Part shown: in pieces, positions 1 to 64,000 of the stretch | How positions within the stretch are numbered: the first letter of the stretch is position 1 | Layout of the letters: each line of letters starts with the position of its first letter | Sequence record: PP400781 | Origin: Escherichia phage FL20 | Length of the DNA stretch: 64,000 nt | Reading direction: 5' to 3' (one strand) | Notes under the pieces: model-generated | The model's input: only the letters and a program-made list of their open reading frames with translations | What the model was told of the DNA's origin: nothing | Databases searched by the model: none | Program-made: the position numbers and the translations under genes

Positions 1-2165
<2,165 letters not shown>

Positions 2166-2196
2166 CGATAATGCATAAAAAGATGAGGAAATTCTA

Positions 2197-4197
2197 ATGA
2201 CTCTATTATCACCGGGTTTCGAAACGAAAGAAACTACTCTCTCCACTACCATTGTGCAATCTGCGACTGGTCGCGCTGCACTGGTAGGTAAATTCCAATG
2301 GGGTCCAGCTTTCCAGATTATTCAAGTAACTAATGAAGTTGAATTAGTTAATAAATTTGGTCAGCCGGATAATAACACCGCAGACTATTTCATGAGCGGG
2401 GCTAACTTCCTCCAGTATGGCAATGACCTGCGTGTTGTTCGTGTACTCAATAAAGAAAAAGCAAAAAACGCAACCGCACTGGCTGGTAACGTCGAGTTTG
2501 AAATCACAAACGAAGGTTCAAACTATGAAGTAGGCGATACCATCAAGATTAAACATAACCGTCAAGATATTGAAACGGCTGGTAAAGTAACTAAAGTTGA
2601 TGGTGATGGTAAAGTTAAGGGCGTATTTATCCCAACTGGTAAAATTATCGCTCACGCTAAAGCAATCGGTGTATATCCAGAACTTGATGGCGGTTGGACG
2701 GCAGAGTTCACTTCTTCGTCAGGTAACGGTAGTGCGGCGCTGTCAGTAACTAAAATTGTTACTGATTCCGGTCTTCTGTTAACGGATCTGGAAACTTCCC
2801 GCGCCAATATCACAAATCAGACTTTCTTGACTAAACTCCAGAAGTATGATATGCCAGCGGTAAGCGCGATCTATGCTGGTGAGATTGGCAACTCTCTGGA
2901 AGTGGAAATTCTGGCACGTAGCGCGTTTAAGAACACTGCACCGGATCTGACCATGTATCCTTATGGTGGCGAGCGCACCGCAGCACGCAACCTGATTCCA
3001 TATGCACCGCAGAATGATAATCAATATGCATTTATTGTTCGTCGCGATGGTGTTGTGGTAGAATCCTATGTACTGTCTACTCTGAAAGGGGATAAAGACG
3101 TATACGGCAATTCTATCTATATGGACGACTTCTTTGCTCGTGGTTCTAGCCAGTACATCTATGCAACCGCTCAAGGGTGGGTAGATGGTTTCAGTGGTAT
3201 TATCTCTCTTGCTGGTGGTGTTTCTGCTAACGAAGCAACGACTGCTGGTGTTGGTGCTGATCCGTTCATCGGTGCGATGATGCAAGGTTGGGATCTGTTT
3301 GCTGAACGAGAATCTATTCACGTAAACCTGTTGATCGCTGGTGCATGTGCTGGCGAAGGCGATGCGTTCTCTACCGTACAGAAACATGCTGTTTCCATCG
3401 GTGATGAGCGTCAGGATTGCTTAGTAATGGTTTCTCCGCCGCGTAGCACTGTTGTTAATATTCCGGTGACTACCGCAATTGATAACCTGATTGCATGGCG
3501 CGAAGGTTCAGGAAACTATAATGAAAACAACATGAACATTAATACCACTTACGCGGTTATTGATGGTAACTACAAATATCAGTATGACAAATACAACGAC
3601 GTAAACCGTTGGGTTCCGTTGGCTGCTGATATTGCTGGTTTGTGCGCTCGTACTGATGCTGTATCCCAGCCGTGGATGAGTCCGGCAGGTTATAACCGTG
3701 GTCAGATCATGAACGTGGTTAAACTGGCAATTGAGCCTCGCAAGGCGCACCGCGATCGTCTGTATCAGGCCGCAATTAACCCGGTAATCGGTGCTGGTGG
3801 TGAAGGTTTTATCCTGATGGGTGATAAAACCGCTACGACTGTTCCTAGCCCGTTTGACCGCATTAACGTTCGTCGTCTGTTTAACATGCTGAAAAAGAAT
3901 ATCGGCGATTCAAGCAAATACAAACTGTTTGAAAACAACGATAACTTTACTCGCGCTTCCTTCCGTATGGAGGTTTCGCAATATCTCAGCACGATTCGCT
4001 CTCTGGGTGGCATTTATGACTTCCGAGTACAATGCGACACCACGAATAACACGCCGGATGTAATTGATCGTAACGAATTTGTTGCTAGTATGTTCATCAA
4101 ACCAGCAAAATCGATCAACTATATCATGCTCAATTTCACTGCTGTTGCAACTGGTTCTGATTTTGACGAAATTATCGGTCCAGCCAACCAAGCATAA
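2197..4197 (+). CDS. 18: tail sheath protein gp18
   Basis: 666 aa; N-terminus MTLLSPGFETKE...QWGPAF and overall length match T4 gp18; synteny. Confidence 0.95.
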   Translation: MTLLSPGFETKETTLSTTIVQSATGRAALVGKFQWGPAFQIIQVTNEVELVNKFGQPDNNTADYFMSGANFLQYGNDLRVVRVLNKEKAKNATALAGNVEFEITNEGSNYEVGDTIKIKHNRQDIETAGKVTKVDGDGKVKGVFIPTGKIIAHAKAIGVYPELDGGWTAEFTSSSGNGSAALSVTKIVTDSGLLLTDLETSRANITNQTFLTKLQKYDMPAVSAIYAGEIGNSLEVEILARSAFKNTAPDLTMYPYGGERTAARNLIPYAPQNDNQYAFIVRRDGVVVESYVLSTLKGDKDVYGNSIYMDDFFARGSSQYIYATAQGWVDGFSGIISLAGGVSANEATTAGVGADPFIGAMMQGWDLFAERESIHVNLLIAGACAGEGDAFSTVQKHAVSIGDERQDCLVMVSPPRSTVVNIPVTTAIDNLIAWREGSGNYNENNMNINTTYAVIDGNYKYQYDKYNDVNRWVPLAADIAGLCARTDAVSQPWMSPAGYNRGQIMNVVKLAIEPRKAHRDRLYQAAINPVIGAGGEGFILMGDKTATTVPSPFDRINVRRLFNMLKKNIGDSSKYKLFENNDNFTRASFRMEVSQYLSTIRSLGGIYDFRVQCDTTNNTPDVIDRNEFVASMFIKPAKSINYIMLNFTAVATGSDFDEIIGPANQA

Positions 4198-4231
4198 TCA
4201 GTAAATTAGCATAGATTAAAAGTTAAATCAA

Positions 4232-4250
4232 GCGGGGAGAAAATCCCCGC
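4232..4250 (+). other. GC-rich hairpin gcggggaga-aaa-tccccgc between genes 18 and 19 (approximate)
   Basis: Perfect inverted repeat; a near-identical hairpin recurs between genes 19 and 20. Confidence 0.5.
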
Positions 4251-4270
4251 TCTATTAAGGAATATCAATT

Positions 4271-4765
4271 ATGGCACTCGATTTGAATGATATTACACGC
4301 GGTTTCGAGTCTGGCGATTTTGCTCGTCCTAACCTGTTTGAAGTTGAGATCCCGTATCTGGGGCAAAACTTTAAGCTGATGTGTAAGGCTGCGACTGTCC
4401 CGGCTGCTACCGTAGAAAAAATTGCTATAGGCTATCAAAACCGTAAAATTAACATCGCTGGCGACCGTGTATACGACGACTGGACCATCACTGTATTCAA
4501 CGATGACGCACACAAGATCCGTGATGCTATCGTTGCATGGAGCGATCAGACACACGGAACTGGTTCGGCGATCACGGGTGCAACTCCTGCACAATATAAG
4601 AAACAAGCTATTGTTCGTCAACTTAACCGTAACACCGAATCAACTAGCGAAAAAACATTGTACGGTATTTTCCCGACCAACGTTGGTGAAGTAACCCTCG
4701 ATTGGGAACAAAACAACGAAGTTGAAACGTTTGAAGTTACTTTTGCTATCGATTGGGTAGAATAA
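4271..4765 (+). CDS. 19: tail tube protein gp19
   Basis: 164 aa; position and size match T4 gp19; no motif-level check possible here. Confidence 0.9.
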   Translation: MALDLNDITRGFESGDFARPNLFEVEIPYLGQNFKLMCKAATVPAATVEKIAIGYQNRKINIAGDRVYDDWTITVFNDDAHKIRDAIVAWSDQTHGTGSAITGATPAQYKKQAIVRQLNRNTESTSEKTLYGIFPTNVGEVTLDWEQNNEVETFEVTFAIDWVE

Positions 4766-4777
4766 ATATATTATCAT

Positions 4778-4796
4778 GCGGGGAGAAGTTCCCCGC
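4778..4796 (+). other. GC-rich hairpin gcggggagaagttccccgc between genes 19 and 20 (approximate)
   Basis: Inverted repeat, paralogous to the hairpin at about 4232-4250. Confidence 0.5.
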
Positions 4797-4823
4797 CTAA
4801 TTTCTCCCAATTCGAGGTGAATA

Positions 4824-6389
4824 ATGTTTAGTAGATTAAAAATGCTTGCGCGTTGGGCTGATTTTGACAACGACAAATACGAAGAACAAATTAAAGATAA
4901 AGCAGAGTCTATCGCCGCACCTAAAAACAATGATGGTGCTACGGAAGTAGAAATTAATGATAATTTACCTGCTAGCGCGTGGAACTCTCTTACCCAGCAA
5001 TTTTACAGCACCGACCAGAAAATCAGCACAACTAAGCAATTAGTTAACACATATCGCGGTTTGATGAATAACCATGAAGTCGAAAACGCTGTACAAAATA
5101 TCGTTAACGATGCGATTGTATTTGAAGAAGGTCATGAAGTTGTTTCATTAAATCTTGAGGCGACTGGCTTTAGTGAATCTGTAAAAGAGCGCATTCATGA
5201 AGAATTTAAAGATCTTTTAAACACTATCCAGTTTGATAGGCGCGGTCAGGATATGTTCCGTCGCTGGTATGTCGATTCGCGTATTTTCTTCCATAAAATC
5301 ATCGGCAAAAATCCAAAAGATGGTATCGTAGAATTACGCCAGCTTGACCCACGTAATCTTGAATACGTTCGAGAGATCATTACAGAAGACACACCGGAAG
5401 GTAAAATTTATAAAGCAACGAAAGAATATTTCATTTACACTGTAGGCAATAGCTCTTATTGCGCAGGTGGTCAAGTATTCTCTCCTAATAGTCGCGTTAA
5501 AATCCCGCGTAGTGCTATTACATACGCTCACAGCGGCTTGATGGATTGCGATGATAAATATATCATTGGTTATTTGCATCGGGCTGTTAAGCCAGCAAAC
5601 CAGCTTAAATTGTTGGAAGACGCAATGGTCGTTTATCGTATCACGCGTGCACCGGAACGCCGAGTGTTCTTTATTGATACCGGAAACATGAACAACCGCA
5701 AGGCTGCACAGCACATGAACTCAGTGGCACAGTCTTTTAAAAACCGCGTTGTTTATGATGCATCGACTGGTAAACTTAAAAACCAGCAAGCAAATCTATC
5801 AATGACAGAGGACTACTGGTTACAGCGTCGAGATGGTAAAGCAATCACCGACGTTACTACTTTACCCGGTGCATCCGGTATGAGTGATATCGATGATATT
5901 CGCTACTTTAACCGTAAATTGTATGAAGCGTTGCGTGTACCATTGTCACGCAGTAATCTCTCCGATGCTAATATGGTGATCGGTGGTGACGGTTCAGAAA
6001 TTACTCGCGATGAGTTGGAATTTTCGAAATTCATTAGAACTCTGCAATCACAGTTTTCGGAAGTATTGCGCGATCCTCTGAAATATAATCTGATTCTCAA
6101 AAATGTAATTACGGAAGACGATTGGGATCGTGAAATAAATAATATCAAGGTGGTTTTCCATCGGGACTCTTATTATACAGAAGTTAAAGACGCGGAAATT
6201 TTAGAACGTCGAATCGGTCTAATCGAACGTATTACACCTTACATTGGTAAATATTTCTCTAACCAGACAGTGATGCGTGACATTCTGAAATATACCGATG
6301 ACCAGATGGACACCGAGAAGAAACAGATCGAAGAAGAAGCGAACGATCCGCGCTTTAAACAAACTCCCGATGAAATAGAGGATTTTTAA
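4824..6389 (+). CDS. 20: portal vertex protein gp20
   Basis: 521 aa; synteny after gene 19; length matches T4 gp20. Confidence 0.9.
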   Translation: MFSRLKMLARWADFDNDKYEEQIKDKAESIAAPKNNDGATEVEINDNLPASAWNSLTQQFYSTDQKISTTKQLVNTYRGLMNNHEVENAVQNIVNDAIVFEEGHEVVSLNLEATGFSESVKERIHEEFKDLLNTIQFDRRGQDMFRRWYVDSRIFFHKIIGKNPKDGIVELRQLDPRNLEYVREIITEDTPEGKIYKATKEYFIYTVGNSSYCAGGQVFSPNSRVKIPRSAITYAHSGLMDCDDKYIIGYLHRAVKPANQLKLLEDAMVVYRITRAPERRVFFIDTGNMNNRKAAQHMNSVAQSFKNRVVYDASTGKLKNQQANLSMTEDYWLQRRDGKAITDVTTLPGASGMSDIDDIRYFNRKLYEALRVPLSRSNLSDANMVIGGDGSEITRDELEFSKFIRTLQSQFSEVLRDPLKYNLILKNVITEDDWDREINNIKVVFHRDSYYTEVKDAEILERRIGLIERITPYIGKYFSNQTVMRDILKYTDDQMDTEKKQIEEEANDPRFKQTPDEIEDF

Positions 6390-6623
6390 ATGAAACAATT
6401 TATCGAAGCAATTAAAACTCGAGATCTAACGCTGATCGAAAAAGAATTTGATAAGATCATGGAGGCTAAAAAAGCCCAGATCATAGAATCCCAGCGTGTC
6501 GAAATCGCATCCAGTATCATGATCGAAGGTGAAGAAGAAAAAGACCGCGATGATGAAGATATGGAAGATGAGGACGACGAAGATCACAAAGACGATAAAA
6601 AAGACAAAGAAGACGACGAATAA
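6390..6623 (+). CDS. 67: prohead core protein gp67
   Basis: 77 aa, highly acidic C-terminus (EDEDDEDHKDDKKDKEDDE); position between 20 and 68. Confidence 0.8.
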   Translation: MKQFIEAIKTRDLTLIEKEFDKIMEAKKAQIIESQRVEIASSIMIEGEEEKDRDDEDMEDEDDEDHKDDKKDKEDDE

Positions 6624-6635
6624 TAGGAAGCCAAC

Positions 6636-7043
6636 ATGATTAAAGATTTTACTCCTAAAGCTGACTTAGAAACTTTTCTGCCGGAAGCACAGGAAAAATT
6701 GGACATGTTGGCTATGTTTGAGTCAGAAGAACTATTGAAAATCGTTGAAGGTATCTCCGAGGATGAGCCGGAACTGGCGGTAGCAATGCTGTCTATCATC
6801 GACGGAATTACTGTAAATGAAGCAATGGTTAAACATGTAAACGCACGCGGGGAAGTTGCACGTAAGAAAGATCGCAAAACCCGTGAGCGTAATGCTTACA
6901 TGACTACTGGCCTAAGCAAAGCTAAACGCCGTCAAATTGCCCGTCGTGCTGCAAAAACCAAACGTGCAAATCCATCTATCGAACGTCATGCGGAACGTAA
7001 GCGCAAAAAAGCAATGCGTAAACGTAAGGCGTTAGGATTATAA
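6636..7043 (+). CDS. 68: prohead core protein gp68
   Basis: 135 aa, basic C-terminus; synteny. Confidence 0.75.
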   Translation: MIKDFTPKADLETFLPEAQEKLDMLAMFESEELLKIVEGISEDEPELAVAMLSIIDGITVNEAMVKHVNARGEVARKKDRKTRERNAYMTTGLSKAKRRQIARRAAKTKRANPSIERHAERKRKKAMRKRKALGL

Positions 7044-7054
7044 CAGGAAACAAC

Positions 7055-7750
7055 ATGGAAAAGAACGAATTACTGATCGAACAATGGGGCGTTCCTTGTG
7101 CTCGCGGTAGTTCGTCATTGCTTGAATCATTTGATGATAAGGCTACAGGAAATCTCTATATTCAAGGGATTTTCCTGCAAGCCGAAACGGTAAACCGCAA
7201 TAAACGCTGGTATCCTCGCAGTGTTCTAGAAAATGCGGTTACTAAATACATACATGAACAAGTTGAGACACATCAAGCTCTAGGCGAACTTAATCACCCA
7301 GCAAGAGCAATGCCAGATCCATCCAATGCTTGCATCATAATTGAAAAATTATGGTGGGAAGGTAATAACGTGATGGGTAAAGCCCGTGTTATTGAAGGGG
7401 ATAAAGGCGCAGGTGATAAACTTGCTGCACTGATTCGCGCTGGCTGGATTCCTGGCGTTTCCTCCCGTGGGTTGGGTCGGTTGAAAGACTCTGGTCGCGG
7501 ATACAATATTGTACAGGAAGGTTTTGTGTTGACGGTTGGTGTTGATGTTGTATGGGGTCCGAGCGCACCAGATGCGTGGGTAACTCCGGTGGTTGAGTCA
7601 ACGGATAGCGATTCTAGCGCGTCAGACGCACCAGAAAGCGATAAAACCGAAAAGGTGACTAACCCTACAGCCTCACAACAAAACATCGTAGAATCGAATA
7701 ATAGCGCGTTTATGGCGCTCGCAGAAGCGTTATCTAAACGCTATAAATAA
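7055..7750 (+). CDS. 21: prohead core protease gp21
   Basis: 231 aa; blocks GELNHP, AGWIPGVSSRGLG, VWGPSAPDAWVTP match T4 gp21. Confidence 0.9.
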   Translation: MEKNELLIEQWGVPCARGSSSLLESFDDKATGNLYIQGIFLQAETVNRNKRWYPRSVLENAVTKYIHEQVETHQALGELNHPARAMPDPSNACIIIEKLWWEGNNVMGKARVIEGDKGAGDKLAALIRAGWIPGVSSRGLGRLKDSGRGYNIVQEGFVLTVGVDVVWGPSAPDAWVTPVVESTDSDSSASDAPESDKTEKVTNPTASQQNIVESNNSAFMALAEALSKRYK

Positions 7751-7781
7751 TAACGTCGTTATCAACAAGAAGGTTATAACC

Positions 7782-8576
7782 ATGCTTAAAGAAATGCTGC
7801 TCGAAGAAGCAAAACAGATCACCGTAGACGTTGCTCTCGATGACCTGTTTGAATCCGTCGAACTGTCGCCGGAAGTAAAAGAAAATTTTGGTACTATCTA
7901 CGCTCAGGCGGTAAAAGCTAATGCTGTTGCTCTGGCAGAAAGCCACATTGAAAAAATCGCCGCTAAAGCCGATGAACTGGTAGAATCAAAGGTCGAAGAA
8001 GCACGCACCGAGATTGAAACCAAACTGTACGAAGATGCAGATAAATTCCTGAATCACTTAGGCGCTAAATGGCTGGCAGAAAATAAAGAAGCCGTCACCC
8101 GTAATATTAAAGCGGATCTGTGCGAATCCCTGATTGGTTCTCTGAAAGATGTTTTCGTTACTCACAATGTTGTAGTACCGGAAGAATCTGTAGACGTTGT
8201 TGCTGAACTTGACGAAGCACTCAAAGAAGAAAAAGAAAAAACCTCTGAACTCTTTGATGCCAAACTGCAACTTGAAAGCGAAATTCGTGGCATGAAGCGC
8301 GAACAAGCGATCAATGAAAGCACTCGTGATCTTTCCGATACTCAGAAAGAAAAAGTAACCGCGCTGATTGAAGGTCTGGAATATAGCGAAACTTTCGATA
8401 AGAAATTAACTGCAATTGTCGAAATGGTTGCTAAGAAAGAAGACAAACCAGCGAAGATTGAAGAATCACTAAATACTGATGCCGACAAGCTGAATGTTAT
8501 TGCAGAAGCTGTCGAAGAATCAGAGAAAAAGGCAACTGTAGATTCCGGCGTATCCCGCTACCTGAATTTCATCTAA
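7782..8576 (+). CDS. 22: prohead core scaffold protein gp22
   Basis: 264 aa acidic coiled-coil protein; N-terminal block LFESVELSPEVK matches T4 gp22; synteny. Confidence 0.85.
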   Translation: MLKEMLLEEAKQITVDVALDDLFESVELSPEVKENFGTIYAQAVKANAVALAESHIEKIAAKADELVESKVEEARTEIETKLYEDADKFLNHLGAKWLAENKEAVTRNIKADLCESLIGSLKDVFVTHNVVVPEESVDVVAELDEALKEEKEKTSELFDAKLQLESEIRGMKREQAINESTRDLSDTQKEKVTALIEGLEYSETFDKKLTAIVEMVAKKEDKPAKIEESLNTDADKLNVIAEAVEESEKKATVDSGVSRYLNFI

Positions 8577-8594
8577 TGTAATTCAAATCTACTT

Positions 8595-8602
8595 TATAAA
8601 TA
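8595..8602 (+). promoter_or_regulatory. T4-type late promoter TATAAATA upstream of gene 23 (approximate)
   Basis: TATAAATA about 35 bp upstream of gene 23 ATG. Confidence 0.65.
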
Positions 8603-8635
8603 CTTTAGGTTAACAACAAACAAGGTTTAAAGAAC

Positions 8636-10234
8636 ATGAAAACTACCAAAGAACTGATGGAAAAATGGTCCCCGCTGCTGGAGAACGAAAAACTGCCGGA
8701 AATCGCAACTGCGTCTAAGCAGAAACTGGTTGCTAAAATTCTGGAATCTCAGGAAGCGGATTTTGCTGTAGACCCGATCTATAAGGATGAAAAAGTTGTT
8801 GAAGCATTCGGTGGCTTTATCGCAGAAGCCGAAGTTGCTGGCGACCACGGTTATGACGCATCTCAGATCGCGGCTGGTCAGACTACTGGTGCAATCACTA
8901 ACGTAGGTCCGGCTGTTATCGGTATGGTTCGCCGTGCTATTCCTAACCTGATCGCATTTGATATTTGTGGCGTTCAGCCGATGAGCACTCCGACTAGCCA
9001 GATCTTTGCAATCCGTTCTGTATACGGTCCAGATCCACTGGCAGGTGGCAATGCTCAGAATGTTCGTGAAGCATTCCATCCGATGTATGCGCCAGATGCT
9101 TTCCATAGCTCTCTTGCTGCTAAAGGTGCATCTGTAGGTTCTCCGACTGGGACTCCGTTTGCTAAACTAACTATCAATACTCAGATTGAAGCAGGTGATA
9201 TTGTACACCACACCTTCGCAGAAACTGGCATTGCATATCTGCAAAACGTTACCGCTGGCGCAGTAACCCCGGCCAAATCTGGCAGCGAGTCCGAAGATGA
9301 AGTTGTCATGAAGCTGATGGAAGAAGGTAAACTGGCTGAAATCGCTTTCGGTATGGCGACTTCCATTGCCGAAATTCAGGAAGGCTTTAACGGTTCCAGC
9401 AATAACCCGTGGGCTGAAATGTCAATGCGTATTGACAAACAGGTTGTTGAAGCGAAATCTCGCCAACTGAAAGCCCGTTACTCTATCGAAGTTGCGCAGG
9501 ATCTGCGTGCTGTACACGGTATGGATGCTGACGCTGAACTGAATGCTATCCTGGCTAACGAAGTTCTGCTGGAAATCAACCGTGAAATCGTTGACGTGAT
9601 CAACTTTACCGCTCAGGTTGGTAAGACTGGTATGACTCAGACCGTTGGTTCTAAAGCTGGTGTATTTGACCTGCAAGACCCGATCGATACTCGCGGTGCT
9701 CGTTGGGCTGGTGAATCCTTCAAATCTCTGATCTACCAGATCGACAAAGAAGCTGCTGAAATCGCTCGTCAGACTGGTCGCGGTGCTGGTAACTTTGTTA
9801 TCGCTTCCCGTAACGTTGTAAACATTCTGGCTTCTGCTGATCAGGGTATCAGTCTTGCTATGCAGGGTGCTGCAAAAGGTCTGAACACCGACACCACTAA
9901 AGCTGTTTTCGCTGGTGTTCTGGCTGGTAAGTACAAAGTGTTCATCGACCAGTATGCTCGTCAAGACTACTTCACCGTAGGTTACAAAGGCGACAACGAA
10001 ATGGATGCTGGTATCTACTATGCTCCGTATGTTGCTCTGACTCCGCTGCGTGCAACTGACCCGCAGTCTTTCCACCCGGTTCTGGGCTTCAAGACTCGCT
10101 ATGGCATCGGCATTAACCCGTTTGCAGACAGCAAATCCCAGGCACCGTCCGCTCGCATCACCTCCGGTATGTTGAGCAAAGACAGCGTAGGTAAAAACGC
10201 ATACTTCCGTCGTGTATGGGTTAAGGGTTGCTAA
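8636..10234 (+). CDS. 23: major capsid protein gp23
   Basis: 532 aa; extensive identity with T4 gp23 (GPAVIGMVRRAIPNLIAFDICGVQPM, IDKQV.EAKSRQLKA.YSIE.AQDLRAVHGMDADAEL, GIGINPFA). Confidence 0.97.
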   Translation: MKTTKELMEKWSPLLENEKLPEIATASKQKLVAKILESQEADFAVDPIYKDEKVVEAFGGFIAEAEVAGDHGYDASQIAAGQTTGAITNVGPAVIGMVRRAIPNLIAFDICGVQPMSTPTSQIFAIRSVYGPDPLAGGNAQNVREAFHPMYAPDAFHSSLAAKGASVGSPTGTPFAKLTINTQIEAGDIVHHTFAETGIAYLQNVTAGAVTPAKSGSESEDEVVMKLMEEGKLAEIAFGMATSIAEIQEGFNGSSNNPWAEMSMRIDKQVVEAKSRQLKARYSIEVAQDLRAVHGMDADAELNAILANEVLLEINREIVDVINFTAQVGKTGMTQTVGSKAGVFDLQDPIDTRGARWAGESFKSLIYQIDKEAAEIARQTGRGAGNFVIASRNVVNILASADQGISLAMQGAAKGLNTDTTKAVFAGVLAGKYKVFIDQYARQDYFTVGYKGDNEMDAGIYYAPYVALTPLRATDPQSFHPVLGFKTRYGIGINPFADSKSQAPSARITSGMLSKDSVGKNAYFRRVWVKGC

Positions 10235-10319
10235 TATAAGCCAATTCCTGAAAACTCCGGTCGGGTGCAATACCCGACTTATCATAAACCTTATGACAGT
10301 GTAAAGTGTTAATTCCAAA

Positions 10320-10348
10320 GGGAAGACTCGAAAGGGTCTTCCCTTTTT
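10320..10348 (+). terminator. rho-independent terminator after gene 23 (approximate)
   Basis: 8-bp GC-rich stem gggaagac/gtcttccc followed by TTTTT. Confidence 0.7.
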
Positions 10349-10364
10349 GCGTATTATAACCAGT

Positions 10365-10372
10365 TATAAATA
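10365..10372 (+). promoter_or_regulatory. candidate late promoter TATAAATA (approximate)
   Basis: Exact TATAAATA just after the gene 23 terminator. Confidence 0.4.
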
Positions 10373-10733
10373 AGGTTGCAAGCCTATATTCTATTGGGAG
10401 CGAAAATAGATACACACAACAAAGACAGGAAGATGCAGAACATCGGTGGGTTGCTAGCCTAAATCCGGTGGCTATGATATGTGATTGATTTTGATGCTGG
10501 ATTTATTAAAACACAACAAACAATTCCACCAATTTTCGTAGTAACTGCATGGCAAAGGGACCAATGAATGAAATGAGCGTTCATGTTGATATTGGGTCGG
10601 ATAGATTTGGTAGATATACAGATCTGGTGTATGCCGACCTTGTTATGACATTCCAGTGTGACGCTAGCGGTAATTTTTGGTTTTGGTACGCTGTTCCCCG
10701 AATTAACCCAAAATTCTCCATAAGGAGGAATGC

Positions 10734-10886
10734 ATGAGTAAGAAAGAAAACAGCTATGTTATGACTCGTAAGGAATACAACGAATTGATGTTAGCATTAG
10801 CTTATGCAATTATTCGTTCTGATCATGCAATTAATCTGGTAAACAAAGTTAACCGTAGCGTTGATAATGTTTCTAGGAAGAAGTAA
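10734..10886 (+). CDS. small hypothetical protein (50 aa)
   Basis: ATG preceded by strong RBS TAAGGAGG; not in the ORF track because below its length cut-off; start overlaps stop of ORF 10549-10737. Confidence 0.4.
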   Translation: MSKKENSYVMTRKEYNELMLALAYAIIRSDHAINLVNKVNRSVDNVSRKK

Positions 10887-10925
10887 GTTTATTTTTGGAA
10901 TCCTTTGGATTCCTTTTTCTTTTTG

Positions 10926-10933
10926 TATAAATA
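10926..10933 (+). promoter_or_regulatory. T4-type late promoter TATAAATA upstream of gene 24 (approximate)
   Basis: TATAAATA about 40 bp upstream of ATG at 10971. Confidence 0.6.
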
Positions 10934-10970
10934 TGATATATCCATTAAGGCAAATACAGGATTCATAAAC

Positions 10971-12212
10971 ATGACTCATATTTTTACTGAACTGTTGCGG
11001 GAATCTACTTCCTCAGTAGCTAACCAGACAGCGCGACCGCAACTATTATCATTAACTCGCGCGGTAAACAACCTGATTTTCTCTGATCTGGTAGCAATCC
11101 AGCCAACGGATCAACCAGTATCTGCATTGTACGGCCTACGTTATCTTAATCATGATGGTCAGATGACTTTCCGAACTGCTGCAACCTACGGTGGCGCGGT
11201 TGGTGATCGCACAGAGATTGAAGAGTTTTCAAAAGAAAAATCTTATGACGAAGGCGCACTATTCAAATCAGGCGATGTTGTATACGAAGTTGTGACCGCT
11301 GGTACAGTCGGTGAAGATGCCGCAACTCCAGAAGCTGCGATCTTTAAAGGCGTAATGACAAACAAAATTCGTTTCTATAGCGATTGTGCATCGGTAGAAT
11401 ACTTTGAAGATAAAAACACCGAAATTGCGTCTACCTCTATGCAGTTTGACAAGTGGCAAGTTAATGTAGGTTCTCGTAAACTGAAAACCTCATTCACGAC
11501 CGAATTGATGCAGGATCTTGAGGCAAGCCAAATCAACTCTGAAAACTCTGTAATTGATCTTCTGGCGACTGTTGCTTCCGAAGAGATCAACAAAGATATT
11601 ATTCAGAAGTTGATCACTGTATCATCTCGCTATAAAATTAAAGGGATCACCCCTGATGGCGTACTTTCTCTCGTTAGCGTTCAGGATGCACCAACACAAG
11701 CGCGTGAACTTTACCGCTACGCGTGCGAGATGAGCAATCAAATGTTGCGGACTTCCTCCTTTGCTGGTACATACGTTTTGGCGTCTTCTCGCGTGGTTGG
11801 CCTCCTGCAATCATCCGGTTGGATGGAAGAAACCGACAATGCTCTAAGCGAAGGTCGTCTACGTTGCGGTCTGGAAGTGTACGCAGACACGACAACACCT
11901 TTCGATTATATGCTCGTTGGTTGTAAGCACATGATCGGTGATATGGAGAGTGTAGGTTCTCTGTTCTACTCCCCATATACAGAAGCCGACGGCGCTGGCG
12001 CGTATAAGAGCGTAATTGACCCTAATAGCTTCCAGCATCATGTAGCTATTATGAATCGTTATTCACTATCTGTCAACCCATACACATCAAAAGTTGATCA
12101 GGAAGAACACCAGGTCATCAAGGGTGACGATTGGGGTAAAATGGCTGGACGTTCAGAAATGTCCTACATTTTAGGAATCGAACTGCCACCGCTTGAGATT
12201 GACAACGCTTAA
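10971..12212 (+). CDS. 24: capsid vertex protein gp24
   Basis: Track ORF 10905-12212 begins with an alternative start codon; first ATG at 10971 gives 413 aa starting MTHIFTELLRES, aligning with T4 gp24 N-terminus. Confidence 0.9.
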   Translation: MTHIFTELLRESTSSVANQTARPQLLSLTRAVNNLIFSDLVAIQPTDQPVSALYGLRYLNHDGQMTFRTAATYGGAVGDRTEIEEFSKEKSYDEGALFKSGDVVYEVVTAGTVGEDAATPEAAIFKGVMTNKIRFYSDCASVEYFEDKNTEIASTSMQFDKWQVNVGSRKLKTSFTTELMQDLEASQINSENSVIDLLATVASEEINKDIIQKLITVSSRYKIKGITPDGVLSLVSVQDAPTQARELYRYACEMSNQMLRTSSFAGTYVLASSRVVGLLQSSGWMEETDNALSEGRLRCGLEVYADTTTPFDYMLVGCKHMIGDMESVGSLFYSPYTEADGAGAYKSVIDPNSFQHHVAIMNRYSLSVNPYTSKVDQEEHQVIKGDDWGKMAGRSEMSYILGIELPPLEIDNA

Positions 12213-12800
12213 CTAAATATCTAACCAAGACAAGTCAGATCCGCCCAAGATTTTTTCGACGGCGGATCTATTTTCTTGATGATATAAGTTAAAACATGGT
12301 ATCCCATGTCTACGGGCAACATAAACAGCAATTCGAGTTCCTCCCGAAACGATTCCATTAACTTCTTTCGCCCAAAATAACACACAATCTACAGGATCAT
12401 CAAGTGTCTCACCTAAAACTTGAGCAACATTTCTAGAAAACAGATTTTGCATGTATAACGGTATAGAACGAGGATTATCATAAACTTGTTCTAATTCATC
12501 CATCGCCAGATTTTTTTGTTCTAAGGTTTGCCATGCAATCACATCATGACCGTTATGCTTGTGGTCATAAAACTTCCAATTTGGAATGAAAATTTTTCTA
12601 TAATCTGGATCGTAATATTTCATGAAAGCATTGTCCATACCGTAAGCCCCTCCAGAATGCGCTACAACGCGATTTTCTGACAATACCCTCCCAATGGTAC
12701 TAGCCATTATCAAAATGTCGCTAGGCGCTTTTCTAGAGCCTATTAAAGCACATCTACGAAGTGGTTTTACTCCAAATAGATCTTGTAACTGGTCAAACAT
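12213..12800 (-). CDS. DprA/Smf-like (SLOG-fold) protein
   Basis: 195 aa; motif HSGGAYGMD corresponds to the DprA Rossmann motif S-G-x-A-x-G-x-D; occupies the locus where T4 carries rnlB. Confidence 0.55.
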   Translation of the reverse strand: MFDQLQDLFGVKPLRRCALIGSRKAPSDILIMASTIGRVLSENRVVAHSGGAYGMDNAFMKYYDPDYRKIFIPNWKFYDHKHNGHDVIAWQTLEQKNLAMDELEQVYDNPRSIPLYMQNLFSRNVAQVLGETLDDPVDCVLFWAKEVNGIVSGGTRIAVYVARRHGIPCFNLYHQENRSAVEKILGGSDLSWLDI

Positions 12801-12953
12801 AATATTTCCTCCATAGAAAGCAATATCATACTACAAGTTAATAACAAATACAAGTATCCGCGTAGCGGAAGCGAGCACAGCGAGCAATAAAAACACTTCC
12901 AGTAATTGATTAATAAATGTTCGAAACAAATTTTTATTATTCTATAAGATAAG

Positions 12954-13128
12954 TCTTCGTTTTGATCATAATTTAATCACACATGTAAAAACTACACAAA
13001 AGGATATCGCTTCGCGAACTCCTACGGAGTATAACATTTGTGTTACAATATGTAGTGATTAATAATTAACCAAAGATACATTTTCTATGTTCTAAAGATC
13101 TTTCTTCGTTTTGATCATAATTTAATCA
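12954..13128. repeat. two copies of a 26-bp direct repeat (tcttcgttttgatcataatttaatca) about 150 bp apart in an AT-rich intergenic region (approximate)
   Basis: Perfect 26-bp repeat read directly; each copy is followed by a related cacatgtaaa element. Confidence 0.6.
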
Positions 13129-13181
13129 AACAGTATTAATATTGTGCACATGTAAACTAAAATTATGTTAATAACATATAC

Positions 13182-13206
13182 AAAAAAGCCGCCCCGAAGG
13201 ACGGCT
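13182..13206 (-). terminator. rho-independent terminator on minus strand (approximate)
   Basis: Hairpin agccgtcc-TTCG-gggcggct followed by T6 on the minus strand, immediately downstream of gene 13215-13652. Confidence 0.7.
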
Positions 13207-13214
13207 AATGTTAA

Positions 13215-13652
13215 TTATTTGTTGATAACGATCTGATTTCGGCGAATGGTAACATTACTCTTAGAGATGATCAGATCATCCGGCACTACGTTAGTTTTGT
13301 ATGGTTGGAAGCGAACAAGCATCTGATTGCGTTTAGACCCTTCCTTAATCTTGATTTCCATCTGGATATTGTTGCCTACGTGAGCAACCGCAATTTCACC
13401 TTTATTCTCATAGACCCACTTGCTGGTAACGTCTCCAGCAAAAGCCTTAATAACTTGCAATGCTTCGTCGTATGCGGTAGAGCTGTGAACTTTCAGAAGG
13501 CCAGCCGTAGAAAGACGGGAGCAGGTGATCGCCGGAGATTGCCAAACATCAACATTAATTTGCTCAATCAGAGTAACACCGCCCTGATCAACTGCTTTGA
13601 ATGCTTCGAACATTGCCTTTTTCATTGCTACGTGGTTTTTACGGAATTTCAT
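13215..13652 (-). CDS. hypothetical protein (145 aa)
   Basis: Clean ORF with RBS AGAGGTG; no recognisable motif. Confidence 0.6.
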   Translation of the reverse strand: MKFRKNHVAMKKAMFEAFKAVDQGGVTLIEQINVDVWQSPAITCSRLSTAGLLKVHSSTAYDEALQVIKAFAGDVTSKWVYENKGEIAVAHVGNNIQMEIKIKEGSKRNQMLVRFQPYKTNVVPDDLIISKSNVTIRRNQIVINK

Positions 13653-13698
13653 AATTAGTCACCTCTATTGATTAGTTATTCAGAATATTAATTACAAA

Positions 13699-13974
13699 TC
13701 AGGACATTGCCCGTTTGAATGCGTCCATTATAACAGTGTTATTTGGCATGTCAACACGTTTTTGAACTTTATTTTTAAATTTTTTGTTGATGTGGTGTTT
13801 ACGATAAACAACCTTTTCACGGTTGGCGTAAGCCTCTCGTGCATCTTTTACCATCAACCATGCCTTAGCCGCATCTTGTCCGCTGATCCCGCCAATCTTT
13901 TTAGCAATATCAACAAAATTAAGACCGTGGTCTTCGCGTAGCATGTAAACCATTAACGCTGTTTTCTTGTCCAT
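13699..13974 (-). CDS. small hypothetical protein, possible helix-turn-helix (91 aa from internal Met)
   Basis: Track ORF 13699-14082; start moved to Met37 (MDKKTALMVY...) because the upstream part overlaps ORF 13974-14171 and this ATG overlaps that ORF's stop. Confidence 0.45.
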   Translation of the reverse strand: MDKKTALMVYMLREDHGLNFVDIAKKIGGISGQDAAKAWLMVKDAREAYANREKVVYRKHHINKKFKNKVQKRVDMPNNTVIMDAFKRAMS

Positions 13975-14171
13975 CACTTCGCCCCATTGACGATTAACAG
14001 GATAGTGATCAGCACCGGAAACTGGATCATGATAGTGCCAATAAACCGGATAAACGCATTTTCTGACTTCCACACATGACATGCGACTAGCTGATATACC
14101 ATTGTTGCCACCAAAGCCAGAAAATACATCTCGATTGGTGTTTCTTTGATCAATCGTACAATCTCATTCAT
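13974..14171 (-). CDS. small hydrophobic (membrane) protein, 65 aa
   Basis: Two hydrophobic segments; translationally coupled to the downstream ORF. Confidence 0.4.
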   Translation of the reverse strand: MNEIVRLIKETPIEMYFLALVATMVYQLVACHVWKSENAFIRFIGTIMIQFPVLITILLIVNGAK

Positions 14172-14334
14172 ACTTCACCTCATACATTCATAAACACAAC
14201 AACGAATAATACAGTAACAGTTATCAACGCCATTTTCAACCCCACATTCATAATATTTTCTTCGCCTCACTATGACAGTAGCATGTCGATGCGTGCCATT
14301 ATAGGCATCTAAATCGCTCTGTCAAGCACAAAAA

Positions 14335-14361
14335 CAAAAAAAGCCACCCCGAAGGATGGCT
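14335..14361 (-). terminator. rho-independent terminator on minus strand after hoc (approximate)
   Basis: Hairpin agccatcc-TTCG-gggtggct plus T-tract; same architecture as the terminator near 13190. Confidence 0.7.
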
Positions 14362-14372
14362 GATAGATTTCA

Positions 14373-15587
14373 TTAAGCAGGATGCGTTTCACGAATGCGT
14401 AGAACTCGCTCTAACGTCTCTCGGTCCAGTTTATGTAACTCTTTGGACTGATACATGAAACCATTGCGAGATTCCATGCAAGTGCAATCACTATATTTTT
14501 CTTCCGCTGCCGCGATTGTCTCCAGATCTTTGGCGTACTTGCTGGTAGAATAAACTTCTCGGTCACGCCACTCTAACCCAGCCTCATTGAATTTAACAAT
14601 CTCGTCAAATACCCACCATCCAATGTAGATAAATGAAGTTTTGCGCCACGGGATCGGGTGTACGTAACGAAACATTTTAACAACTTCCATTGAACATTTT
14701 CTACTTGTACTTGTTGCAACTTCTACTGTTTCATCTTCGATCTGTTGATATAGTTTAGCAACACACCAGAATTTGGCTGTGTCATCGTAAGTAGCACTCT
14801 CTTTGAACAGATGACCGTCTGGAGTGATAGAAAATCCTTCCAGTGCTTCGCCAACCTCACTACCGATCAGAGTCGGTGGTATTTGCCCTTCGCGCTGCAA
14901 ATACCAGTTATATTTGATCGTCAAATTAGGCATACCGCTAGAATCGCCTACAATGTTCTCTGACACAACATAATTAAGTAAGATCTCATTACCTAGTGCC
15001 ACGGTCTTTGATTCCACCACATCCTGATCTACGTTCATTGTTGCCAGCATGATTTTAGTCGATGCGCTATTGGCTGAATTTTCCGACTCACCCCACACTT
15101 TTACAGTATACACGCCGTTTTTATCTGCTGTAAATTCTTTGATTGTAATATTCTGTTTTGTGTCTATAACTTCTTCGCCCTTACTCCAACTATAATGTAG
15201 TTCATAGTCGTCTGCTGGAGTCTTCCCACCAGAAAATTTTACTGTTGCATGTAATTCTACGTCTTTTTGTGATGATACGTAGAAATGCGGCGGTTCGGTG
15301 ATATTTACGATTAATTCCGCTTCTTCCATGAGGAAAACTTCAGATTCTACTGATTCCATCGTATCGGTATCCTGTACCGTTACTTTATAGCTACCCGCAT
15401 TTTCACTTGTTGCACCTACTACAGATAGCGTAGCTGTGCTATTTTCATGTGGTTGGTCGTCTTTTGTCCATGTATATGTCAAATTGCTGGGTAATGGTTC
15501 GTCACCCGCTACAGTCGCCGTTAAGGTGAAACCATCTCCAGCAAGAAAACATCTTTTGTCAGATTTAATTGATACTGTGAAAGTCAT
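14373..15587 (-). CDS. hoc: Hoc-like outer capsid decoration protein with Ig-like repeats
   Basis: 404 aa; repeated Ig-like segments (TYTW..., SYKVTV, YTVKV); T4-syntenic position between gene 24 region and inh. Confidence 0.75.
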   Translation of the reverse strand: MTFTVSIKSDKRCFLAGDGFTLTATVAGDEPLPSNLTYTWTKDDQPHENSTATLSVVGATSENAGSYKVTVQDTDTMESVESEVFLMEEAELIVNITEPPHFYVSSQKDVELHATVKFSGGKTPADDYELHYSWSKGEEVIDTKQNITIKEFTADKNGVYTVKVWGESENSANSASTKIMLATMNVDQDVVESKTVALGNEILLNYVVSENIVGDSSGMPNLTIKYNWYLQREGQIPPTLIGSEVGEALEGFSITPDGHLFKESATYDDTAKFWCVAKLYQQIEDETVEVATSTSRKCSMEVVKMFRYVHPIPWRKTSFIYIGWWVFDEIVKFNEAGLEWRDREVYSTSKYAKDLETIAAAEEKYSDCTCMESRNGFMYQSKELHKLDRETLERVLRIRETHPA

Positions 15588-15852
15588 ATAAAGCCACTCC
15601 CATAGAAAATCCGAATTTAATTAATTGAAATAGTTGATTGCCATCAACCAGATAACCATTGCGAGATTCCAATACATGAGTATTAGAATAGTGATGCAAC
15701 GAGGCCGAAATAGTATCGATCTCGTCTGGGTATTTGTTCTGTTTGATGTAATACATTGATTTTGTTAGACATGTAGTATCCTCTTTTTAATTGCATAACG
15801 GAACTACAATTAAAATTATAACAAATATTTCACAACTTTTATCACCCAAAAA

Positions 15853-16578
15853 TTACTTGAGTGTGTGGAATTGGCTGTGTTTAGTCTCTCGCACCTTGAC
15901 AGACCCATCGCGTTTGATATAATAGATCAGTGACTTGAGGGTGTCGTGTACATACGCGTGCGGGAAACGCTCTGGATACTTCTTCCAATCTGGAGTATTA
16001 ACGATCCAGTCGAAAATCCACCACGGGCAGGAGTAGTAACCACGACCGCCACCGATCAAGCAAATGGTCGGACGGAAGCCAGTAAGATCGCAAAATGAAT
16101 CAGTGTCATGTGCTGGGGAACGATGCTCTGCTTCGTTAGAGAAAATGTTGGCTACCGGAGATTCCACTTTAACTTCCGGTGCTTCTTCAACATCCGACTT
16201 AACTTCTTCGACCACTGGTTCAACTGCTGGAGATTCTTCTTTTGTTTCTTCAATGACGATCTCAGGTTCTTTCATTGCTTCAACCAGAGACGGATCAACT
16301 TCGTCGAATACCACTTTATCATCTGCGGTGTCTGCTGCCAGAATAAGATCGTTAATACTGGTTCCTTCTGCCGGAGTTTCTTCTTCCATTTCGGAAGCCA
16401 GTTTAGTTAATTCGGTTTCTACGAACTCGATCATGTTCTCTAACGAGAGCGTCTTTTTGACCTTAATATCAAATTGTTTTGCGTAGTCAGCTAATTCTGT
16501 TTTAGCTGTTTTCTGTGCTTCTTTGTCGTCGGACGCCGCAATAGCGCGGAGTTCTTCGAAATATTCTTTATCAAACAT
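15853..16578 (-). CDS. inh: Inh-like protein (prohead protease inhibitor position)
   Basis: 241 aa with acidic central region; assignment by synteny (between hoc and segE/uvsW) only. Confidence 0.5.
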   Translation of the reverse strand: MFDKEYFEELRAIAASDDKEAQKTAKTELADYAKQFDIKVKKTLSLENMIEFVETELTKLASEMEEETPAEGTSINDLILAADTADDKVVFDEVDPSLVEAMKEPEIVIEETKEESPAVEPVVEEVKSDVEEAPEVKVESPVANIFSNEAEHRSPAHDTDSFCDLTGFRPTICLIGGGRGYYSCPWWIFDWIVNTPDWKKYPERFPHAYVHDTLKSLIYYIKRDGSVKVRETKHSQFHTLK

Positions 16579-16603
16579 GTTATTCTCCTGATTGGGGTGT
16601 TTG

Positions 16604-16611
16604 TATAAATA
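16604..16611 (+). promoter_or_regulatory. candidate late promoter TATAAATA upstream of segE/uvsW (approximate)
   Basis: TATAAATA on plus strand about 40 bp upstream of segE ATG. Confidence 0.45.
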
Positions 16612-16649
16612 TTTGTATACTGTATTTATTGCATACGGAGATTTTTACT

Positions 16650-17381
16650 ATGGCTAAAAGATTTCATTATGTTTATGAGATAAAGAATCTTGTAAACGGC
16701 AAATTGTATATAGGTAAACATTCTACTAACAATATGCATGATGGATATATGGGGTCTGGTGACCTTCTTCGTGCTGCATTTGAAAAATATGGCATTGAGA
16801 ACTTCGAGAAGCGCATATTAAAAATGTTTGATACCGAGCAAGATGCTTACCTATACGAAAAAGAACTTGTCACTGTTGACATTGTAAAAGATCCCAATTA
16901 TTATAATGTAGTTACTGGCGGTCGTTATGACGGAGACCAGGTATACTCAGACTCTGTACGCGCTAAAATGTCTTCTTCTGCCAAAGAGCGCGTAGAACGT
17001 GATATGAAAACTGGAAAACTAAAAAAAGCAATAGTAGGTATGCGAGATAGTGTTTCCGGCAGCACATGGTACAGCGACGGTGTTAAATCTATACGAGTTC
17101 GAGATGGAGAAACTCCACCTGACGGATTCATCAAGGGTAATTTACATGTTGGGTGGGACCATATAGAATGGACGGAGGAACGCAAAGCCGCTAACAGGGA
17201 AATGTGTCTAAGACAAGTCCAAAAGGATCGTGAGTCCGGTGCTCTCGCCGAGCGTGTAGCAAGGCTTAACGATTTTCATACTGGTAGTAAGTGGTATAAC
17301 AACGGGGTAGTTAATAAGGTCGTGAAACGCGGTGACACCCCTCCTGATGGTTTTGTTCTTGGAAAACTTGTTAAAAGGTGA
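16650..17381 (+). CDS. segE: GIY-YIG homing endonuclease, SegE-like
   Basis: Track ORF 16629-17381 begins with an alternative start; ATG at 16650 gives MAKRFHYVYEIKNLVNGKLYIGKHS (GIY-YIG motif); same position as segE in T4. Confidence 0.8.
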   Translation: MAKRFHYVYEIKNLVNGKLYIGKHSTNNMHDGYMGSGDLLRAAFEKYGIENFEKRILKMFDTEQDAYLYEKELVTVDIVKDPNYYNVVTGGRYDGDQVYSDSVRAKMSSSAKERVERDMKTGKLKKAIVGMRDSVSGSTWYSDGVKSIRVRDGETPPDGFIKGNLHVGWDHIEWTEERKAANREMCLRQVQKDRESGALAERVARLNDFHTGSKWYNNGVVNKVVKRGDTPPDGFVLGKLVKR

Positions 17382-17385
17382 TGTG

Positions 17386-18888
17386 ATGCAAGATATTCAT
17401 GTGCATTTTATGAATTATAGTTTTGTTAAAATTGAATGCTCTGATTCAATATCTATGGAACTACGAGACTATTTTTCTTTTGAGATTGAAGGTGCAAGAT
17501 TTAATCCTCGTTATCGCTACGGGCAATGGGATGGGCGAATCCGGCTATTTACCTATGAAAACACTCTTCCTATCGGACTGATCAAAACTTTGGGTATCTT
17601 TGCTAAGAATATGAGCTATTCTGTTTGGATTGATCCCCGTCTTCTGGAAAAGGAGAAAATCACTAAAGAAGACATTGACAGTTGGATCGGTTCGTTGGCG
17701 ATATATTCTGGCGCTAATAAGATCACCCCTCACTGGTATCAAAGTGAAGCTGTATTTCAGGGTATACATAATCGTCGTAGAATGTTAGTTTTGCCTACTT
17801 CTGCTGGTAAAAGTTTGATTGCTTGTTTATTATCTCGATGGTATCTGGAAAACTACGAGGGAAAGGTGTTAATCATTGTTCCAACTACTTCTCTTGTTCT
17901 CCAGATGCGTGATGACTTCATTGATTATAGGCTATTCCCTTTTGAGGCTATCCATACAATGATGAGTGGTAGCCAAAAACATCCAGGGGAACGATTGATA
18001 ACTGTTTCAACTTGGCAATCTGCATGTAAGATGCCTAAAGAGTGGTTCCAGCAATACGGAATGGTTATTGTCGATGAATGTCACAAAGCAACCGCTAAAA
18101 ACCTTCAAAATATTGTAAATGATATGACTCATTGCCAATTTAAGATTGGTATGACTGGTTCACCTCGTGAGGGTAAGTGTAATGCTTTGCAATACGTTGG
18201 ATTGTTTGGAGATATATCTAGGATCGTAAGTATTGATCGTCTTATGGATGAAGGACAAGTTACAAAACTGAAAATCAACTGTCTATTCCTAAAATATGCT
18301 GATGATGAATGCGCGGCTATTAAGGGGAAAGAATACGCGGAAGAGATCAAATATATAACTTCACACGGCAGACGGAATAAGTTTGTGTGTAATTTGGCAC
18401 TAAAACTCGCTAAGAAGAACGAAAACGTCTTTTTAATGTTTCGCAACACTAAACACGGAAAAATGATGTATGAAGCCTTACAGAAGGTACATGATAAGGT
18501 TTACTACATTGATGGTGGGGTTAAGACTGCGGAACGAGACGAGTTCAAAAAATTAGCGGAAGGAGAGACCGGGATCATTTGCGTCGCCTCCTACGGCGTT
18601 TTCTCTACTGGCGTTTCTATCAAGAACTTACACCATGTAATTTTCGGTCATCCTGTCAAAGAGTCTACTATTGTTCGTCAAAGTATTGGTCGTGCATTGC
18701 GTAAGCATGGTTCTAAGGATATTGCTTATGTATGGGATATTATTGATTTGTTGGGTATAAAGACAAAGAGTAAGACCGCTAAGAAGCAATATAGTCATCT
18801 CAATTACGCAACTAAGCACGGCATAGAAAGGGTTCGAGTGTACAACGAAGATAAATTCGATTATTCAACCAAAACAATCGAAATTTAA
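17386..18888 (+). CDS. uvsW: UvsW DNA/RNA helicase
   Basis: Track ORF 17332-18888 begins with an alternative start; ATG at 17386 gives MQDIHVHFMNYSFVKIECSDS matching T4 UvsW N-terminus; LPTSAGKS Walker A, DECH box. Confidence 0.93.
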   Translation: MQDIHVHFMNYSFVKIECSDSISMELRDYFSFEIEGARFNPRYRYGQWDGRIRLFTYENTLPIGLIKTLGIFAKNMSYSVWIDPRLLEKEKITKEDIDSWIGSLAIYSGANKITPHWYQSEAVFQGIHNRRRMLVLPTSAGKSLIACLLSRWYLENYEGKVLIIVPTTSLVLQMRDDFIDYRLFPFEAIHTMMSGSQKHPGERLITVSTWQSACKMPKEWFQQYGMVIVDECHKATAKNLQNIVNDMTHCQFKIGMTGSPREGKCNALQYVGLFGDISRIVSIDRLMDEGQVTKLKINCLFLKYADDECAAIKGKEYAEEIKYITSHGRRNKFVCNLALKLAKKNENVFLMFRNTKHGKMMYEALQKVHDKVYYIDGGVKTAERDEFKKLAEGETGIICVASYGVFSTGVSIKNLHHVIFGHPVKESTIVRQSIGRALRKHGSKDIAYVWDIIDLLGIKTKSKTAKKQYSHLNYATKHGIERVRVYNEDKFDYSTKTIEI

Positions 18889-18893
18889 TAAAT

Positions 18894-18917
18894 AGGGGCT
18901 GTATGCCCCTTATTTTT
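18894..18917 (+). terminator. rho-independent terminator after uvsW (approximate)
   Basis: Hairpin aggggc-tgtat-gcccct followed by T-tract. Confidence 0.6.
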
Positions 18918-18930
18918 ACGGAGATTAAAA

Positions 18931-19167
18931 ATGATTAGTTTTAAACGATTCTTAGCCGAGGCGGTTATTGATGGTTTCATGAATAAAATCTATTCTTGTA
19001 ATACTATGGAAGGTTTGGACGAGCTTGAAAAATATTATGAAAAGCGCAAGAAAGAGACCGATCTCAAACCGTCAGATGATATCTCTATTCGTGATGCAAT
19101 CGCAGGTCGAAGAAAACAGTTAGAGAGTGAAAATGAGCCGGAAGAGGAGCCGGAAGAGGATTTTTAA
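18931..19167 (+). CDS. uvsW.1: UvsW.1 small protein
   Basis: 78 aa ORF immediately after uvsW, as in T4. Confidence 0.7.
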   Translation: MISFKRFLAEAVIDGFMNKIYSCNTMEGLDELEKYYEKRKKETDLKPSDDISIRDAIAGRRKQLESENEPEEEPEEDF

Positions 19168-19230
19168 GATATAAAAAAGCCCCATCATTGATGGGGCAAA
19201 ATAAACCAATTAAAATCGGTTATCAACAAA

Positions 19231-19407
19231 TTACATTAACAGCATTGTTTGCTCTACGAGTTGTTCTTGTTCTTCGCCGTTCGCATCTTCACTAATCGAA
19301 CGTTCTGTTACTAGCTGTAAGCAGTAGCCAGTGTGAACAACGCCGTTTTCTGTCTGGACGGATAACGCATCCTCGACAGGTTGTTTACAACAAATACAGA
19401 TTTTCAT
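19231..19407 (-). CDS. small Cys-rich hypothetical protein (58 aa; uvsY.-1/-2 position; approximate ends)
   Basis: ATG preceded by strong RBS GCAGGAGG; N-terminus MKICICCKQP; lies just downstream of uvsY. Confidence 0.4.
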   Translation of the reverse strand: MKICICCKQPVEDALSVQTENGVVHTGYCLQLVTERSISEDANGEEQEQLVEQTMLLM

Positions 19408-19428
19408 AAAAATTCCTCCTGCATGTAT

Positions 19429-19836
19429 TTAGCGACCAGATTCCAGCATACGCAATTCTATAGCATTCTTGATCGCAAAGCCACGAGATTTAACGATATC
19501 AAGTGCGCGACCAGCAAAATCCATTACCATCTGGTAATATGCAATTTTCGTATCAAGTGGTAAGATCTCGTCGTCTGCTGCCATGACAACTTTCAATTCT
19601 GATTTCTCATATTCAGCACGACACCAGTCATCACTACGGTTAGTGTAAAAATCAAGACGATTTTTCATAGCCTTTTTCTTTTTAGCCTCAAGAGCAATCG
19701 TCTCTCTTTTCGCCTCGCTGTAAATCCTTAACCACTTTGAGTATACTACCGGATTATTCAGCGCCTCCCATTGCAACTTAGTCGCATCGATCTTCATGTC
19801 AGCTTCTAATTGTTCTTTCAAATCGTTTAGGTCCAT
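19429..19836 (-). CDS. uvsY: UvsY recombination mediator
   Basis: 135 aa; blocks IDATKLQWEA, YSKWL, KSRGFAIK match T4 UvsY. Confidence 0.93.
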   Translation of the reverse strand: MDLNDLKEQLEADMKIDATKLQWEALNNPVVYSKWLRIYSEAKRETIALEAKKKKAMKNRLDFYTNRSDDWCRAEYEKSELKVVMAADDEILPLDTKIAYYQMVMDFAGRALDIVKSRGFAIKNAIELRMLESGR

Positions 19837-19883
19837 AATATCCCCTTATTCACACTAAGACCTATATCATATCACACACAAAA

Positions 19884-20282
19884 TCACTTTGCAAGTCTTA
19901 TGCGTAGTTGTTCAAGATCATCTGGGTTATCTATTACTGAAAAGTAGATTGATACTATGATTGAGTTATCGTCGTACTGCGGAGTTACTTCTACTGTCAG
20001 GTTTCGGACCCGTGGTTCATAGTTTCGGATCGCCTCATTGATGTTTTTTGATAAGGTGTCCACTGTCAGTGGGTTCATGTTCTCAAACAGTGATTTATTG
20101 AGATCGCATCCAAACAGTGGATCAAATGGACGAGATCCCTTGCGAGTAGTCACGATCAGTAGAATAGAATCCTTAACCGCTTTAATCCCTATGTTCTTTT
20201 TAACGTCGTTATTCCACGATCTGGATATATTGAGATCCAAATCAGTATACATCTGATTAATAGTTGCCATGTTATACCTCAA
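19884..20282 (-). CDS. 25: baseplate wedge subunit gp25
   Basis: 132 aa, same length as T4 gp25; synteny. Confidence 0.9.
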   Translation of the reverse strand: MRYNMATINQMYTDLDLNISRSWNNDVKKNIGIKAVKDSILLIVTTRKGSRPFDPLFGCDLNKSLFENMNPLTVDTLSKNINEAIRNYEPRVRNLTVEVTPQYDDNSIIVSIYFSVIDNPDDLEQLRIRLAK

Positions 20283-20908
20283 AGAATTTTAAGGAAACTG
20301 GATAGACCTGATAATGAATATACACCAGATTCCCCGCATTCGCACTTGATCGGTACTGCCAGCGTGATTTGATTTCTTGTTAGCTCGTCGATCACTTCTT
20401 CCACTTTATCCGTGGTAAGCATATCCAGCACGCGGTCAAAGTCCTGTGCGTTCAGGTCGTCTATATTGAATTGCTGATCTCCGATCACGATATATTCGAT
20501 ACATGCAATTACCATCTGCATAATATCAACATCTTCTGTAAACTTAGGTTGACGAAACTTGATTTTTACTTGTCCTAAGTCCAGAATATACGGTTCAACT
20601 TCTGGTATCTGTGTGCGTGAAACATCAAGAGAATATACTTTCTCTTTATTGCATACACCACATACCCAAGTAGCATCAATTTTCATCTTATTGAGGCTGT
20701 GACACCATAAGAGAAGAAAAATATATTCTGCTTCGCATTTCTCTAGCTCTAATGCATTGATCCCCGTACATTCATGTATGATCTCTATAACAACCTCTGA
20801 CAGCTTGCCAGTCTCTTTTGCTGCTACCAGTTTTTGAAATTCGCCGAAGGTGAAAGCACGGGCGTGTATCAACTTTTCGCCTAATTGGATCTTGAAAAAG
20901 TATTGCAT
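20279..20908 (-). CDS. 26: baseplate hub subunit gp26
   Basis: 209 aa; synteny and size match T4 gp26. Confidence 0.75.
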   Translation of the reverse strand: MQYFFKIQLGEKLIHARAFTFGEFQKLVAAKETGKLSEVVIEIIHECTGINALELEKCEAEYIFLLLWCHSLNKMKIDATWVCGVCNKEKVYSLDVSRTQIPEVEPYILDLGQVKIKFRQPKFTEDVDIMQMVIACIEYIVIGDQQFNIDDLNAQDFDRVLDMLTTDKVEEVIDELTRNQITLAVPIKCECGESGVYSLSGLSSFLKIL

Positions 20909-20950
20909 AATAAAACACCCTTTATAAACACATAGAATTATTTAGTATTT

Positions 20951-20958
20951 TATAAATA
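20951..20958 (+). promoter_or_regulatory. T4-type late promoter TATAAATA upstream of gene 51 (approximate)
   Basis: TATAAATA about 25 bp upstream of gene 51 ATG. Confidence 0.55.
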
Positions 20959-20978
20959 CCCGAAAGGGGGATTATACC

Positions 20979-21749
20979 ATGAATATTATCCGAATAAAAC
21001 TGCCGGAAGGTGTGCAGAGATTTAAACCATTCACGGTAAAAGATTATAGAGATTTCCTTCTGGTGTCAACTGAAATTAAGATGAATCCAGAAGAAGAACA
21101 AACGATTCTGGATGAGCTATTAGAAGAAATATATCCAGACGTAGATCCGGCATTTCGTGAATATATTTTCCTGAATGTCTTTACTAGTTCAATTGGTAAA
21201 ACTAAGATACCGCTTTGTTTTACTTGCCCGACTTGCAACAAAGAAAGAAAAATGTTGCTTAACTTACAGGTTGAAGCATTAAAACCAATCGTTCTAGAAG
21301 CCGCAGGGCTTAAAATAACTTTCCGGTATGTTAAACCATCAACCGACTATGCAAAAACGTTTCTGGATGCGATAGAGCGTGTATCCGATGGTATTAATGA
21401 TTATCTATGGACTGAATTACCGGAAGACGTTAGAGAACAGGTTATCGATTCAATCTCATTTGCTGAATTTGAAGAAGTTGTTAAGCAGATGCACACAATC
21501 AAGATCGAACAAAAGATATCTTGTTGTGAAAGTCATGACCTGAAATACATAGGTCTTCTTCCATTGTTCAAATTGTTGTTGAATCCAGATGAGTTATTCA
21601 TCTTTTATCGAATAAACCATCTATTGGCAAAATCAAATTATTCTATCAGTGATCTTATGGACATGTTACCCGTCGAGAGAAACATTGCACTGACACTGGT
21701 CGAGAAAGACGTAAAAGAGGCAAACAATGCAAAGAACGGGGTTTCCTAA
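20979..21749 (+). CDS. 51: baseplate hub assembly catalyst gp51
   Basis: 256 aa; divergent orientation from gp26 as in T4; size match. Confidence 0.75.
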   Translation: MNIIRIKLPEGVQRFKPFTVKDYRDFLLVSTEIKMNPEEEQTILDELLEEIYPDVDPAFREYIFLNVFTSSIGKTKIPLCFTCPTCNKERKMLLNLQVEALKPIVLEAAGLKITFRYVKPSTDYAKTFLDAIERVSDGINDYLWTELPEDVREQVIDSISFAEFEEVVKQMHTIKIEQKISCCESHDLKYIGLLPLFKLLLNPDELFIFYRINHLLAKSNYSISDLMDMLPVERNIALTLVEKDVKEANNAKNGVS

Positions 21750-22836
21750 TGTCTCAATAAAACTTTATCAGGATTATGAGGCATTTCTAAATCATCGCTT
21801 TATAGAATTGGGTGCTACCTTTGTTACAATGACTCTGCGTGATTCGATTCGTGGAGTGAACGAAGGATTGTTGCAATTCTATGATAATAAGGCGATGCAT
21901 ACAAAATTAAACGGGAGAGAGATCATTCAGATTTCGCTATCCACTGCTAATACAGATGAAGTGTTTAACCGAATCTATGGGATCTCTCATAGTAATGTAA
22001 CAATTGACCAAAAATCTGACAACATTTTAACATTCCAGTTAAAGAGCTATCACGAAACATTAAACCTTAAATTTTCTCGCTCATTGACAAATAACGCGGT
22101 TAATAACGTAACTAGCATGATTGATGCTATCTATAAGGAAGTTCCTTTATGGAAACCTACTATAAAGGGTGATAACGTTGTTATTCCTCGTTGTCCGTGG
22201 GTTAGTACCATAAATGACTATATGGATTTTGTGAGGGCATACGGGCAAAGCGTAGAAACCGAGTCTTTCGTGTATTGCTGGGAAGATTTTGATGGTATAA
22301 CGATCGCTGGACACGATACAATATTAAAAAATGAGCCAATACCAGCTATAATCTGTGAGCCTAGACTCATGGGGCAGTTTATTGATATGTCGCCTAATCT
22401 GATGGTTTTTAATTTCGAGTGGCAGACTAAGAGTAATGCTAAAGTTAAAAATTCATTTAGCAATGTGACATACACAACTATTGATTTTGTTACTAAGCAG
22501 TATAATAAAATTGTTGTTGGTAATGGGGATAATATTGCACACTTTGCTCATGGTGGCGCTTATGGTAATTTAACTTATAAGAATGCGTTTTTGGAAGGTT
22601 CTAAACTTGCCACAATAGAACAATATGATTCATATGCTACCGCCGTGTGTCACGGTAATTTTTCGTTGCGCCCCGGTATGGTTATTCGATTCTTTGATGA
22701 GAAGCAACAAGCACGCAATGATTTTATTGTTGACGAAGTTGTGCATGAAATTAGCCGAGAGCAATCATTAACTCACCTGTATATGATCGGTAACAGCGAA
22801 GAATTGCAGGAAGTCAAATTTGAAGGTAAGATATAA
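21727..22836 (+). CDS. 27: baseplate hub subunit gp27
   Basis: 369 aa; synteny and size. Confidence 0.8.
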   Translation: MQRTGFPNVSIKLYQDYEAFLNHRFIELGATFVTMTLRDSIRGVNEGLLQFYDNKAMHTKLNGREIIQISLSTANTDEVFNRIYGISHSNVTIDQKSDNILTFQLKSYHETLNLKFSRSLTNNAVNNVTSMIDAIYKEVPLWKPTIKGDNVVIPRCPWVSTINDYMDFVRAYGQSVETESFVYCWEDFDGITIAGHDTILKNEPIPAIICEPRLMGQFIDMSPNLMVFNFEWQTKSNAKVKNSFSNVTYTTIDFVTKQYNKIVVGNGDNIAHFAHGGAYGNLTYKNAFLEGSKLATIEQYDSYATAVCHGNFSLRPGMVIRFFDEKQQARNDFIVDEVVHEISREQSLTHLYMIGNSEELQEVKFEGKI

Positions 22837-23354
22837 TGACAGAAACTAAACCTATGTTAAAATTTGTTGTTCCTGTAAAAAAATTAGAGATAAACGGGAA
22901 ACATATCAAGATCCCAAAAATGGGGATTAAGCAACATCGATTATTAAAAGATGTTCGTAGCTGTGATGAAACATTAAAGATTCTTCTTGATTCAATCTGT
23001 CCTGGGTTAAACGCTGCCGAGTCTGAATTGGTTATGCTTAACCTTTGTGCGTTTAATGGTAAGTGTCTGGAAGAAAAAGATGGTCTTAAGCTGTCTGATG
23101 TGTATATTTGTACAGAGACTGAATTTACTTTAAATGGTAAAGTCTTTAAATTTAAAAATCCAATGTATACTTCTGACCCCATTATCGATGACGCTGATTT
23201 CTTGAGTCATCATTATCACGATCCTAGTGTAGACTTCCATGATTTCCCAGCTTTTATTATGGATTGGGCTACAGGATTAAGAAAAACTATTGCACTGGAT
23301 ACACCGGAAGGTACTATCTATGGTGGAATTAACATATTGGATCGCCTATCATGA
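22836..23354 (+). CDS. 28: baseplate hub distal subunit gp28
   Basis: 172 aa; synteny and size. Confidence 0.75.
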   Translation: MTETKPMLKFVVPVKKLEINGKHIKIPKMGIKQHRLLKDVRSCDETLKILLDSICPGLNAAESELVMLNLCAFNGKCLEEKDGLKLSDVYICTETEFTLNGKVFKFKNPMYTSDPIIDDADFLSHHYHDPSVDFHDFPAFIMDWATGLRKTIALDTPEGTIYGGINILDRLS

Positions 23355-25084
23355 ATGACGCATTAACATCATTTCGCGGGATGCGCAAGGAAGCGGAAGA
23401 AAACCCGATTGATAAACTTAACAAATTAGATAAACTTGATTCTATTGATAATTTGCAAGCCGCTACCGAATTGGTGGCGGAGACAGTAGAACAAAAATCT
23501 AATGAAGTTGTTGGTGCGGTAGAGGATAACACCGCAGCCAATGAATTGACGGCAGAGAATACCCAATCTACCGCTGGTAATACCCAAAAAACTTATGAAG
23601 AATTGCAAAAACTCAATAATTTCTCTTCTCAGATGAACGAGAAATTACGTGGTTTTGGTGTTATGATGGAACGTAGATTTGGTGTTGTCAGTAAAATGGC
23701 TAGCGGTATTGGTGCGATTGAAGAAGCACTGAAAAAACCGGAACAACCGCAAACAATGCCATCACCTCAGCCAGTTTTGCCTACTGTACCGGAACAGCCT
23801 AATAATGACAACTATCAAGGTCTTCCAAAGAAAAAACCAGATGTTGAGGAACGGAAGAAAAAGAACGCCACAGATAAGCGTAATGCCGATTCTATGGAAA
23901 ATCTTCTTAAAGTTGTTCGTGGAGGATTTAAAGAAACCATAGGTATCTCCAATAAGGTCTTAGGGATGTTATTTAAGATCACCTTGACCGCTATGGCAGA
24001 AGCCGCAAAATGGGGCGCTATTTTGATGGGTATTGTTTTTGCCATCGACACCCTTATGATTCATTTCAGATATTGGAGTGATTTATTCGAAACAAAATTC
24101 GATGAATTTATGGATAAGGCCGGAGAATGGGCTGGTCCTATTAGTGATATTTTAACTACTGTTCGTCAGGTTCGAGATTATTGGTCTAAAGGCGAATATG
24201 GAGAGTTAATTAAATCTCTTGTTATGGGTATTGGTGATGCATTCTATAAAACCTTTATCCAACTTGATCGAATTATCACTACTGGTATTGCTAAAATTCT
24301 TCGCATGATCCCCGGTATGGGTGATTATGCCGATAAGTTAGAATACGGTGCTTTAAAGTCTGCTGTCGCTAAAGGCTATAAGCCAAATGAAAGAGAACTT
24401 GAATTAATGGATAAGGTCGAGTCTGAACACGAAGAAGACAAATATGGAGAGCGCACAGGATGGACAGGAAAAGCCCGTGATATTGGCGAGGTCATAGGCG
24501 AATCTATTAAAGATAAATTTAATGAAGGTCTTGTTAGTCTGGGCTGGAGAGATCAAAAGGATGTTGACGCAGAGAAACGACAAGAAGAATTAAAACGCGG
24601 GGAATACAAGTCTGTTTCTGCTGAACAACGATCTGCTAGTCGTAAACTTAAAATTAAAAGTGAGGGAGCGATCAATAATATTAATGAAGTTATGGAGAAT
24701 TTGAGCGGTGACTATGACAAAGAAAGAATGGAAGAGTTGAAAAAGGATATTGATGTTTACCGTGAGCAAGTTCAAGATCCTACATTAGTTGAAAGTGATC
24801 GTTCTCAGTTAGAGCGTCTTATTGAAAAATTTGATGAGATGTATGCTGATAAAACTAAGGGTGTGGTTCCAACTAATCCTGTTCCTGCAACTGAAACGGA
24901 AACAGCAAAACAAGCGGAACGTACTGAACAAATGCAGAAACAAGCTGCAATCCAGCAACAAACGACAAATCAGACCTCAAACGTAAATAATACACAAATT
25001 GTAACAAACAATAGAACTATTAAACAGGGTGCACCAACAACTAGAATTGATGCTCCCGGTACAATTAATATGGGGAACTTTTAA
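23351..25084 (+). CDS. 29: baseplate hub subunit / tail length determinator gp29
   Basis: 577 aa, coiled-coil/charged central region; synteny and size. Confidence 0.85.
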   Translation: MNDALTSFRGMRKEAEENPIDKLNKLDKLDSIDNLQAATELVAETVEQKSNEVVGAVEDNTAANELTAENTQSTAGNTQKTYEELQKLNNFSSQMNEKLRGFGVMMERRFGVVSKMASGIGAIEEALKKPEQPQTMPSPQPVLPTVPEQPNNDNYQGLPKKKPDVEERKKKNATDKRNADSMENLLKVVRGGFKETIGISNKVLGMLFKITLTAMAEAAKWGAILMGIVFAIDTLMIHFRYWSDLFETKFDEFMDKAGEWAGPISDILTTVRQVRDYWSKGEYGELIKSLVMGIGDAFYKTFIQLDRIITTGIAKILRMIPGMGDYADKLEYGALKSAVAKGYKPNERELELMDKVESEHEEDKYGERTGWTGKARDIGEVIGESIKDKFNEGLVSLGWRDQKDVDAEKRQEELKRGEYKSVSAEQRSASRKLKIKSEGAINNINEVMENLSGDYDKERMEELKKDIDVYREQVQDPTLVESDRSQLERLIEKFDEMYADKTKGVVPTNPVPATETETAKQAERTEQMQKQAAIQQQTTNQTSNVNNTQIVTNNRTIKQGAPTTRIDAPGTINMGNF

Positions 25085-26142
25085 TGAAAATTAGTGTTAT
25101 CAATGATGCCGTTGATAGCTTTAAAGCGGGGGTTAAAACCTCCGCTGGTTTTACCTCAAAAAATAAAGGAAAAACATTAACCGCTCAATTCCCCGCTGAA
25201 CGTGCTAGCGGTAATGATGCTAGCGGTTATTATATCAACGACTTATATAATAATGGTCTGTTATTCACTGCATACGATTATACATCTCGTACTACTGGTT
25301 CGTTGCGTGATTTCAGGAAAAAGAAAAATGTTGCTAGCGGTTTTGGCGGTAGCGTTAATATCGCTGGTTTTGATTTAAATTTGGGTGGGAGAAATGCTGC
25401 ATTTGACCGAGAGGCAATTGCTAATATTCTTCTTCCTCGTAGTCAATCTGACGTTGACGCTGCTAGCCATAAGTTTAATGATGTTGGTGAATCTGTCATT
25501 TCTCGCGGTGGTGGTACTTTAGGCGGTGCTCTTTCTAATATGGCATCTACTGCCGTTTTTGGTGGTATCGAAAGTATTACTGGTGGATACCTTGCCGATC
25601 ACGGTGAACAGATTTATAATACTGCGCGAAGCATGTATGCTGGTGCTGACGCACGAACTAAAAACTACGTATGGCATCTAACCCCACGTAGTATTGAAGA
25701 CCTTCGCAATATTTTGATCATATACGAAACGTTTTTAGAGTTGTCTTATGGGTCTAGTGGTATTTCCAGCACCGCAAAAGAATTAAAAGCGGAAGTTGAT
25801 GCGTGGTATAAAAATACACTATTGAGAAAATCCACCCCAGAGGAAGCGAAGAGAAATGATACTCTGTTTGAAGGGATCACCGATTTTCTATCAAACGCAA
25901 TTACTGTATCTAACCCGACAATATGGATGATCTCTAACTTCGGCAAGCGTACATCGTTTGAAGGGCGTAGCGATGCATTTGGTCCCGCTCAGATCTCAAG
26001 TGTACGTCTGGACAAGTCGCCTGATGGTAAGTTTAATGGCCTTGCTATTTCTCCTAACTTGCCTAGTACATTTGTTCTGGAAGTATCATTTAGAGAGATC
26101 TTGACACTTTCCCGTGGTACTATATTTGGGAGTGTGGTATAA
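25084..26142 (+). CDS. 48: baseplate tail-tube junction protein gp48
   Basis: 352 aa; synteny and size. Confidence 0.85.
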   Translation: MKISVINDAVDSFKAGVKTSAGFTSKNKGKTLTAQFPAERASGNDASGYYINDLYNNGLLFTAYDYTSRTTGSLRDFRKKKNVASGFGGSVNIAGFDLNLGGRNAAFDREAIANILLPRSQSDVDAASHKFNDVGESVISRGGGTLGGALSNMASTAVFGGIESITGGYLADHGEQIYNTARSMYAGADARTKNYVWHLTPRSIEDLRNILIIYETFLELSYGSSGISSTAKELKAEVDAWYKNTLLRKSTPEEAKRNDTLFEGITDFLSNAITVSNPTIWMISNFGKRTSFEGRSDAFGPAQISSVRLDKSPDGKFNGLAISPNLPSTFVLEVSFREILTLSRGTIFGSVV

Positions 26143-27074
26143 TGTTTGATTTAAATGATTTTAACGAACAAGCCGCTAACCTTGACTTTCAGCGATCTAA
26201 CTTATTCAGCGTGGCATTTGCCACCACTCCAAGTAATAAGACACAAGCGATCCTAGAAAGTATGGGCGGTGCGGTATATGATATTATACCAAATGCATTA
26301 AATGACTATTTCGGGATTACTCGTGGTGATTATACTGACGCATTAACAAATCTTGCTGTACAGGGTGTTAGGCGTGCTGTTGATTCATCCGGTGTCAAAA
26401 AGTATCTTTTAGGTGCAATGTCATCCCGCGTAGTTCAATCTCTTCTGGGGCAATTTGATGTTGGTACATATGCGCTTGACTGGTTCAATATGGCATATAA
26501 GACAAGCGGTCTTCTGGTGTATGCTGTTAAGGTTCCAGAAAACAGATTGAATTATGAAATGGACCGTAACCACAATGCGCCAAACATTCGAATTACCGGA
26601 CGTGATTTTGATCCGCTTGTATTGAGCTTTAGAATGGACTCTAGCGCATCAAACTATAGAGCAATGCAGGATTGGGTTAACTCAGTAGAAGACCCCGTTA
26701 CAGGGCTTCGTGCGCTTCCTGTTGACGTTGAAGCAGATATTCAGGTTAACTTACATAACCGAATGGGAGTTCCTCACACGATCATGATGTTTAATGGTTG
26801 TGTTCCTGTTGGTGTGAGTGCACCGGAATTAACCTATGAAAATAACAACGAAATTACAACATTCGATGTTACTTTTGCGTATAGGACTATGCAAACTGGT
26901 GCTGTAGGAGAGCAAGCCGCGCGAGAATGGATTGAGGATAAGGCAATAAACGCAATAACAAACACTTTCGGCAATAATTTACTTGATAGTGGGTTATCTG
27001 CTGCTGGTAATGCTTTATCGCGTCTAAATGGCGTTGGTGGACGTGTGGTGAATACTGTCACTAACTGGTTCTGA
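26142..27074 (+). CDS. 54: baseplate tail-tube initiator gp54
   Basis: 310 aa; synteny and size. Confidence 0.85.
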   Translation: MFDLNDFNEQAANLDFQRSNLFSVAFATTPSNKTQAILESMGGAVYDIIPNALNDYFGITRGDYTDALTNLAVQGVRRAVDSSGVKKYLLGAMSSRVVQSLLGQFDVGTYALDWFNMAYKTSGLLVYAVKVPENRLNYEMDRNHNAPNIRITGRDFDPLVLSFRMDSSASNYRAMQDWVNSVEDPVTGLRALPVDVEADIQVNLHNRMGVPHTIMMFNGCVPVGVSAPELTYENNNEITTFDVTFAYRTMQTGAVGEQAAREWIEDKAINAITNTFGNNLLDSGLSAAGNALSRLNGVGGRVVNTVTNWF

Positions 27075-27082
27075 TAAACGAA

Positions 27083-27107
27083 AGGCGGGGATAATCCCCG
27101 CCTTTTT
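27083..27107. terminator. bidirectional rho-independent terminator between gene 54 and the minus-strand accessory block (approximate)
   Basis: Stem aggcgggg/ccccgcct with ATAAT loop, A-tract 5' and T-tract 3'. Confidence 0.7.
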
Positions 27108-27591
27108 ATTTTGCTAAATCATTGCAATATTTTAGTGCCTTAGTTTGAAATTCTGCGCTGTTAAGTTCTTCATAACGGTCATAATCACCGTTTAATGCTG
27201 CCTTTCTTGCTTCTTGCTCTATCTGCATGTCAGACATGATAATACAGCGATCCCGTGCTTTCATCTTCTCAAGTTGTATAGACTCTTCTTTCTGCTTGCG
27301 CAATTCTTCTTGACGCTTCTTTTCTTCTCGTGCTTTCTCTTCCCGCGCTTCTTTGATTGCATCCTTGAACATCTGCGTTTGTGGTGCTAAACCAACTTTA
27401 ACTCGATCTACGTCTCGACGTTCCATTTTAGAAATAAAGCATGATTCGATCTGATCATCACTTGCATATGCTGTTTTACATTCACGAAGCAAGAAAACCG
27501 GATCTGATTTAGCATTCATCATAGCTTCCATGTTGGCACAACCAGTAAGCATGAATGCAGCCGCAAGACCAATCAGTTTAATCATTTTCAT
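27106..27591 (-). CDS. putative lipoprotein
   Basis: N-terminal signal peptide with lipobox LTGC (MKMIKLIGLAAAFMLTGC); charged coiled-coil-like C-terminal half. Confidence 0.6.
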   Translation of the reverse strand: MKMIKLIGLAAAFMLTGCANMEAMMNAKSDPVFLLRECKTAYASDDQIESCFISKMERRDVDRVKVGLAPQTQMFKDAIKEAREEKAREEKKRQEELRKQKEESIQLEKMKARDRCIIMSDMQIEQEARKAALNGDYDRYEELNSAEFQTKALKYCNDLAK

Positions 27592-28412
27592 TTAGTCACC
27601 TCACCGAAAATTGTAAATTGTCTACGATTCTCATCGCCGAAAGATTCTACTACGTCGTTTACCTTGACGCAAGTCCCGCGCGGTAAAATTACTTCACATT
27701 CGCAAGGATTCCATGCAATTGACCCAACAACAAAACCTTTATGATCTTTTACGTCAATTACCCATGATACATTACAAGAATGTTGCATCTTTCCGGTCAT
27801 TGATTCATATCGATTCTCACAATAAAGGCTAGTGCTGTTTGATAGCCATCCTCCAAAGATGATCGGTGTCATGCTGGTAGATACAAAGTTTTTAAAGGTA
27901 AACTCCTTATATTCAATGATACGCTCTATTGTCTGAATGTCAAGATGTTGACCGCGATAAAGAGTACCGTTTAACTTTTCGGTTTTATCCATGACGCAAT
28001 CCATCAAATCGACAATCTCTGATATCTCATCGGTCATGTCTTCTTCCCCTAAGAGAGCACCATTTACCCATTCGTATTGTTCAGATACATAATCACAGAT
28101 TGCATTATATTCTGCTGGTGTTATGTTGTTATGTTTGTAATGTTTGAATACATTATCTCCAAAGTCTTCGGAGTGTACTTCATACATCACATTAATGATT
28201 TTCTTGACAAATCCATAATCTTGTGTCTCACGCTCAAGGAAGCGGATAACCTTCACATAATCATCAAAGTTAATCTGATCACTGATCATCTCAGTGATCA
28301 TGTAACCATTAATCCCCTCAATGTCATATGTTTCGATGTAATTATCCATACGTTCCATCATTGATTCGCGTGATTCTTCTGAAATACGAAAATCCTGTAA
28401 TTTCTTGAACAT
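27588..28412 (-). CDS. ADP-ribosyltransferase, Alt/Mod-family paralog (274 aa)
   Basis: R-S-ExE catalytic signature: LYRGQ ... FKNFVSTS ... CECEVILPRG, parallel to the Alt C-terminal domain encoded just upstream. Confidence 0.7.
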   Translation of the reverse strand: MFKKLQDFRISEESRESMMERMDNYIETYDIEGINGYMITEMISDQINFDDYVKVIRFLERETQDYGFVKKIINVMYEVHSEDFGDNVFKHYKHNNITPAEYNAICDYVSEQYEWVNGALLGEEDMTDEISEIVDLMDCVMDKTEKLNGTLYRGQHLDIQTIERIIEYKEFTFKNFVSTSMTPIIFGGWLSNSTSLYCENRYESMTGKMQHSCNVSWVIDVKDHKGFVVGSIAWNPCECEVILPRGTCVKVNDVVESFGDENRRQFTIFGEVTK

Positions 28413-28433
28413 TTTAAGCCTCCCATATAACAG

Positions 28434-28462
28434 AAAACGGGGCTAGTATAAAACTAGTCCCC
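28434..28462 (-). other. stem-loop between alt and the Alt-like gene (approximate)
   Basis: Imperfect inverted repeat ggggctag/ctag-t-cccc. Confidence 0.35.
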
Positions 28463-28490
28463 GTTTGAGTCAACCATTATTTCTTAAAAA

Positions 28491-30542
28491 TTACATTTTA
28501 AATTTATCTGGCATTGCGTCTACAGATACCAGATCAGCGATAAGCTGACGTAGAGTTGCCTTATCTGCTTTCTTACGTTCGGTTTTAGCTTCGGTAATAA
28601 AGCTGGAGAAAGACAGGTCAGAAGCAGGTTTAATAACACCTTCACGGATGAATGCATCACCGTCCGCGATCATCTCGCCAGATTCTTGTAATGCTGCCAG
28701 TTCATTTTTGTTCATAATATGTGCCTCAATGTAATAAGTTTCTTGTGAATCCGTCGATGCCGTAGCACGAGTTACCGTATCAAAGGATAACACAACACCG
28801 CGAGGAAGTAAAATCTCGCATTCTTTGTAAGCAAATGCTTTGTTACCTACTGGCAAGACAGGGATGTTTTCCGCGCCAGCAATGGAGAAAGCAACATTAG
28901 CGCCACCTTCACCACGAGAGCCAGCCATAGAATCAACACCAGCAACGGCACTAGCCACGTTTGCATTCCAGCCGCCAAAAATGTTAGGTGCAAGGGAAGT
29001 GCTCACATAGTTTTTAAAGTAAAACGCTTTTTGCTTACGTGCAGTTTCCCACATTTGCGACCGGAAGTCCATACCACGATACAGAATAGTACCCGGATCA
29101 AGTTTAACTCCATAGTTGGAGAAGGCATTATCCAGTGCATCACACATCTTGACCAATTCTTCTGGATCTGCGATGCCTTCAAACTCTTCCAGCTTACGGT
29201 CGGTTAGGAAGTTGTTCATATTGATGTATGCTGCATCGGCATATTCGCTCAACACAAAACCTTCCGCGCCCGGCAGATCAAGATCAATATCTGCCATCAT
29301 TTCACCCATGTTGCTAGCAATTGCTTCAAACATACCGGAAGCAACATTACGTAGGGCATCGGTTTTAATCTGGGTGATGTGACTACGCAGCATTTCAGCT
29401 TTTACATCTGCTGGCATAGACTGGTCTACTCGATCCATTGCCAGGGCGGTGATCTTGTTTTCGAATACTTCCTCGCTCATGATTTCTTTTAAGCGTTTGA
29501 TTGATGCTGCGATAACTTCCGCAGACAATGGATCATATTGATCCTGAACTTTTACCAGTTCGCTTACTGCGTATTTTGCATCGGCTTCGCTTTCAAAAAT
29601 AGTACGCATGAAACCATAGCGAGTGATAATATCACTTGTCCAGTCATTCAGAGAACGAGCGGTTGAACGTTCTAAGGCTTGACGGTCAATCAGAGTATTA
29701 AACTGTTTCTTAGGTTCTGCTTCGGTGATATCTTCTTCCGGTTTAAGATTAATTTTTTCTGGATGATTCACATAGTCGCTGTTATAGGTCGCTTGAGTTT
29801 TCAGCATTTCTTCTTTAGTCAAACGAGATTTAGCCGCTACGCGTTGTTCTGCTTCCGCGTTTCGTTCTTCTTCTGACACAAGACTAGCCGCATATGCCTC
29901 ATCTTTAGTCAGAGATTCACCAGTAGCCTTAGATACCCAGCGATCACCTAAATCACTTTCTACTTTAGTGAACAAGGATTCATCAAGTTTAATCCCTTTA
30001 ATCTTATCAATCGCCATCCCGCGACGCTTGACAACAACTAAAGCGATCTTTTTGCTGGTCATTACTTCCTGCTGGAATACTTCAAACTTCGGTGTACGAC
30101 GCACCAAACGCTCTATAACGCGCTTAACCAGTTCGGTCTTACCTTTCATGCGGGATACGTTAAAACGGAACATAACAGCGTCTAATTGCGCTTTACGGGC
30201 TGTTTCCATAACCACATCAAAAGCACTTGACATAACTGCAATCGGGTTATCGCCTAGACCATTTTTAAGCTGTACAATACGACCGCTTTTGTTCATTTCG
30301 CACAGTACAACATGTGCGGTCTTGTCACCCATACGAATGATTTTAGGTGTTTTGTTGGTGAAGTTACAAAGACGGACAATCACATCTTTATCGCGTGTCT
30401 GTACTGCAAAAAGCTGTTTAGGATTCTGCTTAGGCTTTAAGCACTGTACCGGGGCAATACTACCAAAGTTTTCTTCCTCTTCCGTCAACAGCCATTTCTC
30501 GAAAGATTCAATCATTAGATCGTCGATTTCTAAGTTAAACAT
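28491..30542 (-). CDS. alt: Alt ADP-ribosyltransferase (injected internal head protein)
   Basis: 683 aa, T4 Alt is about 682 aa; C-terminal ART motifs LYRGMDF ... FKNYVSTS ... ECEILLPRG; synteny (after gene 54). Confidence 0.85.
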   Translation of the reverse strand: MFNLEIDDLMIESFEKWLLTEEEENFGSIAPVQCLKPKQNPKQLFAVQTRDKDVIVRLCNFTNKTPKIIRMGDKTAHVVLCEMNKSGRIVQLKNGLGDNPIAVMSSAFDVVMETARKAQLDAVMFRFNVSRMKGKTELVKRVIERLVRRTPKFEVFQQEVMTSKKIALVVVKRRGMAIDKIKGIKLDESLFTKVESDLGDRWVSKATGESLTKDEAYAASLVSEEERNAEAEQRVAAKSRLTKEEMLKTQATYNSDYVNHPEKINLKPEEDITEAEPKKQFNTLIDRQALERSTARSLNDWTSDIITRYGFMRTIFESEADAKYAVSELVKVQDQYDPLSAEVIAASIKRLKEIMSEEVFENKITALAMDRVDQSMPADVKAEMLRSHITQIKTDALRNVASGMFEAIASNMGEMMADIDLDLPGAEGFVLSEYADAAYINMNNFLTDRKLEEFEGIADPEELVKMCDALDNAFSNYGVKLDPGTILYRGMDFRSQMWETARKQKAFYFKNYVSTSLAPNIFGGWNANVASAVAGVDSMAGSRGEGGANVAFSIAGAENIPVLPVGNKAFAYKECEILLPRGVVLSFDTVTRATASTDSQETYYIEAHIMNKNELAALQESGEMIADGDAFIREGVIKPASDLSFSSFITEAKTERKKADKATLRQLIADLVSVDAMPDKFKM

Positions 30543-30572
30543 TTTATATCCTCTAGTTGATAACCTATAAAC

Positions 30573-30609
30573 CTATATTTATGAAAACGGGGCTTAACGC
30601 CCCCTTTTT
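30573..30609. terminator. hairpin plus T-tract between 70-aa gene and alt (approximate)
   Basis: Stem ggggc/gcccc followed by T5. Confidence 0.5.
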
Positions 30610-30610
30610 A

Positions 30611-30823
30611 TTATAATGCACCATCGAGCAATTGCTCTAAGGTGTATCCTGAATAGTCTTTTTCAATCAGGATATATTTTCCTACTCGTTTAATACAACC
30701 GCGCATTTCAACGTATTCTGCGTAGTTGATGGTGCGAGTTGTTCCATCTTCCAGTAATGCAGTACCGATTTCGTTAATGCGGTCATAAGTTACGTCGGTA
30801 ATGATGATTTCGATGTTAGCCAT
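30611..30823 (-). CDS. hypothetical protein (70 aa), PeSL-driven
   Basis: ORF directly downstream of a PeSL cassette with GGAG RBS. Confidence 0.55.
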   Translation of the reverse strand: MANIEIIITDVTYDRINEIGTALLEDGTTRTINYAEYVEMRGCIKRVGKYILIEKDYSGYTLEQLLDGAL

Positions 30824-30894
30824 TTGATACTCCTTAGTAGTTCGTTTCGGTATGAGTGTATTATGATATACACCATCTGTTATGTCAACAACTT
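30824..30894 (-). promoter_or_regulatory. PeSL-type early promoter cassette copy 1 (-35 TTGACA, 17-bp spacer, -10 element, about 22-nt leader, GGAGNA RBS)
   Basis: Read on minus strand: TTGACA ...17 bp... CATAAT ... GGAGTATCAAATG; short palindrome overlaps the -10. Confidence 0.7.
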
Positions 30895-31074
30895 TTAGAA
30901 CATTTTTGAAATTAATTCTGCTTTGATTTCGCAGAGAACATCTAAAGATTTCTCGTCACCCGCTTTTGCTGCTTCTGCTTGCATTTTTGAAATGGCTTCA
31001 ATGTCAGTGCAATTATAAGCCGCTTGAACTTTAGCTATTGCGATGATTGCCGATTCGATGGTTAAGTGTTTCAT
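30895..31074 (-). CDS. small hypothetical protein (59 aa), PeSL-driven
   Basis: ATG at 31074 placed via the plus-strand track ORF frame; RBS GGAGAA; N-terminus MKHLTIESAI. Confidence 0.45.
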   Translation of the reverse strand: MKHLTIESAIIAIAKVQAAYNCTDIEAISKMQAEAAKAGDEKSLDVLCEIKAELISKMF

Positions 31075-31143
31075 GTTTGATTCTCCTTTCGTTTCGGTAT
31101 GTGTGCATTATAGGGGATCACCGATCCCCCTGTCAACAATTTT
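31075..31143 (-). promoter_or_regulatory. PeSL cassette copy 2 with GGGGATC-N3-GATCCCC palindrome in the promoter spacer
   Basis: Minus strand: TTGACA-aGGGGATCggtGATCCCC-TATAAT ... GGAGAA-N6-ATG. Confidence 0.75.
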
Positions 31144-31662
31144 TTAGTTATTTTTTAATTGCTCATCTTGCAATAGGGCAATCACATGCTGGCGATGTTC
31201 TTCCGATTGAGGCACACCGAAAAAGTTTGTTTTGTAGAAATACTCTAATCGGTCTTCTCGTGTGCTCTCTTCCATCATGATCGCGGGTAGTCCGAGATTT
31301 CGGAAACGTCGCTTTTCTGCTGGCGTAAAATCACTGTAATACAACATAGAATCATCATTACAAGCAATGCTAAACTCATCCTTCATAAAGGAGAATATTG
31401 CGTTTAAACGCTGTTTACCGTCCACGATTTCGATCTCATAGCGAGAGCCATCATCAATCTTAGCCATTGCGATAGCACCAACCGGAAAATCATTAATCAG
31501 GTTTTCGATAAACATACGTTTGTTTTCGGTGTCCCATACTAAAGGACGCTGATAATCTGGGTTCATGTTGATATAGCCATCTTCTAACCATGCATCATAA
31601 ACAGAGATGACAAAGTTTTTAGTATTGGTATAGTAACGGCGTTTAGGCGTTAAACGGTTCAT
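31144..31662 (-). CDS. DUF262 / ParB-like (GmrSD N-terminal domain-like) protein
   Basis: Track ORF 31144-31698; Met13 start (RBS AGGAG) gives 172 aa; motifs YQRPLVW...LI..FPVG and the DGQQR-type box IVDGKQRL. Confidence 0.7.
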   Translation of the reverse strand: MNRLTPKRRYYTNTKNFVISVYDAWLEDGYINMNPDYQRPLVWDTENKRMFIENLINDFPVGAIAMAKIDDGSRYEIEIVDGKQRLNAIFSFMKDEFSIACNDDSMLYYSDFTPAEKRRFRNLGLPAIMMEESTREDRLEYFYKTNFFGVPQSEEHRQHVIALLQDEQLKNN

Positions 31663-31663
31663 G

Positions 31664-31996
31664 TTATAGTCTCCTGAATGGATCATCACGTAAATCAATA
31701 TCTTTTAAGAACTCATCCCATGAATGCCGGATATTGTTCTTAATTCTCCAGATAAGCGCAGGGATTGAACGCTCTCCCATCTGGAAGTATGGATCATATG
31801 ATCCGTATGCCCAATATGCTACTACAATTCCACAATCAGCGCAATAGTATTCTATTTCACTTGCTGGCGACCAAAGTCCATCAATATGATCGGTGATCTT
31901 GCTTTCGATGTTATGGCTATGACAATCAGGGCAACGGATGCAATGACCTTGTTTATCGTAATTTGACGTTAGCGAATACTTAAACAATCTCATCAT
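31664..31996 (-). CDS. zinc-ribbon protein (two CxxC pairs)
   Basis: 110 aa; CIRCPDC ... CADCG; translationally coupled within the operon. Confidence 0.6.
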   Translation of the reverse strand: MMRLFKYSLTSNYDKQGHCIRCPDCHSHNIESKITDHIDGLWSPASEIEYYCADCGIVVAYWAYGSYDPYFQMGERSIPALIWRIKNNIRHSWDEFLKDIDLRDDPFRRL

Positions 31997-32709
31997 AGAT
32001 CCTTATTTGCTTCAAATACTGCCTTTGCGAATCCTCGCGGGGTAAGTGACCTGATAGTCTTTGTTTTCGTTCCTTTCCCGCCTAGCTTAGAATGCTGTTT
32101 ACTGTACCCTTTATTAATCTGCAAAGGTTTCTTTTCTGGCATTATAAAGCCTTGTCCGGTCCATAAGCAAGTCTTTTTTGGGTACATATCACGGGCGGCA
32201 ATATACTCAGGAAACGTAGGATGCTTATCATCTTCCGGCAAATAACCGCCATATTCCCACGGATGGAACATATAATCAGGCTTACGCCACATGCTAGAGA
32301 TAACGCTTACAGGATTCTCTATCATGTAGGGAACTCCTAGCCATTCACCCAAATAAGCGGTTATTTTAGCTGCCCTTACATCATGAACTTGAATCAATGG
32401 TCCTTGTTCTAGTTTCTTTCGTTCAAAGTGCGCAGCGCCACTAACAGCTAAATTGGTGCACGGTGGGAATGCAAAGATAATATCCGGTTTCCCCCATTCA
32501 AGGTCCATTGCTCTTTCCAGCCAATTCAAATCAATCCAGGTGTTTACATAGGTAATGTTTTGATGTTCAAATCGGGTATTATATTTTTTGTATGTACCGT
32601 GGTCGCCATCATCAGCATTAAAGCAGATCACCTTATGACCTGCTTTAGCCCATTCTAGCCCCATTATCCCCGATCCGTCAAAGTTGCAGAATATTAATTT
32701 TTGTTTCAT
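31993..32709 (-). CDS. C5-cytosine methyltransferase catalytic core lacking a target-recognition domain (238 aa)
   Basis: Motif I-like FCNFDGSGIMGLEWAKAG, motif IV FAFPPCTNLAVSG (Pro-Cys catalytic dipeptide), motif VI MIENP, motif IX-like TIRSLTPRGFAKAV; too short for a canonical enzyme with TRD. Confidence 0.6.
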   Translation of the reverse strand: MKQKLIFCNFDGSGIMGLEWAKAGHKVICFNADDGDHGTYKKYNTRFEHQNITYVNTWIDLNWLERAMDLEWGKPDIIFAFPPCTNLAVSGAAHFERKKLEQGPLIQVHDVRAAKITAYLGEWLGVPYMIENPVSVISSMWRKPDYMFHPWEYGGYLPEDDKHPTFPEYIAARDMYPKKTCLWTGQGFIMPEKKPLQINKGYSKQHSKLGGKGTKTKTIRSLTPRGFAKAVFEANKDL

Positions 32710-32951
32710 ATACGACCCTTTAACCCAGCACAGATTTTAGTCGGTTCTTTACCGTGCCACATTAAGTAAAGTCCGTTAATGCGACCTTGTTTTGTGTGTG
32801 ATTCTTTTCTGATCTTCTTATAGTGTCGTGCTTCCTCAACCGATTGTTTAGAATACCAATCATAAAGGAAGAGGAACAAAGGCCAGCCATTAGCGACCTT
32901 AATACAGTTATTCAAAAATTCCTTATTTCGTTTAATTAATTTTCTTTTCAC
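32706..32951 (-). CDS. hypothetical basic protein (81 aa)
   Basis: ORF with 4-bp overlaps to both neighbours in the operon. Confidence 0.5.
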   Translation of the reverse strand: MKRKLIKRNKEFLNNCIKVANGWPLFLFLYDWYSKQSVEEARHYKKIRKESHTKQGRINGLYLMWHGKEPTKICAGLKGRI

Positions 32952-33199
32952 GCTGCCCCCATTGGTTTGATAGTAACAGAATCTAAAAGACCTTTGTTAG
33001 CCAGTTCGCGGCAAGTTTTCAGATCCGCAACTTCCCAGCCAGCCGCAATCAGGTTATCAATCAGGCTGTTAGCAACTTCTTCGCTCATGAAAGAGCACTG
33101 TTTGCCGATGGTGTAGCGCACACGCTGTAATTTCAGTTTACGGAAGCCTTTAACGTTCAGGTCTTTAGCGATTTTCTTTGCGGTTTCGATGTTAGCCAT
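32948..33199 (-). CDS. hypothetical protein (83 aa), first gene of the PeSL-driven operon
   Basis: ORF immediately downstream of PeSL copy 3. Confidence 0.55.
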   Translation of the reverse strand: MANIETAKKIAKDLNVKGFRKLKLQRVRYTIGKQCSFMSEEVANSLIDNLIAAGWEVADLKTCRELANKGLLDSVTIKPMGAA

Positions 33200-33280
33200 T
33201 GTTTGATTCTCCTAAGTGGTATCTCGTCTTGATGGTTGTATTGTAGGGGAGTTATCCTCCCCTGTCAACACTTTTTATAA
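33200..33280 (-). promoter_or_regulatory. PeSL cassette copy 3 (palindrome ggggag-ttatc-ctcccc in spacer)
   Basis: Minus strand: TTGACA-GGGGAGgataaCTCCCC-TACAAT ... GGAGAA ... ATG. Confidence 0.75.
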
Positions 33281-33315
33281 AATTATTTGTTAATTTCTGG
33301 TGCGTTGCTAGGATA

Positions 33316-33450
33316 TTAACCTTCTTTAACTCCGAGGTATTTCGCAACCATCCCTACAATCTTCTGTGCTACTACAATGTCAAATTTCAGATAATCTTCG
33401 CCGTGGGTTTCAATGATATATGCTTCACATGCTGCTTTAGTCTCGAACAT
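33316..33450 (-). CDS. small protein (44 aa), nonsense-truncated paralog of ORF 36566-36733 (approximate ends)
   Basis: MFETKAACEAYIIETHGEDYLKFDIVVAQKIVGMVAKYLGVKEG; the paralog continues ...YYPSNAPEINK, and here that tail is still readable after a TAC to TAA change. Confidence 0.45.
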   Translation of the reverse strand: MFETKAACEAYIIETHGEDYLKFDIVVAQKIVGMVAKYLGVKEG

Positions 33451-33526
33451 TTTTATTCTCCTATTTCGTTTCGTTATGTGTGTATTATAGGGGATCTCCC
33501 GATCCCCGTCAACAACTTTTTTAAAA
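33451..33526 (-). promoter_or_regulatory. PeSL cassette copy 4 (GGGGATCtcccGATCCCC palindrome)
   Basis: As copy 2; -35 variant TTGACG. Confidence 0.7.
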
Positions 33527-33808
33527 TTATTCGTGATTAGTTTCGATGTTGTGCATTTTGCACCAGTTCAGCCAATCACCCAGATCCTGATAGTTAATTC
33601 TTTTATCTGCTGCCATCGTTTTTGTCTTGATACCCATATGTGCGTTATGAGTAAGCATTTTTACAGTGAACTCAATTTTATCACCTTTAGCTTTAACATC
33701 AACCAGTTTGGTCCACTGGCTACCAGCTCCGCGAATGTTCATACCAACGATGTTTCCGATGTATGCTTCTTTGTTTTTCAGGATTTCGGTTGCTTTGATG
33801 AATTTCAT
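33527..33808 (-). CDS. hypothetical protein (93 aa), PeSL-driven
   Basis: ORF directly after PeSL copy 5. Confidence 0.55.
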   Translation of the reverse strand: MKFIKATEILKNKEAYIGNIVGMNIRGAGSQWTKLVDVKAKGDKIEFTVKMLTHNAHMGIKTKTMAADKRINYQDLGDWLNWCKMHNIETNHE

Positions 33809-33878
33809 TTTTGATTCTCCAGTTCGTTTCGGTATGTGTGTATTATGCTATGTTCTTACTTTGGTGTCAACAACTTTT
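33809..33878 (-). promoter_or_regulatory. PeSL cassette copy 5
   Basis: Conserved -35/-10/leader/RBS layout on minus strand. Confidence 0.65.
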
Positions 33879-34148
33879 TTAGATATTTTCAGAAATAAAT
33901 TTTAAAACTTGACGTAAATGTTTCTCATCTTTGATAGTCGCCGGAAGTTCTTCTTTTACTTCCTGTGCAAGATAGATATTTCCGTTCCAAGTGAAAGATC
34001 CGTCTTCGTTTACGCGATAGCTGAACATCCACTCGCAATCATTTTCGATTTCATATACACACAGAAGGGTGTAATCGTTAAAGCTATTGATTTCAAGGTC
34101 GAAGCCGTGACGTTTTGCAAAGTTGGTAGTGGTTTTAGTCAGCGCCAT
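33879..34148 (-). CDS. hypothetical protein (89 aa), PeSL-driven
   Basis: ORF directly after PeSL copy 6. Confidence 0.55.
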   Translation of the reverse strand: MALTKTTTNFAKRHGFDLEINSFNDYTLLCVYEIENDCEWMFSYRVNEDGSFTWNGNIYLAQEVKEELPATIKDEKHLRQVLKFISENI

Positions 34149-34225
34149 TGTTTGATTCTCCTAAGTGGTATCTCGTTTCGATGGGTGTATTATGCTATAG
34201 GCGTGATCTGGTGTCAACAACTTTT
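34149..34225 (-). promoter_or_regulatory. PeSL cassette copy 6
   Basis: Conserved cassette layout. Confidence 0.65.
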
Positions 34226-34242
34226 TTAAAATTTTATGCAAT

Positions 34243-34267
34243 AAAAAAGCCGACACTAAGGTCGGCT
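34243..34267 (-). terminator. rho-independent terminator after gene 34275-34583 (approximate)
   Basis: Stem agccgac/gtcggct with T-tract on minus strand. Confidence 0.6.
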
Positions 34268-34274
34268 AATAAAA

Positions 34275-34583
34275 TCATTTAGACAAATAATCATTCAGTG
34301 CAATCCGGTTGGCGTATGCTGGTGTTACGTCAATCGCAATCACTTTAACGCGTGCTTTCTTGCGACCTGGGTTTTCTCGTAACCAGTGCTCATGACCGTG
34401 AACATTTTTATACTGCGATGCTTCTTCGAAGGTACGGATCGGACCTGGATAATCTGCGTAAAGGATCTCTAGGTCTTCGGTGATGTAAAAATATACATCA
34501 TAATTACTGTTCTCTAGTTTAAGCAGAGACTTTCGGAACATTGGGAGATTTTCGCGGGTAAATTCAAAGATATTATCTTTCAT
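34275..34583 (-). CDS. small early protein, HxHW-family member a (102 aa)
   Basis: C-terminal motif HGHEHW ... VKVIAIDV shared with five paralogs. Confidence 0.6.
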   Translation of the reverse strand: MKDNIFEFTRENLPMFRKSLLKLENSNYDVYFYITEDLEILYADYPGPIRTFEEASQYKNVHGHEHWLRENPGRKKARVKVIAIDVTPAYANRIALNDYLSK

Positions 34584-34636
34584 AGTATTATCCTCAATAG
34601 TTGGATGAAAAGGGGTGGGGCTTAACGCCCCGTATA

Positions 34637-34924
34637 TTAAAACAGTCCTTCCTGTACACCGTAGTAGAGTTCATCGCTGATAATTTCATTAATGCGACGG
34701 TGTGCATATTCCTGATTTGCGAAGTTATCAGCAAGTTCTACTTTAGTTTCGCCGTCATGAGTCCATTTAGTGATAACTTTACCATCTGCAAATTTGAAGT
34801 TGAACTCTTTAGCTACCGCATCGCGTACCAGACGTGCGAACTTGTTGTTACGGATTGCATTATCGGTTTCGTGTGCAGCGTGAGCGAATTTGTTAACTTT
34901 CAGAGTGATAGTAATGTATGCCAT
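34637..34924 (-). CDS. hypothetical protein (95 aa), PeSL-driven
   Basis: ORF directly after PeSL copy 7. Confidence 0.55.
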   Translation of the reverse strand: MAYITITLKVNKFAHAAHETDNAIRNNKFARLVRDAVAKEFNFKFADGKVITKWTHDGETKVELADNFANQEYAHRRINEIISDELYYGVQEGLF

Positions 34925-35005
34925 AATTTGATTCTCCTAGTTAGAAAGTGTATCTCGTTTCGATGGGGATATTATGCTATACACCCGATCTTATGTCAAC
35001 ACTTT
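34925..35005 (-). promoter_or_regulatory. PeSL cassette copy 7
   Basis: Conserved cassette layout. Confidence 0.65.
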
Positions 35006-35284
35006 TTATAAAATAATTTTTTGATATTTTTCTATGATGTTTGTGTAGGTCACGTCAACCGCTAGCACCGTTGCTTCGAATCCACCGTTTAACCAATGGC
35101 TATGATCATGATCGTGAAAGAAACCTAGACCAGTACGAAGACCTTCTTTATATTCGGCGCGTACATTTAGATCATCATCGATAAACAGATAAAACCATGA
35201 ATTTTTACTAGGATTGATGATACAACCTTTCAGATTAGGGAGAATATCACGACTAAGAATAAACTTATCACCTACTTTGAGCAT
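35006..35284 (-). CDS. small early protein, HxHW-family member b (92 aa from Met31)
   Basis: Track ORF 35006-35374; internal ATG with RBS GAGGAA; motif HDHDHSHW ... TVLAVDV. Confidence 0.55.
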   Translation of the reverse strand: MLKVGDKFILSRDILPNLKGCIINPSKNSWFYLFIDDDLNVRAEYKEGLRTGLGFFHDHDHSHWLNGGFEATVLAVDVTYTNIIEKYQKIIL

Positions 35285-35298
35285 AATATTTTCCTCAC

Positions 35299-35607
35299 TT
35301 ATAAAGTTTGACCGTTGTTTTTCGCGTAATGCTGAATGCGTGCTTGATCTGCTTCCGCTGGTGATAGATTCCATGCAACCACTACAACTTCTGACGCATC
35401 GTCATCCGTTTTTGATACCCAATGATTGTGATTCATACAGTTATTTGCTATCGAGTGAGAAAATGATTGCGTCACTGGAGACGTATAATCATAGTAACGG
35501 ATTTTCAGATTTTCATCAACGTACAAGTAGATCGTATACGGCTTATATTCAGTAACCAGTAACAGACAGTTACGCAATTCTGGGAAAATCTTTTTAGTTA
35601 ATTTCAT
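35299..35607 (-). CDS. small early protein, HxHW-family member c (about 102 aa from Met28)
   Basis: Track ORF 35299-35688; motif NHNHW ... VVVVAWN. Confidence 0.55.
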   Translation of the reverse strand: MKLTKKIFPELRNCLLLVTEYKPYTIYLYVDENLKIRYYDYTSPVTQSFSHSIANNCMNHNHWVSKTDDDASEVVVVAWNLSPAEADQARIQHYAKNNGQTL

Positions 35608-35608
35608 T

Positions 35609-35848
35609 TTATAATCCTCGGTCGCGGCTATAGTACACGGTACGCCATACAATTTCATGTTTCGTGTCGCTCCAGCACACGATCTCATTTACTCTTAAAT
35701 CTTTGTTATCAACAAAAGATGAACATTGTGACGCTTCTTTCATCATTTTATCTGCTGTTTTCTCATCAAATACAGCACAGATTTCTTTATACACTCGATA
35801 ATCTTTGAATTGACTCTGAATACCCATAATTAACACCATTCCAACCAA
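35609..35848 (-). CDS. hypothetical protein, member 1 of a two-gene paralog pair
   Basis: Shares block FK.YK.Y ... A.KMM.(E/D)AS.C.SF with ORF 35787-36050; start uncertain. Confidence 0.5.
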   Translation of the reverse strand: MVGMVLIMGIQSQFKDYRVYKEICAVFDEKTADKMMKEASQCSSFVDNKDLRVNEIVCWSDTKHEIVWRTVYYSRDRGL

Positions 35849-36050
35849 TTGTTTTTGAGAAAACGTTTATCCACTGTTGAGTGTAGCATGTTTCTTTCCA
35901 TGATACAATACGAGTAGAATAATGGTTTTTGTTTCCAGAAAAGGACGGGCATTTTGATGCATCTTCCATCATCTTTTCGGCGAACTCTGGTGCGTATACT
36001 CGCAGGATCTGTTGATATGCTTTGTATTCTTTAAATTTGCTCATAATCAT
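35787..36050 (-). CDS. hypothetical protein, member 2 of the paralog pair
   Basis: See ORF 35609-35848. Confidence 0.5.
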   Translation of the reverse strand: MIMSKFKEYKAYQQILRVYAPEFAEKMMEDASKCPSFSGNKNHYSTRIVSWKETCYTQQWINVFSKTIGWNGVNYGYSESIQRLSSV

Positions 36051-36309
36051 TCACTACCTTATCAGCTTCTTTTGTTGTTTTTACATCAACTGCGATAACT
36101 CGTAAAGGTTCGTCATGGTTCCACCAGTGGTCATGAATATCAGCTTGTGATTTATCACAAAAGGAATCACGAATATCATTTTTACATTTATAGCTAATGT
36201 GACCGTCATAGTCAACATAAAGGTAATTATCGAAAATCGGCGTTTTTAAGATCATACCGAAAAATCTTTCTTTGTGTGTCTTATCCAGTGTTGCAGTAAT
36301 TCGCATCAT
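36031..36309 (-). CDS. small early protein, HxHW-family member d (92 aa)
   Basis: Motif IHDHWW ... LRVIAVDV. Confidence 0.6.
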   Translation of the reverse strand: MMRITATLDKTHKERFFGMILKTPIFDNYLYVDYDGHISYKCKNDIRDSFCDKSQADIHDHWWNHDEPLRVIAVDVKTTKEADKVVNDYEQI

Positions 36310-36321
36310 AATATATTCCTC

Positions 36322-36501
36322 TTAGAAAGGGATGGTCATTTCTTGAGCTTGTACATTCTCGTTAGGATTAAACTTCATCCAGCCGATATTGTCTACCAGC
36401 ATATGCACATTTTTATCATATCCTACGTGGGTAGTCAATACTGTATGTGCTTTACCTTCAATGATGAGTTCCATGTACTTCTGAACTTCGATAGCTTTCA
36501 T
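36322..36501 (-). CDS. small hypothetical protein (59 aa), PeSL-driven
   Basis: Ends placed via the plus-strand track ORF frame; RBS GGAGAA; N-terminus MKAIEVQKYM. Confidence 0.45.
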   Translation of the reverse strand: MKAIEVQKYMELIIEGKAHTVLTTHVGYDKNVHMLVDNIGWMKFNPNENVQAQEMTIPF

Positions 36502-36565
36502 TTTGATTCTCCGTTTGTTGTCTTGATGGGAGTATCTTACTACTCCCTTTAATCATTGTCAACTA
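36502..36565 (-). promoter_or_regulatory. PeSL cassette copy 8 (palindrome gggagta-tcttac-tactccc spanning the -10)
   Basis: Conserved cassette layout. Confidence 0.7.
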
Positions 36566-36733
36566 TTATTTGTTAATTTCCGGTGCGTTGCTCGGATAGT
36601 AACCTTCTTTAACACCTAGATATTTTGCAACCATTCCGGTGATCTTCTGTGCTACTACGATATCGAATTTCAGGTAGTCTTCACCGTGGTTTGCTACAAT
36701 GTATGCTTCGCATTCTGCTTTAGTCTCGAACAT
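36566..36733 (-). CDS. small protein (55 aa), intact paralog of ORF 33316-33450
   Basis: Track ORF 36566-36769; true start is Met13 (MFETKAECEAY...); the upstream 12 codons are PeSL sequence read in frame. Confidence 0.55.
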   Translation of the reverse strand: MFETKAECEAYIVANHGEDYLKFDIVVAQKITGMVAKYLGVKEGYYPSNAPEINK

Positions 36734-36803
36734 TTTTGATTCTCCTATATCTCGTTGGTATGTGTGCATTATAGGGGATCACCGATCCCCTGTCAACAAC
36801 TTT
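36734..36803 (-). promoter_or_regulatory. PeSL cassette copy 9 (GGGGATCaccGATCCCC palindrome)
   Basis: As copy 2. Confidence 0.75.
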
Positions 36804-37106
36804 TTATTCTTCGTCTTTATCTTTATATGCGTATTTCATAAATTTGTCTGCTACTTCGTCCGCGTTTTCAGGTTCTACATCTGACGCTAGGACAACAGCT
36901 AGTTCGGTTTTGTCGTTTCCATCATACCAATGATTATGAGTGTCTTTTTCTTCGATATAAAACGAATCATTTGGAGTTGGGCGACAATATACGTCTAAAT
37001 TCCCATCGATATAAAAGATCCAATCCGAATACAAAATGATTGTTTTAGCCAGATTTTTATTGTCTCTTACAAAAGGTTCCGCGACAAATAGCTTAGTTTG
37101 TTCCAT
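36804..37106 (-). CDS. small early protein, HxHW-family member e (100 aa from Met20)
   Basis: Track ORF 36804-37163; motif THNHW ... LAVVLASDV. Confidence 0.55.
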   Translation of the reverse strand: MEQTKLFVAEPFVRDNKNLAKTIILYSDWIFYIDGNLDVYCRPTPNDSFYIEEKDTHNHWYDGNDKTELAVVLASDVEPENADEVADKFMKYAYKDKDEE

Positions 37107-37122
37107 AGTAATTTCCTCAAAA

Positions 37123-37314
37123 TTATACAGCTTCGTAAACTTCCCAATGTCCAACACCAGCACGCTTAACGAAAAGGTTTTCTTTGATGTTATTCATAAA
37201 CGTCTGGATGGATTTAATGCGGTTGGAAGGTTTCCAGTCTTCGTTGGCATTGCGGCGATACATCATAACATTACCAGTTCGCTTATATTCAGCAACCATT
37301 TTAAGACCACACAT
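37123..37314 (-). CDS. hypothetical protein (63 aa)
   Basis: ORF with RBS GAGGA 7 nt upstream of the start. Confidence 0.5.
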   Translation of the reverse strand: MCGLKMVAEYKRTGNVMMYRRNANEDWKPSNRIKSIQTFMNNIKENLFVKRAGVGHWEVYEAV

Positions 37315-37370
37315 AATATTATCCTCAATTTGTGGGAGAGTATTACCCTCCCGATTATTGTTATACTACA

Positions 37371-37691
37371 TTACGCAAAATGGCGTGTCAATGCTTCTTT
37401 TGCTGTTCCGCTAAGATTCTCGATCTCTCCTGGCATAACATCAACCGCAAGAACTTCTACAACATCCTCTGATCCTAACCAGTGAGTATGACCTTTGTAG
37501 AACTTGATAACCAGACTACCTTCCTCATCCCATTTAACGCTATCGCTAGCCCACCACACATCACCGTCGATAAAGTTGATGTAAAGCACACTACGCCACA
37601 TTGAATCGGTTACTTTCAATATTGCGCCTTTCATCTCTTCCACGGTGTGGTCTTCCATTTTGAAGACCTCGCCTACTTGAACTTTTGCCAT
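37371..37691 (-). CDS. small early protein, HxHW-family member f (106 aa from Met31)
   Basis: Track ORF 37371-37781; motif GHTHW ... VEVLAVDV. Confidence 0.55.
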   Translation of the reverse strand: MAKVQVGEVFKMEDHTVEEMKGAILKVTDSMWRSVLYINFIDGDVWWASDSVKWDEEGSLVIKFYKGHTHWLGSEDVVEVLAVDVMPGEIENLSGTAKEALTRHFA

Positions 37692-37692
37692 G

Positions 37693-37959
37693 TTACATGC
37701 TCCGAATATGTTTAGCTGCATCTTCCAGTTCGTCGATAGTGACACTGTGTGCCAGTAAGTGTACTGGTTGTGGTTCTTCACCTTCCATAGTATTGATCAG
37801 ATGACCGTTTCCTGGGTGGAATGTATCGTTGCCGTTCCAAATAGCATACACATCATCTTCTGTTACGTAGATAATAAGTCCAATCGGTGATTCTGGTAAT
37901 TGAAAAATTTTACCCACTGCATCTTTGCGATTGTCTACGATATCTTTTACTGTCTTCAT
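37693..37959 (-). CDS. hypothetical protein (88 aa)
   Basis: ORF tightly packed upstream of member f. Confidence 0.5.
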   Translation of the reverse strand: MKTVKDIVDNRKDAVGKIFQLPESPIGLIIYVTEDDVYAIWNGNDTFHPGNGHLINTMEGEEPQPVHLLAHSVTIDELEDAAKHIRSM

Positions 37960-37978
37960 TTAGTTACCTCTCGTTAAA

Positions 37979-38158
37979 TTACATCACAATCACGCCAGCC
38001 GTAGAAAGTTGATGTTTCAACTGAGCATTTTCTGCTACCGTCAAATCAATGATTTCTTGTGACGCTGCAATCATATAACCATTGGTGATATTGTTTTGCA
38101 TCAGTTCAATGGTTTCTTCGTTGTAGCGGATTTTAGCGATGATTTCGTTGAAGTTCAT
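37979..38158 (-). CDS. small hypothetical protein (59 aa from Met23), PeSL-driven
   Basis: Track ORF 37979-38224; the first 22 codons are PeSL sequence (same artefact as at 36769). Confidence 0.5.
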   Translation of the reverse strand: MNFNEIIAKIRYNEETIELMQNNITNGYMIAASQEIIDLTVAENAQLKHQLSTAGVIVM

Positions 38159-38234
38159 TTTTGATTCTCCTAGTTCGTTTCGGTATGTGTGTATTATAGG
38201 GGATCGGTGATCCCCTGTCAACAACTTTTCTGAA
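38159..38234 (-). promoter_or_regulatory. PeSL cassette copy 10 (GGGGATCggtGATCCCC palindrome)
   Basis: As copy 2. Confidence 0.75.
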
Positions 38235-38711
38235 TTATTTTTCTTGATGCTCGCGCTCGTACTTTTCGAAATAAAATTCTACTGGCTGGTCATGAATTGA
38301 CAGCAAGCCAAAGCGTTTAGCCGCTCGCAATCCCATATTGCGCTGAATGTACTTCTGGAAGTTCTCGCGTATACACTTACGCCAGTATTCTAAGCCCATA
38401 CAGCTTTTATAAAGATTGCATTGCACACACGCCGGATTCATGTTATCAAGTATATCATGCTCCGGTTTATGCATTCCTACAACCTTATACTTCCACGATC
38501 CATCATCATTACGGGCAATTCGTCCATTTTCATCATAGACTACCTTTGAGCGTCGCAATACTGGTTTGATGTGGTCTGCGTGCCAGCGATCCCCTAGTTC
38601 CTCGCCACAATAGGCGCAACGTCCACCATATTTCATTTTCAGGATCTGGCGTTGCTCTTTCTTTGACAATTTTTTAGGTTTAGGGGCTTTCGCCCCTTCA
38701 TTATCACACAT
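38235..38711 (-). CDS. HNH homing endonuclease
   Basis: 158 aa; CAYCGEEL ... HADHIKP ... N ... CVQCN (Cys-x2-Cys / His-Asp-His / Cys-x2-Cys HNH signature); inserted next to the ligase gene. Confidence 0.7.
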   Translation of the reverse strand: MCDNEGAKAPKPKKLSKKEQRQILKMKYGGRCAYCGEELGDRWHADHIKPVLRRSKVVYDENGRIARNDDGSWKYKVVGMHKPEHDILDNMNPACVQCNLYKSCMGLEYWRKCIRENFQKYIQRNMGLRAAKRFGLLSIHDQPVEFYFEKYEREHQEK

Positions 38712-40206
38712 CGAATACCTCTTTTACTGTATTTGCAGTGGTCTTGTCGTAGCGAATACGTTTGATGATTGGGAGAAATAAAGAGAACTCCGGTTCATCT
38801 TCTTTACGTGATTTGCTGCGGATATACCCGTTGCATGTCATCTCAATGACTTTTCCAATCAGGTTATGACGGTCAGACCATAACATTTCTCTGTCAAGTT
38901 CATTTCGACGGTCAAACGGAATCACACGTTCAATACCATCATCGCCTTTTTCGGTTGTGGTGTCGGTCAATCCCGATCCGGTGTTAGTCATCATTCGTCC
39001 GCACGCACTACGGACAGTAAAACCTCCTACCTTATTAGGATCTTTACTATGCGGATATACATCAACAATTTCCGCGTCGAAGTCAATCACTTCTTTAAAT
39101 TTAACCTGATCTTTACTGCGACGATCTTCAAATACACCATGTAAATTTTTAAGGATAATACCTTCTAAGCCCATGTTTACATAGCGATGATATACTTCGC
39201 GAGCTTCATCGATATTGTTAACTACAGTATTTTCGATTATCTGAACACGAGGATCGTTAAGTTCTTCAACAATCTGTTTTAGTTCTTCGAATCGATCTTT
39301 ATATTGCTTCGTTGCTTTCTCGTTTCCGTAATACACATCACGGTCGATAACATCCCAGACAGTGTAAACAATACATTGGGCTTCTTCTTTTGGAATAGTT
39401 CCTTTCAGTGATTTGTTGAGGATACCATTTCCGGTCTGACGGTCTGCAACAACGGATTCTTTTACTGCTTCCGCTACTGGCGTTAATGGCATTTCCTCTT
39501 CTTCAAATATCCATGACAGAGTACCATCATAAACGCTTTCAACGAAGTTCTGCGCTGGTGTTTGCGAAAGGGTAGGCATATATACCAATTCGCCATCTAG
39601 AACAATTCCACGGCCTCGTAGACGCTCTAAAACCGCAAACAAATCATCAAGTCCCTGATAGGTATTACCTGAGCGGGTATAGATTGCTAATGTTTCCCCG
39701 TCAATATCAGCCATACCACGAGCGCCATCGCTTTTAAGTTGTGCATACGCCGGATACTTGATATTAGCAATAGTCTTATCAGAACATGACGATGCAAGGT
39801 GACACGGTTGCTGGGGGATCAGTTTCTTCCATACCTTGTTTGCAGTGGTAGCGGAACAACCACATTCCAGATCACGATTCAGAACCATCATTGCAACTTT
39901 AGCATCATCTTCTGACAAGCAAGTCAGAGTATCGGTAACTAGCTGTAATGCTGCGTTACCAGTTACTTGACGCGTGGCAAGTTTATTTTTAAAGACCTGT
40001 AATGCACCGGATAAAGACAATACAGACGAATAGCGAGATGGTTTATCGTATTTCTTTACGCCAAACGTAACCTGTTTGCAATATGCCAGATAAAAGCATT
40101 CTTTCAGTGTTTCATTGCTTGCAGATTCTTTCAGGATCTTTTCTTTCAGCGATGTTTTGTCGGTCGCTGCAAGCTGGTTAATGATATTAAGAATTGACAT
40201 TTTCAC
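38704..40206 (-). CDS. 30: ATP-dependent DNA ligase gp30
   Basis: 500 aa; blocks LATRQVTGNAA, LKSDGARGMA (KxDG adenylation motif), VLDGELVY match T4 DNA ligase. Confidence 0.93.
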   Translation of the reverse strand: MKMSILNIINQLAATDKTSLKEKILKESASNETLKECFYLAYCKQVTFGVKKYDKPSRYSSVLSLSGALQVFKNKLATRQVTGNAALQLVTDTLTCLSEDDAKVAMMVLNRDLECGCSATTANKVWKKLIPQQPCHLASSCSDKTIANIKYPAYAQLKSDGARGMADIDGETLAIYTRSGNTYQGLDDLFAVLERLRGRGIVLDGELVYMPTLSQTPAQNFVESVYDGTLSWIFEEEEMPLTPVAEAVKESVVADRQTGNGILNKSLKGTIPKEEAQCIVYTVWDVIDRDVYYGNEKATKQYKDRFEELKQIVEELNDPRVQIIENTVVNNIDEAREVYHRYVNMGLEGIILKNLHGVFEDRRSKDQVKFKEVIDFDAEIVDVYPHSKDPNKVGGFTVRSACGRMMTNTGSGLTDTTTEKGDDGIERVIPFDRRNELDREMLWSDRHNLIGKVIEMTCNGYIRSKSRKEDEPEFSLFLPIIKRIRYDKTTANTVKEVFDV

Positions 40207-40666
40207 CTCGTTTTGTTAAACGTTCACGAATATCATTGAGGATACTACAAAATTCCGATTCAGTCAATATAGTCTTTAACGGATCAGTTCCACCTATGCT
40301 ATGACGCAATTTCTTATTTCCGGTAGAGAGTAATGCTTTACAAAATTCTGGGTTATTCCGTGCCATCGTAACAAATGCCAGATGTACCAGTCTGTAATAA
40401 TGCTCACTCATTCGATGAATAGGGCGACCCTGAAAATATAACATGTGATTCTCAATCTTTTCAGTTCTTCCGGTTCTTTTTGCTTTGCCACCGTGCATCA
40501 AAAAGATTTCTCTTTGTCTCTGAGGGTTCTTAAATCTTAGCCCCTGTAAAAATCCTTCTGTGCTGTTAATATCGCAACCAAATAGACGGAATGGTCTTTT
40601 ATTGAAGTTACTCAATTCACCCGATGGATAAGGTCCACCCGCATAGATATCAATTTCAGAAGTCAT
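40187..40666 (-). CDS. NADAR-like (YbiA/DUF1768 family) protein, candidate ADP-ribose hydrolase
   Basis: 159 aa; N-terminal LSNF and STEGFLQGLRF align with YbiA FSNF and TSEHYFQAQKF; C-terminal ALLSTG...GGTD; remembered-motif match only. Confidence 0.5.
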   Translation of the reverse strand: MTSEIDIYAGGPYPSGELSNFNKRPFRLFGCDINSTEGFLQGLRFKNPQRQREIFLMHGGKAKRTGRTEKIENHMLYFQGRPIHRMSEHYYRLVHLAFVTMARNNPEFCKALLSTGNKKLRHSIGGTDPLKTILTESEFCSILNDIRERLTKRGENVNS

Positions 40667-40820
40667 TGAAACTAATCTCGCTAATCATAGAGAACGGATC
40701 ATAATCGTCATGAGGAATATCGATAGTAATCGAATGAGGATTTACCCATACACCAAACTGGTCTTCTTCGGCGAATACTTCGGTATGGATTTCGTGGATG
40801 TTTACATTCATAGTTTTCAT
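40656..40820 (-). CDS. small hypothetical protein (about 54 aa; approximate)
   Basis: ATG with RBS AAGGA; stop overlaps the NADAR-like start. Confidence 0.3.
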   Translation of the reverse strand: MKTMNVNIHEIHTEVFAEEDQFGVWVNPHSITIDIPHDDYDPFSMISEISFNDF

Positions 40821-40902
40821 AATAAAATTCCTTAATAATCAATAACTTACAAAATCATATAGCCAAAATATAGGCGGGATTATTACCCGCCGTTTAAAAT
40901 CA

Positions 40903-41226
40903 TTAACCGTAAACTACCACAATATTCTGTTTGTGTGTTACAGTCCATTTCAGGTCGATCTCTTCTTCCTTCTTAACGCCGTTAATAACGTCTGGATGAG
41001 GAACTTTATTAAGTTTCCCATGAGGAAGCAACACAGTCTTGCCCAGCAATTCTTTATCAACGTTATCGCCGATATCAATAATCTTACCGACTAAAGGAAT
41101 CTCTCCCATAGTTCGTTTTTGCTCGATGATAATACCAAAATCGCTCTTTACTTCGGTCCCTGCGCTTTCCGCTTTAGCTTCAATGATCACATAGTCACCA
41201 AGTGCTTTAGGAGTTTTAACGGTCAT
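40903..41226 (-). CDS. 31: co-chaperonin gp31 (GroES-like)
   Basis: 107 aa; GroES-like size; synteny between ligase region and cd. Confidence 0.8.
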   Translation of the reverse strand: MTVKTPKALGDYVIIEAKAESAGTEVKSDFGIIIEQKRTMGEIPLVGKIIDIGDNVDKELLGKTVLLPHGKLNKVPHPDVINGVKKEEEIDLKWTVTHKQNIVVVYG

Positions 41227-41262
41227 AATTTTCTTACCTCTTCAATTCATCTCAATAATAAA

Positions 41263-41881
41263 TTATTTATATTTCGCGACCTTTGGATTTCGCCGCAGAC
41301 CGGAATGTATTTGCGCTATACAACAATAAGAAACATTAAACATATCAGCTATAATTTGCTTCTTAACTTTTCCTTTAAGCCGCATTATTTCTTCGACTTG
41401 CGCATTTGTCAGTTTTGCCCGTGAGTGGTTTTCACCGACATTGTTATTGAGTCCAGTTATAAATGAATGTCTCATATTTTCTAGTAAGGTTACTATTTCT
41501 AGATTCCACACAAAATTGCAGGTTTTTACACCATTGATGTGATTAACCTCAAGTCCGGTAAACGTCTCCTAGAAATGCATTTGCTACAAGTCGATGTATC
41601 TTTTCGGCTTTAACTGAGATTTTACCATTGTCTTTTTGTTTTGACAATGTTGAATAATAATATCCATATCGGTCTAAAATTGGTTTTATTATTTTACCAG
41701 CACGTTTTTGTTGTACGAGCTTAATATTACCGGGAGAAACTTCTCTATAAAATTCGATACTTCGGTCAATAGATCTCAATCTACCATAATTAGAGATTTC
41801 ATACCACGGATAACCTACAGCTTGTCTCCATTCTTCCGGCGCTGGTAATATGATATTATCATCTTTTGTTTCCATTGTCAA
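41263..41881 (-). pseudogene. HNH homing endonuclease (NUMOD4 + HNH_3 type) disrupted by a frameshift
   Basis: N-terminal ORF 41549-41881 carries the NUMOD4-like motif WRQAVGYPWYEISNYGRLRSI and ends ...HRLVANAFLGDVYRT*; the HNH motif LEVNHINGVKT...NLEIVT...ENMRH continues in another frame (track ORF 41263-41511 begins with an alternative start). Confidence 0.65.
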
Positions 41882-42204
41882 CTGCCACCGTACATTTCGA
41901 CGATCTGCGCTGGAGTCAGCCCGTCTACATTAATCAGACTATCAAGCCCAAAACTACGAAAACCTTCAACTGCAATTTCATATACTGGCAAAGATGTTTC
42001 TGATTCTTTACGCGGTTTTTCAACATTCGGAACTAACCACTTTTCGTATGTTTCGAAAGGCATCAGTGCCGGATCTCTCGTGGCGATCATCTCGCGGACA
42101 GTACCATCTTTCTTAGTAAACTGCAAAGAGTGAGTACCGACCGAAAACATTTTCTTTAGTGCTTCACGAAGTGCGATATTATCAATTTGTTCAGTCATTA
42201 TCAA
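41878..42204 (-). CDS. hypothetical protein (108 aa)
   Basis: ORF coupled to neighbours. Confidence 0.5.
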   Translation of the reverse strand: MIMTEQIDNIALREALKKMFSVGTHSLQFTKKDGTVREMIATRDPALMPFETYEKWLVPNVEKPRKESETSLPVYEIAVEGFRSFGLDSLINVDGLTPAQIVEMYGGS

Positions 42205-42697
42205 TACCCTTCAAATCAGTCAATAATGCTTTTGGAATACGCGTGATCGTAATATCTGCATTATTCAGAATATCAGCCCAATCACGCCCACCATTTCGAT
42301 CATATGTGTCGCAATAGTATAGATGTTTAATTCCACTGTTTGCAATTGCTTTAGCGCAATCTGGACATGGTGAAGCAGTACACCACATACTAGCCCCTTC
42401 AATCGATACACCGCTACGGGCAGCAAACAAAATAGCATTTAATTCAGCGTGGATCTCGTTTTTCTGTGACCATGCACTATGTTCTGGTCGTTTTTCTGGG
42501 ATCATTTTGCCGTCATCATCCAGCCAGCCGTTTTTATGTGCATGACAGCTACAATTTACTTGCCCTGCTGGAGTTCCGTTAAATCCAGTAGAAATGATTC
42601 GCCCGTCTTTTTCGATCAGTGCGCCTACCTTCCACGAAACACATTTAGAGTTCTTTGCGATCAGATAGGCGATCTGCATGTAAGTTTGTGACAACAT
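42191..42697 (-). CDS. cd: dCMP deaminase
   Basis: 168 aa; zinc-binding deaminase signature HAELNAI and PCPDC; synteny. Confidence 0.9.
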   Translation of the reverse strand: MLSQTYMQIAYLIAKNSKCVSWKVGALIEKDGRIISTGFNGTPAGQVNCSCHAHKNGWLDDDGKMIPEKRPEHSAWSQKNEIHAELNAILFAARSGVSIEGASMWCTASPCPDCAKAIANSGIKHLYYCDTYDRNGGRDWADILNNADITITRIPKALLTDLKGIDND

Positions 42698-42718
42698 AAT
42701 ATAATCCTCACATATTAA

Positions 42719-42922
42719 TTAACCGTATACGCGAAAGTATTCTACTGATCCGTCGCTATACTGTTTTACATTGAATGTATTCACACCACGGTCATTGCTC
42801 ATAATGACATACACACTTCGACGCTCGTCCACAAACGGGTTAACTGGTGCTGGTTCAATCTCAACATTAAAACCACGTTTAGCAAGTGCTTCGCCTAATT
42901 GCTTGAGTTTATCGGTAAACAT
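42719..42922 (-). CDS. hypothetical protein (67 aa)
   Basis: ORF between pseT and cd. Confidence 0.5.
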   Translation of the reverse strand: MFTDKLKQLGEALAKRGFNVEIEPAPVNPFVDERRSVYVIMSNDRGVNTFNVKQYSDGSVEYFRVYG

Positions 42923-43821
42923 TAAAAGTCTCCGTAGTTAACCTGAAAACATTCTACGCCAATTGAGCGGTACATGTCAACCACTTGATCACGGTCATCT
43001 ACCGCCAAAACAACATGATAACGTGGTGCAATTTCAGAGAAGAAAATCTCTTTCTTTACTTCATGGTCTGGACGTCGATCATTAGTTTCACGCTGGAAGT
43101 GATCGCTAGGTTCAATACCATGTTCACGCAGCCATTGCAGAGTATCTTCTTCGCAAACATCCTCACGCCCTGAGCATGTAATGATACGATAACCATTATC
43201 ACGATACAGTTTAAGCATTTCGATCACTTGCGGACGCGGTTTATCTTCTTTGACCTTTGTCCAGTCAAACGGATGACGACCGCCCTTATCCGCTAATGTC
43301 CCATCAATATCAAAGATCACTGCCTTTGGCAGCATGGTATTCGGTTTGTATACTTCTTGACCCATATATTCCTGCATCAGATAAAATTGGTTACGCAAAT
43401 GAGAAAGTGGAATTGCTTTCTCGCCTCGATAGAAATTACGTTTCTTTAGTGTCTCAAATGATTCATTGAACACTTGTTCAGTATACACCGCGTTAAATTC
43501 TTTTGCAAGTTCTTTGTAGAATACACGATGTTTTTCTTTCAGGTTAGTATCAGAGATAATGATACTCAATCCGCGTGATAGAGTCTCACGAGCAATCATT
43601 CTCTGAATAGACTCTACCAGCTTTTCTTTTTCCTTAGTATACTTGTATTTCAAATGTGAGTCAACACCAAACAACATAAGACGAAGATCATCGCGATTCA
43701 CATTACGATAATTACTAAACCGTTTACATGTTTCCATAGCCCATGTAGTTTTACCGGACCCAGAACAACCAACGGTTAAAATCACTTCACATTTCGGCAT
43801 TATTTCTCCTTCGGTTTGCAC
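42922..43821 (-). CDS. pseT: polynucleotide kinase / 3'-phosphatase
   Basis: 299 aa; P-loop VGCSGSGKTT, NRDD, HAD motif VIFDIDGTLA and C-terminal VDDR; colinear with T4 Pnk. Confidence 0.93.
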   Translation of the reverse strand: MQTEGEIMPKCEVILTVGCSGSGKTTWAMETCKRFSNYRNVNRDDLRLMLFGVDSHLKYKYTKEKEKLVESIQRMIARETLSRGLSIIISDTNLKEKHRVFYKELAKEFNAVYTEQVFNESFETLKKRNFYRGEKAIPLSHLRNQFYLMQEYMGQEVYKPNTMLPKAVIFDIDGTLADKGGRHPFDWTKVKEDKPRPQVIEMLKLYRDNGYRIITCSGREDVCEEDTLQWLREHGIEPSDHFQRETNDRRPDHEVKKEIFFSEIAPRYHVVLAVDDRDQVVDMYRSIGVECFQVNYGDF

Positions 43822-44252
43822 CGTTCCTCATTAAGTTCTTTTCGATAATAACACATGATCAACTTACTTTCAAGTGTATATCTCTTAATATCCGCAAGCC
43901 AGACTCTGAATTTTTGGGAGTCCTCCCACGACATAGAAACTCTAGGTTTACCGTCTATTGTATCCACTTTCAGGTCAATGTCAACTTTTTCTATTGGTGC
44001 TGGTAGTGGAGGATGTAATTTCGGTTCCTGTGAATAATGGTCCATTGTACACGAAGAAAGAGCAAATACAATAGGCACAGCGAAGACATGGATTATGGCG
44101 GTCTGAAAATTCTTATGTGCTTCCTTAAACAACCAGTGTATCACGAAAATTGAAAACACCATCAGGATAATAATGCTTGCACCTATCCCCAGATAATCAA
44201 CCAGATTAAAATTGCTTATCTGCTCTTGCGTAGGCAATATTTCTATGCTCAT
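43800..44252 (-). CDS. membrane/lipoprotein, candidate o-spanin (start uncertain)
   Basis: Hydrophobic segment then lipobox-like ALSSC and a Pro-rich linker; position matches T4 pseT.2. Confidence 0.35.
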   Translation of the reverse strand: MSIEILPTQEQISNFNLVDYLGIGASIIILMVFSIFVIHWLFKEAHKNFQTAIIHVFAVPIVFALSSCTMDHYSQEPKLHPPLPAPIEKVDIDLKVDTIDGKPRVSMSWEDSQKFRVWLADIKRYTLESKLIMCYYRKELNEERCKPKEK

Positions 44253-44572
44253 TTAGTAGCCTCCTTTAATTCTTCGGTAAACTCCTTAAATGAATCATTA
44301 AGCTGTTTCTCTACCAACTTGGGTTTTTGTGCTACTACATAGCCTCGTGTAGCGTCTTTCATTGCTTTGTTTTGTTCTTCTGCAAACTTAGTTCTTATTC
44401 CGTACATCTCCTTTTGTAGTGAGTCTACGACCTTCATCTTTTCATCTGTCTTTTTCTTATACTCTGTAAATTCCTGATTTAATCGGTCCACCTCCTTTTT
44501 ATTTTCCCACCACATATTGCCACCTACCCCCAGCAACACAGATATGATAACAATGTATATCAGCTTTGACAT
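44249..44572 (-). CDS. candidate i-spanin (N-terminal TM plus coiled-coil)
   Basis: Track ORF 44249-44623; from Met18 (MSKLIYIVIISVLLGVGG...) 107 aa; position matches T4 pseT.3. Confidence 0.45.
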   Translation of the reverse strand: MSKLIYIVIISVLLGVGGNMWWENKKEVDRLNQEFTEYKKKTDEKMKVVDSLQKEMYGIRTKFAEEQNKAMKDATRGYVVAQKPKLVEKQLNDSFKEFTEELKEATK

Positions 44573-44587
44573 ATTACCCCCAACGAC

Positions 44588-44612
44588 AAAAGGCGGGGAA
44601 CTAGCCCCGCTT
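44588..44612 (-). terminator. rho-independent terminator after rnlA (approximate)
   Basis: Stem gcggggctag/ccccgcc-like hairpin followed by T-tract on minus strand. Confidence 0.55.
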
Positions 44613-44616
44613 ATTA

Positions 44617-45786
44617 TTACCAATCAATCTTATCAGCCGGAATCAGTTTCTTATAATTCCGTAGATAGTAAGTTTTCATTGAAGCCAGAATACGGTCATA
44701 ATCAAGACCATCAAATGCAATCATCAGACACATGAAAATATATGATTGTGCATCACCATGTTTACGTGATTCGATAGTCGCATTGGATGCATATGTCTTT
44801 CTGTCTTCTCCCGCGTGTGCGTTATAAAATTCTGTTGCTGTCGTAAAGGCATTGCGAAGAATGGACCTGAATGCTTCCTCGAATAGCTCAATTCGTTCCA
44901 GTGCTTCCGGTTCTCCTTCATATGCAGCACGCAAATCATCGGTTTCGCTTTCTACGACATAGTAGATCAGGTTATTAGGAAACATAGATGTGTTTTTAAT
45001 GTTATGCACACCAATATACCATTCACTCTTCACCTTGAACATTTGACCGTCTTTAGTGCGTGCAACAATTCCTTCGATACCTTCTGCGGTCCGAACTTCA
45101 TCAAGAATATTGCTAAAACGCGCTGAATCAACCTGTAACGCATTTACCAGATGAGGACGTAGGATTGCGTCAGCAAATAGCATTTGATGCGGTACGTACT
45201 CTCCTGTGACGTTATGGCGTACATTCAGAAGTGTTAGCGACGGTTCAGAATATTCTACAACAATTCGGTTGCTGGGTGCTGTATATTCAAAGTTGAAAGT
45301 ATAATCAGACCCAATATCAGCAATCTTAGCGCGTAGATCCGCATACTTCTCTGAATACAGAAGACCGTTTGCTCTCTCTGCCTGGCTTGAGTACAAGGCC
45401 GCTTTAGACTTCAACTGAACATAGCCGTTATCAATGTAGGTGCTTACTAGACTACCGTCCATTTTGTCCATGACCATTTCCACATCTTCCGACTTAAAGC
45501 GAGCGCGATCATTCTCGCCTAAATTAAAAAACTTCTCCATAGGACGAGATGCAATGCGGACCGGACGACCTTTATCGTCAATTTCAAACATGATCCCGCG
45601 ACACTCTAACGCATCTGGTTTATTCCACATTTCCGGTTTGCTCAAGTACAGATAACTAAAAATGCGCATACGGGTTTGCATCGCCGTAATTTCATCTTTG
45701 TAATAGAACGTATCAGATCCGTCACATAGTGCCATCAGATTTTTGAACAATGCTAAAACTTTTTTGTTGTTTTCTTTTGTTGACAT
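44617..45786 (-). CDS. rnlA: RNA ligase 1
   Basis: 389 aa; blocks ALECRGIMFE, RIASRPMEKFFNL, KMDGSLVS (nucleotidyl-lysine motif), GKDRKTYA match T4 Rnl1. Confidence 0.93.
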   Translation of the reverse strand: MSTKENNKKVLALFKNLMALCDGSDTFYYKDEITAMQTRMRIFSYLYLSKPEMWNKPDALECRGIMFEIDDKGRPVRIASRPMEKFFNLGENDRARFKSEDVEMVMDKMDGSLVSTYIDNGYVQLKSKAALYSSQAERANGLLYSEKYADLRAKIADIGSDYTFNFEYTAPSNRIVVEYSEPSLTLLNVRHNVTGEYVPHQMLFADAILRPHLVNALQVDSARFSNILDEVRTAEGIEGIVARTKDGQMFKVKSEWYIGVHNIKNTSMFPNNLIYYVVESETDDLRAAYEGEPEALERIELFEEAFRSILRNAFTTATEFYNAHAGEDRKTYASNATIESRKHGDAQSYIFMCLMIAFDGLDYDRILASMKTYYLRNYKKLIPADKIDW

Positions 45787-46183
45787 AATTTGTGTTCCAT
45801 TCTGGTTTAAATTTGGTGATCAAAACAGGTTCTTCGATATCGGCAGTGCTTATAATATCCTTACCCGTTGGATTCTCGATGTACAACTCAAAGCACTGTC
45901 GGTAATAGAATGTTACTGTCTTACCTTCCTCTAGCGCCTTATGAATATTCTTACTCTTGCGAGTATCCGCTGTTGGTGTTTGTCTGTTAATGCTAGTCCG
46001 GTAATAATTGATCCGCTTTCTGAGATTGACAGTCTGACCAATGTATACCAGTTCATCATCAACAACAATAGCGTAAAGAACATTTAAACGGTTCTTCTGA
46101 GGCGGCAGAATCACATCACCATCTTTACACTCTAAACATGAATATTTAACGAATCCATAGTTTTCTATTAGCTCATTAATCAT
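45722..46183 (-). CDS. denA: endonuclease II (GIY-YIG family)
   Basis: 153 aa; NVLYAIVVDDELVYIGQTVNLRKRINYYRT aligns with T4 DenA; 3' end overlaps rnlA start by about 65 nt. Confidence 0.88.
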   Translation of the reverse strand: MINELIENYGFVKYSCLECKDGDVILPPQKNRLNVLYAIVVDDELVYIGQTVNLRKRINYYRTSINRQTPTADTRKSKNIHKALEEGKTVTFYYRQCFELYIENPTGKDIISTADIEEPVLITKFKPEWNTNYVNKRKQQKSFSIVQKSDGTM

Positions 46184-46233
46184 TATCCTTTCCTCACGTC
46201 ACAACAAAGGCGGGATTTCTCCCGCCCACCTTA

Positions 46234-46632
46234 TTAACTTTCCAGAATATCGCGAGCTTCGTTACGCTCCTTGATGATTTTCAGGACAAATTCCAGTTTT
46301 TCTTTGTTCAGTGTTCCGTTTTCCATTGCTTCTTTGACGGTAAACACTCCGCCACCTTGCCCGTATACAGTGACAGTGATTTCACCTAACATCGTGGTAT
46401 GAAAACCGCCAATTTTCGGTGATTCGAAAGAAACAATTACCTCGCGAACAGTATTACCGTCGTTGATTTCTGAGAGGGTAATGTCGTTTTTGTAGGCGGT
46501 TGCTTTAACCATACGGATCAGCATAGTCTGATCTGGGGAGATGGTCATTTTGTCCATTGCATGTTGCAATGCAGCGTAACCGAAAACTTTAACGAAGTCC
46601 AGAACATCTTTGCGAGTTTGAAATTTAATCAT
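46234..46632 (-). CDS. hypothetical protein (132 aa), PeSL-driven
   Basis: ORF directly after PeSL copy 11. Confidence 0.55.
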   Translation of the reverse strand: MIKFQTRKDVLDFVKVFGYAALQHAMDKMTISPDQTMLIRMVKATAYKNDITLSEINDGNTVREVIVSFESPKIGGFHTTMLGEITVTVYGQGGGVFTVKEAMENGTLNKEKLEFVLKIIKERNEARDILES

Positions 46633-46702
46633 CTTGGTACTCCTTAGTTGTTTTGGTGTGGGAGTATCTTACTACTCCCGTGATATGCTGTCAACTGCTT
46701 TT
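46633..46702 (-). promoter_or_regulatory. PeSL cassette copy 11
   Basis: Conserved layout; palindrome gggagta...tactccc. Confidence 0.7.
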
Positions 46703-46852
46703 TTATGCAACCGCAAACATCAACATTTGAACATTCTTGGCTGTCTGGCTTTCAAAGTTCTGACATTCTTTGATAATGTCCTCTACTTTCTCGCCGGAGA
46801 TCTCCGCGTAAGTTTCGATTGCCATTTTCAGTACCGAGTCAAAGTTGTTCAT
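46703..46852 (-). CDS. small hypothetical protein (49 aa), PeSL-driven
   Basis: Ends placed via the plus-strand track ORF 46634-46897 frame; RBS GGAGAA; N-terminus MNNFDSVLKM. Confidence 0.45.
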   Translation of the reverse strand: MNNFDSVLKMAIETYAEISGEKVEDIIKECQNFESQTAKNVQMLMFAVA

Positions 46853-46919
46853 TTGATTCTCCTTAAAGTTTATTTCGTTTCGATGGGGGTATATTAATAC
46901 CCCCGTTATTCAGTGTCAA
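46853..46919 (-). promoter_or_regulatory. PeSL cassette copy 12 (palindrome gggggtatat-taataccccc)
   Basis: Conserved layout. Confidence 0.7.
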
Positions 46920-47138
46920 CTACTTTTTAATGACAATTTCGAATTTTGCTACCTTGCGTCCTCGTTTATTGAAAGCAACCCACGGACGGTTTTCAATATA
47001 GAACAATTCTTCGCCAATAATGAATACTGGCTGATTGTAAAGGCGACCCATCAGGTCACGCTGGCGAATGGTAGTAGATTCGTATACTTCGCCTACTACA
47101 AAGTGTTTGCTGATAGAGTCGGTGCAAGTAAATTTCAT
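46920..47138 (-). CDS. hypothetical protein (72 aa), PeSL-driven
   Basis: ORF directly after PeSL copy 13. Confidence 0.55.
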   Translation of the reverse strand: MKFTCTDSISKHFVVGEVYESTTIRQRDLMGRLYNQPVFIIGEELFYIENRPWVAFNKRGRKVAKFEIVIKK

Positions 47139-47207
47139 TTTGATTCTCCTTTGTTTCGTTTCGATGGGAGTATCTTACTACCCCCGTTATTCAGTGTCAA
47201 CTACTTT
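47139..47207 (-). promoter_or_regulatory. PeSL cassette copy 13
   Basis: Conserved layout. Confidence 0.7.
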
Positions 47208-47426
47208 TTACTTGTTGTATTCATTCCACCATTTGGTGAGCTTATCAATTATTTTTGTGTTTCTATCCAACTTCTCCCACCGTTTTCTAGGGTTTATCAA
47301 CCGGAATAGGTAAGGTGTACTTGTTAAGTGAACTCGGTCAATGTAGTGATTGATGTACTGTTTTTCGATTCTAAGTTTCATCTTTTTACGATGAAAATAT
47401 GCAATGACTTGTTCTTCTGTTTCCAT
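47208..47426 (-). CDS. hypothetical protein (72 aa from Met19), PeSL-driven
   Basis: Track ORF 47208-47480; upstream codons are PeSL sequence; RBS GGAGGAACAT before the ATG. Confidence 0.5.
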   Translation of the reverse strand: METEEQVIAYFHRKKMKLRIEKQYINHYIDRVHLTSTPYLFRLINPRKRWEKLDRNTKIIDKLTKWWNEYNK

Positions 47427-47490
47427 ATGTTCCTCCGTTTCGATGTGTATTATGCTATGGCAAGATCCTATTGTCAACACCCAATAACAA
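47427..47490 (-). promoter_or_regulatory. PeSL cassette copy 14
   Basis: Conserved layout. Confidence 0.65.
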
Positions 47491-47513
47491 AAAAGTCGCC
47501 ACTATGGGCGACT
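47488..47513 (-). terminator. rho-independent terminator after the HAD phosphatase gene (approximate)
   Basis: Stem agtcgcc/ggcgact with T-tract on minus strand. Confidence 0.6.
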
Positions 47514-47524
47514 TTGAACAAACA

Positions 47525-48001
47525 TTAATCATGACCGTGATTTGCAATATCCGCTCGCGTCTTATCTTTGTGATTTCCTACGTCAAAGACACGATAACCA
47601 TTTTCACGCAAAACTTTAATCACTTCTGGGTTATCCTCAAAGACTCCGACAACTTCATCTTTATCAAAGGATTTAATTACCTCTAATTTGATGTGATAGT
47701 CTTTACGGGAATCGGTACGGCCTCTCATAAAGATTTTATCAAAACACACCCCGTTAGAAATTAACCAATCAATTGTTTCCATGTAAGCATGTGAACTTCG
47801 TCCGGTGAGGATGTAAATCAAATGCCCGTTGTCGGAAAGAGCATTAATAACACGAATTACATCGTAAATGGGGGAATCTCCCCCACATGCCTTGTTATAT
47901 TCGATCCATGACTCGACTTTATCAAGATTTTCGGTTGGCATCTTTGCTAGTCGATGTGTTGGATCTGTGATCGTAAAATCTAAATCGACAAAATATATCA
48001 T
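47525..48001 (-). CDS. HAD-superfamily phosphatase (related to the Pnk 3'-phosphatase domain)
   Basis: 158 aa; HAD motif I FVDLDFTIT, LTGR, C-terminal acidic motif; coupled to nrdB. Confidence 0.6.
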   Translation of the reverse strand: MIYFVDLDFTITDPTHRLAKMPTENLDKVESWIEYNKACGGDSPIYDVIRVINALSDNGHLIYILTGRSSHAYMETIDWLISNGVCFDKIFMRGRTDSRKDYHIKLEVIKSFDKDEVVGVFEDNPEVIKVLRENGYRVFDVGNHKDKTRADIANHGHD

Positions 48002-49158
48002 AGATATTTCCCGAATCGGTTGTAGTCATCGTCTGTTAAATCGGTATTAACCTGAGATACCAGATACATAATCTCTACTTCCTGCGCTGCATTCTGTACT
48101 TCGTCAGAGTTCAACCATTTACGCATCCACGGTAACGGATGACGACGAACACTAAACGGGCTTTTCAGTCCGGCAGCACGCATACGGGAATCTGCCAGGT
48201 ATTCTACATAGGTTTTCAGAATTTCCGGTGACAGGTTAGGAATTGCCCCCATTGCGAATAGGTGGTCTACCCATTCTTTTTCTTGCTCGACAACATCCAG
48301 AAAGATTTTCGTTGCTTCGCCTTCAAGTTCTTCCGCAATCTGTTTCCACTCATCACCATCAACCCCCGTTTGCCATTGACGAATAATGTATTGTGTGCCT
48401 TTTAAGTGAAGTTGTTCATCACGCGCAATAAATTTCATGATCTTCGCGTTACCTTCCAGTAAACCACGTTCGGCAAAGCTGAAAGTACATGCAAAGGACA
48501 CATAAAAACGAATTGCTTCCAGTGCATTGACGCAGTGTGCACACAGATAAATCGAAGCCATCAGATCTCGTTTTGTATCTTCAAAAAATCTTCTTGCATC
48601 ATCTAATGCTGTCTGGTCGTCTCGTTCTTCCCAATAGCGGAGATCTTCTTTTGCATTCTCATACTTACGAATCCAATAAAGAACATCATCATAATATTTC
48701 CCGATAGATTCCGCTCGCTTCATGATAGCAGGGTTATCGATGATCTGGTCGAACTCACTAGCCGGATCAATGAAACAGTTACGCATAATGTGTGTATAGC
48801 TTCGGCTATGAATCGTTTCGCTGAATGTCCATGTTTGCAACCATGTATCGAGAGTTGGATCAGATACAATTGGACCAAATGCTGCGGACGGTGCGCGACC
48901 TTGAATAGAATCAAGTAATGTCTGATACTTCAAGTTTTCAGTAAAGAAACGTTTTTCAACATCGCCCATATTCAGATACTGAATGCGGTCGGTTGCAAGT
49001 GAAATTTCTTCGGGGCGCCAAAAAAATGACAATTGCTTTTCGATCAGTTCTTCAAATACTTGATGACGCTGAATATCATAGCGAGCGATACCCAACCCAC
49101 TACCCAGAAACATTGGTTCGTTCATAATATCAACATGTTCGCGGTTAAATACGCTCAT
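47998..49158 (-). CDS. nrdB: ribonucleotide reductase small (beta) subunit
   Basis: 386 aa; class I R2 size and iron-binding ExxH context; synteny with nrdA. Confidence 0.9.
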   Translation of the reverse strand: MSVFNREHVDIMNEPMFLGSGLGIARYDIQRHQVFEELIEKQLSFFWRPEEISLATDRIQYLNMGDVEKRFFTENLKYQTLLDSIQGRAPSAAFGPIVSDPTLDTWLQTWTFSETIHSRSYTHIMRNCFIDPASEFDQIIDNPAIMKRAESIGKYYDDVLYWIRKYENAKEDLRYWEERDDQTALDDARRFFEDTKRDLMASIYLCAHCVNALEAIRFYVSFACTFSFAERGLLEGNAKIMKFIARDEQLHLKGTQYIIRQWQTGVDGDEWKQIAEELEGEATKIFLDVVEQEKEWVDHLFAMGAIPNLSPEILKTYVEYLADSRMRAAGLKSPFSVRRHPLPWMRKWLNSDEVQNAAQEVEIMYLVSQVNTDLTDDDYNRFGKYL

Positions 49159-49173
49159 TAATTCACCTCACTA

Positions 49174-49341
49174 TCACTTTTTAACACAAAAGATCTTAGT
49201 ATTTCTGTTTACTTCGCTATCCTGCTGCAATTCCTGCACAGCTTCAAAACAATTTTGATGTGATGAAAACTCTACGCTGGTAACAGTTCCTTTATTATAT
49301 GATCCTACGCTAACGGAAAGCAATAACCATACAGTAGCCAT
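49174..49341 (-). CDS. small protein with signal-peptide-like N-terminus (55 aa; approximate)
   Basis: MATVWLLLSVSVGSY...; lies between nrdA and nrdB. Confidence 0.3.
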   Translation of the reverse strand: MATVWLLLSVSVGSYNKGTVTSVEFSSHQNCFEAVQELQQDSEVNRNTKIFCVKK

Positions 49342-49506
49342 TATCCGACAACCTCAAAACATTTATCATCAGGAAGAATCGCCCATTCTACACCATATTC
49401 ATCCTCGACGTAGTCAAGTCCCATCATGTCGAGCATCATATTCATCACCAACAACAAAGCTATCAGCTAGTTCAAAATCTACAGCAACACATTTTAATTT
49501 GGTCAT

Positions 49507-49574
49507 AATAAAATCCTCACTTGTTTTTGATGGTTGTATTATAGCGGGGATTTCTCCCCGCGTCAACACTTATT
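49507..49574 (-). promoter_or_regulatory. PeSL cassette copy 15 (palindrome gcgggga-tttc-tccccgc)
   Basis: Conserved layout immediately downstream of nrdA. Confidence 0.65.
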
Positions 49575-51818
49575 TTACAGCTTGCAAGATGAGCACTCGC
49601 TAGCGTCTTCCGTACCATCTGCACCGTCGCGAACGTTCGCATAATACAGGGTTTTCAGACCGTAATGTTGAGCGAACAACATATCATCTAACACATCAGC
49701 AATATCGACTTTACCAGTCTTATAAGTGCTTGGATCATAGGATGTATTGGAACTAATCGCCTGATCTACAAACTTCTGCATGATCGCTGCCAGTGTCAGA
49801 TAGGGCTTGTTACCTTTCTTGATCAGTGTCCAAAGCAGGTCAATAACATCAGCATTATTCTCTACGTTCGGAATAACCTGATTAAATTGCCCTTCTTTCG
49901 ATCCTTTAACCGATACAATCCCGCGAGGTGGTTCAATACCGTTTGTGCTGTTAGACACCTGAGAAGATGACTCACAAGGCATCAGCGCCGAAAGCGTACT
50001 GTTACGAATGCCATATTTTTTCAGGTCTTCGCGCAGTTCTTCCCAATCCATCTCATACACCGGATCAACCAGTTCATCTACTGTCTTTTTGTACCAGTCG
50101 ATAGGCAGTTCACCGCGACCATAACGTGTTTCATGCATCAGTTCGCAAGCACCCTTCTCTTTAGCCAGTTGCACACTAGCCTTAATCAGAGCATATTGCA
50201 AGCGTTCAAACGTTTTATGCGTAAACTCGCTAGCGTCTTCATATGTGAAGAAATTATCTGCTAGATATGATGCAAAGTTAGTCACACCAACACCCAGAGA
50301 GCGACGTTTTTTGGCTGTCAGAGCTTGTTCTACAGGATAATCCTGATAATCTAACAGGTTGTCCAGTGCACGCACCATAACCATAGCAATGCGTTCTACT
50401 TCTTCCATATTTTCGATATCAAAGTTTCCTAAAACATATGCTGCCAAAGTACATAGGCTGATCTCTGAATCATCACGACCCATCGGTTTTGTAGGCAGAG
50501 CAATTTCACAACACAGGTTAGATTGTTTAATCGGTGCTACATTACGAATAAACGCCCCGTGATTGTTCATGTTGTCTGTGAACGTTGGGTAGATTCGACC
50601 AGTGTTAAAACGTTCAATTGCCACCGCTAAAAACAGGTCTTCGGCTTTAACACGAGTTTTACGAACACTCGGATCTTTTTCCAGTTTTTCGTAAAGTTGG
50701 CGGAAACCTTCCTCGTCTCGGAAGTACAGATCCCACAACAAGCCACCCGCAACATCTGGACTAAACAGAGTAATGTAATCCCGTTTAAGGAATCGCTCTA
50801 CCATCAGGTTATTAATCTGTACGCCGTAGTCAAGATGGCGAATGCGGTTATCTTCCACGCCCTTATTGTTCTTTAACACAATCAGACTTTCAAACTCTAA
50901 ATGCCACATTGGGTAATAGAGTGTCGCTGCCCCGCCACGAATACCGCCTTGTGAGCATGACTTAACGGCAGTCTGAAAATGTTTCCAGAATGGGATAACT
51001 CCAGTATGACGAACTTCACCATGCCCGATCTTAGATCCTTCCGCGCGAATCATGCCAGCGTTGATACCGATACCAGCACGCTTGCTAATATACTTGATGA
51101 TTGCATTTGCGGTTTCATTAATACCCTGCAATGAGTCATCACTTTCAATCACCACACACGAACTAAATTGGCGTGTTGGGGTACGCACACCTGCCATAAT
51201 CGGAGTAGGCAGAGAGATTTGCTTATTCGCAACCGCATTATAAAAATCAATCACATGTTCAAGTCGATTTTCTGTCTCTTCTTGATGCAAGCACATACCG
51301 ATCAGCATATACGCAAATTGCGGTGTTTCGATGATTTTCTTAGTGCTGCGATCTTGAACAAGATATTTCTCTTTTAACTGCATCGCACCAGCATAGGTCA
51401 TTTTAAAATCAAGTTTATGGTCGATGAATTTCTCCAGATATTCCACTTCTTCACGGGAATACTTTTGCAGAATTTCGCGATCATATTTTCCGGTTGCAAT
51501 ATTACGCTCAATATGGCTGTAAAAATCAATCGGTTGGAATTGACCGTATACTGATTTGCGAAGCGCGAACATTGCAAGGTTACTTGCTACATATTGATAA
51601 TCGGGTGTTTCTACAGTAATGTTATCTGCTGCGACCTTAATCAATACTTTCTGGATATCGTTGGTAGACATACCTTCTGTCAGAAGTGGTTCAACCATAT
51701 CAAACAATTCATATGGATCAACGTTATGACCTTCGGCTGCCGCTTCCAGAATTTTCATTACTTTTTCTTTTTCAAAAGGAACAGTCAGACCGGAAGACTT
51801 AACAACATTTTTAATCAT
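49575..51818 (-). CDS. nrdA: ribonucleotide reductase large (alpha) subunit
   Basis: 747 aa; ATP-cone N-terminus, catalytic Cys context, C-terminal CSSCKL-type tail; synteny. Confidence 0.93.
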   Translation of the reverse strand: MIKNVVKSSGLTVPFEKEKVMKILEAAAEGHNVDPYELFDMVEPLLTEGMSTNDIQKVLIKVAADNITVETPDYQYVASNLAMFALRKSVYGQFQPIDFYSHIERNIATGKYDREILQKYSREEVEYLEKFIDHKLDFKMTYAGAMQLKEKYLVQDRSTKKIIETPQFAYMLIGMCLHQEETENRLEHVIDFYNAVANKQISLPTPIMAGVRTPTRQFSSCVVIESDDSLQGINETANAIIKYISKRAGIGINAGMIRAEGSKIGHGEVRHTGVIPFWKHFQTAVKSCSQGGIRGGAATLYYPMWHLEFESLIVLKNNKGVEDNRIRHLDYGVQINNLMVERFLKRDYITLFSPDVAGGLLWDLYFRDEEGFRQLYEKLEKDPSVRKTRVKAEDLFLAVAIERFNTGRIYPTFTDNMNNHGAFIRNVAPIKQSNLCCEIALPTKPMGRDDSEISLCTLAAYVLGNFDIENMEEVERIAMVMVRALDNLLDYQDYPVEQALTAKKRRSLGVGVTNFASYLADNFFTYEDASEFTHKTFERLQYALIKASVQLAKEKGACELMHETRYGRGELPIDWYKKTVDELVDPVYEMDWEELREDLKKYGIRNSTLSALMPCESSSQVSNSTNGIEPPRGIVSVKGSKEGQFNQVIPNVENNADVIDLLWTLIKKGNKPYLTLAAIMQKFVDQAISSNTSYDPSTYKTGKVDIADVLDDMLFAQHYGLKTLYYANVRDGADGTEDASECSSCKL

Positions 51819-51886
51819 ATTACCTCACTTCATATTTTAGCAGGAACAAGTTTATCCTCCATATTGGGGGCTTTCGCCCCCTTTGT

Positions 51887-53119
51887 TTATACTGCCATTT
51901 GAGCGGTGATTGCTGGATGGCTTTGATAGTTGTGAATTTTAAAGTCTTTCGGAGTCTTTGTCAATACCTCATCTAAAGATTTAAATTCCGGCAACTCAAT
52001 CGTTGGTTTATCAAACGGAACACGGCTTAACTGTTCCATAACTTGATCAAAATGGTTTTTGTAAATGTGAGTATCTCCACCAGAGAAAATCAGTTCTCCT
52101 ACCTCAAGATCACACATTTTCGCTATGATGTGAGTTAACAGCGCATAGCTGGCGACGTTAAAGGGCAAGCCTAAAAAGCTGTCTACGCTTCTCTGAAACC
52201 ACATACAAGACAGTTTACCTTCATTGACGTAGAATTGCACGAAAGGATGACATACACCCAATACAGCATTATGTGTTCCTTGTACGTTCCATGAGTCAAT
52301 AATGATCCGGCGATCCGTTGGATTGTTTTTAATTTGTTCAATCACGTTTTGTAACTGGTCTTCCCAAATCTTCTGGCGATAGACATATTCTTCATCGTCT
52401 TTAGTGCTCGATGTGTCTACGTCCATACTAGCAAAGATCGTGGTATCTGGTGCTAAAATATCCCCACCCAGATAATCACTATCAAGCAGATAACCGAAAT
52501 AACCATCATCTACCCATTCCTGGAATCCCCACAAGCAATATGCATCATTAACAAAATTAGATTGAGTCTTCCAGTGGTCTGCTACTAAGAATAGATTATA
52601 CTCAGAATCAAACTCTTCATAACGCATACCACGCCAGATAGCACATAAACGGTCTTCTGTTTCATTGGTTGGCGTAAAGTCTTCTACCCACGGGTGCTTA
52701 AATGTATGTGCATATTTGCTCTTAACGCGCTTAATTTTGATTTCACCGTGTGGATGAATCGGTTTGCGTCGCCATGCCATACCATACATATTGCCGACAT
52801 TATAACCATTGAATCGCAAAGGATTCTTTTCTTTCATATCAAGACAGTTGCCGCGCCAAATGTCGAAGGCTTCTTCGTCAAACTTACCGCGTGTAATTTC
52901 CTGTAAGCGACGGCGGTCAAGTGATCCCTCCATAAACCATAGCAATTCACCAATTACAGAGGCTGTAGCCATCTTTTTAGTGGTCAGTAAGGGGAAACCC
53001 TTGCTTAAGTCAATTCGCATTTCTGCACCGAATTTAGAGAGCGTACCTATCCCCGTTCGGTCTTCACGAGGCCAGCCATTATCAAGAACATCACGCAACA
53101 GTTTCAAATATTCTTTCAT
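51887..53119 (-). CDS. td: thymidylate synthase with a ~135-aa in-frame insertion
   Basis: 410 aa; ThyA blocks DRTGIGT, RRIIIDSWNV, CHPFVQFYV, LGLPFNVASYALLTHI, C-terminus HNYQSHPAITAQMAV; extra segment between residues about 119 and 253. Confidence 0.9.
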   Translation of the reverse strand: MKEYLKLLRDVLDNGWPREDRTGIGTLSKFGAEMRIDLSKGFPLLTTKKMATASVIGELLWFMEGSLDRRRLQEITRGKFDEEAFDIWRGNCLDMKEKNPLRFNGYNVGNMYGMAWRRKPIHPHGEIKIKRVKSKYAHTFKHPWVEDFTPTNETEDRLCAIWRGMRYEEFDSEYNLFLVADHWKTQSNFVNDAYCLWGFQEWVDDGYFGYLLDSDYLGGDILAPDTTIFASMDVDTSSTKDDEEYVYRQKIWEDQLQNVIEQIKNNPTDRRIIIDSWNVQGTHNAVLGVCHPFVQFYVNEGKLSCMWFQRSVDSFLGLPFNVASYALLTHIIAKMCDLEVGELIFSGGDTHIYKNHFDQVMEQLSRVPFDKPTIELPEFKSLDEVLTKTPKDFKIHNYQSHPAITAQMAV

Positions 53120-53387
53120 CCCACATCACCTTTTTCTTATTGATTGCTTTCTTACGCAGTTTTGCTACTGTCTCGTCAATATCGATAAAGACAACGCCAC
53201 GGTCGAATACAGTAGCAGGTCTTGAGATATCGCTATTTTCTTGCACAGGAAGCCATGATGCGCTCGCTTCATCATAGAGATATTGTAAACCGTAATAATC
53301 TACGGCTACTGCGTAGTTTTCACTGGTAGCCGTCCATAATTGAATAATACCGACTTTCATTATTGTTCCCGTCCGCAATGTAAGCAC
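53091..53387 (-). CDS. hypothetical protein (98 aa or shorter)
   Basis: ORF between frd and td; start uncertain. Confidence 0.45.
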   Translation of the reverse strand: MLTLRTGTIMKVGIIQLWTATSENYAVAVDYYGLQYLYDEASASWLPVQENSDISRPATVFDRGVVFIDIDETVAKLRKKAINKKKVMWDERIFETVA

Positions 53388-53453
53388 CGACTACCAGCAA
53401 ACATTAAAGATTCACCACAATGTTTGCACTCATAATCTGTCAGAATTTTCATG

Positions 53454-54035
53454 TTACGCCTTCTTACGTTCTAAAATTTGTTCGCTGATCAGGTAATTAT
53501 CAAGGAAGTAATTATGTTCTTCTTTGGTTACAAAGTCAAAATACAATTCCTGAATCATTTCCTTAGATATACCAACATCATATTCAAATGGATCGTTGAT
53601 CCCTGAACGTTGAACATACGTTAACACAATACGGTCCGCAAAGTCAACTGCTTTTTCAATCAGGGAAGGTCCACCAATAACGCTTACCAAACCTTGCAAT
53701 TTCTCTATGACTTCTAATAATTCCTTCAATCCACCATCATTAGTAATCGCGGTATACACATCAGGTTGTTCGCCGTTTTTTGCTGTCGGTGCTGGCTTAC
53801 TGGTATCGGTACTAACAACCACATTCACACGACCTTCCAGTGCTTTAGGAAGACTTTCAAAGGTATTGCGTCCCATTACAACCGCCGCAAGATCAACATC
53901 TCCCATAGTGCGCATTTTAAAGTTTTCCATGTCCTTTTTGATTGGACGACCCCACGGTAAACCGCCTTTAAAACCAAAAGACCAATTTTCATCCGACATT
54001 TTAGTGTCACCAATCGCAAATACACATTGAATCAT
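53454..54035 (-). CDS. frd: dihydrofolate reductase
   Basis: 193 aa; DHFR signature GGLPW and NAD(P)H-binding context; synteny with td. Confidence 0.88.
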   Translation of the reverse strand: MIQCVFAIGDTKMSDENWSFGFKGGLPWGRPIKKDMENFKMRTMGDVDLAAVVMGRNTFESLPKALEGRVNVVVSTDTSKPAPTAKNGEQPDVYTAITNDGGLKELLEVIEKLQGLVSVIGGPSLIEKAVDFADRIVLTYVQRSGINDPFEYDVGISKEMIQELYFDFVTKEEHNYFLDNYLISEQILERKKA

Positions 54036-54050
54036 AATATAAATCTCCTA

Positions 54051-54380
54051 TCAAACCAGCTTGAGATAGTTTTCGTTAACGTTTTCTTCTGTGATCTCGG
54101 TTTTAAACTCATTACCAACATCAGGAGAAACATAATAGCGTTCGGAATAATCACGCCACATTTTCAGTAGGCTGACACCAACATTAACACCATTTTCCCA
54201 GAAACGGAAGATAATTTTATTTGCGGTGTAGCGGTAATCGCTTTGAATCAAGCTGCCATCACCGCGACGTGATTCATAAACCGTAATACATTCACGGTTA
54301 GCGGCTTTAAGACATTCTTCAATAGTGCCGCATGAGATAATTTCGGTTGAGTCGTTTACGATTTGTTCTACAGTCCACAT
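54051..54380 (-). CDS. hypothetical protein (109 aa), PeSL-driven
   Basis: ORF directly after PeSL copy 16. Confidence 0.55.
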   Translation of the reverse strand: MWTVEQIVNDSTEIISCGTIEECLKAANRECITVYESRRGDGSLIQSDYRYTANKIIFRFWENGVNVGVSLLKMWRDYSERYYVSPDVGNEFKTEITEENVNENYLKLV

Positions 54381-54450
54381 AATATAATCCTCTCTTTGTT
54401 TCGATGTGTGTATTATACATTACCACATCAGCATGTCAACACCTTTTTCA
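54381..54450 (-). promoter_or_regulatory. PeSL cassette copy 16
   Basis: Conserved layout. Confidence 0.65.
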
Positions 54451-54465
54451 TAAAATTTTAGTCAA

Positions 54466-54491
54466 TAAAAAAGCCTCCCCGAAGGAAGGCT
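54466..54491 (-). terminator. rho-independent terminator after gene 32 (approximate)
   Basis: Hairpin agccttcc-TTCG-gggaggct plus T6 on minus strand; third member of the same terminator family. Confidence 0.7.
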
Positions 54492-54501
54492 TTAAAATTC
54501 A

Positions 54502-55503
54502 TTACATCCCTAACAGAGCGTCAAGATCATCCAGATCAGAAGCGGAGGAAGTACCGCCACCCAGATCCAGCGATGCCATCAGGTCATCAGCGGAAGAATC
54601 TAACGCCGTGCTAGCTGCGTTAATACCAACTACAGTGCTAGCTGCGTTAATACCAACTACAGTGCTAGCTGCGTTAATACCAGAATCGAATGCATTCATC
54701 TGTGCGTCAAAATCGTCAAGCTGGCTGTTAATCGCTGCCGCAGCACTGGAAGCCGCAGCACCAGCTACCATAGAAACGCCCATAGTTTTCTTAAATTTTG
54801 TTTCCAGTTCATCGAACGGTTTAAACTGGCTAGGCGCTACAATCTCACTCAGATCAACCATGTTTTCCATCAGATATTTCTGATATGCTTCGTCTTCAAT
54901 TTTCGGAAGCTGTGATTGCTGCATGAAACGAGAATCATCATAGTTCTGGTGTTTATCAACCTTCTTAGCTTTCAGGAGGAAGTTAGCACCAGAGAACACA
55001 CAAGTTACATCGACCGGAACTTCGCCCATATCGGTATTCACGTTCACCATTGCAACGATCTTATCATAAATTTTCTGACCGAAGCGGAATTTGAATACCT
55101 TACCTTCATTTTCTGGTGCTTGAGGATCTTTCAGTACCAGAATATTTGCGTAGTAAGACGCTTTACGCTTAATCAGTTGCCATTCGGTTTTATCGGTATT
55201 GTACAGGTCTTTTTCGTTAATATATTTGCACACAGGGCAAGAATCAAAATCACCGTGGGTGCTGGAGCAGTTTTCCCAATACCATTTGCCATTAACTTTG
55301 AAGGAATGGTTTACCAGTTTCACAATCGGCAGACCGTCTTCTGTCTTAGACGGCAGGAAGCGAATCAGGGCTTCACCGTTACCTGCTGCATCAGTCTTAA
55401 TCTTCCACTCTTTTGGATCTTCTTTGGAGAAACCGTTGCCACCTTTCAGTGCGGCCAGTTGAGCTTGCAGTTTGGAGCTATCTTGACGACGAAACATGTT
55501 CAT
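54502..55503 (-). CDS. 32: single-stranded DNA-binding protein gp32
   Basis: 333 aa; blocks [20 protein letters not shown] (zinc site), [31 protein letters not shown] match T4 gp32. Confidence 0.95.
54601..54681. repeat. in-frame tandem 27-bp repeat (3 copies) inside gene 32 encoding GINAASTVV x3
   Basis: Three consecutive 9-residue units at residues 275-301 of gp32; nucleotide units near-identical. Confidence 0.8.
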
Positions 55504-55563
55504 AATTATACCTCTTTATACATTAACTATTGATTAATTTACGTTTTATACTATATCAGATAC

Positions 55564-56160
55564 TTAATTGCTTGTCAATACTTTATCAATTATATCTAAC
55601 AGTTTTGGCTTTCTATTTTCAAATTCTAACATCTCTTCGGGAGAAATGTCAACTACTTCTGTTTTGTTGAAAAAGTTTGGGTCTATAGCATCAGCAACAA
55701 AGTTTCTCGCAAGTGCTGCCGCTTTCTCATGAACATATATTCCCAAATATATCAACTTCTTTCTTTCGACCTGAATATTGGCAACATATTTACCATCTCG
55801 TTTATAAAGACTAACACCGATATATTCAGACGATCGACCTTTCTGTTTACCCATATTTCTTGAGTTTTGTTGCTCGTTCGCATCTCTCAAGTTTTCAATC
55901 CGATTATCTGTTATAATTCGGTTAACATGGTCAACGTATTTTGGCATGTATCCATGATGCATAAAGAAAATTATTCTATGCTCTTTATGATGTTTACCAT
56001 CGATACACACCAATCTGTATCCATGACTAGGATTAACTCCACCCGCTCTAGATCCGACTTTATGCTTTCTGTTTGTCGATATCTTGCGAATCAGCTTACC
56101 GTTATCATATTTAAAGAGTTCATGACAACGAGCATACAATTCAGGATCATATGTTTTCAC
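55564..56160 (-). CDS. HNH-AP2 homing endonuclease
   Basis: 198 aa; HNH_3-type motif HRIIFFMHHG...VDHVNRIITDNRIENLRDANEQQNS followed by AP2 domain YIGVSLYKRDGKYVANIQVERKKLIYLGIY; occupies the segG locus of T4. Confidence 0.7.
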   Translation of the reverse strand: MKTYDPELYARCHELFKYDNGKLIRKISTNRKHKVGSRAGGVNPSHGYRLVCIDGKHHKEHRIIFFMHHGYMPKYVDHVNRIITDNRIENLRDANEQQNSRNMGKQKGRSSEYIGVSLYKRDGKYVANIQVERKKLIYLGIYVHEKAAALARNFVADAIDPNFFNKTEVVDISPEEMLEFENRKPKLLDIIDKVLTSN

Positions 56161-56824
56161 CTTTTAACCTCGATATTTCTTTACACTCTTTAACTACTTT
56201 AACAAATAATGCTCTTGCTTTTGCGGCGTCAATAACAAGTAGTTTCTTGTACGCCTTCATTTTAACACTATAAGTTTGCCAAATCAAGTCTTTGGCTACC
56301 TTGTCGTGTTCGTCGATTATATTTAGAAAGCTATCTAACAACATAAACGACTCAAACGATATAATCCGATTTTGCAGTAGTTTAAAGATACCGCTAGTTT
56401 CGGTTGCGGGATTATATGTAATTAGCTCTTTAAGAGTAACCCCGCGTTTCTCTGAGAAGTATACAAGACTTTTAATGTCATCGTCAAATCTTGTTGCTGC
56501 ATCTGTTATCTTTCCTATGTATTCCATATAAAAGCCGTATGCGTCAACATCAGTGATTTCACCTACCCATGCATCGGTATTAGCTACCAGATTGCTTAGG
56601 AATAGGAAGTATAATTCTCTTAGATTGTACTTTTCCGCTAATTTTGCGAAATAATACTTATCTCTGCGTTTATTGAATGCGGCATCAGATAACCGCATCC
56701 TCCAATTATATTTTACGCAATCATAACGCCCGTTCATATGAGCTTTCATCATGCAATATAACATATACACAGATTTAGCATTAATTCGCATATCTGGATC
56801 TGGAGGAAGACGGTTTCTGATCAT
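56147..56824 (-). CDS. 59: helicase loader gp59
   Basis: 225 aa; blocks GKSVY.LY.M..HMNG.YD..KYNW.MR.SDAA..KRRDKY.F.KL.EKY.L.EL, NLVAN.DAW.G, FKLLQ..IISFE.F.LLDSFLNIID.HD match T4 gp59. Confidence 0.93.
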   Translation of the reverse strand: MIRNRLPPDPDMRINAKSVYMLYCMMKAHMNGRYDCVKYNWRMRLSDAAFNKRRDKYYFAKLAEKYNLRELYFLFLSNLVANTDAWVGEITDVDAYGFYMEYIGKITDAATRFDDDIKSLVYFSEKRGVTLKELITYNPATETSGIFKLLQNRIISFESFMLLDSFLNIIDEHDKVAKDLIWQTYSVKMKAYKKLLVIDAAKARALFVKVVKECKEISRLKGENI

Positions 56825-56833
56825 ACATACCCC

Positions 56834-57103
56834 TTAAATATCGAGAGTGTTGGTCGGTTCGTCGATCACTCCCTTCCTGAGCGTTCTATTTACTATACAT
56901 TCTTGTGTGATCTTGTCAATAATGGACACCGGAATATATTTCTGATAGTGACCATATTCTATAGAGTTTTCCTCTACAAACTGAGTTGTCGCTTCAAGAT
57001 AAGTCAATCCCTCTTCAACAACCAGTTTTTCGATTGCAAGACCGTTTGCTGTTTTATTCGCGGCTTTTACCGCATGTTCATTAAGCATTGAACACCCGAT
57101 CAT
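56834..57103 (-). CDS. 33: late promoter transcription accessory protein gp33
   Basis: 89 aa; block YLEATT.F.EENSI matches T4 gp33; synteny. Confidence 0.8.
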   Translation of the reverse strand: MIGCSMLNEHAVKAANKTANGLAIEKLVVEEGLTYLEATTQFVEENSIEYGHYQKYIPVSIIDKITQECIVNRTLRKGVIDEPTNTLDI

Positions 57104-57356
57104 AGAGTTCTACTGCTTCATCGCGTTCTGCTTCGAAGGTTTCGCGCTGTTGCTGGTGATACAGTTTAAACAGAATGCCCCACATTTTACCATCTACGCC
57201 TAATTCTTCTTTAGCACGCTGTTTGATCTCTTTGATCTTATCGCCATATGCTTCTTGAATGGTTTTCTGATCACTGGCTTCTTTAATCAGTTGTGCCAGG
57301 GTATTTCCGTGCACTGCTTCGTCAAATACTACTTTTTCTTTTTTCTGTTCAGTCAT
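57081..57356 (-). CDS. dsbA: DsbA-like double-stranded DNA-binding protein
   Basis: 91 aa; synteny between 33 and rnh. Confidence 0.65.
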   Translation of the reverse strand: MTEQKKEKVVFDEAVHGNTLAQLIKEASDQKTIQEAYGDKIKEIKQRAKEELGVDGKMWGILFKLYHQQQRETFEAERDEAVELYDRVFNA

Positions 57357-57360
57357 AATA

Positions 57361-57957
57361 TTAACCCTCTTTCGTCATTAATTGAAAACCACGTTCAGCT
57401 TTTGAAATTTCGCTAGGACTTAAATCGTCACCAACATATTCTAGCATCATTTCTCGGATAATGTCAAGTGCTTTTTCATCACCTGATTTTAACTCGAACT
57501 CAAGTTCATAGTGAGCATCTCCCATGACTTCGCCGACTTTGCAATAATAGAAAGTGTCTTTGCACATTTCCACTATAGCACCCTCAAGGTCAAGTGTCAA
57601 TGACTTGAGGTATGTCATTACTTGCAACAAAGGAACTATAAGGTCGGAGTTTACGCCTAGACTATCAACATAGTGATAGAAATCATCCATTGTTGAAAAA
57701 GTAATTTCTTCTCGGTTGAATAGTCCAGATTCACCATCACCTATTTTGATCATGATCAATGATCTATTAACGTCAAGTCGAGCATAAATTCCTTTTCGAC
57801 GCAGTGCATGATCTTCGGTATCATAATAAAATTCGTGTTTTAGAGTGTTAGCATGATCTACGATATTGTACCCGTCATACATTGCCGCCCACAAATCACA
57901 GATGGTTTCGACGCCAATTTGTGAGTGTACATAGTATTTTAATTCAAGTTCTTTCAT
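57361..57957 (-). CDS. CYTH-domain (triphosphate tunnel metalloenzyme) protein
   Basis: 198 aa; N-terminal ExExK (MKELELKYYV), YYDTEDHALRRKG...AR (YFDTPD...LR.R-type block), C-terminal ExExE (YELEFEL). Confidence 0.7.
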   Translation of the reverse strand: MKELELKYYVHSQIGVETICDLWAAMYDGYNIVDHANTLKHEFYYDTEDHALRRKGIYARLDVNRSLIMIKIGDGESGLFNREEITFSTMDDFYHYVDSLGVNSDLIVPLLQVMTYLKSLTLDLEGAIVEMCKDTFYYCKVGEVMGDAHYELEFELKSGDEKALDIIREMMLEYVGDDLSPSEISKAERGFQLMTKEG

Positions 57958-57967
57958 GTGTCAACCC

Positions 57968-58915
57968 TTAGAACTCACCAATTTTCTGTAACATTTTAAC
58001 TAACGCATTTGTTACAAAATAGTTATAAATTTTACCGCGTGGTGCTGGTTTAGATTTTTCCCATGCTAACAAAATTTCATATTCGATGTTATCGGGAATA
58101 AATTCAAAATCAATAAGTTCGCGGTTTTCGTCAAAGCGTCGTGCTTCTTCCTCTGTCATCAAAGACTTTGGATCTTCGGCATCGAAAATTTGCTCTAACC
58201 ATTTGGTTGCAATTGGTTTAGCTCGTTCTCCTTCCAGTCGTGAGATAATGAAATCACTACGGCACTTGATCGAAGCTACACCGTCTTTTGCGTCACCCTT
58301 AACACATTTTACCATAAGGTCTTTGTAAGGGCTACCATATTTGCATTTCTTCCATGCTTTCTGTACTGGCGCCCACTGTTTCACATTTTTGTATTTGTGC
58401 AACTGTGTGTAGTCACCATCGCCGGAGTTGATTAGCACCTGGCGACCTTCTACAGAAAACTTTTTAGTTAATACAGCGATTATGTCATCTGCTTCAACTT
58501 TGTCAACCTTAATAACGTGATAAGGCATGTTCTCTTTAAACTCTTCGGTGATCTTATTGATCGCAGCAAAGATCATCTCCCAATCACGCGGATCTGCGTC
58601 TCGTTTTTCCTTACGGTTGCGTTTATAGTAAGGGGCGATATCACGTCGCCAGTAACCTTTGCTTGAATCAAAAGCAAGTACCGTAATAGGGTATTGCTCT
58701 TTGAATTTTGTCATATTATAACGCATGGTGTCAAGAATAAGATGACGGATCATGCCTTCATTAATAGGATCTTCCGGTTTAAAGGTATGCGAGATAGTGG
58801 CAATCATAAGCTGCGACATATCAATCAAATGCACACCTTCCGGTAGTTTATCTTCTGGATCATCGAAGAAATCATTAAGTGTAGCGGTCGTTTTTGTAAA
58901 CGGGTTATACGTCAT
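57968..58915 (-). CDS. rnh: RNase H (FEN-family 5'-3' exonuclease)
   Basis: 315 aa; blocks MIRHLIL, GYWRRD, YHVIKVDKVEADDIIAVL, SGDGDYTQLHKY.NVKQW.P, PRGKIY.YFV match T4 RNase H. Confidence 0.93.
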   Translation of the reverse strand: MTYNPFTKTTATLNDFFDDPEDKLPEGVHLIDMSQLMIATISHTFKPEDPINEGMIRHLILDTMRYNMTKFKEQYPITVLAFDSSKGYWRRDIAPYYKRNRKEKRDADPRDWEMIFAAINKITEEFKENMPYHVIKVDKVEADDIIAVLTKKFSVEGRQVLINSGDGDYTQLHKYKNVKQWAPVQKAWKKCKYGSPYKDLMVKCVKGDAKDGVASIKCRSDFIISRLEGERAKPIATKWLEQIFDAEDPKSLMTEEEARRFDENRELIDFEFIPDNIEYEILLAWEKSKPAPRGKIYNYFVTNALVKMLQKIGEF

Positions 58916-58917
58916 AA

Positions 58918-59103
58918 TTAAGTTCTCTCCACTCTCACAACAACATATTCTTCAAACGAGTTAGATACTTCACGGTCATACCCGTATTTCTCCATAACTC
59001 GCAGAATTGCATTGTTTAATTCGGCACGGAAATAATTGTAATCCTTATCAGGGATTCTGTCAACTACCCATTTTGCACCTTCTGACAAATCAACTTTAAC
59101 CAT
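58918..59103 (-). CDS. small hypothetical protein (61 aa)
   Basis: ORF between the HNH remnant and rnh. Confidence 0.4.
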   Translation of the reverse strand: MVKVDLSEGAKWVVDRIPDKDYNYFRAELNNAILRVMEKYGYDREVSNSFEEYVVVRVERT

Positions 59104-59109
59104 AATATA

Positions 59110-59675
59110 TCATCCTCTTTTTGGAAAATTTAAATAAGCATACTCGCCAACTCTTTCATGTGCTGCACGGTCATAAGCCTTAGCCGCCTCAACTTCTGTC
59201 TCAAAGTATCCTAGATGTATATTCTTTCGATTGATAACAATATACGCCTTCCACGGCTTTTTCTTGCTTGTTGATAATGATACACCTTTATATTTGCTAT
59301 GACAAGCCTTTTTCTTTGAGACGTTAAACTGATTTTGCTGTTCTGTTGCTTCTCTCATGTTTGACGGTCTATTGTTAGTTTTGTCTTGGTCTATGTGATC
59401 TATTAGTTCAACCTGAGTACCATACTCTAAAAACCAGACAACTCTATGTACAAATAGATTAAGTTTATGACCATTGTTATAAAATGTAAAGTATAAATAT
59501 CCTTCTTTATGGAGACGTTACCCTTACCACATCACCTTTTTTGTATCTGGACCCTTCTTTTCGGAATCCAGCAGCTACAGAATCCTTTAAATGGTATAAT
59601 ATTCCATCAACATGATAAAATCTACCTTTTATCGCTTTCTGTGTCTCGATATCCCAAAATTTTGTTTTTGCCACA
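59110..59675 (-). pseudogene. decayed HNH-AP2 homing endonuclease (approximate upstream limit)
   Basis: Track ORF 59110-59358 is an AP2 domain (YKGVS...KPWKAYI...GYFETEVEAAKAYDRAA); the same frame upstream, with no start codon, reads HRVVWFLEYGTQVELIDHIDQDKTNNRPSN (HNH_3 motif) and is closed by stop codons; an N-terminal fragment lies in another frame. Confidence 0.6.
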
Positions 59676-59725
59676 ACAACACCTCACACAATAAATAATT
59701 TCATATTATAACAGGAGACCCAATA

Positions 59726-62700
59726 ATGGCAGATTTTTCTCAACATTTCAAGGCCACATTTGGCTTTGACGCTGGTAATGAAAAGGTCGTCAATGTAGCA
59801 TACGCAGATAAAAACACATCAACGGATGCGGTCAACGTTGAATTTTTCAATTACCATAATGGTATTACTCAGTATGACACAACTCGCGGTTATGATCAAT
59901 ACGGAACTACAATCTATCAAAACCGTCCATATTATGCAAAAGAAGATATCACAAAGCCAGCAGGTGATTTTGACCCGACTAAATGGCAAGCACTGCGCAC
60001 GGACCCACGTTGGGATTATGTTGCAGCCACTTCCGGTGATACTCCTTTAAAGTCTGGTGATTATATCGCAGCAGATGGTCAATTTGCAAACTTGACTTTC
60101 TCTATGCCAACTAAACCAGCAGAGGGAGACACTATAACAGTAAAAGATATCGGTGGCAAGTGTGGTGTTAACGAATTATCGTTCTTGAGTTCAGGACACG
60201 AGTTTTACCATAACGGTAATGTGTATAACCGAAAATGGTATTGCACTACCCCGTATGCAATGAACTATTTCATCTTTGTTCGGAATCGTTGGCATGTTTA
60301 TCAGACGGGAACAGAGCCGCGCGGTGTGTACGCACAGCCAGCGATTGATGCTATTCAAATGCAGAATGGTGATCAGGTATTTCGTCGTAGTTCGTTGGGT
60401 AATATTACCTTAGTGCTTCCTAAGTTTGCCAACAATGGCGACATGATCCAGACTACAGACCTTGACGGATTAACCGCAACCAACCACGTTACGGTTAAAG
60501 TTCATGAGCACGCAGAAGAACAATCAATTGGCACGTCCGGTCTAAAAGAGATTATCGGTAAGCGTAGCGGTCATGGTGTATTCATCTTTGACAAGACGGA
60601 AAACTTATGGCGTTTGTGGGATGATGATCAGTCTGTTCGTCTTAACCCGATCATCAATGACACTCGCTTGCAACCTAATAGCTATGTTGCTGTATTTGGT
60701 GGTCGTGATGTTACTCTGACGCTGCCGACCAATGTCGAGCCGGGTGATCGTATTCAAGTTTCTATGCAGTATATGCACGGAAACCAGACTTGCCGAATCA
60801 TTACCTCAGAAGAGGATACAAAAATCCTTATGCAGAAAAACATGGTTCAGTTTCCTAAGCGTAGCGAGTACCCATTCAATGGGACCGATACATGGACTGG
60901 AGTGTCTGAATTGTCTTTCAACGCTGCAAATGATTATGTACCTTATCTGGAGTTCTCTTATTCAGAAGGTGATGATGGTAAGAAATACTGGTTGGTGGCA
61001 CATGCTCACCCGATTGTAGAACGAGTAGATCCGACTCGTAAAGATCGTGTTGGTGTAATTGCACTGGCTACCCAGGATGAAACAAACAAAAACCATGAAG
61101 ATAATCCTAGCGACGAAGTTGCGGTGACTCCAAAGGTTCTGGCTAACAAAACAGCCAACGAAACTCGACGCGGTATTGCTCGCATTGCGACTCAAGCGGA
61201 AACGCATCAAGATACTGGTTCCAACTTCCTGGATGATGTTATCGTTACGCCTAAAAAGTTAAATGACTGTGTTGCTACCGAAGCCCGTCGTGGTGTGATG
61301 GAAATTGCAACCCAGCACGAAACCAATGAAGGTTTAGACGATACCCGCGCTATTACTCCTAAGAAATTAGAAGAACGTCGCGCTTCCGAAGATCTCGCTG
61401 GTATTGCTGAAATTGTTCAGGTTGGCGGTAGTGCTGCCGCTCGACGTGGCGAAGCTGGTACAGGGATCTATAACATCAACGACCATGCTAAAATTGTTAC
61501 GCCACAAAACATCAACGAAGTCAAGGCGACCGAAACTTCCCGTGGTGTTGGCTATCTGGCAACTGACGCGGAAGTGCAAGGGGCTACAGAATCAACCCCG
61601 CAAGATGCTTTACTAATCACGACTCGCACGCTAACGAAACGTACTGCTACCGAATCTCGCACTGGTATCGCTGAAATTGCAACTCAGGAAGAAACAAACT
61701 TAGGTCAAAGTGATAACCATATCATCACGCCTAAAAAGCTGCATACTCGCCGCGCAACGGAAACTTTACACGGTTTAGCAGAAATTGCAACTCAGTCGGA
61801 ATTTGACGCAGGTCTTGACGATGCTCGCATTTCTACCCCATTGAAGATTAAAACCTTCTTTGAGAATGCACAGCGTTTGAAAGTAGATCCGACTCAGGGG
61901 CTTAACCTTACTGGTGATTTGTGGCAAGGTATCATGATCAGCGGTCTGGATGCAACCGAAGACACAAAAGGTGTCTCTAAAGTTGCTACTACTCAGCTTA
62001 CGGATGCTGGTCAAGATGATACTACAATCATCACTCCTAAAAAGCTGCAAGGCAAAAAGGCCACCGAAGGTAAAGAAGGTATTATCCGAGTTGGTACTCA
62101 AGCCGAAACCGTGGCTGGTATTATGGACAATGTAGCAATTTCTCCGAAGAACTTCAAATATGTTGTTCAGACAGAGGATACATGGAAAGCAACCGAAGCG
62201 CGTCGTGGATTCTTGAAAGTTGCTACTCAGGAAAACTGTTTTGTTGGTGATAATCTGCAAGGTTCTACTCAAGAACTAGGAAACTACCAGCATGACGGAA
62301 TTGCTGTTACCCCTAAAGGATTAAACTACGCACTTGCTAATTTCTTACCTAAGATGGCAACCGCTCAGAATAGTTTGAAATTGGGTAACGTAGAGGCCGC
62401 TAAATGGGCGCGTAGAGACGTTGACCAGACCATTGAGAGCAATTACACGTTTAATAAAAAAGTTAACGTGAAGGGCGATTTAGAGTGCTTAAAATCTGGT
62501 TCCTTTGAAACTCTGTCTGTGACTAAGAACTCAACCGATGATCCGAGTAATGGTCATCTGGTGTTGGGTGAGCGTGGAGTTGACGGTCACACCGGAATTA
62601 CTCTGCATGGCACAACCGCATCGGAAGGCATGGAAAACTCATGGTCTATTATCGTTGGTGGCACTGGAACATCTCAAGTTGTTGATAGTAATGCTATCGC

Positions 62701-63466
62701 TTTCGGTAAAATCAATGATGGTGGAGTCGTCGAGCATTACGCCTTTGCTATGGAACACAATGGCGACGCGACAGCATATAGAGACTTTATTGCAGGTCGT
62801 AACCTGTATGCGAAACAAGGCGGTTTATACATTGTTGACCAGTCTAATCCGGCAATGACTCGTTCCCCAGATGGTATGCTGAATATCGGTCACGGTGGAA
62901 GTGTTAACATCAAGGCAGGTCATCAAACGTTAACTACAGAGATCGCCGGACAGAAATATCAGATCGTCCACGCAGGAAACGCAGACGAAGTTCTTAACCG
63001 TCAGTTTGTTAAGAATGCTGGCGATACAATGGTCGGTAAGCTGACTATGGATAATGCGCCTATTGTTTCTGTTAAGCATGAAGCTAGCGCGGCAACCGCT
63101 CCGGCAATCAGCAACATCGGTTTCTGGAATATGCGCGTTACTACCCAGAACATCAAAGAAACTTATCCAGAGAAGAAAAACGGTACTCTGATGCAATGGG
63201 GTACTGACGCGGACGGGCTTACCCAGCTTTGGTCCCCCGATGGTACTCATAAACATTATATCCGTTCCGGTACTGGTGGTCAATGGACCGCATGGGGTGA
63301 AATTTACACCAAACAGAATAAGCCTACCGCTCAGGAAATCGGGGCAGTAGTTGCAGAAGGTGGTTTAATGAACTCTATGACGGTTCGTGACTGGATCAAA
63401 GTTGGTAATGTTAAAATCATCGCCAATAATCTGACTCGTACCGTAGACTTTATCTGGGAAGACTAA
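59726..63466 (+). CDS. 34: long tail fiber proximal subunit gp34
   Basis: 1246 aa; synteny after rnh; C-terminus ...RDWIKVGNVKII...FIWED and repeated ...TPKKL...TE.R.G.A.IATQ.E units as in T4 gp34. Confidence 0.9.
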   Translation: MADFSQHFKATFGFDAGNEKVVNVAYADKNTSTDAVNVEFFNYHNGITQYDTTRGYDQYGTTIYQNRPYYAKEDITKPAGDFDPTKWQALRTDPRWDYVAATSGDTPLKSGDYIAADGQFANLTFSMPTKPAEGDTITVKDIGGKCGVNELSFLSSGHEFYHNGNVYNRKWYCTTPYAMNYFIFVRNRWHVYQTGTEPRGVYAQPAIDAIQMQNGDQVFRRSSLGNITLVLPKFANNGDMIQTTDLDGLTATNHVTVKVHEHAEEQSIGTSGLKEIIGKRSGHGVFIFDKTENLWRLWDDDQSVRLNPIINDTRLQPNSYVAVFGGRDVTLTLPTNVEPGDRIQVSMQYMHGNQTCRIITSEEDTKILMQKNMVQFPKRSEYPFNGTDTWTGVSELSFNAANDYVPYLEFSYSEGDDGKKYWLVAHAHPIVERVDPTRKDRVGVIALATQDETNKNHEDNPSDEVAVTPKVLANKTANETRRGIARIATQAETHQDTGSNFLDDVIVTPKKLNDCVATEARRGVMEIATQHETNEGLDDTRAITPKKLEERRASEDLAGIAEIVQVGGSAAARRGEAGTGIYNINDHAKIVTPQNINEVKATETSRGVGYLATDAEVQGATESTPQDALLITTRTLTKRTATESRTGIAEIATQEETNLGQSDNHIITPKKLHTRRATETLHGLAEIATQSEFDAGLDDARISTPLKIKTFFENAQRLKVDPTQGLNLTGDLWQGIMISGLDATEDTKGVSKVATTQLTDAGQDDTTIITPKKLQGKKATEGKEGIIRVGTQAETVAGIMDNVAISPKNFKYVVQTEDTWKATEARRGFLKVATQENCFVGDNLQGSTQELGNYQHDGIAVTPKGLNYALANFLPKMATAQNSLKLGNVEAAKWARRDVDQTIESNYTFNKKVNVKGDLECLKSGSFETLSVTKNSTDDPSNGHLVLGERGVDGHTGITLHGTTASEGMENSWSIIVGGTGTSQVVDSNAIAFGKINDGGVVEHYAFAMEHNGDATAYRDFIAGRNLYAKQGGLYIVDQSNPAMTRSPDGMLNIGHGGSVNIKAGHQTLTTEIAGQKYQIVHAGNADEVLNRQFVKNAGDTMVGKLTMDNAPIVSVKHEASAATAPAISNIGFWNMRVTTQNIKETYPEKKNGTLMQWGTDADGLTQLWSPDGTHKHYIRSGTGGQWTAWGEIYTKQNKPTAQEIGAVVAEGGLMNSMTVRDWIKVGNVKIIANNLTRTVDFIWED

Positions 63467-63470
63467 TTAA

Positions 63471-63488
63471 AGGGGGCGAAAGCCCCCC
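63471..63488 (+). other. GC hairpin between genes 34 and 35 (approximate)
   Basis: gggggc-gaaa-gccccc inverted repeat; no clear T-tract. Confidence 0.4.
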
Positions 63489-63500
63489 TATGGGGTTATT

Positions 63501-64000
63501 ATGACACAAGAGATAGAATTACGCAACACTGGAATTAGGTTTGCGCATTTCGACGAAGACTCTGCGACATTTACCAACATTTCAGAAAATAACTCTGTGA
63601 TGTATAAGCTGGAAGTGCGCGGATCTAATGCGGATTCTACCAAACCAGCAAGAATTAGATTTAATGGAGTGGAGATCGTCGGGACTGGCTATGAGACTGG
63701 CCTAAACTTTAAAGTTTTTACTCCAACTGGACAATTGCACGAAGAAAAGGTATTCTATGGTCGTGGTGCTGTATTGGGAATGCGTGATTATCTTTATTTG
63801 CTAAAAGGCGACTATATCATTGCGATGGCAACGCATGGAGAATTGTTTGCAGATCCGATAAGTGATGATATATTTTCTAAGCTGGGATCTGTATCATTCC
63901 CGAATCACATTTTGTTACAGCAAATGCCTCGTGTATCCTATGCAGCAATTTATTCGACTAAAATGGGCAAAATTGTGTGCGAAGGGATGCAAGCAACGCA
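63501..64000 (+). CDS. 35: long tail fiber hinge protein gp35, N-terminal part (3' end outside window)
   Basis: ATG after gene 34 with reading frame open to the window end; assignment by synteny and loose N-terminal resemblance. Confidence 0.6.
   Translation, partial: MTQEIELRNTGIRFAHFDEDSATFTNISENNSVMYKLEVRGSNADSTKPARIRFNGVEIVGTGYETGLNFKVFTPTGQLHEEKVFYGRGAVLGMRDYLYLLKGDYIIAMATHGELFADPISDDIFSKLGSVSFPNHILLQQMPRVSYAAIYSTKMGKIVCEGMQAT

Follow-up and report, generated by a model that had tools for sequence, protein, structure and literature searches.

The five minus-strand genes within positions 31,144 to 33,280 of the window (the whole 64,000-nucleotide stretch of Escherichia phage FL20 DNA analysed here, record PP400781) are a real early operon, a single translationally coupled unit fronted by a PeSL (promoter-early stem-loop). 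The best overall explanation, to which we give a probability of about 0.75, is that the operon is a string of accessory genes in which the third gene encodes a stand-alone Dcm-like methylase and the products of the other four are not its subunits. An earlier note on this DNA had described the block as a single multi-subunit machine with no described counterpart. The coupled unit, the zinc ribbon and the DUF262 protein of that reading stood, whereas the single machine and the absence of a matching described system did not. The main value of the analysis is a clarified annotation, from an "unnamed machine" to a string of mobile accessory genes bounded by PeSLs, with the methylase a predicted ortholog of a phage enzyme already shown to be active alone and to trigger retron Ec86.

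A PeSL-bounded early operon

The window is 98% identical to RB49, which has an identical set of five CDSs, and the source phage is an RB49-like (Krischvirus) coliphage. The ORF calls and the sequence showed three 4-bp overlaps and one 1-nt gap at the four junctions between the five minus-strand ORFs. Gene 1 (RB49 p190, 32948..33199, 83 aa) shares a GTGA overlap with gene 2 (p189.1, 32706..32951, 81 aa), which has a GTG start. ATGA overlaps join gene 2 to gene 3 (p189, 31993..32709, 238 aa), the predicted Dcm-like C5-cytosine DNA methyltransferase, and gene 3 to gene 4 (p188, 31664..31996, 110 aa), which encodes a CxxC...CxxC zinc ribbon. Gene 5 (p187, 31144..31662, 172 aa, DUF262/GmrSD_N) follows gene 4 after the 1-nt gap. 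The annotations of GEC-3S and RB49 contain five matching CDSs, and that of GEC-3S also has a promoter at the position of the upstream PeSL. The PeSL-driven coupled operon of five genes proposed earlier is thus borne out by the ORF coordinates, the overlaps, the upstream PeSL and the annotations of the two relatives.

PeSLs of RB49-type phages have been defined previously (PMC2839356, PMC4122927). The upstream PeSL (33240..33269, minus strand) is a sigma-70-type early promoter with TTGACA, a 17-nt spacer and TACAAT, and its spacer holds a GGGGAG...CTCCCC hairpin (fold z -4.9). The downstream PeSL (31107..31136, minus strand) has TTGACA, an 18-nt spacer, TATAAT and a GGGGGATC...GATCCCC hairpin. 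It lies immediately past the stop codon of gene 5, closes the five-gene unit and drives the next gene. The PeSL consensus has five matches in the 64-kb window vs. none expected; the -35 and -10 hexamers, the G/C-rich hairpin in the spacer and the repetition between small early genes are those of the PeSL class. In Krischvirus SAP, the downstream PeSL is duplicated in tandem (79 bp).

The Dcm-like protein p189

The product of gene 3, p189, is predicted from its sequence and modelled structure to be a short stand-alone phage Dcm-like C5-cytosine DNA methyltransferase, with Cys84, Glu131 and Lys178/179 as predicted catalytic residues. It matches PHROG 757 "DNA methyltransferase" over residues 1-237 (E 2.1e-89), and "DNA methyltransferase" is also the RefSeq name of the RB49 protein. 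Searches of the family gave 7311 database homologs of ~230 aa and 1136 cluster representatives, and homologs are present in 1520 phage records, 1434 of them with at least 80% of the protein covered. The C5-MTase motifs quoted in the earlier note (I, IV, VI and the motif IX-like TIRSLTPRG) were all found, as F10xG12S13G14 (I), P83C84 (IV), E131N132P133 (VI) and R220SLTPRG226, and are invariant in homologs. Residues F10, G12, S13, G14, P82, P83, C84, E131, N132 and P133 do not vary among 23 homologs, nor do C84, E131, P133, K178 and R220 among 50 diverse family members.

Pfam PF00145 did not reach significance on p189 (13.5 bits, below the cutoff of 22; E 0.048; match confined to the N-terminal 84 residues), and reached E<0.01 in one of the 50 family members. 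A phmmer search of p189 against PDB sequences found nothing, the 50-sequence family profile against PDB sequences gave noise only, with M.HaeIII at E 0.8, and NCBIfam had no match for four of the five block proteins. The AF2 model of p189 (pLDDT 92.6, pTM 0.90) has a SAM-MTase Rossmann fold nearest to the C5-MTases. Structurally, it resembles DNA MTases most closely (DNMT3B/3A and a prophage MTase), and 192 of the 238 residues align onto the DNMT3B catalytic core. The C5-MTase assignment is based on the structure and PHROG 757, with PF00145 below its cutoff; the fold expected in the earlier note was recovered, and the expected Pfam hit was not.

A separate target-recognition domain is absent from the AF2 model, in which ~35 residues lie between the strand at 180-185 and R220SLTPRG. 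That 238 aa leave no room for such a domain, as had been proposed, agrees with the share of the protein already taken up by the DNMT3B-like core. The segment standing in for the recognition domain is not variable but ranks with the best-conserved regions of the family, and this conservation extends over thousands of phages. Neither the canonical motif VIII QxRxR nor motif X is recognisable in p189. In comparison with the DNMT3A/DNMT3B catalytic domain and the classical C5-MTases (M.HhaI, M.HaeIII and E. coli Dcm), p189 is ~90-230 residues shorter, and it differs from them in the missing recognition domain, the unrecognisable motifs VIII and X and the subthreshold PF00145 score. To our knowledge, Dcm-like proteins of ~235 aa are among the smallest active DNA C5-methyltransferases.

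The closest described family is that of the BASEL annotation "Dcm-like C5 cytosine methyltransferase" and PHROG 757. The earlier view that the architecture lacks a described counterpart is not upheld, since p189 falls in this widely annotated family and the RB49 protein carries a name in RefSeq. Full-length comparison showed 55% identity (E 2e-95) between p189 and the Warwickvirus protein tonijn_41, whose gene length of 711 bp and residues C82, E128, K175 and K176 match the values published for the Dcm of phage K42. These K42-numbered residues align with C84, E131, K178 and K179 of p189, of which the first three are invariant in the 50 members, and K178/K179 sit where the K42 paper places substrate binding. 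K42 Dcm expressed alone raised 5mC on msDNA (LC-MS) and triggered retron Ec86, and the 5mC rise was abolished in the quadruple mutant C82A/E128A/K175A/K176A; the CCWGG specificity of the enzyme was assumed from analogy with host Dcm and not mapped (bioRxiv 10.1101/2023.08.16.553469). The K42/KarlJaspers-type Warwickvirus Dcm belongs to the same family as p189 (236 vs. 238 aa), with which it shares the catalytic residues and a DNMT3-like compact fold. However, it is encoded by a T1-like siphovirus, whereas p189 is encoded by a T4-type myovirus (Krischvirus) within a PeSL-bounded five-gene early unit. Asn31 of p189, at the end of strand 2 where Asp is found family-wide, was considered as an inactivating substitution and rejected, as tonijn_41, which fits the K42 Dcm numbering, shares the Asn.

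CCWGG is the most depleted 5-mer of the 64-kb window (21 sites, ~0.16% of window cytosines) and is a candidate target site of p189. No modified nucleoside was detected by HPLC-MS in TB34 DNA (PMC13390438), and RB49 DNA is cleavable by HpaII and NheI (PMC4041780); methylation of the virion DNA is therefore sparse, if any. A target site as rare as CCWGG would be compatible with such reports of "unmodified" DNA.

The same two reports, with the unrecognisable motifs VIII and X and the subthreshold PF00145 score, would also fit a p189 that is not a DNA methylase during Krischvirus infection, and that acts instead on RNA (Dnmt2-like), uses another cofactor (cf. the Cx-SAM carboxymethyltransferase) or binds without catalysis. 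We regard this as unlikely: the K42 homolog raises DNA 5mC in vivo through residues whose equivalents are conserved in p189, the top structural matches are DNA MTases, and methylation at rare sites would evade bulk HPLC and leave cutting by the methyl-sensitive HpaII and NheI unblocked. A different chemistry is raised by Krischvirus SAP, in which modified cytosines (hmC/glucosyl-hmC) have been reported without known pathway genes (PMC13390438), and the block might be their source if the C5-MTase-like enzyme served as a hydroxymethylase with partner proteins. SAP and TB34 differ in few places, one of which, the PeSL duplication just downstream of the operon, is in line with this idea. However, SAP does not differ from the unmodified TB34 in any of the five coding sequences, for which reason the block was rejected as the cause of their difference in modification; the duplication lies past the operon end, a glycosyltransferase is absent, the product of the K42 homolog is 5mC, and a mixed DNA preparation may explain the SAP result. 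A role of the block in the SAP modification is extremely improbable.

The proteins encoded beside p189

The double-CxxC zinc ribbon described in the earlier note is present in p188 (C22xxC25 and C52xxC55), though below Pfam cutoffs (Zn_Ribbon_TF, E 5.6e-4), and the protein matches PHROG 2993 (E 5e-34). Its homologs occur in Nonagvirus, Felixounavirus and other phages (292 phage records by tblastn; one cluster in the word-indexed homolog search), and in JenK1, the sole context checked, no MTase lies beside the p188 homolog.

The DUF262 assignment of gene 5 was confirmed by a significant PF03235 match of p187 (72.7 bits vs. a cutoff of 33.2, E 5.9e-20) and by the motifs YQRPLVW and DGKQRL; PADLOC NsnA matches at E 6e-20. 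YQR..VW, DGKQRL and GVPQSxEH are invariant in homologs, as are D81, G82, K83, Q84 and R85 individually. A C-terminal DUF1524/HNH nuclease was not found in p187, which ends at residue 172 with no second Pfam or PADLOC domain, and the short form is kept in homologs of 161-176 aa. Most likely, p187 has a ParB/Srx fold and binds NTPs but lacks nuclease activity. Its AF2 model is poor (pLDDT 58.7, from 7 sequences), and the Foldseek matches of that model (Noc, ParB and BrxU) all have E values of at least 0.3 and are given no weight here. The type IV enzymes GmrSD, BrxU and SspE and the Menshen protein NsnA have in common with p187 an N-terminal DUF262 (ParB/Srx-like) domain with YQR and DGxQR. However, p187 has only 172 aa, is devoid of DUF1524/HNH or another effector domain and, unlike these defence proteins, is encoded by a lytic phage and recurs as a short form in RB43-like, Slopekvirus-like and P22-like phages. 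Homologs of p187 were found in 326 phage records by tblastn (seven relatives in the word-indexed search). In RB43 and the P22-like UPF_BP1 they stand alone, without an MTase neighbour, and such short stand-alone DUF262 proteins recur across several phage groups.

The two remaining products are small. p190 matches PHROG 14908, labelled unknown function, has a weak PADLOC match to part of DRT RT_UG35 (E 2.6e-5) and occurs in 56 phage records, all Krischvirus-like (tblastn). p189.1 matches PHROG 7065 and has homologs of ~35% identity in T5-like, Dhakavirus and Karamvirus phages (171 phage records). p189.1 is dispensable, as Krischvirus UPWr_E1 carries a precise deletion of its gene with the MTase intact. 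The MTase of UPWr_E1 is annotated as N-terminally truncated; translation from a GTG start shows that the protein is in fact intact.

Relationship of the neighbours to the methylase

Homologs of p190, p189.1, p188 and p187 were found within 4 kb of the MTase gene at none of 83 non-Krischvirus loci, a count to be read with the limited sensitivity of single-sequence phmmer for proteins of 80-110 aa. Neighbour families are each shared by at most 15 of the 83 loci, and p189 thus stands without an obligatory neighbour family. DNA-level matches to non-Krischvirus phages cover the MTase segment and none of the rest of the block. The numbers of phage records differ from gene to gene (p190, 56; p189.1, 171; p189, 1520; p188, 292; p187, 326). 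Within the genus, 56 Krischvirus records keep the block together, with 95-99% identity. Translational coupling and such joint retention are also expected of a complex. The conservation looked for in the earlier note is thus seen within Krischvirus, but the partners do not accompany the MTase elsewhere and the block varies within the genus, with the p189.1 deletion in UPWr_E1 and an extra ORF between p188 and p187 in FL04. The lack of co-occurrence suggests that the partners function independently of the MTase.

The earlier note had proposed that the five products, or at least the MTase, the zinc ribbon and the DUF262 protein, form one modification, anti-restriction or exclusion machine whose catalytic core is targeted or activated by its neighbours. 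Tight coupling under a single promoter, the shared conservation of the block in Krischvirus and an MTase without a separate recognition lobe are compatible with this proposal, and two-subunit C5-MTases exist (M.AquI and M.EcoHK31I). There is also a precedent in the activation of phage DNA-modifying enzymes by ParB-fold proteins (PMC13229309), from which p187 may have a modulatory role. In the ParB-dependent phage 5-methylpyrimidine dioxygenases of that study, a ParB-superfamily gene likewise lies beside the gene of a DNA-modifying enzyme. However, their ParB gene co-occurs across the clade and is needed for activity, whereas the pairing of p187 with the MTase is limited to one genus and the p189-family enzyme of K42 works alone. 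The machine is unlikely on further grounds: the partners are missing at all 83 outside loci, the genes differ in phage distribution, the block tolerates the loss in UPWr_E1 and the insertion in FL04, and little can be learned from conservation within a single genus whose DNA is 98% identical. Speaking against a dependence of the MTase core on partners is the 55%-identical tonijn_41-type homolog, which fits K42 Dcm, reported active alone in E. coli (bioRxiv 10.1101/2023.08.16.553469). A narrower version, in which the Krischvirus methylase depends on or is redirected by the co-translated zinc-ribbon and DUF262 proteins as a three-part NTP-gated cytosine module, possibly tied to the SAP modification, seems very unlikely; if true, it would parallel the ParB-activated phage dioxygenases.

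The preferred reading remains a string of accessory genes around a stand-alone methylase. The block would be a single early transcription unit within a hyperplastic part of the Krischvirus genome, with PeSL promoter/terminator cassettes at its borders and, strung together between them, five small accessory genes that arose independently. The zinc-ribbon, DUF262-only and two small ORF products would be separate accessory proteins and not methylase subunits. In p189, the FxGSG loop would bind SAM, Cys84 of the PPC motif would attack C6 of a flipped-out cytosine and Glu131 of the ENP motif would activate the base. The DNA would be held by Lys178/Lys179 and the highly conserved 150-220 segment, which would replace the recognition lobe as in DNMT3A/B. 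At an early stage of infection, the enzyme likely methylates phage and cell DNA at a short, rare site, which would blunt methylation-sensitive restriction. The cost of such methylases would be that they can be sensed by retron Ec86/Eco1.

Operon structure and promoter cassettes

Positions 31000-33400 of the window share 97-99% identity with more than 50 Krischvirus genomes (RB49, phi1, JSE, GEC-3S, TB34 and others). Five ORFs occupy 33199-31144 on the minus strand; neighbouring ORFs overlap at GTGA or ATGA or are separated by a single spacer base. Their RB49 counterparts are p190, p189.1, p189, p188 and p187, and the RefSeq name for p189 is 'DNA methyltransferase'. In the promoter-early stem-loop (PeSL) cassette upstream (33268-33240, minus strand), the hexamers TTGACA and TACAAT are 17 nt apart and the spacer contains a GGGGAG/CTCCCC hairpin (-19.4 kcal/mol, z -4.9); the same promoter is annotated in GEC-3S. 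The second cassette (31136-31107, minus strand) follows the last stop codon of the operon. The PeSL consensus occurs five times in the window versus none in shuffles, and PeSLs are known from RB49 and phi1 as composite promoter/terminator elements (PMC2839356, PMC4122927). The ORFs, overlaps and PeSL all confirm the proposal of a five-gene unit behind one early promoter cassette.

More cassettes of the same -35/hairpin/-10 design lie on the minus strand at 33484-33513, 36768-36797, 38193-38222 and 49538-49567. The loop sequences of those at 36768 and 38193 are mutually inverted (GGGGATCGGTGATCCCC vs. GGGGATCACCGATCCCC). Downstream of the five genes are two small ORFs and then an alt gene (28491-30542, minus strand). 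Its 683-aa product matches PHROG 802 (E 2e-179) and Pfam ADPrib_exo_Tox and is an Alt-like RNA polymerase ADP-ribosyltransferase. Just beyond this gene, the RB49 annotation has a second, C-terminal Alt-like gene.

The methyltransferase p189 and its neighbours

The 238-aa methyltransferase (MTase) p189 (31993-32709) adds a new, as yet uncharacterised member to a methylase family that is known and already annotated. Its placement by profile searches held for PHROG 757 'DNA methyltransferase' (E 2e-89) but not for PF00145, where the score of 13.5 bits is below the Pfam gathering score of 22 and just 1 of 50 family members gave E<0.01. PDB sequence searches with p189 yielded no useful match. The family comprises 7311 matches in a word-indexed search, 1136 cluster representatives and 1520 phage genomes, spanning Drexlerviridae, Dhillonvirus, Vequintavirinae and Webervirus, among others, and many members carry the label 'Dcm' or 'Dcm-like C5 cytosine methyltransferase'. 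Across 23 homologs there is no variation in FxGSG, PPC(T), ENP and RSLTPRG, nor in C84, E131, P133, K178 and R220 across 50 members with 33-53% identity to p189.

The AF2 model built from the 50-member alignment is confident (pLDDT 92.6, pTM 0.90), and by this model p189 is predicted to be a DNMT3-like compact enzyme. The K178/K179 strand and the motif-IX-like helix are only ~35 residues apart, so that the earlier note's description of a catalytic core without a recognition domain is borne out at the fold level. Within the family this segment is among the best conserved, pointing to a single conserved substrate and not to diversified specificities. The unmapped specificity of such minimal C5-MTases is still of interest.

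The domain calls made for the neighbouring products were also largely right. The 172-aa p187 is a DUF262/GmrSD_N protein (Pfam E 5.9e-20; PADLOC NsnA E 6e-20), as proposed; YQR..VW, DGKQRL and GVPQSxEH are invariant in its homologs, and it has no nuclease domain. Its AF2 model is poor (pLDDT 58.7), and weak Foldseek matches to ParB, Noc and BrxU were therefore discounted as evidence. The role of such stand-alone phage DUF262 proteins is of interest. The proposed double-CxxC zinc ribbon p188 (110 aa) contains the two CxxC pairs and is assigned to PHROG 2993, but its zinc-ribbon Pfam matches are under threshold. For p190 and p189.1, the matching PHROGs are of unknown function. Separately, PADLOC aligns p190 (32948-33199, minus strand) weakly with residues 722-785 of RT_UG35, a DRT reverse transcriptase model (E 2.6e-5).

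CCWGG sites and the K42 Dcm relative

Of all 1024 5-mers, CCWGG (CCAGG/CCTGG) is the most strongly depleted in the window: it has 21 sites vs. 52.7 +/- 6.8 in shuffles, and a third-order Markov model gives an observed/expected ratio of 0.30; one site (32536-32540) lies inside the MTase gene. CCAAG/CTTGG rank 3-4 in depletion, and GGWCC and CTAGG are not depleted in the window. CCWGG is thus under selection or mutation pressure in FL20, suggesting EcoRII-type restriction avoidance or decay by 5mC deamination. CCWGG is a candidate target of p189, which the depletion itself does not establish. If it is the target, the 21 sites would represent ~0.16% of the window's cytosines (calculated at about 40% G+C). 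TB34 DNA shows canonical nucleosides only by HPLC-MS (PMC13390438), and HpaII and NheI cut RB49 DNA (PMC4041780); both results are compatible with a rare-site methylase.

Phage K42, which is related to KarlJaspers/Bas06, escapes retron Ec86 through mutations in a 711-bp 'Dcm' gene (10.1101/2023.08.16.553469). Expressed from pBAD with no partner, K42 Dcm increased 5mC in msDNA by LC-MS and activated the retron, whereas C82A/E128A/K175A/K176A did neither (10.1101/2023.08.16.553469). The authors report DNMT3A as the structural match and assumed the CCWGG specificity from host Dcm, with mutation of the msDNA site as the sole support (10.1101/2023.08.16.553469). The 711-bp Warwickvirus gene tonijn_41 encodes a product with C82, E128, K175 and K176 at the K42 Dcm numbering and 55% full-length identity to p189 (E 2e-95). 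Judged by the residue numbering of tonijn_41, gene length and taxonomy, p189 has a CHARACTERISED relative in K42 Dcm.

The Krischvirus SAP is reported to contain hmC and glucosyl-hmC, for which there are no known pathway genes, and TB34 canonical C, at 99.96% identity between the two (PMC13390438). Over the 3.4 kb compared, the five coding sequences are identical, so the block does not account for this difference. SAP has a 79-bp tandem PeSL duplication just 3' of the DUF262 gene (window ~31095-31180; L003:572-688 of SAP vs. L004, TB34); the only other differences are two indels (T5/T6) in homopolymers of upstream PeSLs.

Independent distribution of the five genes

The earlier note had interpreted the five products as one multi-subunit machine. 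The genes are translationally coupled, and within a single genus the DNA of the block is conserved (98% identity). However, these features are outweighed by the distribution, context and variation of the genes. A phmmer search (E<1e-3, 4 kb radius) found homologs of p190, p189.1, p188 or p187 near the MTase homolog at none of 83 other viral contig/genome loci, where no recurrent neighbour family was common to more than 15. Outside Krischvirus, DNA-level matches to the block (~570 records) cover the MTase segment only. The numbers of phage records (56 for p190, 171 for p189.1, 1520 for p189, 292 for p188 and 326 for p187) and the phage groups differ: p190 is confined to Krischvirus, p189.1 occurs elsewhere in T5-like phages and Dhakavirus, p188 in Nonagvirus and Felixounavirus, and p187 in RB43-like, Slopekvirus-like and P22-like phages. 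The MTase was not found beside DUF262 or zinc-ribbon homologs in the contexts inspected (RB43, UPF_BP1, JenK1).

The block also varies within the genus. In UPWr_E1, p189.1 is precisely deleted (window 32709-32934). Its 5' end (GTGAAAAGAAAATTAAT) resembles that of the MTase gene (ATGAAACAAAAATTAAT), and recombination between the two removed p189.1 but left the MTase intact with a GTG start; GenBank places the start at Met16. FL04 has an extra 180-nt ORF (59 aa, MITPQLHGKEICDL...) between the zinc-ribbon and DUF262 genes (window 31662/31664). Both changes represent modular shuffling typical of PeSL regions. The K42 Dcm homolog also functions alone. Several independent tests speak against an integrated machine, a reading that is unsupported and quite improbable. 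A modulatory role for the ParB-fold p187 is still conceivable, since ParB-dependent phage dioxygenases exist (PMC13229309).

No SIR2-family gene was seen beside the Dcm-like gene in the window. Two unrelated phages or contigs, Salmonella phage SE131 (L095:11084-12533) and L006:4001-6313, do have a SIR2-family gene next or close to the short Dcm-like gene, which may be a recurrent pairing.

Follow-up and report, generated by a model that had tools for sequence, protein, structure and literature searches.

The Escherichia phage FL20 very probably carries two paralogous cassettes, each made up of a promoter-early stem-loop (PeSL) and an ORFan gene, that derive from an old duplication; copy 1 has acquired an ochre codon private to FL20, and the longer ORFs that run into PeSL sequence are artifacts. 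Each cassette combines an early promoter of the sigma-70 type with a GGGG...CCCC hairpin within the 17-nt spacer, a shared GGAG leader, and a 55-codon gene, and translation of copy 1 would now give a 44-residue protein that is missing a conserved tail. The window analyzed here is a 64,000-nucleotide stretch of FL20 (sequence record PP400781), and all features described below are on its minus strand. The PeSLs and both ORFans have already been described (Arbiol et al. 2010, PMC2839356).

Genomic context of the cassettes

The window represents the hyperplastic region of a Krischvirus (RB49-like) phage. It matches 58 Krischvirus records at 94 to 98.5%, with FL15 the closest, and the region is bounded by the alt/DNA-methyltransferase genes and the DNA ligase gene (gp30), as in RB49. 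High synteny of FL15 and FL20 has been reported, and the FL phages were sequenced by Illumina MiSeq (2x250) with de novo assembly (PMC12032242). Annotation comparison identifies copy 1 as the orthologue of RB49 and Phi1 ORF191 and copy 2 as the orthologue of ORF205 in the same phages. Gene order, orientation, and start codon are the same here as for RB49 ORF191c (NP_891762.1) and ORF205c (NP_891776.1) and for Phi1 ORF191 and ORF205, all of which are annotated as 168-nt genes encoding 55 aa. Copy 1 DNA is 98% identical to that of RB49 and Phi1, and the copy 2 protein is 98% identical to that of RB49 and 94.5% identical to that of Phi1. Unlike ORF191 of RB49 and Phi1, copy 1 has TAA for TAC at codon 45, which leaves 44 aa, and its leader has a C>A change at -4. 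The layout is Phi1-like in that a single PeSL joins ORF193 to ORF191 and ORF192 is missing, as it is in Phi1; ORF195/196 and ORF210/211 are also absent from the FL20 window. ORF191 is part of the published 191-194 mini-circle (PMC2839356; PMC4122927).

Divergence and age of the two gene copies

Copy 1 (33316..33450) is a truncated 44-aa ORF, MFETKAACEAYIIETHGEDYLKFDIVVAQKIVGMVAKYLGVKEG*, that ends in an ochre TAA at 33316-33318, and copy 2 (36566..36733) is an intact 55-aa ORF, MFETKAECEAYIVANHGEDYLKFDIVVAQKITGMVAKYLGVKEGYYPSNAPEINK*, that starts at ATG 36733. A local tblastn search of the window matched the two copies to each other with E = 3e-30 and detected no third copy. The preliminary description of this DNA called the two encoded proteins near-identical, a term that is valid for the protein only, since 39 of 44 residues are common to both (89%) but the coding nucleotides are only ~84% identical. 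Its proposal that PeSL and ORF were duplicated as one module agrees with alignment of the flanks, in which the copies are homologous from within the A-rich tract ahead of the -35 hexamer as far as the stop codon.

The paralogues differ by 19 synonymous and 6 nonsynonymous changes (dS 1.07, dN 0.048, omega 0.045), and both copies are present in 51/58 Krischvirus records. The single-copy records comprise five with the copy 2 type alone and two with the copy 1 type alone. Because synonymous divergence is ~1, omega is ~0.05, and both copies are so widely distributed, these comparisons indicate that the duplication is old and genus-wide and that both copies, including the C-terminal YYPSNAPEINK tail, have been retained under strong purifying selection. 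The preliminary view of a recent truncation of a duplicated module is supported: the truncation is private and recent, and the duplication itself is ancient.

Both copies lie behind their own PeSL

As described by Arbiol et al. (2010, PMC2839356), a PeSL contains a stable stem-loop, often polyG...polyC, at any of five locations with respect to the promoter, and acts in vivo as a promoter and as a terminator or attenuator. As had been proposed, each copy lies behind its own PeSL, which has TTGAC(G/A), a 17-nt spacer filled by a GGGGATC...GATCCCC hairpin, and TATAAT. In the PeSL of copy 1 (33451..33529), the stop codon of the ORF193 homologue (33527-33529; ...GAATAATTTTAAAAAAGTTGTTGACG) lies within A/T-rich sequence immediately ahead of the -35 hexamer TTGACG (33512-33507), and this is followed by the hairpin GGGGATC-GGGA-GATCCCC (33507-33490), the -10 hexamer TATAAT (33489-33484), and the Shine-Dalgarno (SD) sequence GGAG (33461-33458), 7 nt from the ATG. 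The C>A change in this leader, at 33454 in the SD-ATG spacer, is private. In the PeSL of copy 2 (36734..36806), the ORF206 homologue likewise has its stop codon (36804-36806; ...GAATAAAAAGTTGTTGACA) in A/T-rich sequence directly ahead of the -35 hexamer TTGACA (36796-36791), followed by the hairpin GGGGATCGGTGATCCCC (36790-36774), the -10 hexamer TATAAT (36773-36768), and GGAG (36745-36742), 8 nt from the ATG. The match to the sigma-70 consensus is 11/12 for copy 1 (TTGACG-17-TATAAT) and 12/12 for copy 2 (TTGACA-17-TATAAT), and the hairpins have energies of -14.9 kcal/mol (z = -3.0 versus shuffles) and -13.5 kcal/mol (z = -2.4 versus shuffles), respectively.

Both elements have the features by which PeSLs are recognized: an intergenic position in the hyperplastic region, sigma-70 hexamers, a stem-loop, and an SD and ATG at the 3' end. 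They differ in nothing essential from the PeSL cassettes of T4-type phages (Arbiol et al. 2010, PMC2839356; Comeau et al. 2014, PMC4122927), and a GGGG...CCCC hairpin between the hexamers is the commonest published subclass. The 70 nt before the copy 2 ATG are identical to RB49 PeSL206/205; when fused to lacZ, a PeSL206/205 proved to be a strong promoter (~13,000 Miller units), in a paper that names no phage for the cloned sequence (PMC2839356). By analogy with the RB49 and Phi1 work, from which timing and transcription starts are taken, both cassettes would be expressed early. An Rfam search of positions 31000-39000 detected no RNA family.

The PeSL downstream of copy 1 (33200..33282), which precedes the ORF190 homologue, has a -35 hexamer at 33268, the hairpin GGGGAGGATAACTCCCC (-19.4 kcal/mol, z = -5.3), and the -10 hexamer TACAAT. 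The PeSL downstream of copy 2 (36502..36565), which precedes the ORF204 homologue, is of a different subclass, in which the hairpin (GGGAGTA...TACTCCC) overlaps the -10 hexamer TAAGAT.

The stop codon in copy 1 is private to FL20

A coding-strand C-to-A transversion has changed Tyr45 (TAC) of copy 1 to the ochre codon TAA; the plus-strand base at 33316 is T here and G in all relatives. The frame after this stop (33283..33315) reads TAT CCT AGC AAC GCA CCA GAA ATT AAC AAA TAA, which is YPSNAPEINK followed by the original stop codon and is now untranslated, and the same stretch of copy 2 reads TAC TAT CCG AGC AAC GCA CCG GAA ATT AAC AAA TAA. The tail differences between the paralogues are synonymous only. 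Copy 1 has therefore been cut by a single change and its downstream codons are still readable, as the preliminary description stated; the next ten codons and the old stop are all preserved.

The ancestral state was determined with a 90-nt probe around the stop, in a TAC and a TAA version, against the 58 Krischvirus records. The TAC probe matched 20 records at 100%, the TAA probe was exactly one mismatch worse in 58/58, and TAC is found at this position in all 58 records. Tyr is also found here in copy 2 and in distant homologues. Among ~15 billion proteins, the exact 44-aa protein occurs on a single contig (XAO15361.1 of phage FL20), and the untruncated protein, the same sequence with its tail, occurs on 218 contigs. 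Both the direction and the recency previously proposed for the change are supported by these counts. Copy 1 has no disabling changes beyond the TAA, which is a sense codon in all relatives and in the paralogue. An old pseudogene was considered and dropped, given TAC in all relatives and the low omega. The comparisons support the conclusion that the TAA is a recent lineage-private nonsense allele, an ordinary strain-specific mutation.

The FL20 lineage has ~1% local divergence from every sampled relative (2/251 and 2/211 bases) and differs from FL15 at only 3 positions in 325 nt. Since local divergence is so low, an intact 33-nt tail is to be expected, and on this sequence evidence it places the stop only at some time after this lineage separated from FL15-like phages.

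The stop removes 11 conserved residues from copy 1. Y45, Y46, P47, S48, N49, and A50 are invariant across the closer relatives (alignment A2), and remote homologues retain GYYPSN or GYAASN. Judged by this conservation, the 44-residue product without the tail is probably a null or weakened allele. This loss would be tolerated because such ORFans are nonessential and the intact copy 2, under its own strong promoter, probably buffers the defect. That either copy may be dispensable follows from the records that have only one type. The early stop should also be nonpolar, because the downstream PeSL drives the ORF190 homologue.

False N-terminal extensions

In the ORF list, 36566-36769 is a 67-aa ORF that begins MHTYQRDIGESK and has an internal ATG at 36733, and 37979-38224 is an 81-aa ORF extended mechanically to TTG 38224. 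Both begin exactly as quoted in the preliminary description, and its explanation that the extensions are PeSL sequence read in frame is borne out by starts inside or near promoter hexamers, by the absence of an SD ahead of either ATG 36769 or TTG 38224, and by orthologues that lack the codon or the frame. In the spurious in-frame ATG (36767..36769), the A and T are the final two bases of the -10 hexamer TATAAT and the G is the base that follows it. Phi1 does not have this ATG (its sequence is TATACT), and in the ECD7-like genome L002 it is out of frame owing to a leader shorter by one base. The TTG at 38224 is just before the -35 hexamer of the PeSL that precedes the ORF209 homologue (38159..38234; -35 at 38221-38216, hairpin GGGGATCACCGATCCCC, -10 at 38198-38193, leader GAAACGAACTAGGAGAAT), and this PeSL read in frame gives MLTGDHRSPIIHTYRNELGESK. 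RB49p209 and phi1p209 are both 180 nt, which supports ATG 38158 as the start of a 59-aa ORF209 homologue (37979..38158). These comparisons support the conclusion that the 67-aa and 81-aa ORFs are mechanical artifacts and that the real starts are ATG 36733 and ATG 38158.

The extended 67-aa form is nonetheless present in at least one public annotation, that of phage G2248 (QBO62361.1).

Protein family and relatives

HMM searches place both proteins in PHROG 8009, copy 2 at positions 1-55 of 55 (E = 1.4e-38) and copy 1 at positions 1-44 of 55 (E = 7e-29). This family is annotated "unknown function," as is phrog_485, to which there is a weak match, and a Pfam search of the protein gave no match. 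When 1.84 billion cluster representatives were searched exhaustively with HMMER, real relatives turned up in just three clusters; the remaining matches were to one chimeric protein and to limited segments of long proteins. Of five AlphaFold2 runs, one gave a confident model (pLDDT 81.9 versus 48-59), which has no neighbor in the PDB with E < 2. Its matches in BFVD are family members only (GEC-3S, TM 0.93; Henu8, 35% identity). Members of the same family with 46-70% identity are found in Swiduovirus (swi2, SeSz-2, D10, Pu29, and Bas81) and Sashavirus (Sasha, Sergei, and Solent). These siphovirus homologues, which are small "moron"-like accessory genes, share the G-Y-Y/A-P/A-S-N tail and are present in single copy next to the large terminase gene, as part of a short cassette on the opposite strand. 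No PeSL was seen upstream of the homologue in the related metagenomic contig L004. The PHROG 8009 protein is most likely a small early accessory (host-interaction) protein.

Alternative explanations for the truncated allele

We consider it unlikely that the phage truly has TAC and a copy 1 of 55 aa and that the TAA reflects a sequencing, assembly, or consensus error or a minority variant fixed in the consensus. In favor of such an error, the TAA occurs just once across 58 genomes and ~15 billion proteins, another private C>A is located no more than 138 nt from it, at 33454, and 14/58 of the differences separating the window from RB49, FL15, and Phi1 together are C>A or G>T. However, substitution errors are uncommon in a consensus assembled de novo from Illumina reads such as these, and copy 2 has TAC, so that cross-mapping between the paralogues could not yield TAA. 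The neighboring genes also show ~1% genuine private divergence, synonymous changes included, and the spectrum consists mostly of transitions (38/58). Four neighboring C>A changes (33728, 33599, 33454, and 33316) are missing from RB49, FL15, and Phi1. In the stretch with three apparent private differences (33728, 33599, and 33596), the best match elsewhere has 2 mismatches, and therefore at least one of the three occurs in another phage. A mutational artifact therefore seems improbable: no clear sign of one was seen, the spectrum is transition-dominated, and private divergence of ~1% is general in the neighborhood.

A functional, selected 44-aa variant, which might relieve a cost or alter activity during propagation on E. 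coli K-12, is very unlikely. Premature stops frequently arise in laboratory passage, residues 1-44 hold most of the predicted secondary structure, and natural genomes that lack one copy suggest that dosage is flexible. Against this, closer relatives show no variation in the removed Y45-A50 segment and remote ones retain most of it, the predicted model has a strand at residues 44-47, and no other genome among the 58 Krischvirus records and ~15 billion proteins has a similar truncation at the site. Read-through or suppression of the stop, giving both 44-aa and 55-aa products, would explain why the codons beyond it remain undamaged and in frame, but the ~1% private divergence predicts only ~0.3 changes in 33 nt and by itself accounts for the identity of the tail. 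TAA is the most efficient stop codon in E. coli, the window contains no detected tRNA or suppressor gene, and the stop is conserved in no relative, which makes read-through extremely improbable.

Also distinctly unlikely is a broader reading, in which the PHROG 8009 ORFan would be mobile, an early accessory gene that genuinely takes part in host interaction, and the FL20 ochre codon would represent a natural knock-down of one paralogue, whether adaptive or neutral. The basis offered for it is the presence of the family in three unrelated phage groups, the retention of two diverged copies in Krischvirus under strong purifying selection, and traces of exchange between the copies.

Recombination between cassettes and implications

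PeSLs have been proposed as sites of homologous recombination at which ORFan cassettes are deleted or inserted, and both the missing ORF192 here and a chimeric PeSL in phage FL04 fit this role. The left part of the FL04 element has the ORF206-type tail plus TTGACAGGGG, its right part has the copy 1-type loop, leader, and ORF, and everything from ORF205 to ORF193 is deleted. It is a natural example of PeSL-mediated deletion, as the Brandy mosaic is of exchange between paralogues, and both are consistent with the published model.

For the old duplication with a private ochre codon in copy 1, the importance beyond annotation is small: the 44-aa CDS represents a conserved 55-aa gene in truncated form. 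In gene calling of RB49-like phages, the GGAG-N7-8-ATG that closes each PeSL on its 3' side should serve as the anchor for starts. If the mobile accessory gene reading were true, FL20 and FL15 would be a ready-made near-isogenic pair for finding the function of this protein.

Two paralogous genes, each behind a PeSL

All genes around both copies in this part of the window are on the minus strand. Copy 1 (33316-33450, minus strand) encodes a 44-residue protein, MFETKAACEAYIIETHGEDYLKFDIVVAQKIVGMVAKYLGVKEG, and copy 2 (36566-36733, minus strand), which begins at the internal ATG 36733 of the mechanical ORF 36566-36769, encodes a 55-residue protein, MFETKAECEAYIVANHGEDYLKFDIVVAQKITGMVAKYLGVKEGYYPSNAPEINK. 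Read on in frame past its TAA (33316-33318), copy 1 continues as YPSNAPEINK up to a second TAA (33283-33315), and the codon of copy 2 that matches the copy 1 stop is TAC. The preliminary description of paralogous ORFs, one of them stopped by a TAC-to-TAA change with its tail codons still readable, is correct on the sequence and the ORF list, but "near-identical" applies to the proteins alone (89% identity over 44 residues), since identity of the coding DNA is only ~84%. The match between the copies is well above chance (local tblastn, E = 3e-30), and local tblastn found no third copy within the window.

Promoter-early stem-loops (PeSLs) were described in these very phages (Arbiol et al. 2010, PMC2839356). 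[quoted passage not shown] All of these features are present ahead of each copy, as had been claimed. The copy 1 promoter is TTGACG, a 17-nt spacer, and TATAAT (33512-33484, minus strand), with the hairpin GGGGATC-GGGA-GATCCCC; that of copy 2 is TTGACA, a 17-nt spacer, and TATAAT (36796-36768, minus strand), with the hairpin GGGGATCGGTGATCCCC. The hairpins have folding energies of -14.9 kcal/mol (z of ~-3 versus shuffles) and -13.5 kcal/mol (z of ~-2.4), respectively, and GGAG is found 7 to 8 nt ahead of the ATG in both copies. The 70 nt preceding the copy 2 ATG are identical to PeSL206/205 of RB49, and a PeSL206/205 was among the elements tested in lacZ fusions, where it was a very strong promoter (PMC2839356). 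The published 191-194 PeSL mini-circle includes ORF191, the orthologue of copy 1. Phi1 has the same layout as FL20: ORF192 is absent, and a single PeSL separates ORF193 from ORF191.

Genomic setting

The segment from 33200 to 36820 matches 58 phage records at 94 to 98.5%, all of them Krischvirus, with FL15 the nearest. Krischvirus comprises RB49-like T4-type phages that infect E. coli and Shigella. The RB49 and Phi1 annotations list the two genes, 168 nt apiece, under the names ORF191 and ORF205. The hyperplastic region that holds them is bounded by the alt/DNA methyltransferase and HNH endonuclease/gp30 ligase genes. FL15 and FL20 are highly syntenic (PMC12032242).

RB49 ORF192, ORF195/196/196.1, and ORF210/211 are missing here (33451-33529, 34149-34274, and 38159-38234), an absence that is typical modular shuffling at PeSLs; ORF192 and ORF210 are ORFans of the PeSL mini-circle experiments (PMC2839356). 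At the position of RB49 ORF195/196, between the ORF197 and ORF194 homologues, there is a canonical intrinsic terminator (34248-34267, minus strand; AGCCGACCTTAGTGTCGGCT then TTTTTATT) whose hairpin is not of the PeSL type. Other paralogue sets occupy 34275-37959 (minus strand), including several 88- to 106-residue proteins related to phrog_9345. These match strongly at 34275-34583 and 35299-35607 and weakly at 35006-35284 and 36804-37106, and three further proteins (36031-36309, 37371-37691, and 37693-37959) have in common, as judged by eye, a C-terminal H-x-H-W...V-x-A-x-D-V motif. Two phrog_8471 proteins (35609-35827 and 35787-36050, minus strand) overlap at their ends. None of these sets has a Pfam match above the curated cut-off. 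The 88-residue gene at 37693-37959 (minus strand) has no PHROG or Pfam match and is without a counterpart in RB49 or Phi1; FL15 carries an equally long gene in the corresponding place (L007, 2116-2382).

The premature stop in copy 1

A 90-nt probe spanning the stop, with TAC at the site, matches 20 records at 100%, while the same probe with TAA has exactly one extra mismatch in 58/58 records. Tyrosine occupies the codon 45 position in copy 2 and in every distant homologue. Based on these comparisons, the direction of change is established as TAC to TAA. The exact 44-residue protein occurs in a single record among ~15 billion proteins (XAO15361.1, Escherichia phage FL20), and the untruncated version of the copy 1 protein is found in 218 contigs; the accessions for the exact copy 2 protein include XAO15373.1, of the same series. 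Judged from these records, the TAA allele is a singleton private to FL20.

Across the 325-nt copy 1 cassette, FL20 differs from FL15 at only three positions: -104, -4 (33454), and the nonsense base. The change at 33454, a second C>A on the coding strand, falls in the spacer that separates the copy 1 ATG from its Shine-Dalgarno sequence (GGAGAATAAAAATG versus GGAGAATCAAAATG), and none of the relatives examined has it. The differences of FL20 from RB49, FL15, and Phi1 together number 58 over 12.1 kb, and the C>A or G>T class accounts for 14 of them, four of which cluster between 33316 and 33728. That TAA is a sequencing or consensus error and not a real mutation is a reading that we consider improbable. 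Most of the 58 differences (38) are transitions, and the paralogue, copy 2, is no possible source of TAA. In the stretch containing 33728, 33599, and 33596, the best match elsewhere has just 2 mismatches, which means that another phage shares one or more of these three apparently private differences. Consensus substitution errors are uncommon with Illumina MiSeq 2x250 sequencing and de novo assembly. This is the procedure that was used for the FL phages (PMC12032242).

The readable tail had been taken as a sign that the truncation is recent. At the local divergence of FL20 from every sampled relative, ~1% (2/251 and 2/211 bases), only ~0.3 changes would be expected across the 33-nt tail, and an intact tail therefore tells little about age. 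What holds is that the stop would have arisen after the split from FL15-like phages, and no finer date is possible.

Age and maintenance of the duplication

Copies 1 and 2 differ by 19 synonymous and 6 non-synonymous changes (dS ~1.07, dN 0.048, omega 0.045), a pattern repeated in the copy pairs of RB49 and Phi1. Of the 58 Krischvirus records, 51 carry both copies. Based on this divergence and distribution, we conclude that the duplication is old and that purifying selection keeps both paralogues; the duplicated module of the preliminary description is itself not recent. Since five records have only the copy 2 type (MIZ4, MIZ5, UPWr_E1, Brandy, and JK32) and two only the copy 1 type (Cognac and FL04), either paralogue can be lost in nature.

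Alignment of both loci with their flanks gives homology from the A-rich tract preceding the -35 box to the stop codon, limits that fit a duplicated "PeSL + ORFan" unit, as had been proposed. The two PeSLs are no more alike than either is to other PeSLs, and the copy 1 leader GAAACGAAATAGGAGAAT is seen again ahead of the unrelated ORF209 homologue. FL04 (PP358550.1, ~4890-5170) has one gene copy behind a chimeric PeSL, the left part of which is of the copy 2 type (an ORF206-like tail and TTGACAGGGG), while the loop, leader, and ORF are of the copy 1 type; ORF205 through ORF193 are all absent. This looks like a natural deletion via recombination between the PeSLs of the two copies, with the crossover within the stem-loop. 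In Brandy (MZ504876.1, 1201-1368), the sole copy is of the copy 2 type in copy 2 context, with a run of copy 1-type synonymous variants at ~nt 50-75 (GGC GAA GAT TAT CTG AAA TTT GAC ATT), a mosaic that suggests gene conversion between the paralogues.

Extended ORFs

The ATG at 36769-36767 consists of the final two bases of the -10 hexamer and the following G, and the TTG at 38224 is directly ahead of a -35 hexamer; both are therefore upstream of the transcription start expected from their own promoter. Neither is preceded by a Shine-Dalgarno sequence, and the downstream ATGs 36733 and 38158 have GGAG at the correct spacing. The Phi1 orthologue of copy 2 has TATACT, hence no upstream ATG; in the ECD7-like genome (L002) the leader is 1 base shorter and the ATG is out of frame. 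Copy 1 has TATAATA, also without such an ATG, and the short forms are annotated in RB49 and Phi1. We conclude that the extended ORFs are artefacts of a PeSL read in frame, in agreement with the earlier claim of false N-terminal extensions. The spurious 67-residue form (MHTYQRDIGESK plus the 55 residues) is on record for 12 contigs and appears in public annotations (G2248 QBO62361.1 [P0021] and WPK33374.1).

The protein family and the consequence of truncation

The 55-residue family has no Pfam match, its PHROG (8009) is annotated "unknown function," and its structure model has no PDB neighbours. Its real relatives form just three clusters among 1.84 billion representatives. Unrelated siphoviruses (Swiduovirus, Sashavirus, and others) also carry members, 46 to 70% identical, which lie on the opposite strand in a short cassette adjoining the large terminase gene (swi2, L009 3001-3156; Sasha, L010 2492-2680). 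This distribution suggests a horizontally mobile accessory gene.

Closer relatives align without variation at Y45, Y46, P47, S48, N49, and A50, and remote homologues retain the motif in the forms VGYYPSN and CGYAASN. The tails of copies 1 and 2 have synonymous differences only. Residues 44 to 47 form a strand in the best AlphaFold2 model, which was confident in only 1/5 runs but is matched by an independent model, that of the GEC-3S orthologue in BFVD (TM 0.93). We infer that the 44-residue product represents a null or weakened allele. Such an allele would be tolerated, given an intact copy 2 and the natural occurrence of single-copy genomes. Since the ORF190 homologue downstream of copy 1 is served by a PeSL of its own (33268-33240), the early stop is not expected to be polar.

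Neither the PeSL cassettes nor the two genes are new to the literature or databases, where the truncated coding sequence is itself already on record, and the finding is real but ordinary. What is added is that the stop in copy 1 is private to FL20, that the duplication is ancient and constrained, that the lost tail is conserved, and that the extended ORFs are artefactual.

What the first reader, a model, noticed from the sequence alone, without database searches (positions are those of the whole stretch)
40187..40666. NADAR-like candidate ADP-ribose hydrolase coupled to DNA ligase
The ORF overlapping the ligase start shows the YbiA/NADAR-type motifs (LSNF, STEGFLQGLRF). NADAR enzymes remove ADP-ribose from guanine bases written by DarT-type toxins. 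Together with Alt and a second ART in the same window, this would give the phage both ADP-ribosylation writers and a candidate eraser. Its position next to a DNA-repair enzyme fits reversal of DNA ADP-ribosylation.
Basis: partly seen in the sequence, partly recalled or inferred. Interest (0 to 1): 0.65.

Follow-up and report, generated by a model that had tools for sequence, protein, structure and literature searches.

The report
Phage anti-DarT NADAR enzyme (AdfN/gp30.3)

The parts
40187..40666 (-). adfN / gene 30.3 orthologue: 159-aa single-domain phage NADAR, a predicted guanine-ADP-ribose glycohydrolase
40556..40558 (-). Codon for E37, equivalent to T4 AdfN E36 and P. nicotianae NADAR E43 (coordinates the distal ribose)
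   Evidence: Pairwise alignment. Invariant in the family alignment, 152/156. In register with the E of YbiA and PnNADAR in the profile-to-PDB alignment. T4 E36A is impaired (PMC11825919).
40535..40537 (-). Codon for R44, at the position of T4 AdfN K43 / PnNADAR K50 / E. coli C7 NADAR K95 (adenine and phosphate coordination). It is Arg here instead of Lys.
   Evidence: The family column is K 141, R 11 of 156. Arg arose several times and is fixed in the window's clade. C7 NADAR K95R is active in vitro but fails to rescue in vivo (PMC11543638).
40301..40303 (-). Codon for H122, the last-strand histidine that marks phage (gp30.3) NADARs. YbiA has Glu and DarT1-linked NADARs have Asp at this position.
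   Evidence: His in 154/156 family members. Aligns with T4 H123. The subfamily rule is stated in PMC11125620 and PMC11543638.
40190..40261 (-). C-terminal alpha-helix (residues about 136-158). It corresponds to the helix whose loss in the RB69 allele reduces activity, and it is intact here.
   Evidence: AF2 secondary structure shows H136-158. The alignment runs to the T4 C-terminus. The RB69 truncation data are in PMC11825919.
40656..40820 (-). Upstream 54-aa ORF of unknown function. Its stop codon overlaps the 30.3 start by 11 nt (ATGACTTCTGA).
   Evidence: phrog_15277 at E=5e-41. Annotated in JSE. Junction sequence.
38704..40200 (-). Gene 30, ATP-dependent DNA ligase. Its start overlaps the 30.3 stop by 14 nt. 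It is a neighbour, not shown to be a functional partner.
   Evidence: PF01068 at E=2.8e-22 and phrog_114 at E=2.9e-141. 41% identity to T4 ligase. JSE annotation.
40873..40891 (-). Terminator-like GC hairpin plus T-run after gene 31. It lies upstream of the tightly packed string orf54 - 30.3 - ligase - HNH.
   Evidence: Consensus scan. This is a pattern match only.

Best explanation
The ORF is the Krischvirus (RB49/JSE-like T4 relative) orthologue of T4 gene 30.3, now called adfN. It encodes a minimal, core-only NADAR-fold enzyme. By homology, it hydrolyses the N-glycosidic bond between ADP-ribose and guanine N2 in phage DNA. The host DarT1 toxin of the DarTG1 defence system attaches that ADP-ribose during infection. 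Removing it restores normal guanine so that phage replication can proceed. Shown here: family membership, the NADAR fold, and retention of the catalytic Glu, the clade-specific His and the C-terminal helix. Inferred from the T4 orthologue: the substrate (guanine-ADP-ribose on DNA), the biological role (anti-DarTG1 counter-defence) and expression alongside ligase and its neighbours. The tight overlap with ligase reflects compact, inherited gene order in the 30.x region, not a shared pathway.
Against: No Krischvirus copy has been tested, and I found no paper linking Krischvirus to DarTG. Identity to T4 AdfN is only 38%. The phosphate- and adenine-coordinating Lys is Arg (R44). In E. coli C7 NADAR, K95R kept in-vitro hydrolysis but lost in-vivo rescue from DarT1 (PMC11543638). 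T4 AdfN appears to need a T-even-specific context for full activity (PMC11825919). The T4 neighbours 30.1, 30.2 and 30.4-30.9 are absent from this window. PF08719 alone is sub-threshold.
Confidence: 0.8

Rival explanations
1. It is an active NADAR whose physiological substrate is something other than DarT1-modified phage DNA. Candidates are guanosine-ADP-ribose on RNA, adducts from other guanine-directed ART toxins (YarT- or pierisin-like), or soluble ADP-ribose derivatives used in host immune signalling.
For: T4 phage NADAR also hydrolyses G-ADPr on RNA in vitro (PMC11833690). [quoted passage not shown] The K-to-R change and 38% identity leave room for a shifted specificity. Fusions to Metallophos, LRR and ZapA domains in metagenomic homologues show the domain is used in varied contexts.
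Against: The only genetically demonstrated role for this clade is anti-DarTG1 (PMC11825919; 10.1101/2025.11.20.689424). The active-site Glu and His are unchanged. T4 NADAR was weaker than C7 NADAR on RNA substrates (PMC11833690).
Confidence: 0.12
2. One reading: it reverses ADP-ribosylation written by the phage's own Alt and second ART, making phage-driven modification of host proteins reversible.
For: Alt (28491-30542) and an Alt-like ART (27588-28412) are in the same window. T4-like phages were noted to express NADARs as early genes along with ARTs (PMC9503650).
Against: Both ARTs match the protein-targeting exoenzyme family PF03496. Every NADAR activity in the papers I read is on nucleobase N-glycosidic linkages (PMC11543638, PMC11125620, PMC12945103). 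The genes lie 10 kb apart and do not form an operon. The T4 adfN phenotype is fully explained by host DarT1 (PMC11825919).
Confidence: 0.03
3. It works with DNA ligase in a coupled repair pathway, with de-ADP-ribosylation followed by nick sealing. This would explain the overlapping reading frames.
For: A 14-nt overlap between the 30.3 stop and the ligase start, with a Shine-Dalgarno sequence inside 30.3. The 30.3 and 30 genes lie in the same neighbourhood in several T4-like genera.
Against: Direct abutment occurs only in Krischvirus. Elsewhere 1-4 unrelated genes intervene, or no ligase lies within 2.5 kb (Aeromonas phage 25, phiM9, VH7D). The upstream orf54 and the downstream HNH gene overlap their neighbours in the same way, so overlap is the local packing style. 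Cleaving the guanine-N2 glycosidic bond yields intact DNA with no nick, as described for NADAR in PMC11543638.
Confidence: 0.05
4. It is an attenuated or inactive copy because the catalytic Lys is replaced by Arg.
For: R44 sits at the K43/K50/K95 position. C7 NADAR K95R fails in vivo (PMC11543638). T4 K43A is impaired (PMC11825919).
Against: K95R retains hydrolysis in vitro (PMC11543638). Arg recurs independently in 11 of 156 family representatives and is fixed across the Krischvirus clade, including a 68%-identical relative, which argues that it is tolerated. The ORF is intact and nearly invariant in 59 phage genomes, and changes against JSE are mostly synonymous.
Confidence: 0.08

Closest known systems
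T4 gp30.3 = AdfN (anti-DarT factor NADAR), Johannesman et al. 2025, Nat Commun (PMC11825919)
   Same: Same Pfam family (PF08010), the same length class and a core-only NADAR fold. Full-length alignment at 38% identity. The catalytic Glu, the clade-specific His and the C-terminal helix are conserved. It sits in the same genomic region, between gene 31 and gene 30.
   Different: Arg replaces Lys43. It directly abuts ligase because 30.1 and 30.2 are absent. The host phage is a Krischvirus rather than a Tequatrovirus. It has not been tested experimentally.
DarG1 / DarT1-associated NADAR antitoxins (E. coli C7, G. lovleyi; PDB 8bat)
   Different: DarG1 has Asp in the last strand, an N-terminal extension that forms a DNA-binding channel, and a darT1 gene next to it. 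This protein has His, no extension and no adjacent toxin. T4 AdfN cannot substitute for DarG1 in uninfected cells (PMC11825919, PMC11125620).
E. coli YbiA (PDB 2b3w), YbiA-type NADAR
   Different: YbiA-type enzymes are defined by Glu in the last strand. They act on riboflavin intermediates and sit in a LexA-controlled operon. This protein has His there and is a phage gene.
AdfN-Bas32 and AdfN-Bas60 (T5-like and Vequintavirinae phage NADARs)
   Same: Phage-encoded NADARs that counter DarTG1 (PMC11825919).
   Different: They come from other NADAR branches, were acquired independently, and neutralise DarT1 without phage infection. The window protein belongs to the T4-superfamily gp30.3 branch.

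Membership tests
Phage NADAR / gp30.3 / AdfN family (Pfam PF08010) | Scores above the curated threshold of the family HMM | tested here: met
   130.1 bits against a cutoff of 36, E=6.5e-38, covering profile positions 2-138 of 138.
Phage NADAR / gp30.3 / AdfN family (Pfam PF08010) | Full-length similarity to the characterised member, T4 AdfN | tested here: met
   38% identity over 151 aa, E=8e-30. tblastn also finds T4, T6 and RB68.
Phage NADAR / gp30.3 / AdfN family (Pfam PF08010) | Histidine in the last beta-strand (Glu in YbiA, Asp in DarG1) | tested here: met
   H122 in KKLRHSIGG. His in 154/156 family members. Rule taken from PMC11125620 and PMC11543638.
Phage NADAR / gp30.3 / AdfN family (Pfam PF08010) | Catalytic Glu (T4 E36) | tested here: met
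   E37, an invariant column.
Phage NADAR / gp30.3 / AdfN family (Pfam PF08010) | Phosphate- and adenine-coordinating Lys (T4 K43) | tested here: inconclusive
   It is Arg (R44). Basic character is kept. Arg is seen in 11/156 members. K95R in C7 NADAR is active in vitro but not in vivo (PMC11543638).
Phage NADAR / gp30.3 / AdfN family (Pfam PF08010) | Intact C-terminal helix (truncated in the weakly active RB69 allele) | tested here: met
   Helix 136-158 in the AF2 model. The alignment reaches the T4 C-terminus.
Phage NADAR / gp30.3 / AdfN family (Pfam PF08010) | Guanine-ADP-ribose glycohydrolase activity on DNA, and protection from DarTG1 during infection | not testable with these tools
   Needs biochemistry and phage genetics. 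Demonstrated only for the T4 orthologue.
NADAR superfamily (YbiA fold) | PF08719 above its gathering score | tested here: not met
   15.6 bits against 35.1, E=0.02. NCBIfam NADAR anti-phage model scores 14.3 bits against 240. Pfam models this branch separately as PF08010, so this failure does not exclude superfamily membership.
NADAR superfamily (YbiA fold) | Five-helix core with flanking small sheets, matching solved NADAR structures | tested here: met
YbiA-type NADAR subfamily | Glu in the last strand | tested here: not met
   The residue is His (H122).
DarG1 (DarT1-associated, BC4488-type) NADAR antitoxins | Asp in the last strand, an N-terminal DNA-binding extension, and an adjacent darT1 toxin gene | tested here: not met
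   His instead of Asp. The 159-aa protein is core only. The neighbours are orf54 and DNA ligase.

The most novel reading that the evidence does not exclude
The Krischvirus clade carries a natural Lys-to-Arg variant at the phosphate-binding catalytic position and lacks the T4 30.x neighbours. It might therefore have a shifted substrate range or efficiency compared with T4 AdfN. Examples would be a different DarT1 allele, RNA guanosine-ADPr, or independence from the unknown T-even cofactor. Comparing it with T4 AdfN could help explain why T4 AdfN works only during T-even infection.
Probability: 0.12. Interest if true: 0.35.

Novelty: already known. Interest (0 to 1): 0.15.

Why it matters
The gene shows that RB49/JSE-type coliphages carry the same enzymatic counter-defence against DarTG1 that was demonstrated in T4. 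That is useful for annotation, because most GenBank records still call this gene "hypothetical protein". It also helps predict which therapeutic T4-like phages will resist DarTG1-bearing E. coli. It adds no new mechanism. The one open point is whether the naturally occurring Arg at the catalytic Lys position changes efficiency or specificity.

Tried and rejected
1. PF08719 (NADAR) and the NCBIfam NADAR anti-phage model, run directly on the protein, were both far below threshold.

2. Single-sequence phmmer against the PDB put a D-alanine carrier-protein ligase on top (7vhv, E=7e-4). Neither the family-profile search nor either fold search reproduced it, so I rejected it as chance.

3. The word-indexed homologue search returned only 7 proteins. 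The exhaustive representative search was needed to get a deep alignment.

I rebuilt it without T4.

5. I looked for T4 30.1, 30.2, 30.4-30.9 and rIII in the window, as possible AdfN cofactors or synteny markers. tblastn found none.

6. I looked for a sigma-70-type promoter between the gene 31 terminator and orf54. Nothing exceeded the shuffled expectation.

7. I searched for literature on Krischvirus plus DarTG and found none. The supplements of the AdfN paper are not held. The Toxins 2024 table lists T4, KpV477 and RL38J1 as phage NADARs but no Krischvirus.

8. A dN/dS-style check against JSE found only 5 differences, 4 synonymous and 1 not. That is too few for statistics. A scripted version failed because the JSE locus file was not mounted.

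Full report
**Observation**

The window holds an ATG-to-stop ORF of 159 aa at 40187-40666 on the minus strand.

The ORF is packed tightly against its neighbours.
- The stop codon of an upstream 54-aa ORF (40656-40820) overlaps the 30.3 start by 11 nt.
- The 30.3 stop (40187-40189) lies 14 nt inside the DNA ligase gene. The ligase ATG is at 40198-40200 and is preceded by GAGGTG.
- The ligase stop in turn overlaps an HNH endonuclease gene.
- A terminator-like hairpin at 40891-40873 follows gene 31, just upstream of this string.

**What the genome is**

A megablast of 38000-42000 finds 59 phage records at 95-99% identity. All are RB49/JSE/ECD7-type T4 relatives of the genus Krischvirus. The protein is 100% identical to that of phage MIZ6 and 99.4% identical to JSE, where it is annotated "gp30.3 conserved hypothetical protein".

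**Family assignment**

- Pfam gives PF08010 (Phage_30_3) at 130.1 bits, E=6.5e-38, over the whole model. PF08719 (NADAR) reaches only 15.6 bits against a gathering score of 35.1.
- PHROGs gives phrog_652 at E=9e-45.
- The NCBIfam NADAR anti-phage model is far below its cutoff.
- Against T4 gp30.3, taken from the T4 record, BLASTP gives 38% identity over 151 residues, E=8e-30.

**What is already published**

- T4 gene 30.3 was renamed adfN (anti-DarT factor NADAR). Deleting it sensitises T4 to the DarTG1 defence system. The purified protein removes ADP-ribose from DarT1-modified DNA. E36A and K43A impair it, and so does the C-terminal truncation found naturally in RB69 (PMC11825919).
- Ahel's group showed that T4 phage NADAR hydrolyses guanosine-ADPr but not thymidine-ADPr, and that it does not rescue DarT1 toxicity in uninfected cells (PMC11125620).
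- It also acts on guanosine-ADPr in RNA, more weakly than the DarT1-linked enzyme (PMC11833690).
- The 2026 summary table lists cytidine-ADPr reversal only for the NADAR and YbiA families (PMC12945103).
- A transposon screen independently found adfN to be conditionally essential under DarTG1 (10.1101/2025.11.20.689424).
[quoted passage not shown] YbiA has Glu and DarT1-linked NADARs have Asp at that position.

**Tests of the window protein against those features**

An exhaustive HMMER search found 967 representative clusters at E<=1e-3. In an alignment of 156 domain sequences, the window protein keeps every near-invariant position:

| Position | Family count (of 156) |
|---|---|
| N20 | 151 |
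| E37 | 152 |
| Q41 | 146 |
| H122 | 154 |
| G125 | 153 |

E37 aligns with T4 E36, and H122 aligns with the phage-signature histidine. The alignment runs to the T4 C-terminus, so the RB69-type truncation is absent.

There is one departure. T4 K43 is Arg here (R44). T4 K43 is equivalent to P. nicotianae K50 and E. coli C7 K95, which coordinate the adenine and phosphates. The family column is K in 141 and R in 11 sequences. Most Arg-bearing sequences have Lys-bearing nearest neighbours, so the change arose several times. It is fixed in the window's clade, including a 68%-identical relative. In C7 NADAR, K95R kept in-vitro hydrolysis but lost in-vivo rescue. The effect of R44 here is therefore open, though its recurrence suggests it is tolerated.

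**NADAR relationship**

- A profile of 80 family members searched against PDB sequences puts YbiA (2b3w, E=2.9e-4) and P. nicotianae NADAR (8bau, E=0.1) on top, with the E..Q..K motif in register.
- All 79 members of the second alignment hit PF08010, and 38 of them also give weak PF08719 hits, the best at 3.5e-6.
- AlphaFold2 with this alignment gives mean pLDDT 96.0 and pTM 0.90.
- Foldseek agrees, at 2.4e-5 and 2.3e-3.

**Context claims**

Alt (28491-30542) and a 274-aa Alt-like ART (27588-28412) are present. They lie 10 kb away and match the protein-targeting exoenzyme family. None of the papers I read shows a NADAR acting on protein ADP-ribose. The writer/eraser pairing is therefore unsupported, and the demonstrated writer for this clade is the host DarT1.

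Adjacency to ligase was checked in seven genomes:

| Phage | Arrangement |
|---|---|
| Krischvirus (window, JSE) | 30.3 directly abuts ligase |
| T4 | 30.2 and 30.1 lie between 30.3 and ligase |
| Acinetobacter phage MD-2021a | one gene lies between them |
| RB16 | four genes, including a homing endonuclease |
| Aeromonas phage 25 | 30.3 sits in a tRNA cluster, no ligase within 2.5 kb |
| Sinorhizobium phiM9 | next to a DinG-like helicase |
| Vibrio VH7D | next to a deoxyribonucleotidase and gp46/47 |

Of the T4 cluster from rIII to 30.1, only 30.3 and 30 are detectable in this window. The abutment is best read as what remains of an ancestral gene order in a variable region. NADAR chemistry also releases ADP-ribose from guanine N2 and leaves intact DNA, so no nick needs sealing (PMC11543638).

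**Conclusion**

It is the Krischvirus orthologue of AdfN, a published phage counter-defence enzyme. I put about 0.95 on family and fold membership and about 0.8 on the anti-DarTG1 guanine de-ADP-ribosylation function.

The residual uncertainty comes from three things:
- the 38% identity to T4 AdfN;
- the Lys-to-Arg change;
- the unexplained dependence of T4 AdfN on a T-even infection context.

Novelty is low. The family, fold, activity and biological role are all in the literature, and only this clade's copy is untested.

Noticed in passing
window 41263-41881 (minus): Two short ORFs lie between gene 31 and gene 31.1, where JSE has no insert. One is 110 aa with a NUMOD4 motif (PF07463, E=2e-12). 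The other is 82 aa with no Pfam hit. Together they look like a split or degenerate homing endonuclease.
   Followed up: partly
window 38235-38711 (minus): A 158-aa HNH endonuclease (PF01844; phrog_2118 at E=8e-55) whose start overlaps the ligase stop by 8 nt. It is probably a homing endonuclease sitting just downstream of gene 30.
   Followed up: partly
window 27588-28412 (minus): A second ADP-ribosyltransferase of 274 aa lies immediately downstream of Alt. It corresponds only to the C-terminal catalytic part of Alt (phrog_15144 at E=1e-196; PF03496). Its target is unknown.
   Followed up: partly
window 31144-31698 (minus): A 184-aa protein with a GmrSD_N (DUF262) domain (PF03235, E=7e-20). 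It matches only the first 183 of 417 positions of phrog_1583, so it is either a truncated GmrSD-like nuclease or an N-domain-only protein. That is unusual for a phage gene.
   Followed up: no
window 31993-32709 (minus): A 238-aa protein that matches a phage DNA methyltransferase family (phrog_757, E=2e-89) but has no Pfam hit at E<=0.01.
   Followed up: no
window 12213-12800 (minus): A 195-aa DprA-like recombination-mediator protein (phrog_768 at E=1e-60; weak PF02481 hit).
   Followed up: no
window 41878-42204 (minus): The gp31.1 orthologue carries a WYL_2 Sm-like SH3 domain (PF10902, E=1.3e-9).
   Followed up: no
metagenomic homologues P0064, P0045, P0005, P0013, P0014, P0018, P0031, P0067: The gp30.3 domain also occurs fused to other domains: a calcineurin-like phosphoesterase, BspA-type leucine-rich repeats and a ZapA domain. 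It also occurs as a tandem duplication, and at the C-terminus of proteins of about 470 aa whose N-terminal region of about 320 aa has no Pfam hit.
   Followed up: partly
whole window (not searched): T4 also encodes AdfA (61.2) and the newly reported macrodomain AdfM (tk.4), which acts against DarTG2 (10.1101/2025.11.20.689424). I did not check whether this phage carries homologues.
   Followed up: no

Follow-up and report, generated by a model that had tools for sequence, protein, structure and literature searches.

The analysed stretch of Escherichia phage FL20 (record PP400781), which spans 64,000 nucleotides and is referred to here as the window, is a Krischvirus, RB49-like coliphage region with four free-standing homing endonuclease cassettes. 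These cassettes occupy intergenic slots flanked by conserved genes of the T4 type, and very likely two of them are functional-looking genes and two are young pseudogenes with single-base insertions. A preceding reading of the sequence alone had proposed that the window contains a number of homing endonuclease genes, including two that are inactivated. This picture is upheld and strengthened by comparative data, all six items of that proposal being located at or near the positions given for them (Table 1).

Endonuclease cassettes and their insertion sites

Comparison of the insertion sites with relatives lacking the genes, as had been suggested beforehand, revealed five insertions larger than 250 bp relative to Phi1 (BLAST), four of which are clean, intergenic and precisely joined, with one endonuclease gene each, while in the fifth a small ORF has been swapped. 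All four cassettes show clean presence or absence: neither Phi1 nor JSE has them, and most other Krischvirus genomes lack them too. Of about 58 Krischvirus records, only 3-11 carry any given cassette, and the four together were found in no Krischvirus record among those listed. The best DNA identity of the window to any other record is 97%. A phmmer search of the six-frame ORFs turned up no additional paralogues or fragments of endonuclease genes in the window, and Rfam detected no group I introns. The 'heavy' endonuclease load assumed earlier holds in comparison with RB49 and Phi1, in each of which two putative mobile-element ORFs have been flagged, fewer than here; it does not hold in comparison with T4, which carries 15 homing endonuclease genes in 169 kb (Edgell et al. 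2010), a density close to that of the window, whose 64 kb hold four or five.

Table 1. Positions of endonuclease genes, lesions, promoter motifs and linked alleles in the window
Feature	Positions	Strand	Basis or remark
TATAAATA late-promoter motif	16604-16611	+	flank 97-100% identical to Phi1
SegE-type GIY-YIG gene, intact, 243 aa	16650-17381	+	Pfam SegE_GIY-YIG 1.8e-8, GIY-YIG 9.3e-6
uvsW allele linked to SegE-like gene	17386-18888	+	divergence from Phi1 uvsW
HNH-family gene	38235-38711	-	Pfam HNH 5e-6; phrog_2118
Gene 31 allele linked to endonuclease gene	40903-41226	-	divergence from Phi1
NUMOD4-HNH_3 gene in 31.1/31 slot, split by 1-nt insertion	about 41263-41881	-	Pfam
C-terminal frame, HNH motif and C-terminal region	41263-41547	-	begins VNHINGVKTCN
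TATAAATA late-promoter motif for gene 31	41264-41271	-	shared flank at insertion junction
N-terminal ORF, 108 aa	41549-41875, or from 41881	-	NUMOD4 (2e-12, Pfam)
Frameshift site 1, TT to TTT	41560-41562	-	alignment to intact orthologues
HNH_3-AP2 gene in 59/32 slot, intact, 198 aa	55564-56160	-	HNH_3 2.2e-11; phrog_99 1.5e-50
Second HNH_3-AP2 gene, upstream of gene 34, split by 1-nt insertion	about 59110-59675	-	
Only start-codon ORF in downstream frame, 82 aa	59110-59358	-	AP2 (1.5e-7, 32.0 bits)
Open frame with HNH_3 (1.9e-12) and AP2	59113-59517	-	Pfam; no start codon before Met 59358
TATAAATA inside gene-34-side endonuclease gene	59492-59499	+	antisense to endonuclease
N-terminal ORF, 55 aa	59507-59674	-	
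Frameshift site 2, extra A (GTATG to GTAACG)	59518/59519	-	alignment to intact orthologues
AATAAATA, gene 34 late promoter candidate	59690-59697	+	exactly at right-hand insertion junction

The GIY-YIG gene between inh and uvsW (alternative TTG start at 16629) looks like a functional SegE orthologue by analogy with T4, in agreement with its earlier designation as a segE-like enzyme: besides the Pfam match, its product shares 38% identity with T4 SegE across the full length (E=1e-54), and both genes occupy the inh/uvsW slot 3' of a late promoter. The protein is longer than T4 SegE (243 versus 205 aa), with about 40 aa inserted internally in its C-terminal DNA-binding half. The gene is found in 3 of the 58 Krischvirus records, and the insertion relative to Phi1 (16632-17385) separates the late promoter of uvsW from the start codon of that gene. 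The TATAAATA motif upstream, common to phages without the insertion, would direct transcription of the SegE-like gene followed by uvsW. In T4, uvsW is the target gene of SegE (Edgell et al. 2010, Table 1), and in the window the uvsW allele with which the SegE-like gene is linked has diverged strongly, sharing about 73% nucleotide and 81% amino-acid identity with Phi1 uvsW, identity to Phi1 returning to 99% about 300 nt beyond the gene.

The intact HNH_3-AP2 gene, whose insertion relative to Phi1 spans 55503-56154, resides between genes 59 and 32, confirming the segG position ascribed to it before. As with T4 SegG, slot and orientation are the same and the cassette is promoterless; the start of the gene and the end of gene 59 have 14 nt in common. 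SegG, however, is a GIY-YIG enzyme without sequence similarity to the product of this gene, and while SegG targets gene 32, no diverged gene 32 tract adjoins the gene in the window. It is present in 11 of 58 records (nine at 98% identity or above, two at 89.6%) and, judged by analogy, looks like a functional homing endonuclease, though its AP2 match (7.4e-5, 23.4 bits) falls under the Pfam cut-off of 33.3.

The HNH gene beside DNA ligase, whose start overlaps the 3' end of the ligase gene, is a different case. Its earlier assignment to the HNH endonucleases stands as far as the family is concerned; its status as a homing element finds no support, and the gene occurs in 58 of 58 Krischvirus records with at least 95% identity and always next to ligase, so that mobility is not shown. 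With equivalents in Phi1 (ORF212) and RB49 (ORF212c, noted earlier by Nolan et al. 2006), it is a fixed gene of the genus Krischvirus.

The two frameshifted genes

The cassette between genes 31.1 and 31 (41277-41890, missing from Phi1) carries a NUMOD4-HNH_3 gene that is present in 11 of 58 Krischvirus records; eight of the ten other carrier phages encode it as a single intact 203-aa ORF with NUMOD4 and HNH_3. Relative to these orthologues, the FL20 gene, recognised as frameshifted from the outset, contains one extra T, which converts GACGTTACC to GACGTTTACC, and the upstream frame consequently runs into a TGA at 41549-41551 and stops seven codons short of the catalytic His. The protein resembles I-HmuI-type HNH endonucleases, which likewise feature NUMOD modules, albeit its sequence similarity to I-HmuI (PDB 1u3e) is weak and marginal (E=1.5e-3); it differs in being free-standing rather than intron-encoded and in being frameshifted in FL20. 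Relaxed constraint on this broken copy is observed: three private substitutions, K55Q, R139I and Y121F, the last within the HNH motif, are all non-synonymous, as opposed to 2 non-synonymous and 16 synonymous changes in the intact phiS copy (Fisher p=0.0075), the counts in these comparisons being small. In G37-3, the same gene has an independent -1 frameshift.

In addition, the gene 31 allele next to this cassette differs from that of Phi1 by 37 nucleotides but only 5 amino acids, with the differences clustered in nt 33-216. Identity to Phi1 amounts to 82-85% in the 300 bp adjoining the junction and to 98-100% farther out, and all records without the endonuclease gene carry the other gene 31 allele. 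The TATAAATA motif of gene 31 overlaps the endonuclease stop codon, just as it overlaps the gene 31.1 stop codon in Phi1.

The second frameshifted gene lies in a cassette upstream of gene 34 (59121-59690, missing from Phi1 and JSE) and was found in 8 of 58 Krischvirus records, with six of the seven other phages harbouring an intact copy of 187 aa with HNH_3 and AP2. An extra A converts GGGTATGTC to GGGTAACGTC and creates a TAA in the downstream frame, while the upstream frame runs to a stop at 59507-59509. The sequence-only reading had described this gene as decayed; the frameshift and the 82-aa AP2 ORF stand, whereas the gene is not eroded but one base from intact, and less decayed than described because the HNH motif and AP2 share one open frame. 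FL20 and PHB13 share 5 non-synonymous and 4 synonymous changes in this gene, and each copy has its own, different frameshift. To the intact gene between genes 59 and 32 it is 39% identical over HNH and AP2. Both genes (55564-56160 and 59110-59674) place HNH_3 before an AP2-type domain, as do RB49 ORF040 and RB43 ORF027, which were reported as AP2-HNH homing endonuclease genes by Magnani et al. 2004, as cited by Nolan et al. 2006; this family is represented in 1981 phage records, and the AP2 part has plant ERF/AP2 structures among its matches (7wq5, 3.9e-8; 1gcc, 2e-5). The two genes of the window depart from this family in the frameshift of the one and the low AP2 score of the other, and going by ORF numbering they reside at other genome positions than RB49 ORF040, the Phi1 ORFs in the syntenic region being numbered 148 to 250.

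Two late-promoter motifs precede gene 34. A TATAAATA motif inside the endonuclease gene, noted before at about 230 bp upstream of gene 34, was indeed located there; it points to gene 34, 227 nt before the ATG at 59726, and constitutes a candidate promoter. Its complement, which encodes G-Y-L-Y, is invariant in 8 of 8 aligned endonuclease copies. On the other hand, AATAAATA lies 29 nt upstream of the gene 34 ATG, where phages without the insertion have TATAAATA. This motif is likely the working late promoter of gene 34.

Mutation, error, programmed shift or co-option

Both frameshifts are probably real pseudogenising mutations. The competing view that they represent sequencing or assembly errors, so that the real phage would possess both genes intact and hence four active endonuclease genes, is unlikely. 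It draws on the single inserted base in each lesion, on the restriction of both frameshift alleles and their truncated proteins to one genome record, and on the predominance of intact copies in the databases (8/10 for the first gene, 6/7 for the second). Yet FL20 was sequenced by Illumina MiSeq (2x250, de novo assembly; PMC12032242), a platform with low indel rates, and neither context, TT to TTT or A to AA, lies in a long homopolymer. Moreover, an error would not yield three private non-synonymous and zero synonymous changes in the NUMOD4-HNH_3 gene, and the independent frameshifts of G37-3 and PHB13 show that both genes break in nature.

The suggestion that the frameshifted copy might be a sequencing error or a programmed shift fares poorly in both parts, and the latter may be dismissed. 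A bypass of the extra base by programmed ribosomal frameshifting or by slippage during transcription, with low, regulated expression of a toxic nuclease as the outcome, is the least credible reading and verges on negligible, even though T4 homing endonucleases are tightly down-regulated at translation (Edgell et al. 2010) and in the first gene the upstream frame runs into a UGA not far from where the shift would occur. Orthologues with 97-99% identity to the broken FL20 copies of both genes encode their proteins in a single frame, which marks the extra base as a derived mutation. Bypass would call for a +1 shift inside frame overlaps that measure just 17 nt (41552-41568) and 8 nt, in neither of which reading of the sequence revealed a slippery run or a prfB-like CUU-UGA signal, and since the frameshifts in G37-3 and PHB13 differ in position, one being opposite in sign, no shift signal is conserved.

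Co-option of the remnants is very improbable as well. Under this reading, the 82-aa ORF, which retains AP2 alone, or the C-terminal DNA-binding piece left of the first gene would yield a site-specific DNA-binding protein, for example a repressor or a protector of target sites; gene 34 would gain an additional late promoter in the internal TATAAATA, which would also give rise to antisense RNA. In its favour, an ORF that begins with ATG preserves an intact AP2 domain, I-TevI doubles as a transcriptional repressor, and T4 endonuclease cassettes, themselves promoterless, include endonuclease genes with embedded promoters for neighbouring genes (Edgell et al. 2010). By chance, a perfect TATAAATA in gene 34 orientation would be expected only about 0.02 times in a 570-bp insert, as estimated from the shuffle mean. 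The invariance of its complement also counts here, but is explained by its coding for the conserved G-Y-L-Y in copies that are already 97-99% identical. Against co-option, no Shine-Dalgarno sequence precedes the ATG at 59358 on reading of the sequence, the truncated alleles are confined to one genome, and gene 34 retains AATAAATA, whose A at -13 is in line with the A or T common at this position in predicted RB49-type late promoters (Nolan et al. 2006).

Homing, co-conversion and decay

We infer the cleavage-and-repair mechanism, and which flanking genes would be its targets, from the literature on T4 seg and mob genes; activity and target sites of all four proteins are likewise presumed by analogy. 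During mixed infection, the enzyme would cut the allele of a related phage that lacks the gene, either in the empty slot or close to it, and recombinational repair templated by the endonuclease-bearing genome would copy the gene together with some flank into the cut genome. Such copying of a gene with its flanks would represent homing with co-conversion, also called marker exclusion. The diverged gene 31 tract and the whole diverged uvsW are both perfectly linked to the presence of the respective endonuclease gene, and the mostly synonymous gene 31 tract has the appearance either of a tract left by co-conversion or of a target allele that is resistant. No extended diverged tract relative to Phi1 was seen flanking the gene between genes 59 and 32 or the gene-34-side gene, and therefore evidence for co-conversion is confined to two of the four cassettes.

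In the 31.1/31 and gene-34-side cassettes, the insertions upstream of the catalytic HNH motif would prevent synthesis of a nuclease. This state resembles the degeneration cycle of invasion, fixation, decay and loss, which was described for yeast introns and has been discussed for phages by Edgell et al. 2010, who also cover the insertion sites and targets of the T4 seg genes: intact and independently frameshifted copies coexist among close relatives, and a broken copy bears signs of relaxed constraint. It differs from that cycle in that decay occurs here while most relatives keep empty sites, so that loss of targets is not the obvious cause. Young pseudogenes would be expected for selfish genes of no benefit to the phage, and the gain and breakage of endonuclease genes in this window is ordinary, well-described behaviour in T4-type phages, that is, known biology.

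Endonuclease cassettes as insertions among Krischvirus relatives

The window runs through inh, uvsW, baseplate genes, ligase, 31, cd, pseT, nrd, td, frd, 32, 59, 33, dsbA, rnh and 34, and its DNA is 95-97% identical to RB49-like coliphages, which places it in Krischvirus. The best DNA match in the phage collection reaches 97% (pEJ01, ELT4), and no identical record is present there. FL20 was isolated from pig faeces and sequenced on the Illumina MiSeq platform (2x250) with de novo assembly in CLC (PMC12032242).

Insertions larger than 250 bp were called from a BLAST comparison of the window with 69 kb of syntenic Phi1 sequence, and their junctions were taken from BLAST boundaries and manual reading, a global MAFFT alignment of the junctions being misleading. 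Five such insertions were found, comprising four endonuclease cassettes and one small ORF swap. The sequence-only reading had described a heavy load of homing endonucleases and proposed a comparison of insertion sites with related phages; the observation is confirmed and its interpretation supported with corrections. The four cassettes are precise intergenic presence/absence polymorphisms, both by BLAST against Phi1 and among about 58 Krischvirus records.

Endonuclease genes and insertions in the window, with their occurrence among Krischvirus records
Feature	Insertion relative to Phi1	Slot	Gene (strand)	Reading frame	Krischvirus records
SegE-like cassette	16632-17385	inh/uvsW	16650-17381 (+)	intact	3 of ~58
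NUMOD4-HNH_3 cassette	41277-41890	31.1/31	41263-41875 (-)	broken by 1-nt insertion	11 of ~58
HNH_3-AP2 cassette	55503-56154	59/32	55564-56160 (-)	intact	9 close + 2 at 89.6%, of ~58
Second HNH_3-AP2 cassette (gene-34-side)	59121-59690	ORF247/34	59110-59674 (-)	broken by 1-nt insertion	8 of ~58
Small ORF swap (non-endonuclease)	37692-37956
Ligase-adjacent HNH gene			38235-38711 (-)		58 of 58

Each cassette holds exactly one endonuclease gene between conserved genes, and in all four a nuclease domain (GIY-YIG or HNH) is joined to a DNA-binding module according to Pfam and PHROG, with intact orthologues used for the two broken genes. Their intergenic position sets them apart from the group I intron-encoded class, and scanning the full window against Rfam gave no family over threshold, group I introns included. 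When six endonuclease proteins were searched by phmmer against the ORFs of all six frames of the window, only the known loci were recovered, with no further endonuclease paralogues or fragments. The combinations of cassettes are mosaic, and none of the listed phages carries all four together. Records of relatives already carry HNH or homing endonuclease annotations for these genes; all four cassettes are of well-described kinds, and their biology is ordinary for T4-type phages. At the ORF swap, the variable region before ligase contains an 88-aa ORF (37693-37959, -) that is absent from Phi1, while the Phi1 counterpart of about 280 bp (ORF210) is missing from the window.

Genes with intact frames and the fixed gene beside ligase

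The GIY-YIG gene had been described as segE-like, and this assignment holds: its product matches Pfam SegE_GIY-YIG and GIY-YIG, resembles T4 SegE over its full length (38% identity, E=1e-54) and is encoded at the same inh/uvsW position, as expected of a SegE orthologue. The uvsW late promoter, TATAAATA at 16604-16611, precedes the gene, and the start codon of uvsW follows it.

The second gene with an intact frame matches HNH_3. It had been placed at the segG position, in agreement with the T4 record, which has segG between 59 and 32. It occupies the same slot as T4 segG, yet its protein is unrelated to SegG, and it constitutes a further case of different endonuclease families sharing one intergenic site, a situation previously reported in T-even phages. 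The gene and the end of gene 59 share 14 nt. HNH_3 scores lie well above cut-off in both this gene and the gene-34-side gene. The AP2 score is 23.4 bits for the 59/32 gene, 30.5-32.0 for the window copy of the gene-34-side gene and 34.1 for an intact orthologue of the latter, against a Pfam cut-off of 33.3; an AP2 domain in both genes is supported by matches to AP2/ERF structures in the PDB and by the 39% identity that the two share over this region. Both cassettes are members of the AP2-HNH class, which was first noted in RB49 and RB43 (Nolan et al. 2006) and is found in nearly 2000 phage records.

Several further differences were seen around gene 32. E26 (MN655998.1 141307-142591) and 011D4 (MT478991.1 92438-93719) carry a diverged allele of the 59/32 region, 89.6% identical over window positions 55200-56500, in which the gene in the slot is annotated as 'Fis family transcriptional regulator' and not as an endonuclease. 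The C-terminal region of gene 32 contains a perfect 27-nt tandem repeat of 2.8 copies (54608-54682) encoding GINAASTVV repeats, and gp32 has 333 aa in the window versus 322 aa in Phi1. In addition, the 1383-nt Phi1 gene ORF240, located between the frd-side ORF239 and gene 32, is missing from the window (54387-54460).

The gene beside ligase does match Pfam HNH, as had been claimed, but its inclusion among mobile elements is not borne out, as it is found always beside ligase and with at least 95% identity in every Krischvirus record. It corresponds to Phi1 ORF212 and to RB49 ORF212c, the latter flagged by Nolan et al. 2006, and its more distant relatives are siphovirus HNH genes, e.g., that of HK225. 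Because of its universal presence it was not filed as a homing endonuclease; it is treated as a fixed gene of the genus rather than as an established homing element.

Single-base lesions in two endonuclease genes

The 31.1/31 gene had been described as a frameshifted NUMOD4/HNH_3 gene, which proved accurate: NUMOD4 is matched by Pfam in 41549-41881 (-), and the next frame, from 41547, opens with the HNH motif VNHINGVKTCN. Eight other phages (E26, ECD7, ELT4, phiS, PHB13, KFS-EC, G2494 and pEJ01) encode both domains in an intact, single ORF of 203 aa, and alignment with these orthologues locates the lesion to one extra T at 41560-41562 (GACGTTACC to GACGTTTACC), by which the upstream frame ends at TGA 41549-41551, immediately ahead of the catalytic histidine. 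In the downstream frame, translation could next start at GTG 41511, past the HNH motif, hence the nuclease cannot be made from this gene. The gene shows faint similarity to I-HmuI and is found in more than 1100 records.

At the gene-34-side gene, which had been called a decayed HNH-AP2 gene with a surviving AP2 domain, the 82-aa ORF (59110-59358, -) indeed matches AP2; decay, on the contrary, is an overstatement. Six phages (PTE-Eco09, ELT4, pEJ01, G37-3, FL15 and KFS-EC) carry a 187-aa ORF with HNH_3 and AP2, which in KFS-EC (MH560358.1) is intact and unannotated in the record. The lesion in FL20 is one extra A at 59518/59519 (GGGTATGTC to GGGTAACGTC), and the upstream frame stops at 59507-59509. 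Since the downstream frame (59113-59517) is open throughout and retains HNH_3 (1.9e-12) and AP2, the gene is one base from intact and not eroded; the first start codon in this frame is Met 59358, past the HNH motif. An apparent nonsense mutation at codon 90 (CGA to CTA) was rejected, being R90L in frame.

From their frames, both genes are predicted to be pseudogenes of the free-standing homing endonuclease family. Sequencing error, which the sequence-only reading had left as an explanation for the frameshift in the 31.1/31 gene, is improbable for the frameshifts. Both truncated alleles are confined to one record, and an exact-sequence look-up found the 108-aa and 82-aa truncated proteins, as well as the 243-aa GIY-YIG protein, in FL20 only and in no other contig; however, neither insertion has a long homopolymer context, the data are from Illumina, and the substitution patterns, which are consistent with relaxed constraint on dead genes, are difficult to attribute to error. 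In the 31.1/31 gene, all three private substitutions of FL20 are non-synonymous (K55Q, Y121F within the HNH motif, and R139I), compared with 2 non-synonymous and 16 synonymous changes in the intact copy of phiS (Fisher p=0.0075), a ratio indicating that purifying selection normally acts on the gene. In the gene-34-side gene, the changes common to FL20 and its closest copy, PHB13, are 5 non-synonymous and 4 synonymous ones, and each of the two has a frameshift of its own, that of PHB13 being a different +1 insertion (A6 to A7 run) 25 nt upstream.

A programmed ribosomal frameshift, the other possibility raised earlier, would require that orthologues keep two frames and that their overlap be slippery or prone to shifting; it is very unlikely, because the orthologues are encoded in a single frame, the frames overlap by just 17 nt and 8 nt without a slippery run on inspection, and the frameshifts of other phages lie at different positions, including an independent 1-base deletion (A5 to A4 run) 35 nt further on in the G37-3 copy of the 31.1/31 gene. 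As pseudogenes, frameshifted copies alongside intact relatives are in line with the cycle of invasion and decay discussed by Edgell et al. 2010. The frameshifts of G37-3 and PHB13 are close to the FL20 sites at both loci (joint chance about 1% by our estimate); as both sit in A-runs, they may mark hot spots of slippage or be errors of sequencing.

Flanking alleles, promoters and possible traces of homing

Two of the cassettes are linked to diverged flanks. Next to the SegE-like gene, uvsW and about 300 nt beyond it (17386-19200) show about 73% nucleotide and 81% amino acid identity to Phi1, followed by 99%, and records without the SegE-like gene do not align across this diverged block; in T4, uvsW is the SegE target gene (Edgell et al. 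2010, Table 1). The block including uvsW spans about 2.5 kb, is flanked on both sides by 97-100% identity and accompanies the SegE-like gene. In gene 31, 37 nt but only 5 aa differ from Phi1, clustered in the cassette-proximal two-thirds, and beyond 300 bp from the cassette identity is back to 98-100%; in a nucleotide search of Krischvirus records, all those without the 31.1/31 cassette carry the other gene 31 allele. The 59/32 and gene-34-side cassettes have few, junction-proximal differences only. Linked divergence of this kind would be the expected trace of co-conversion or of selection for a cleavage-resistant target allele, and it points to gene 31 and uvsW as likely target genes.

By their arrangement, the SegE-like, 31.1/31 and 59/32 cassettes are promoterless and co-transcribed, in the manner of many seg and mob genes of T4 (Edgell et al. 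2010); the 31.1/31 gene begins 2 nt past the 31.1 stop codon and ends inside gene 31's TATAAATA at 41264-41271. The gene-34-side cassette is situated where the leftward rnh unit and rightward gene 34 diverge, and its right junction coincides with base 1 of gene 34's late promoter, which reads TATAAATA in empty sites and AATAAATA (59690-59697) in all cassette-bearing phages. Since predicted RB49-type late promoters often have A or T at -13 (Nolan et al. 2006), gene 34 probably retains a functional promoter. A sigma-70-like promoter (CTGCCA, 16 nt, TG-TATAAT) at 59705-59732 (-) overlaps the start codon of gene 34 and is directed leftward, towards the endonuclease gene and the rnh unit; in empty-site phages its TATAAT is replaced by TATAGT.

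The motif reported inside the gene-34-side gene, about 230 bp upstream of gene 34, was recovered: TATAAATA occupies 59492-59499 (+), 227 nt ahead of the gene 34 ATG at 59726. It is invariant in all copies, but also encodes conserved G-Y-L-Y; its chance expectation in gene 34 orientation, estimated from shuffles, is about 0.02, which is suggestive at most, and WATAAATA motifs overall show no excess in the window (14 versus 12.6 expected). A need for this copy as rescue of a destroyed gene 34 promoter was largely rejected in view of AATAAATA at the junction and the frequency of A or T at -13 in such predicted promoters. If it fired, it would give the long-tail-fibre operon a second late promoter and yield a late antisense RNA covering the endonuclease gene's 5' third, thereby anchoring a nuclease-dead cassette whose AP2-only 82-aa ORF might persist as a DNA-binding protein; we regard this as a long shot. 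Embedded promoters are known from T4 endonuclease genes, e.g., the gene 32 promoters within segG (Edgell et al. 2010), of which the proposed one would be an antisense version.

Beyond correct annotation, the importance of these findings is small. The two pairs of short 'hypothetical' ORFs of FL20 should be labeled as frameshifted homing endonuclease pseudogenes, and a 'homing endonuclease' label for the ligase-adjacent HNH gene needs evidence. The results could guide the choice of markers in recombining or engineering therapeutic RB49-like phages. Moreover, with four mosaic endonuclease genes, diverged gene 31 and uvsW flanks and three frameshifts that arose independently in other phages or lineages, Krischvirus constitutes a natural data set usable for studying the spread and decay of selfish genes.
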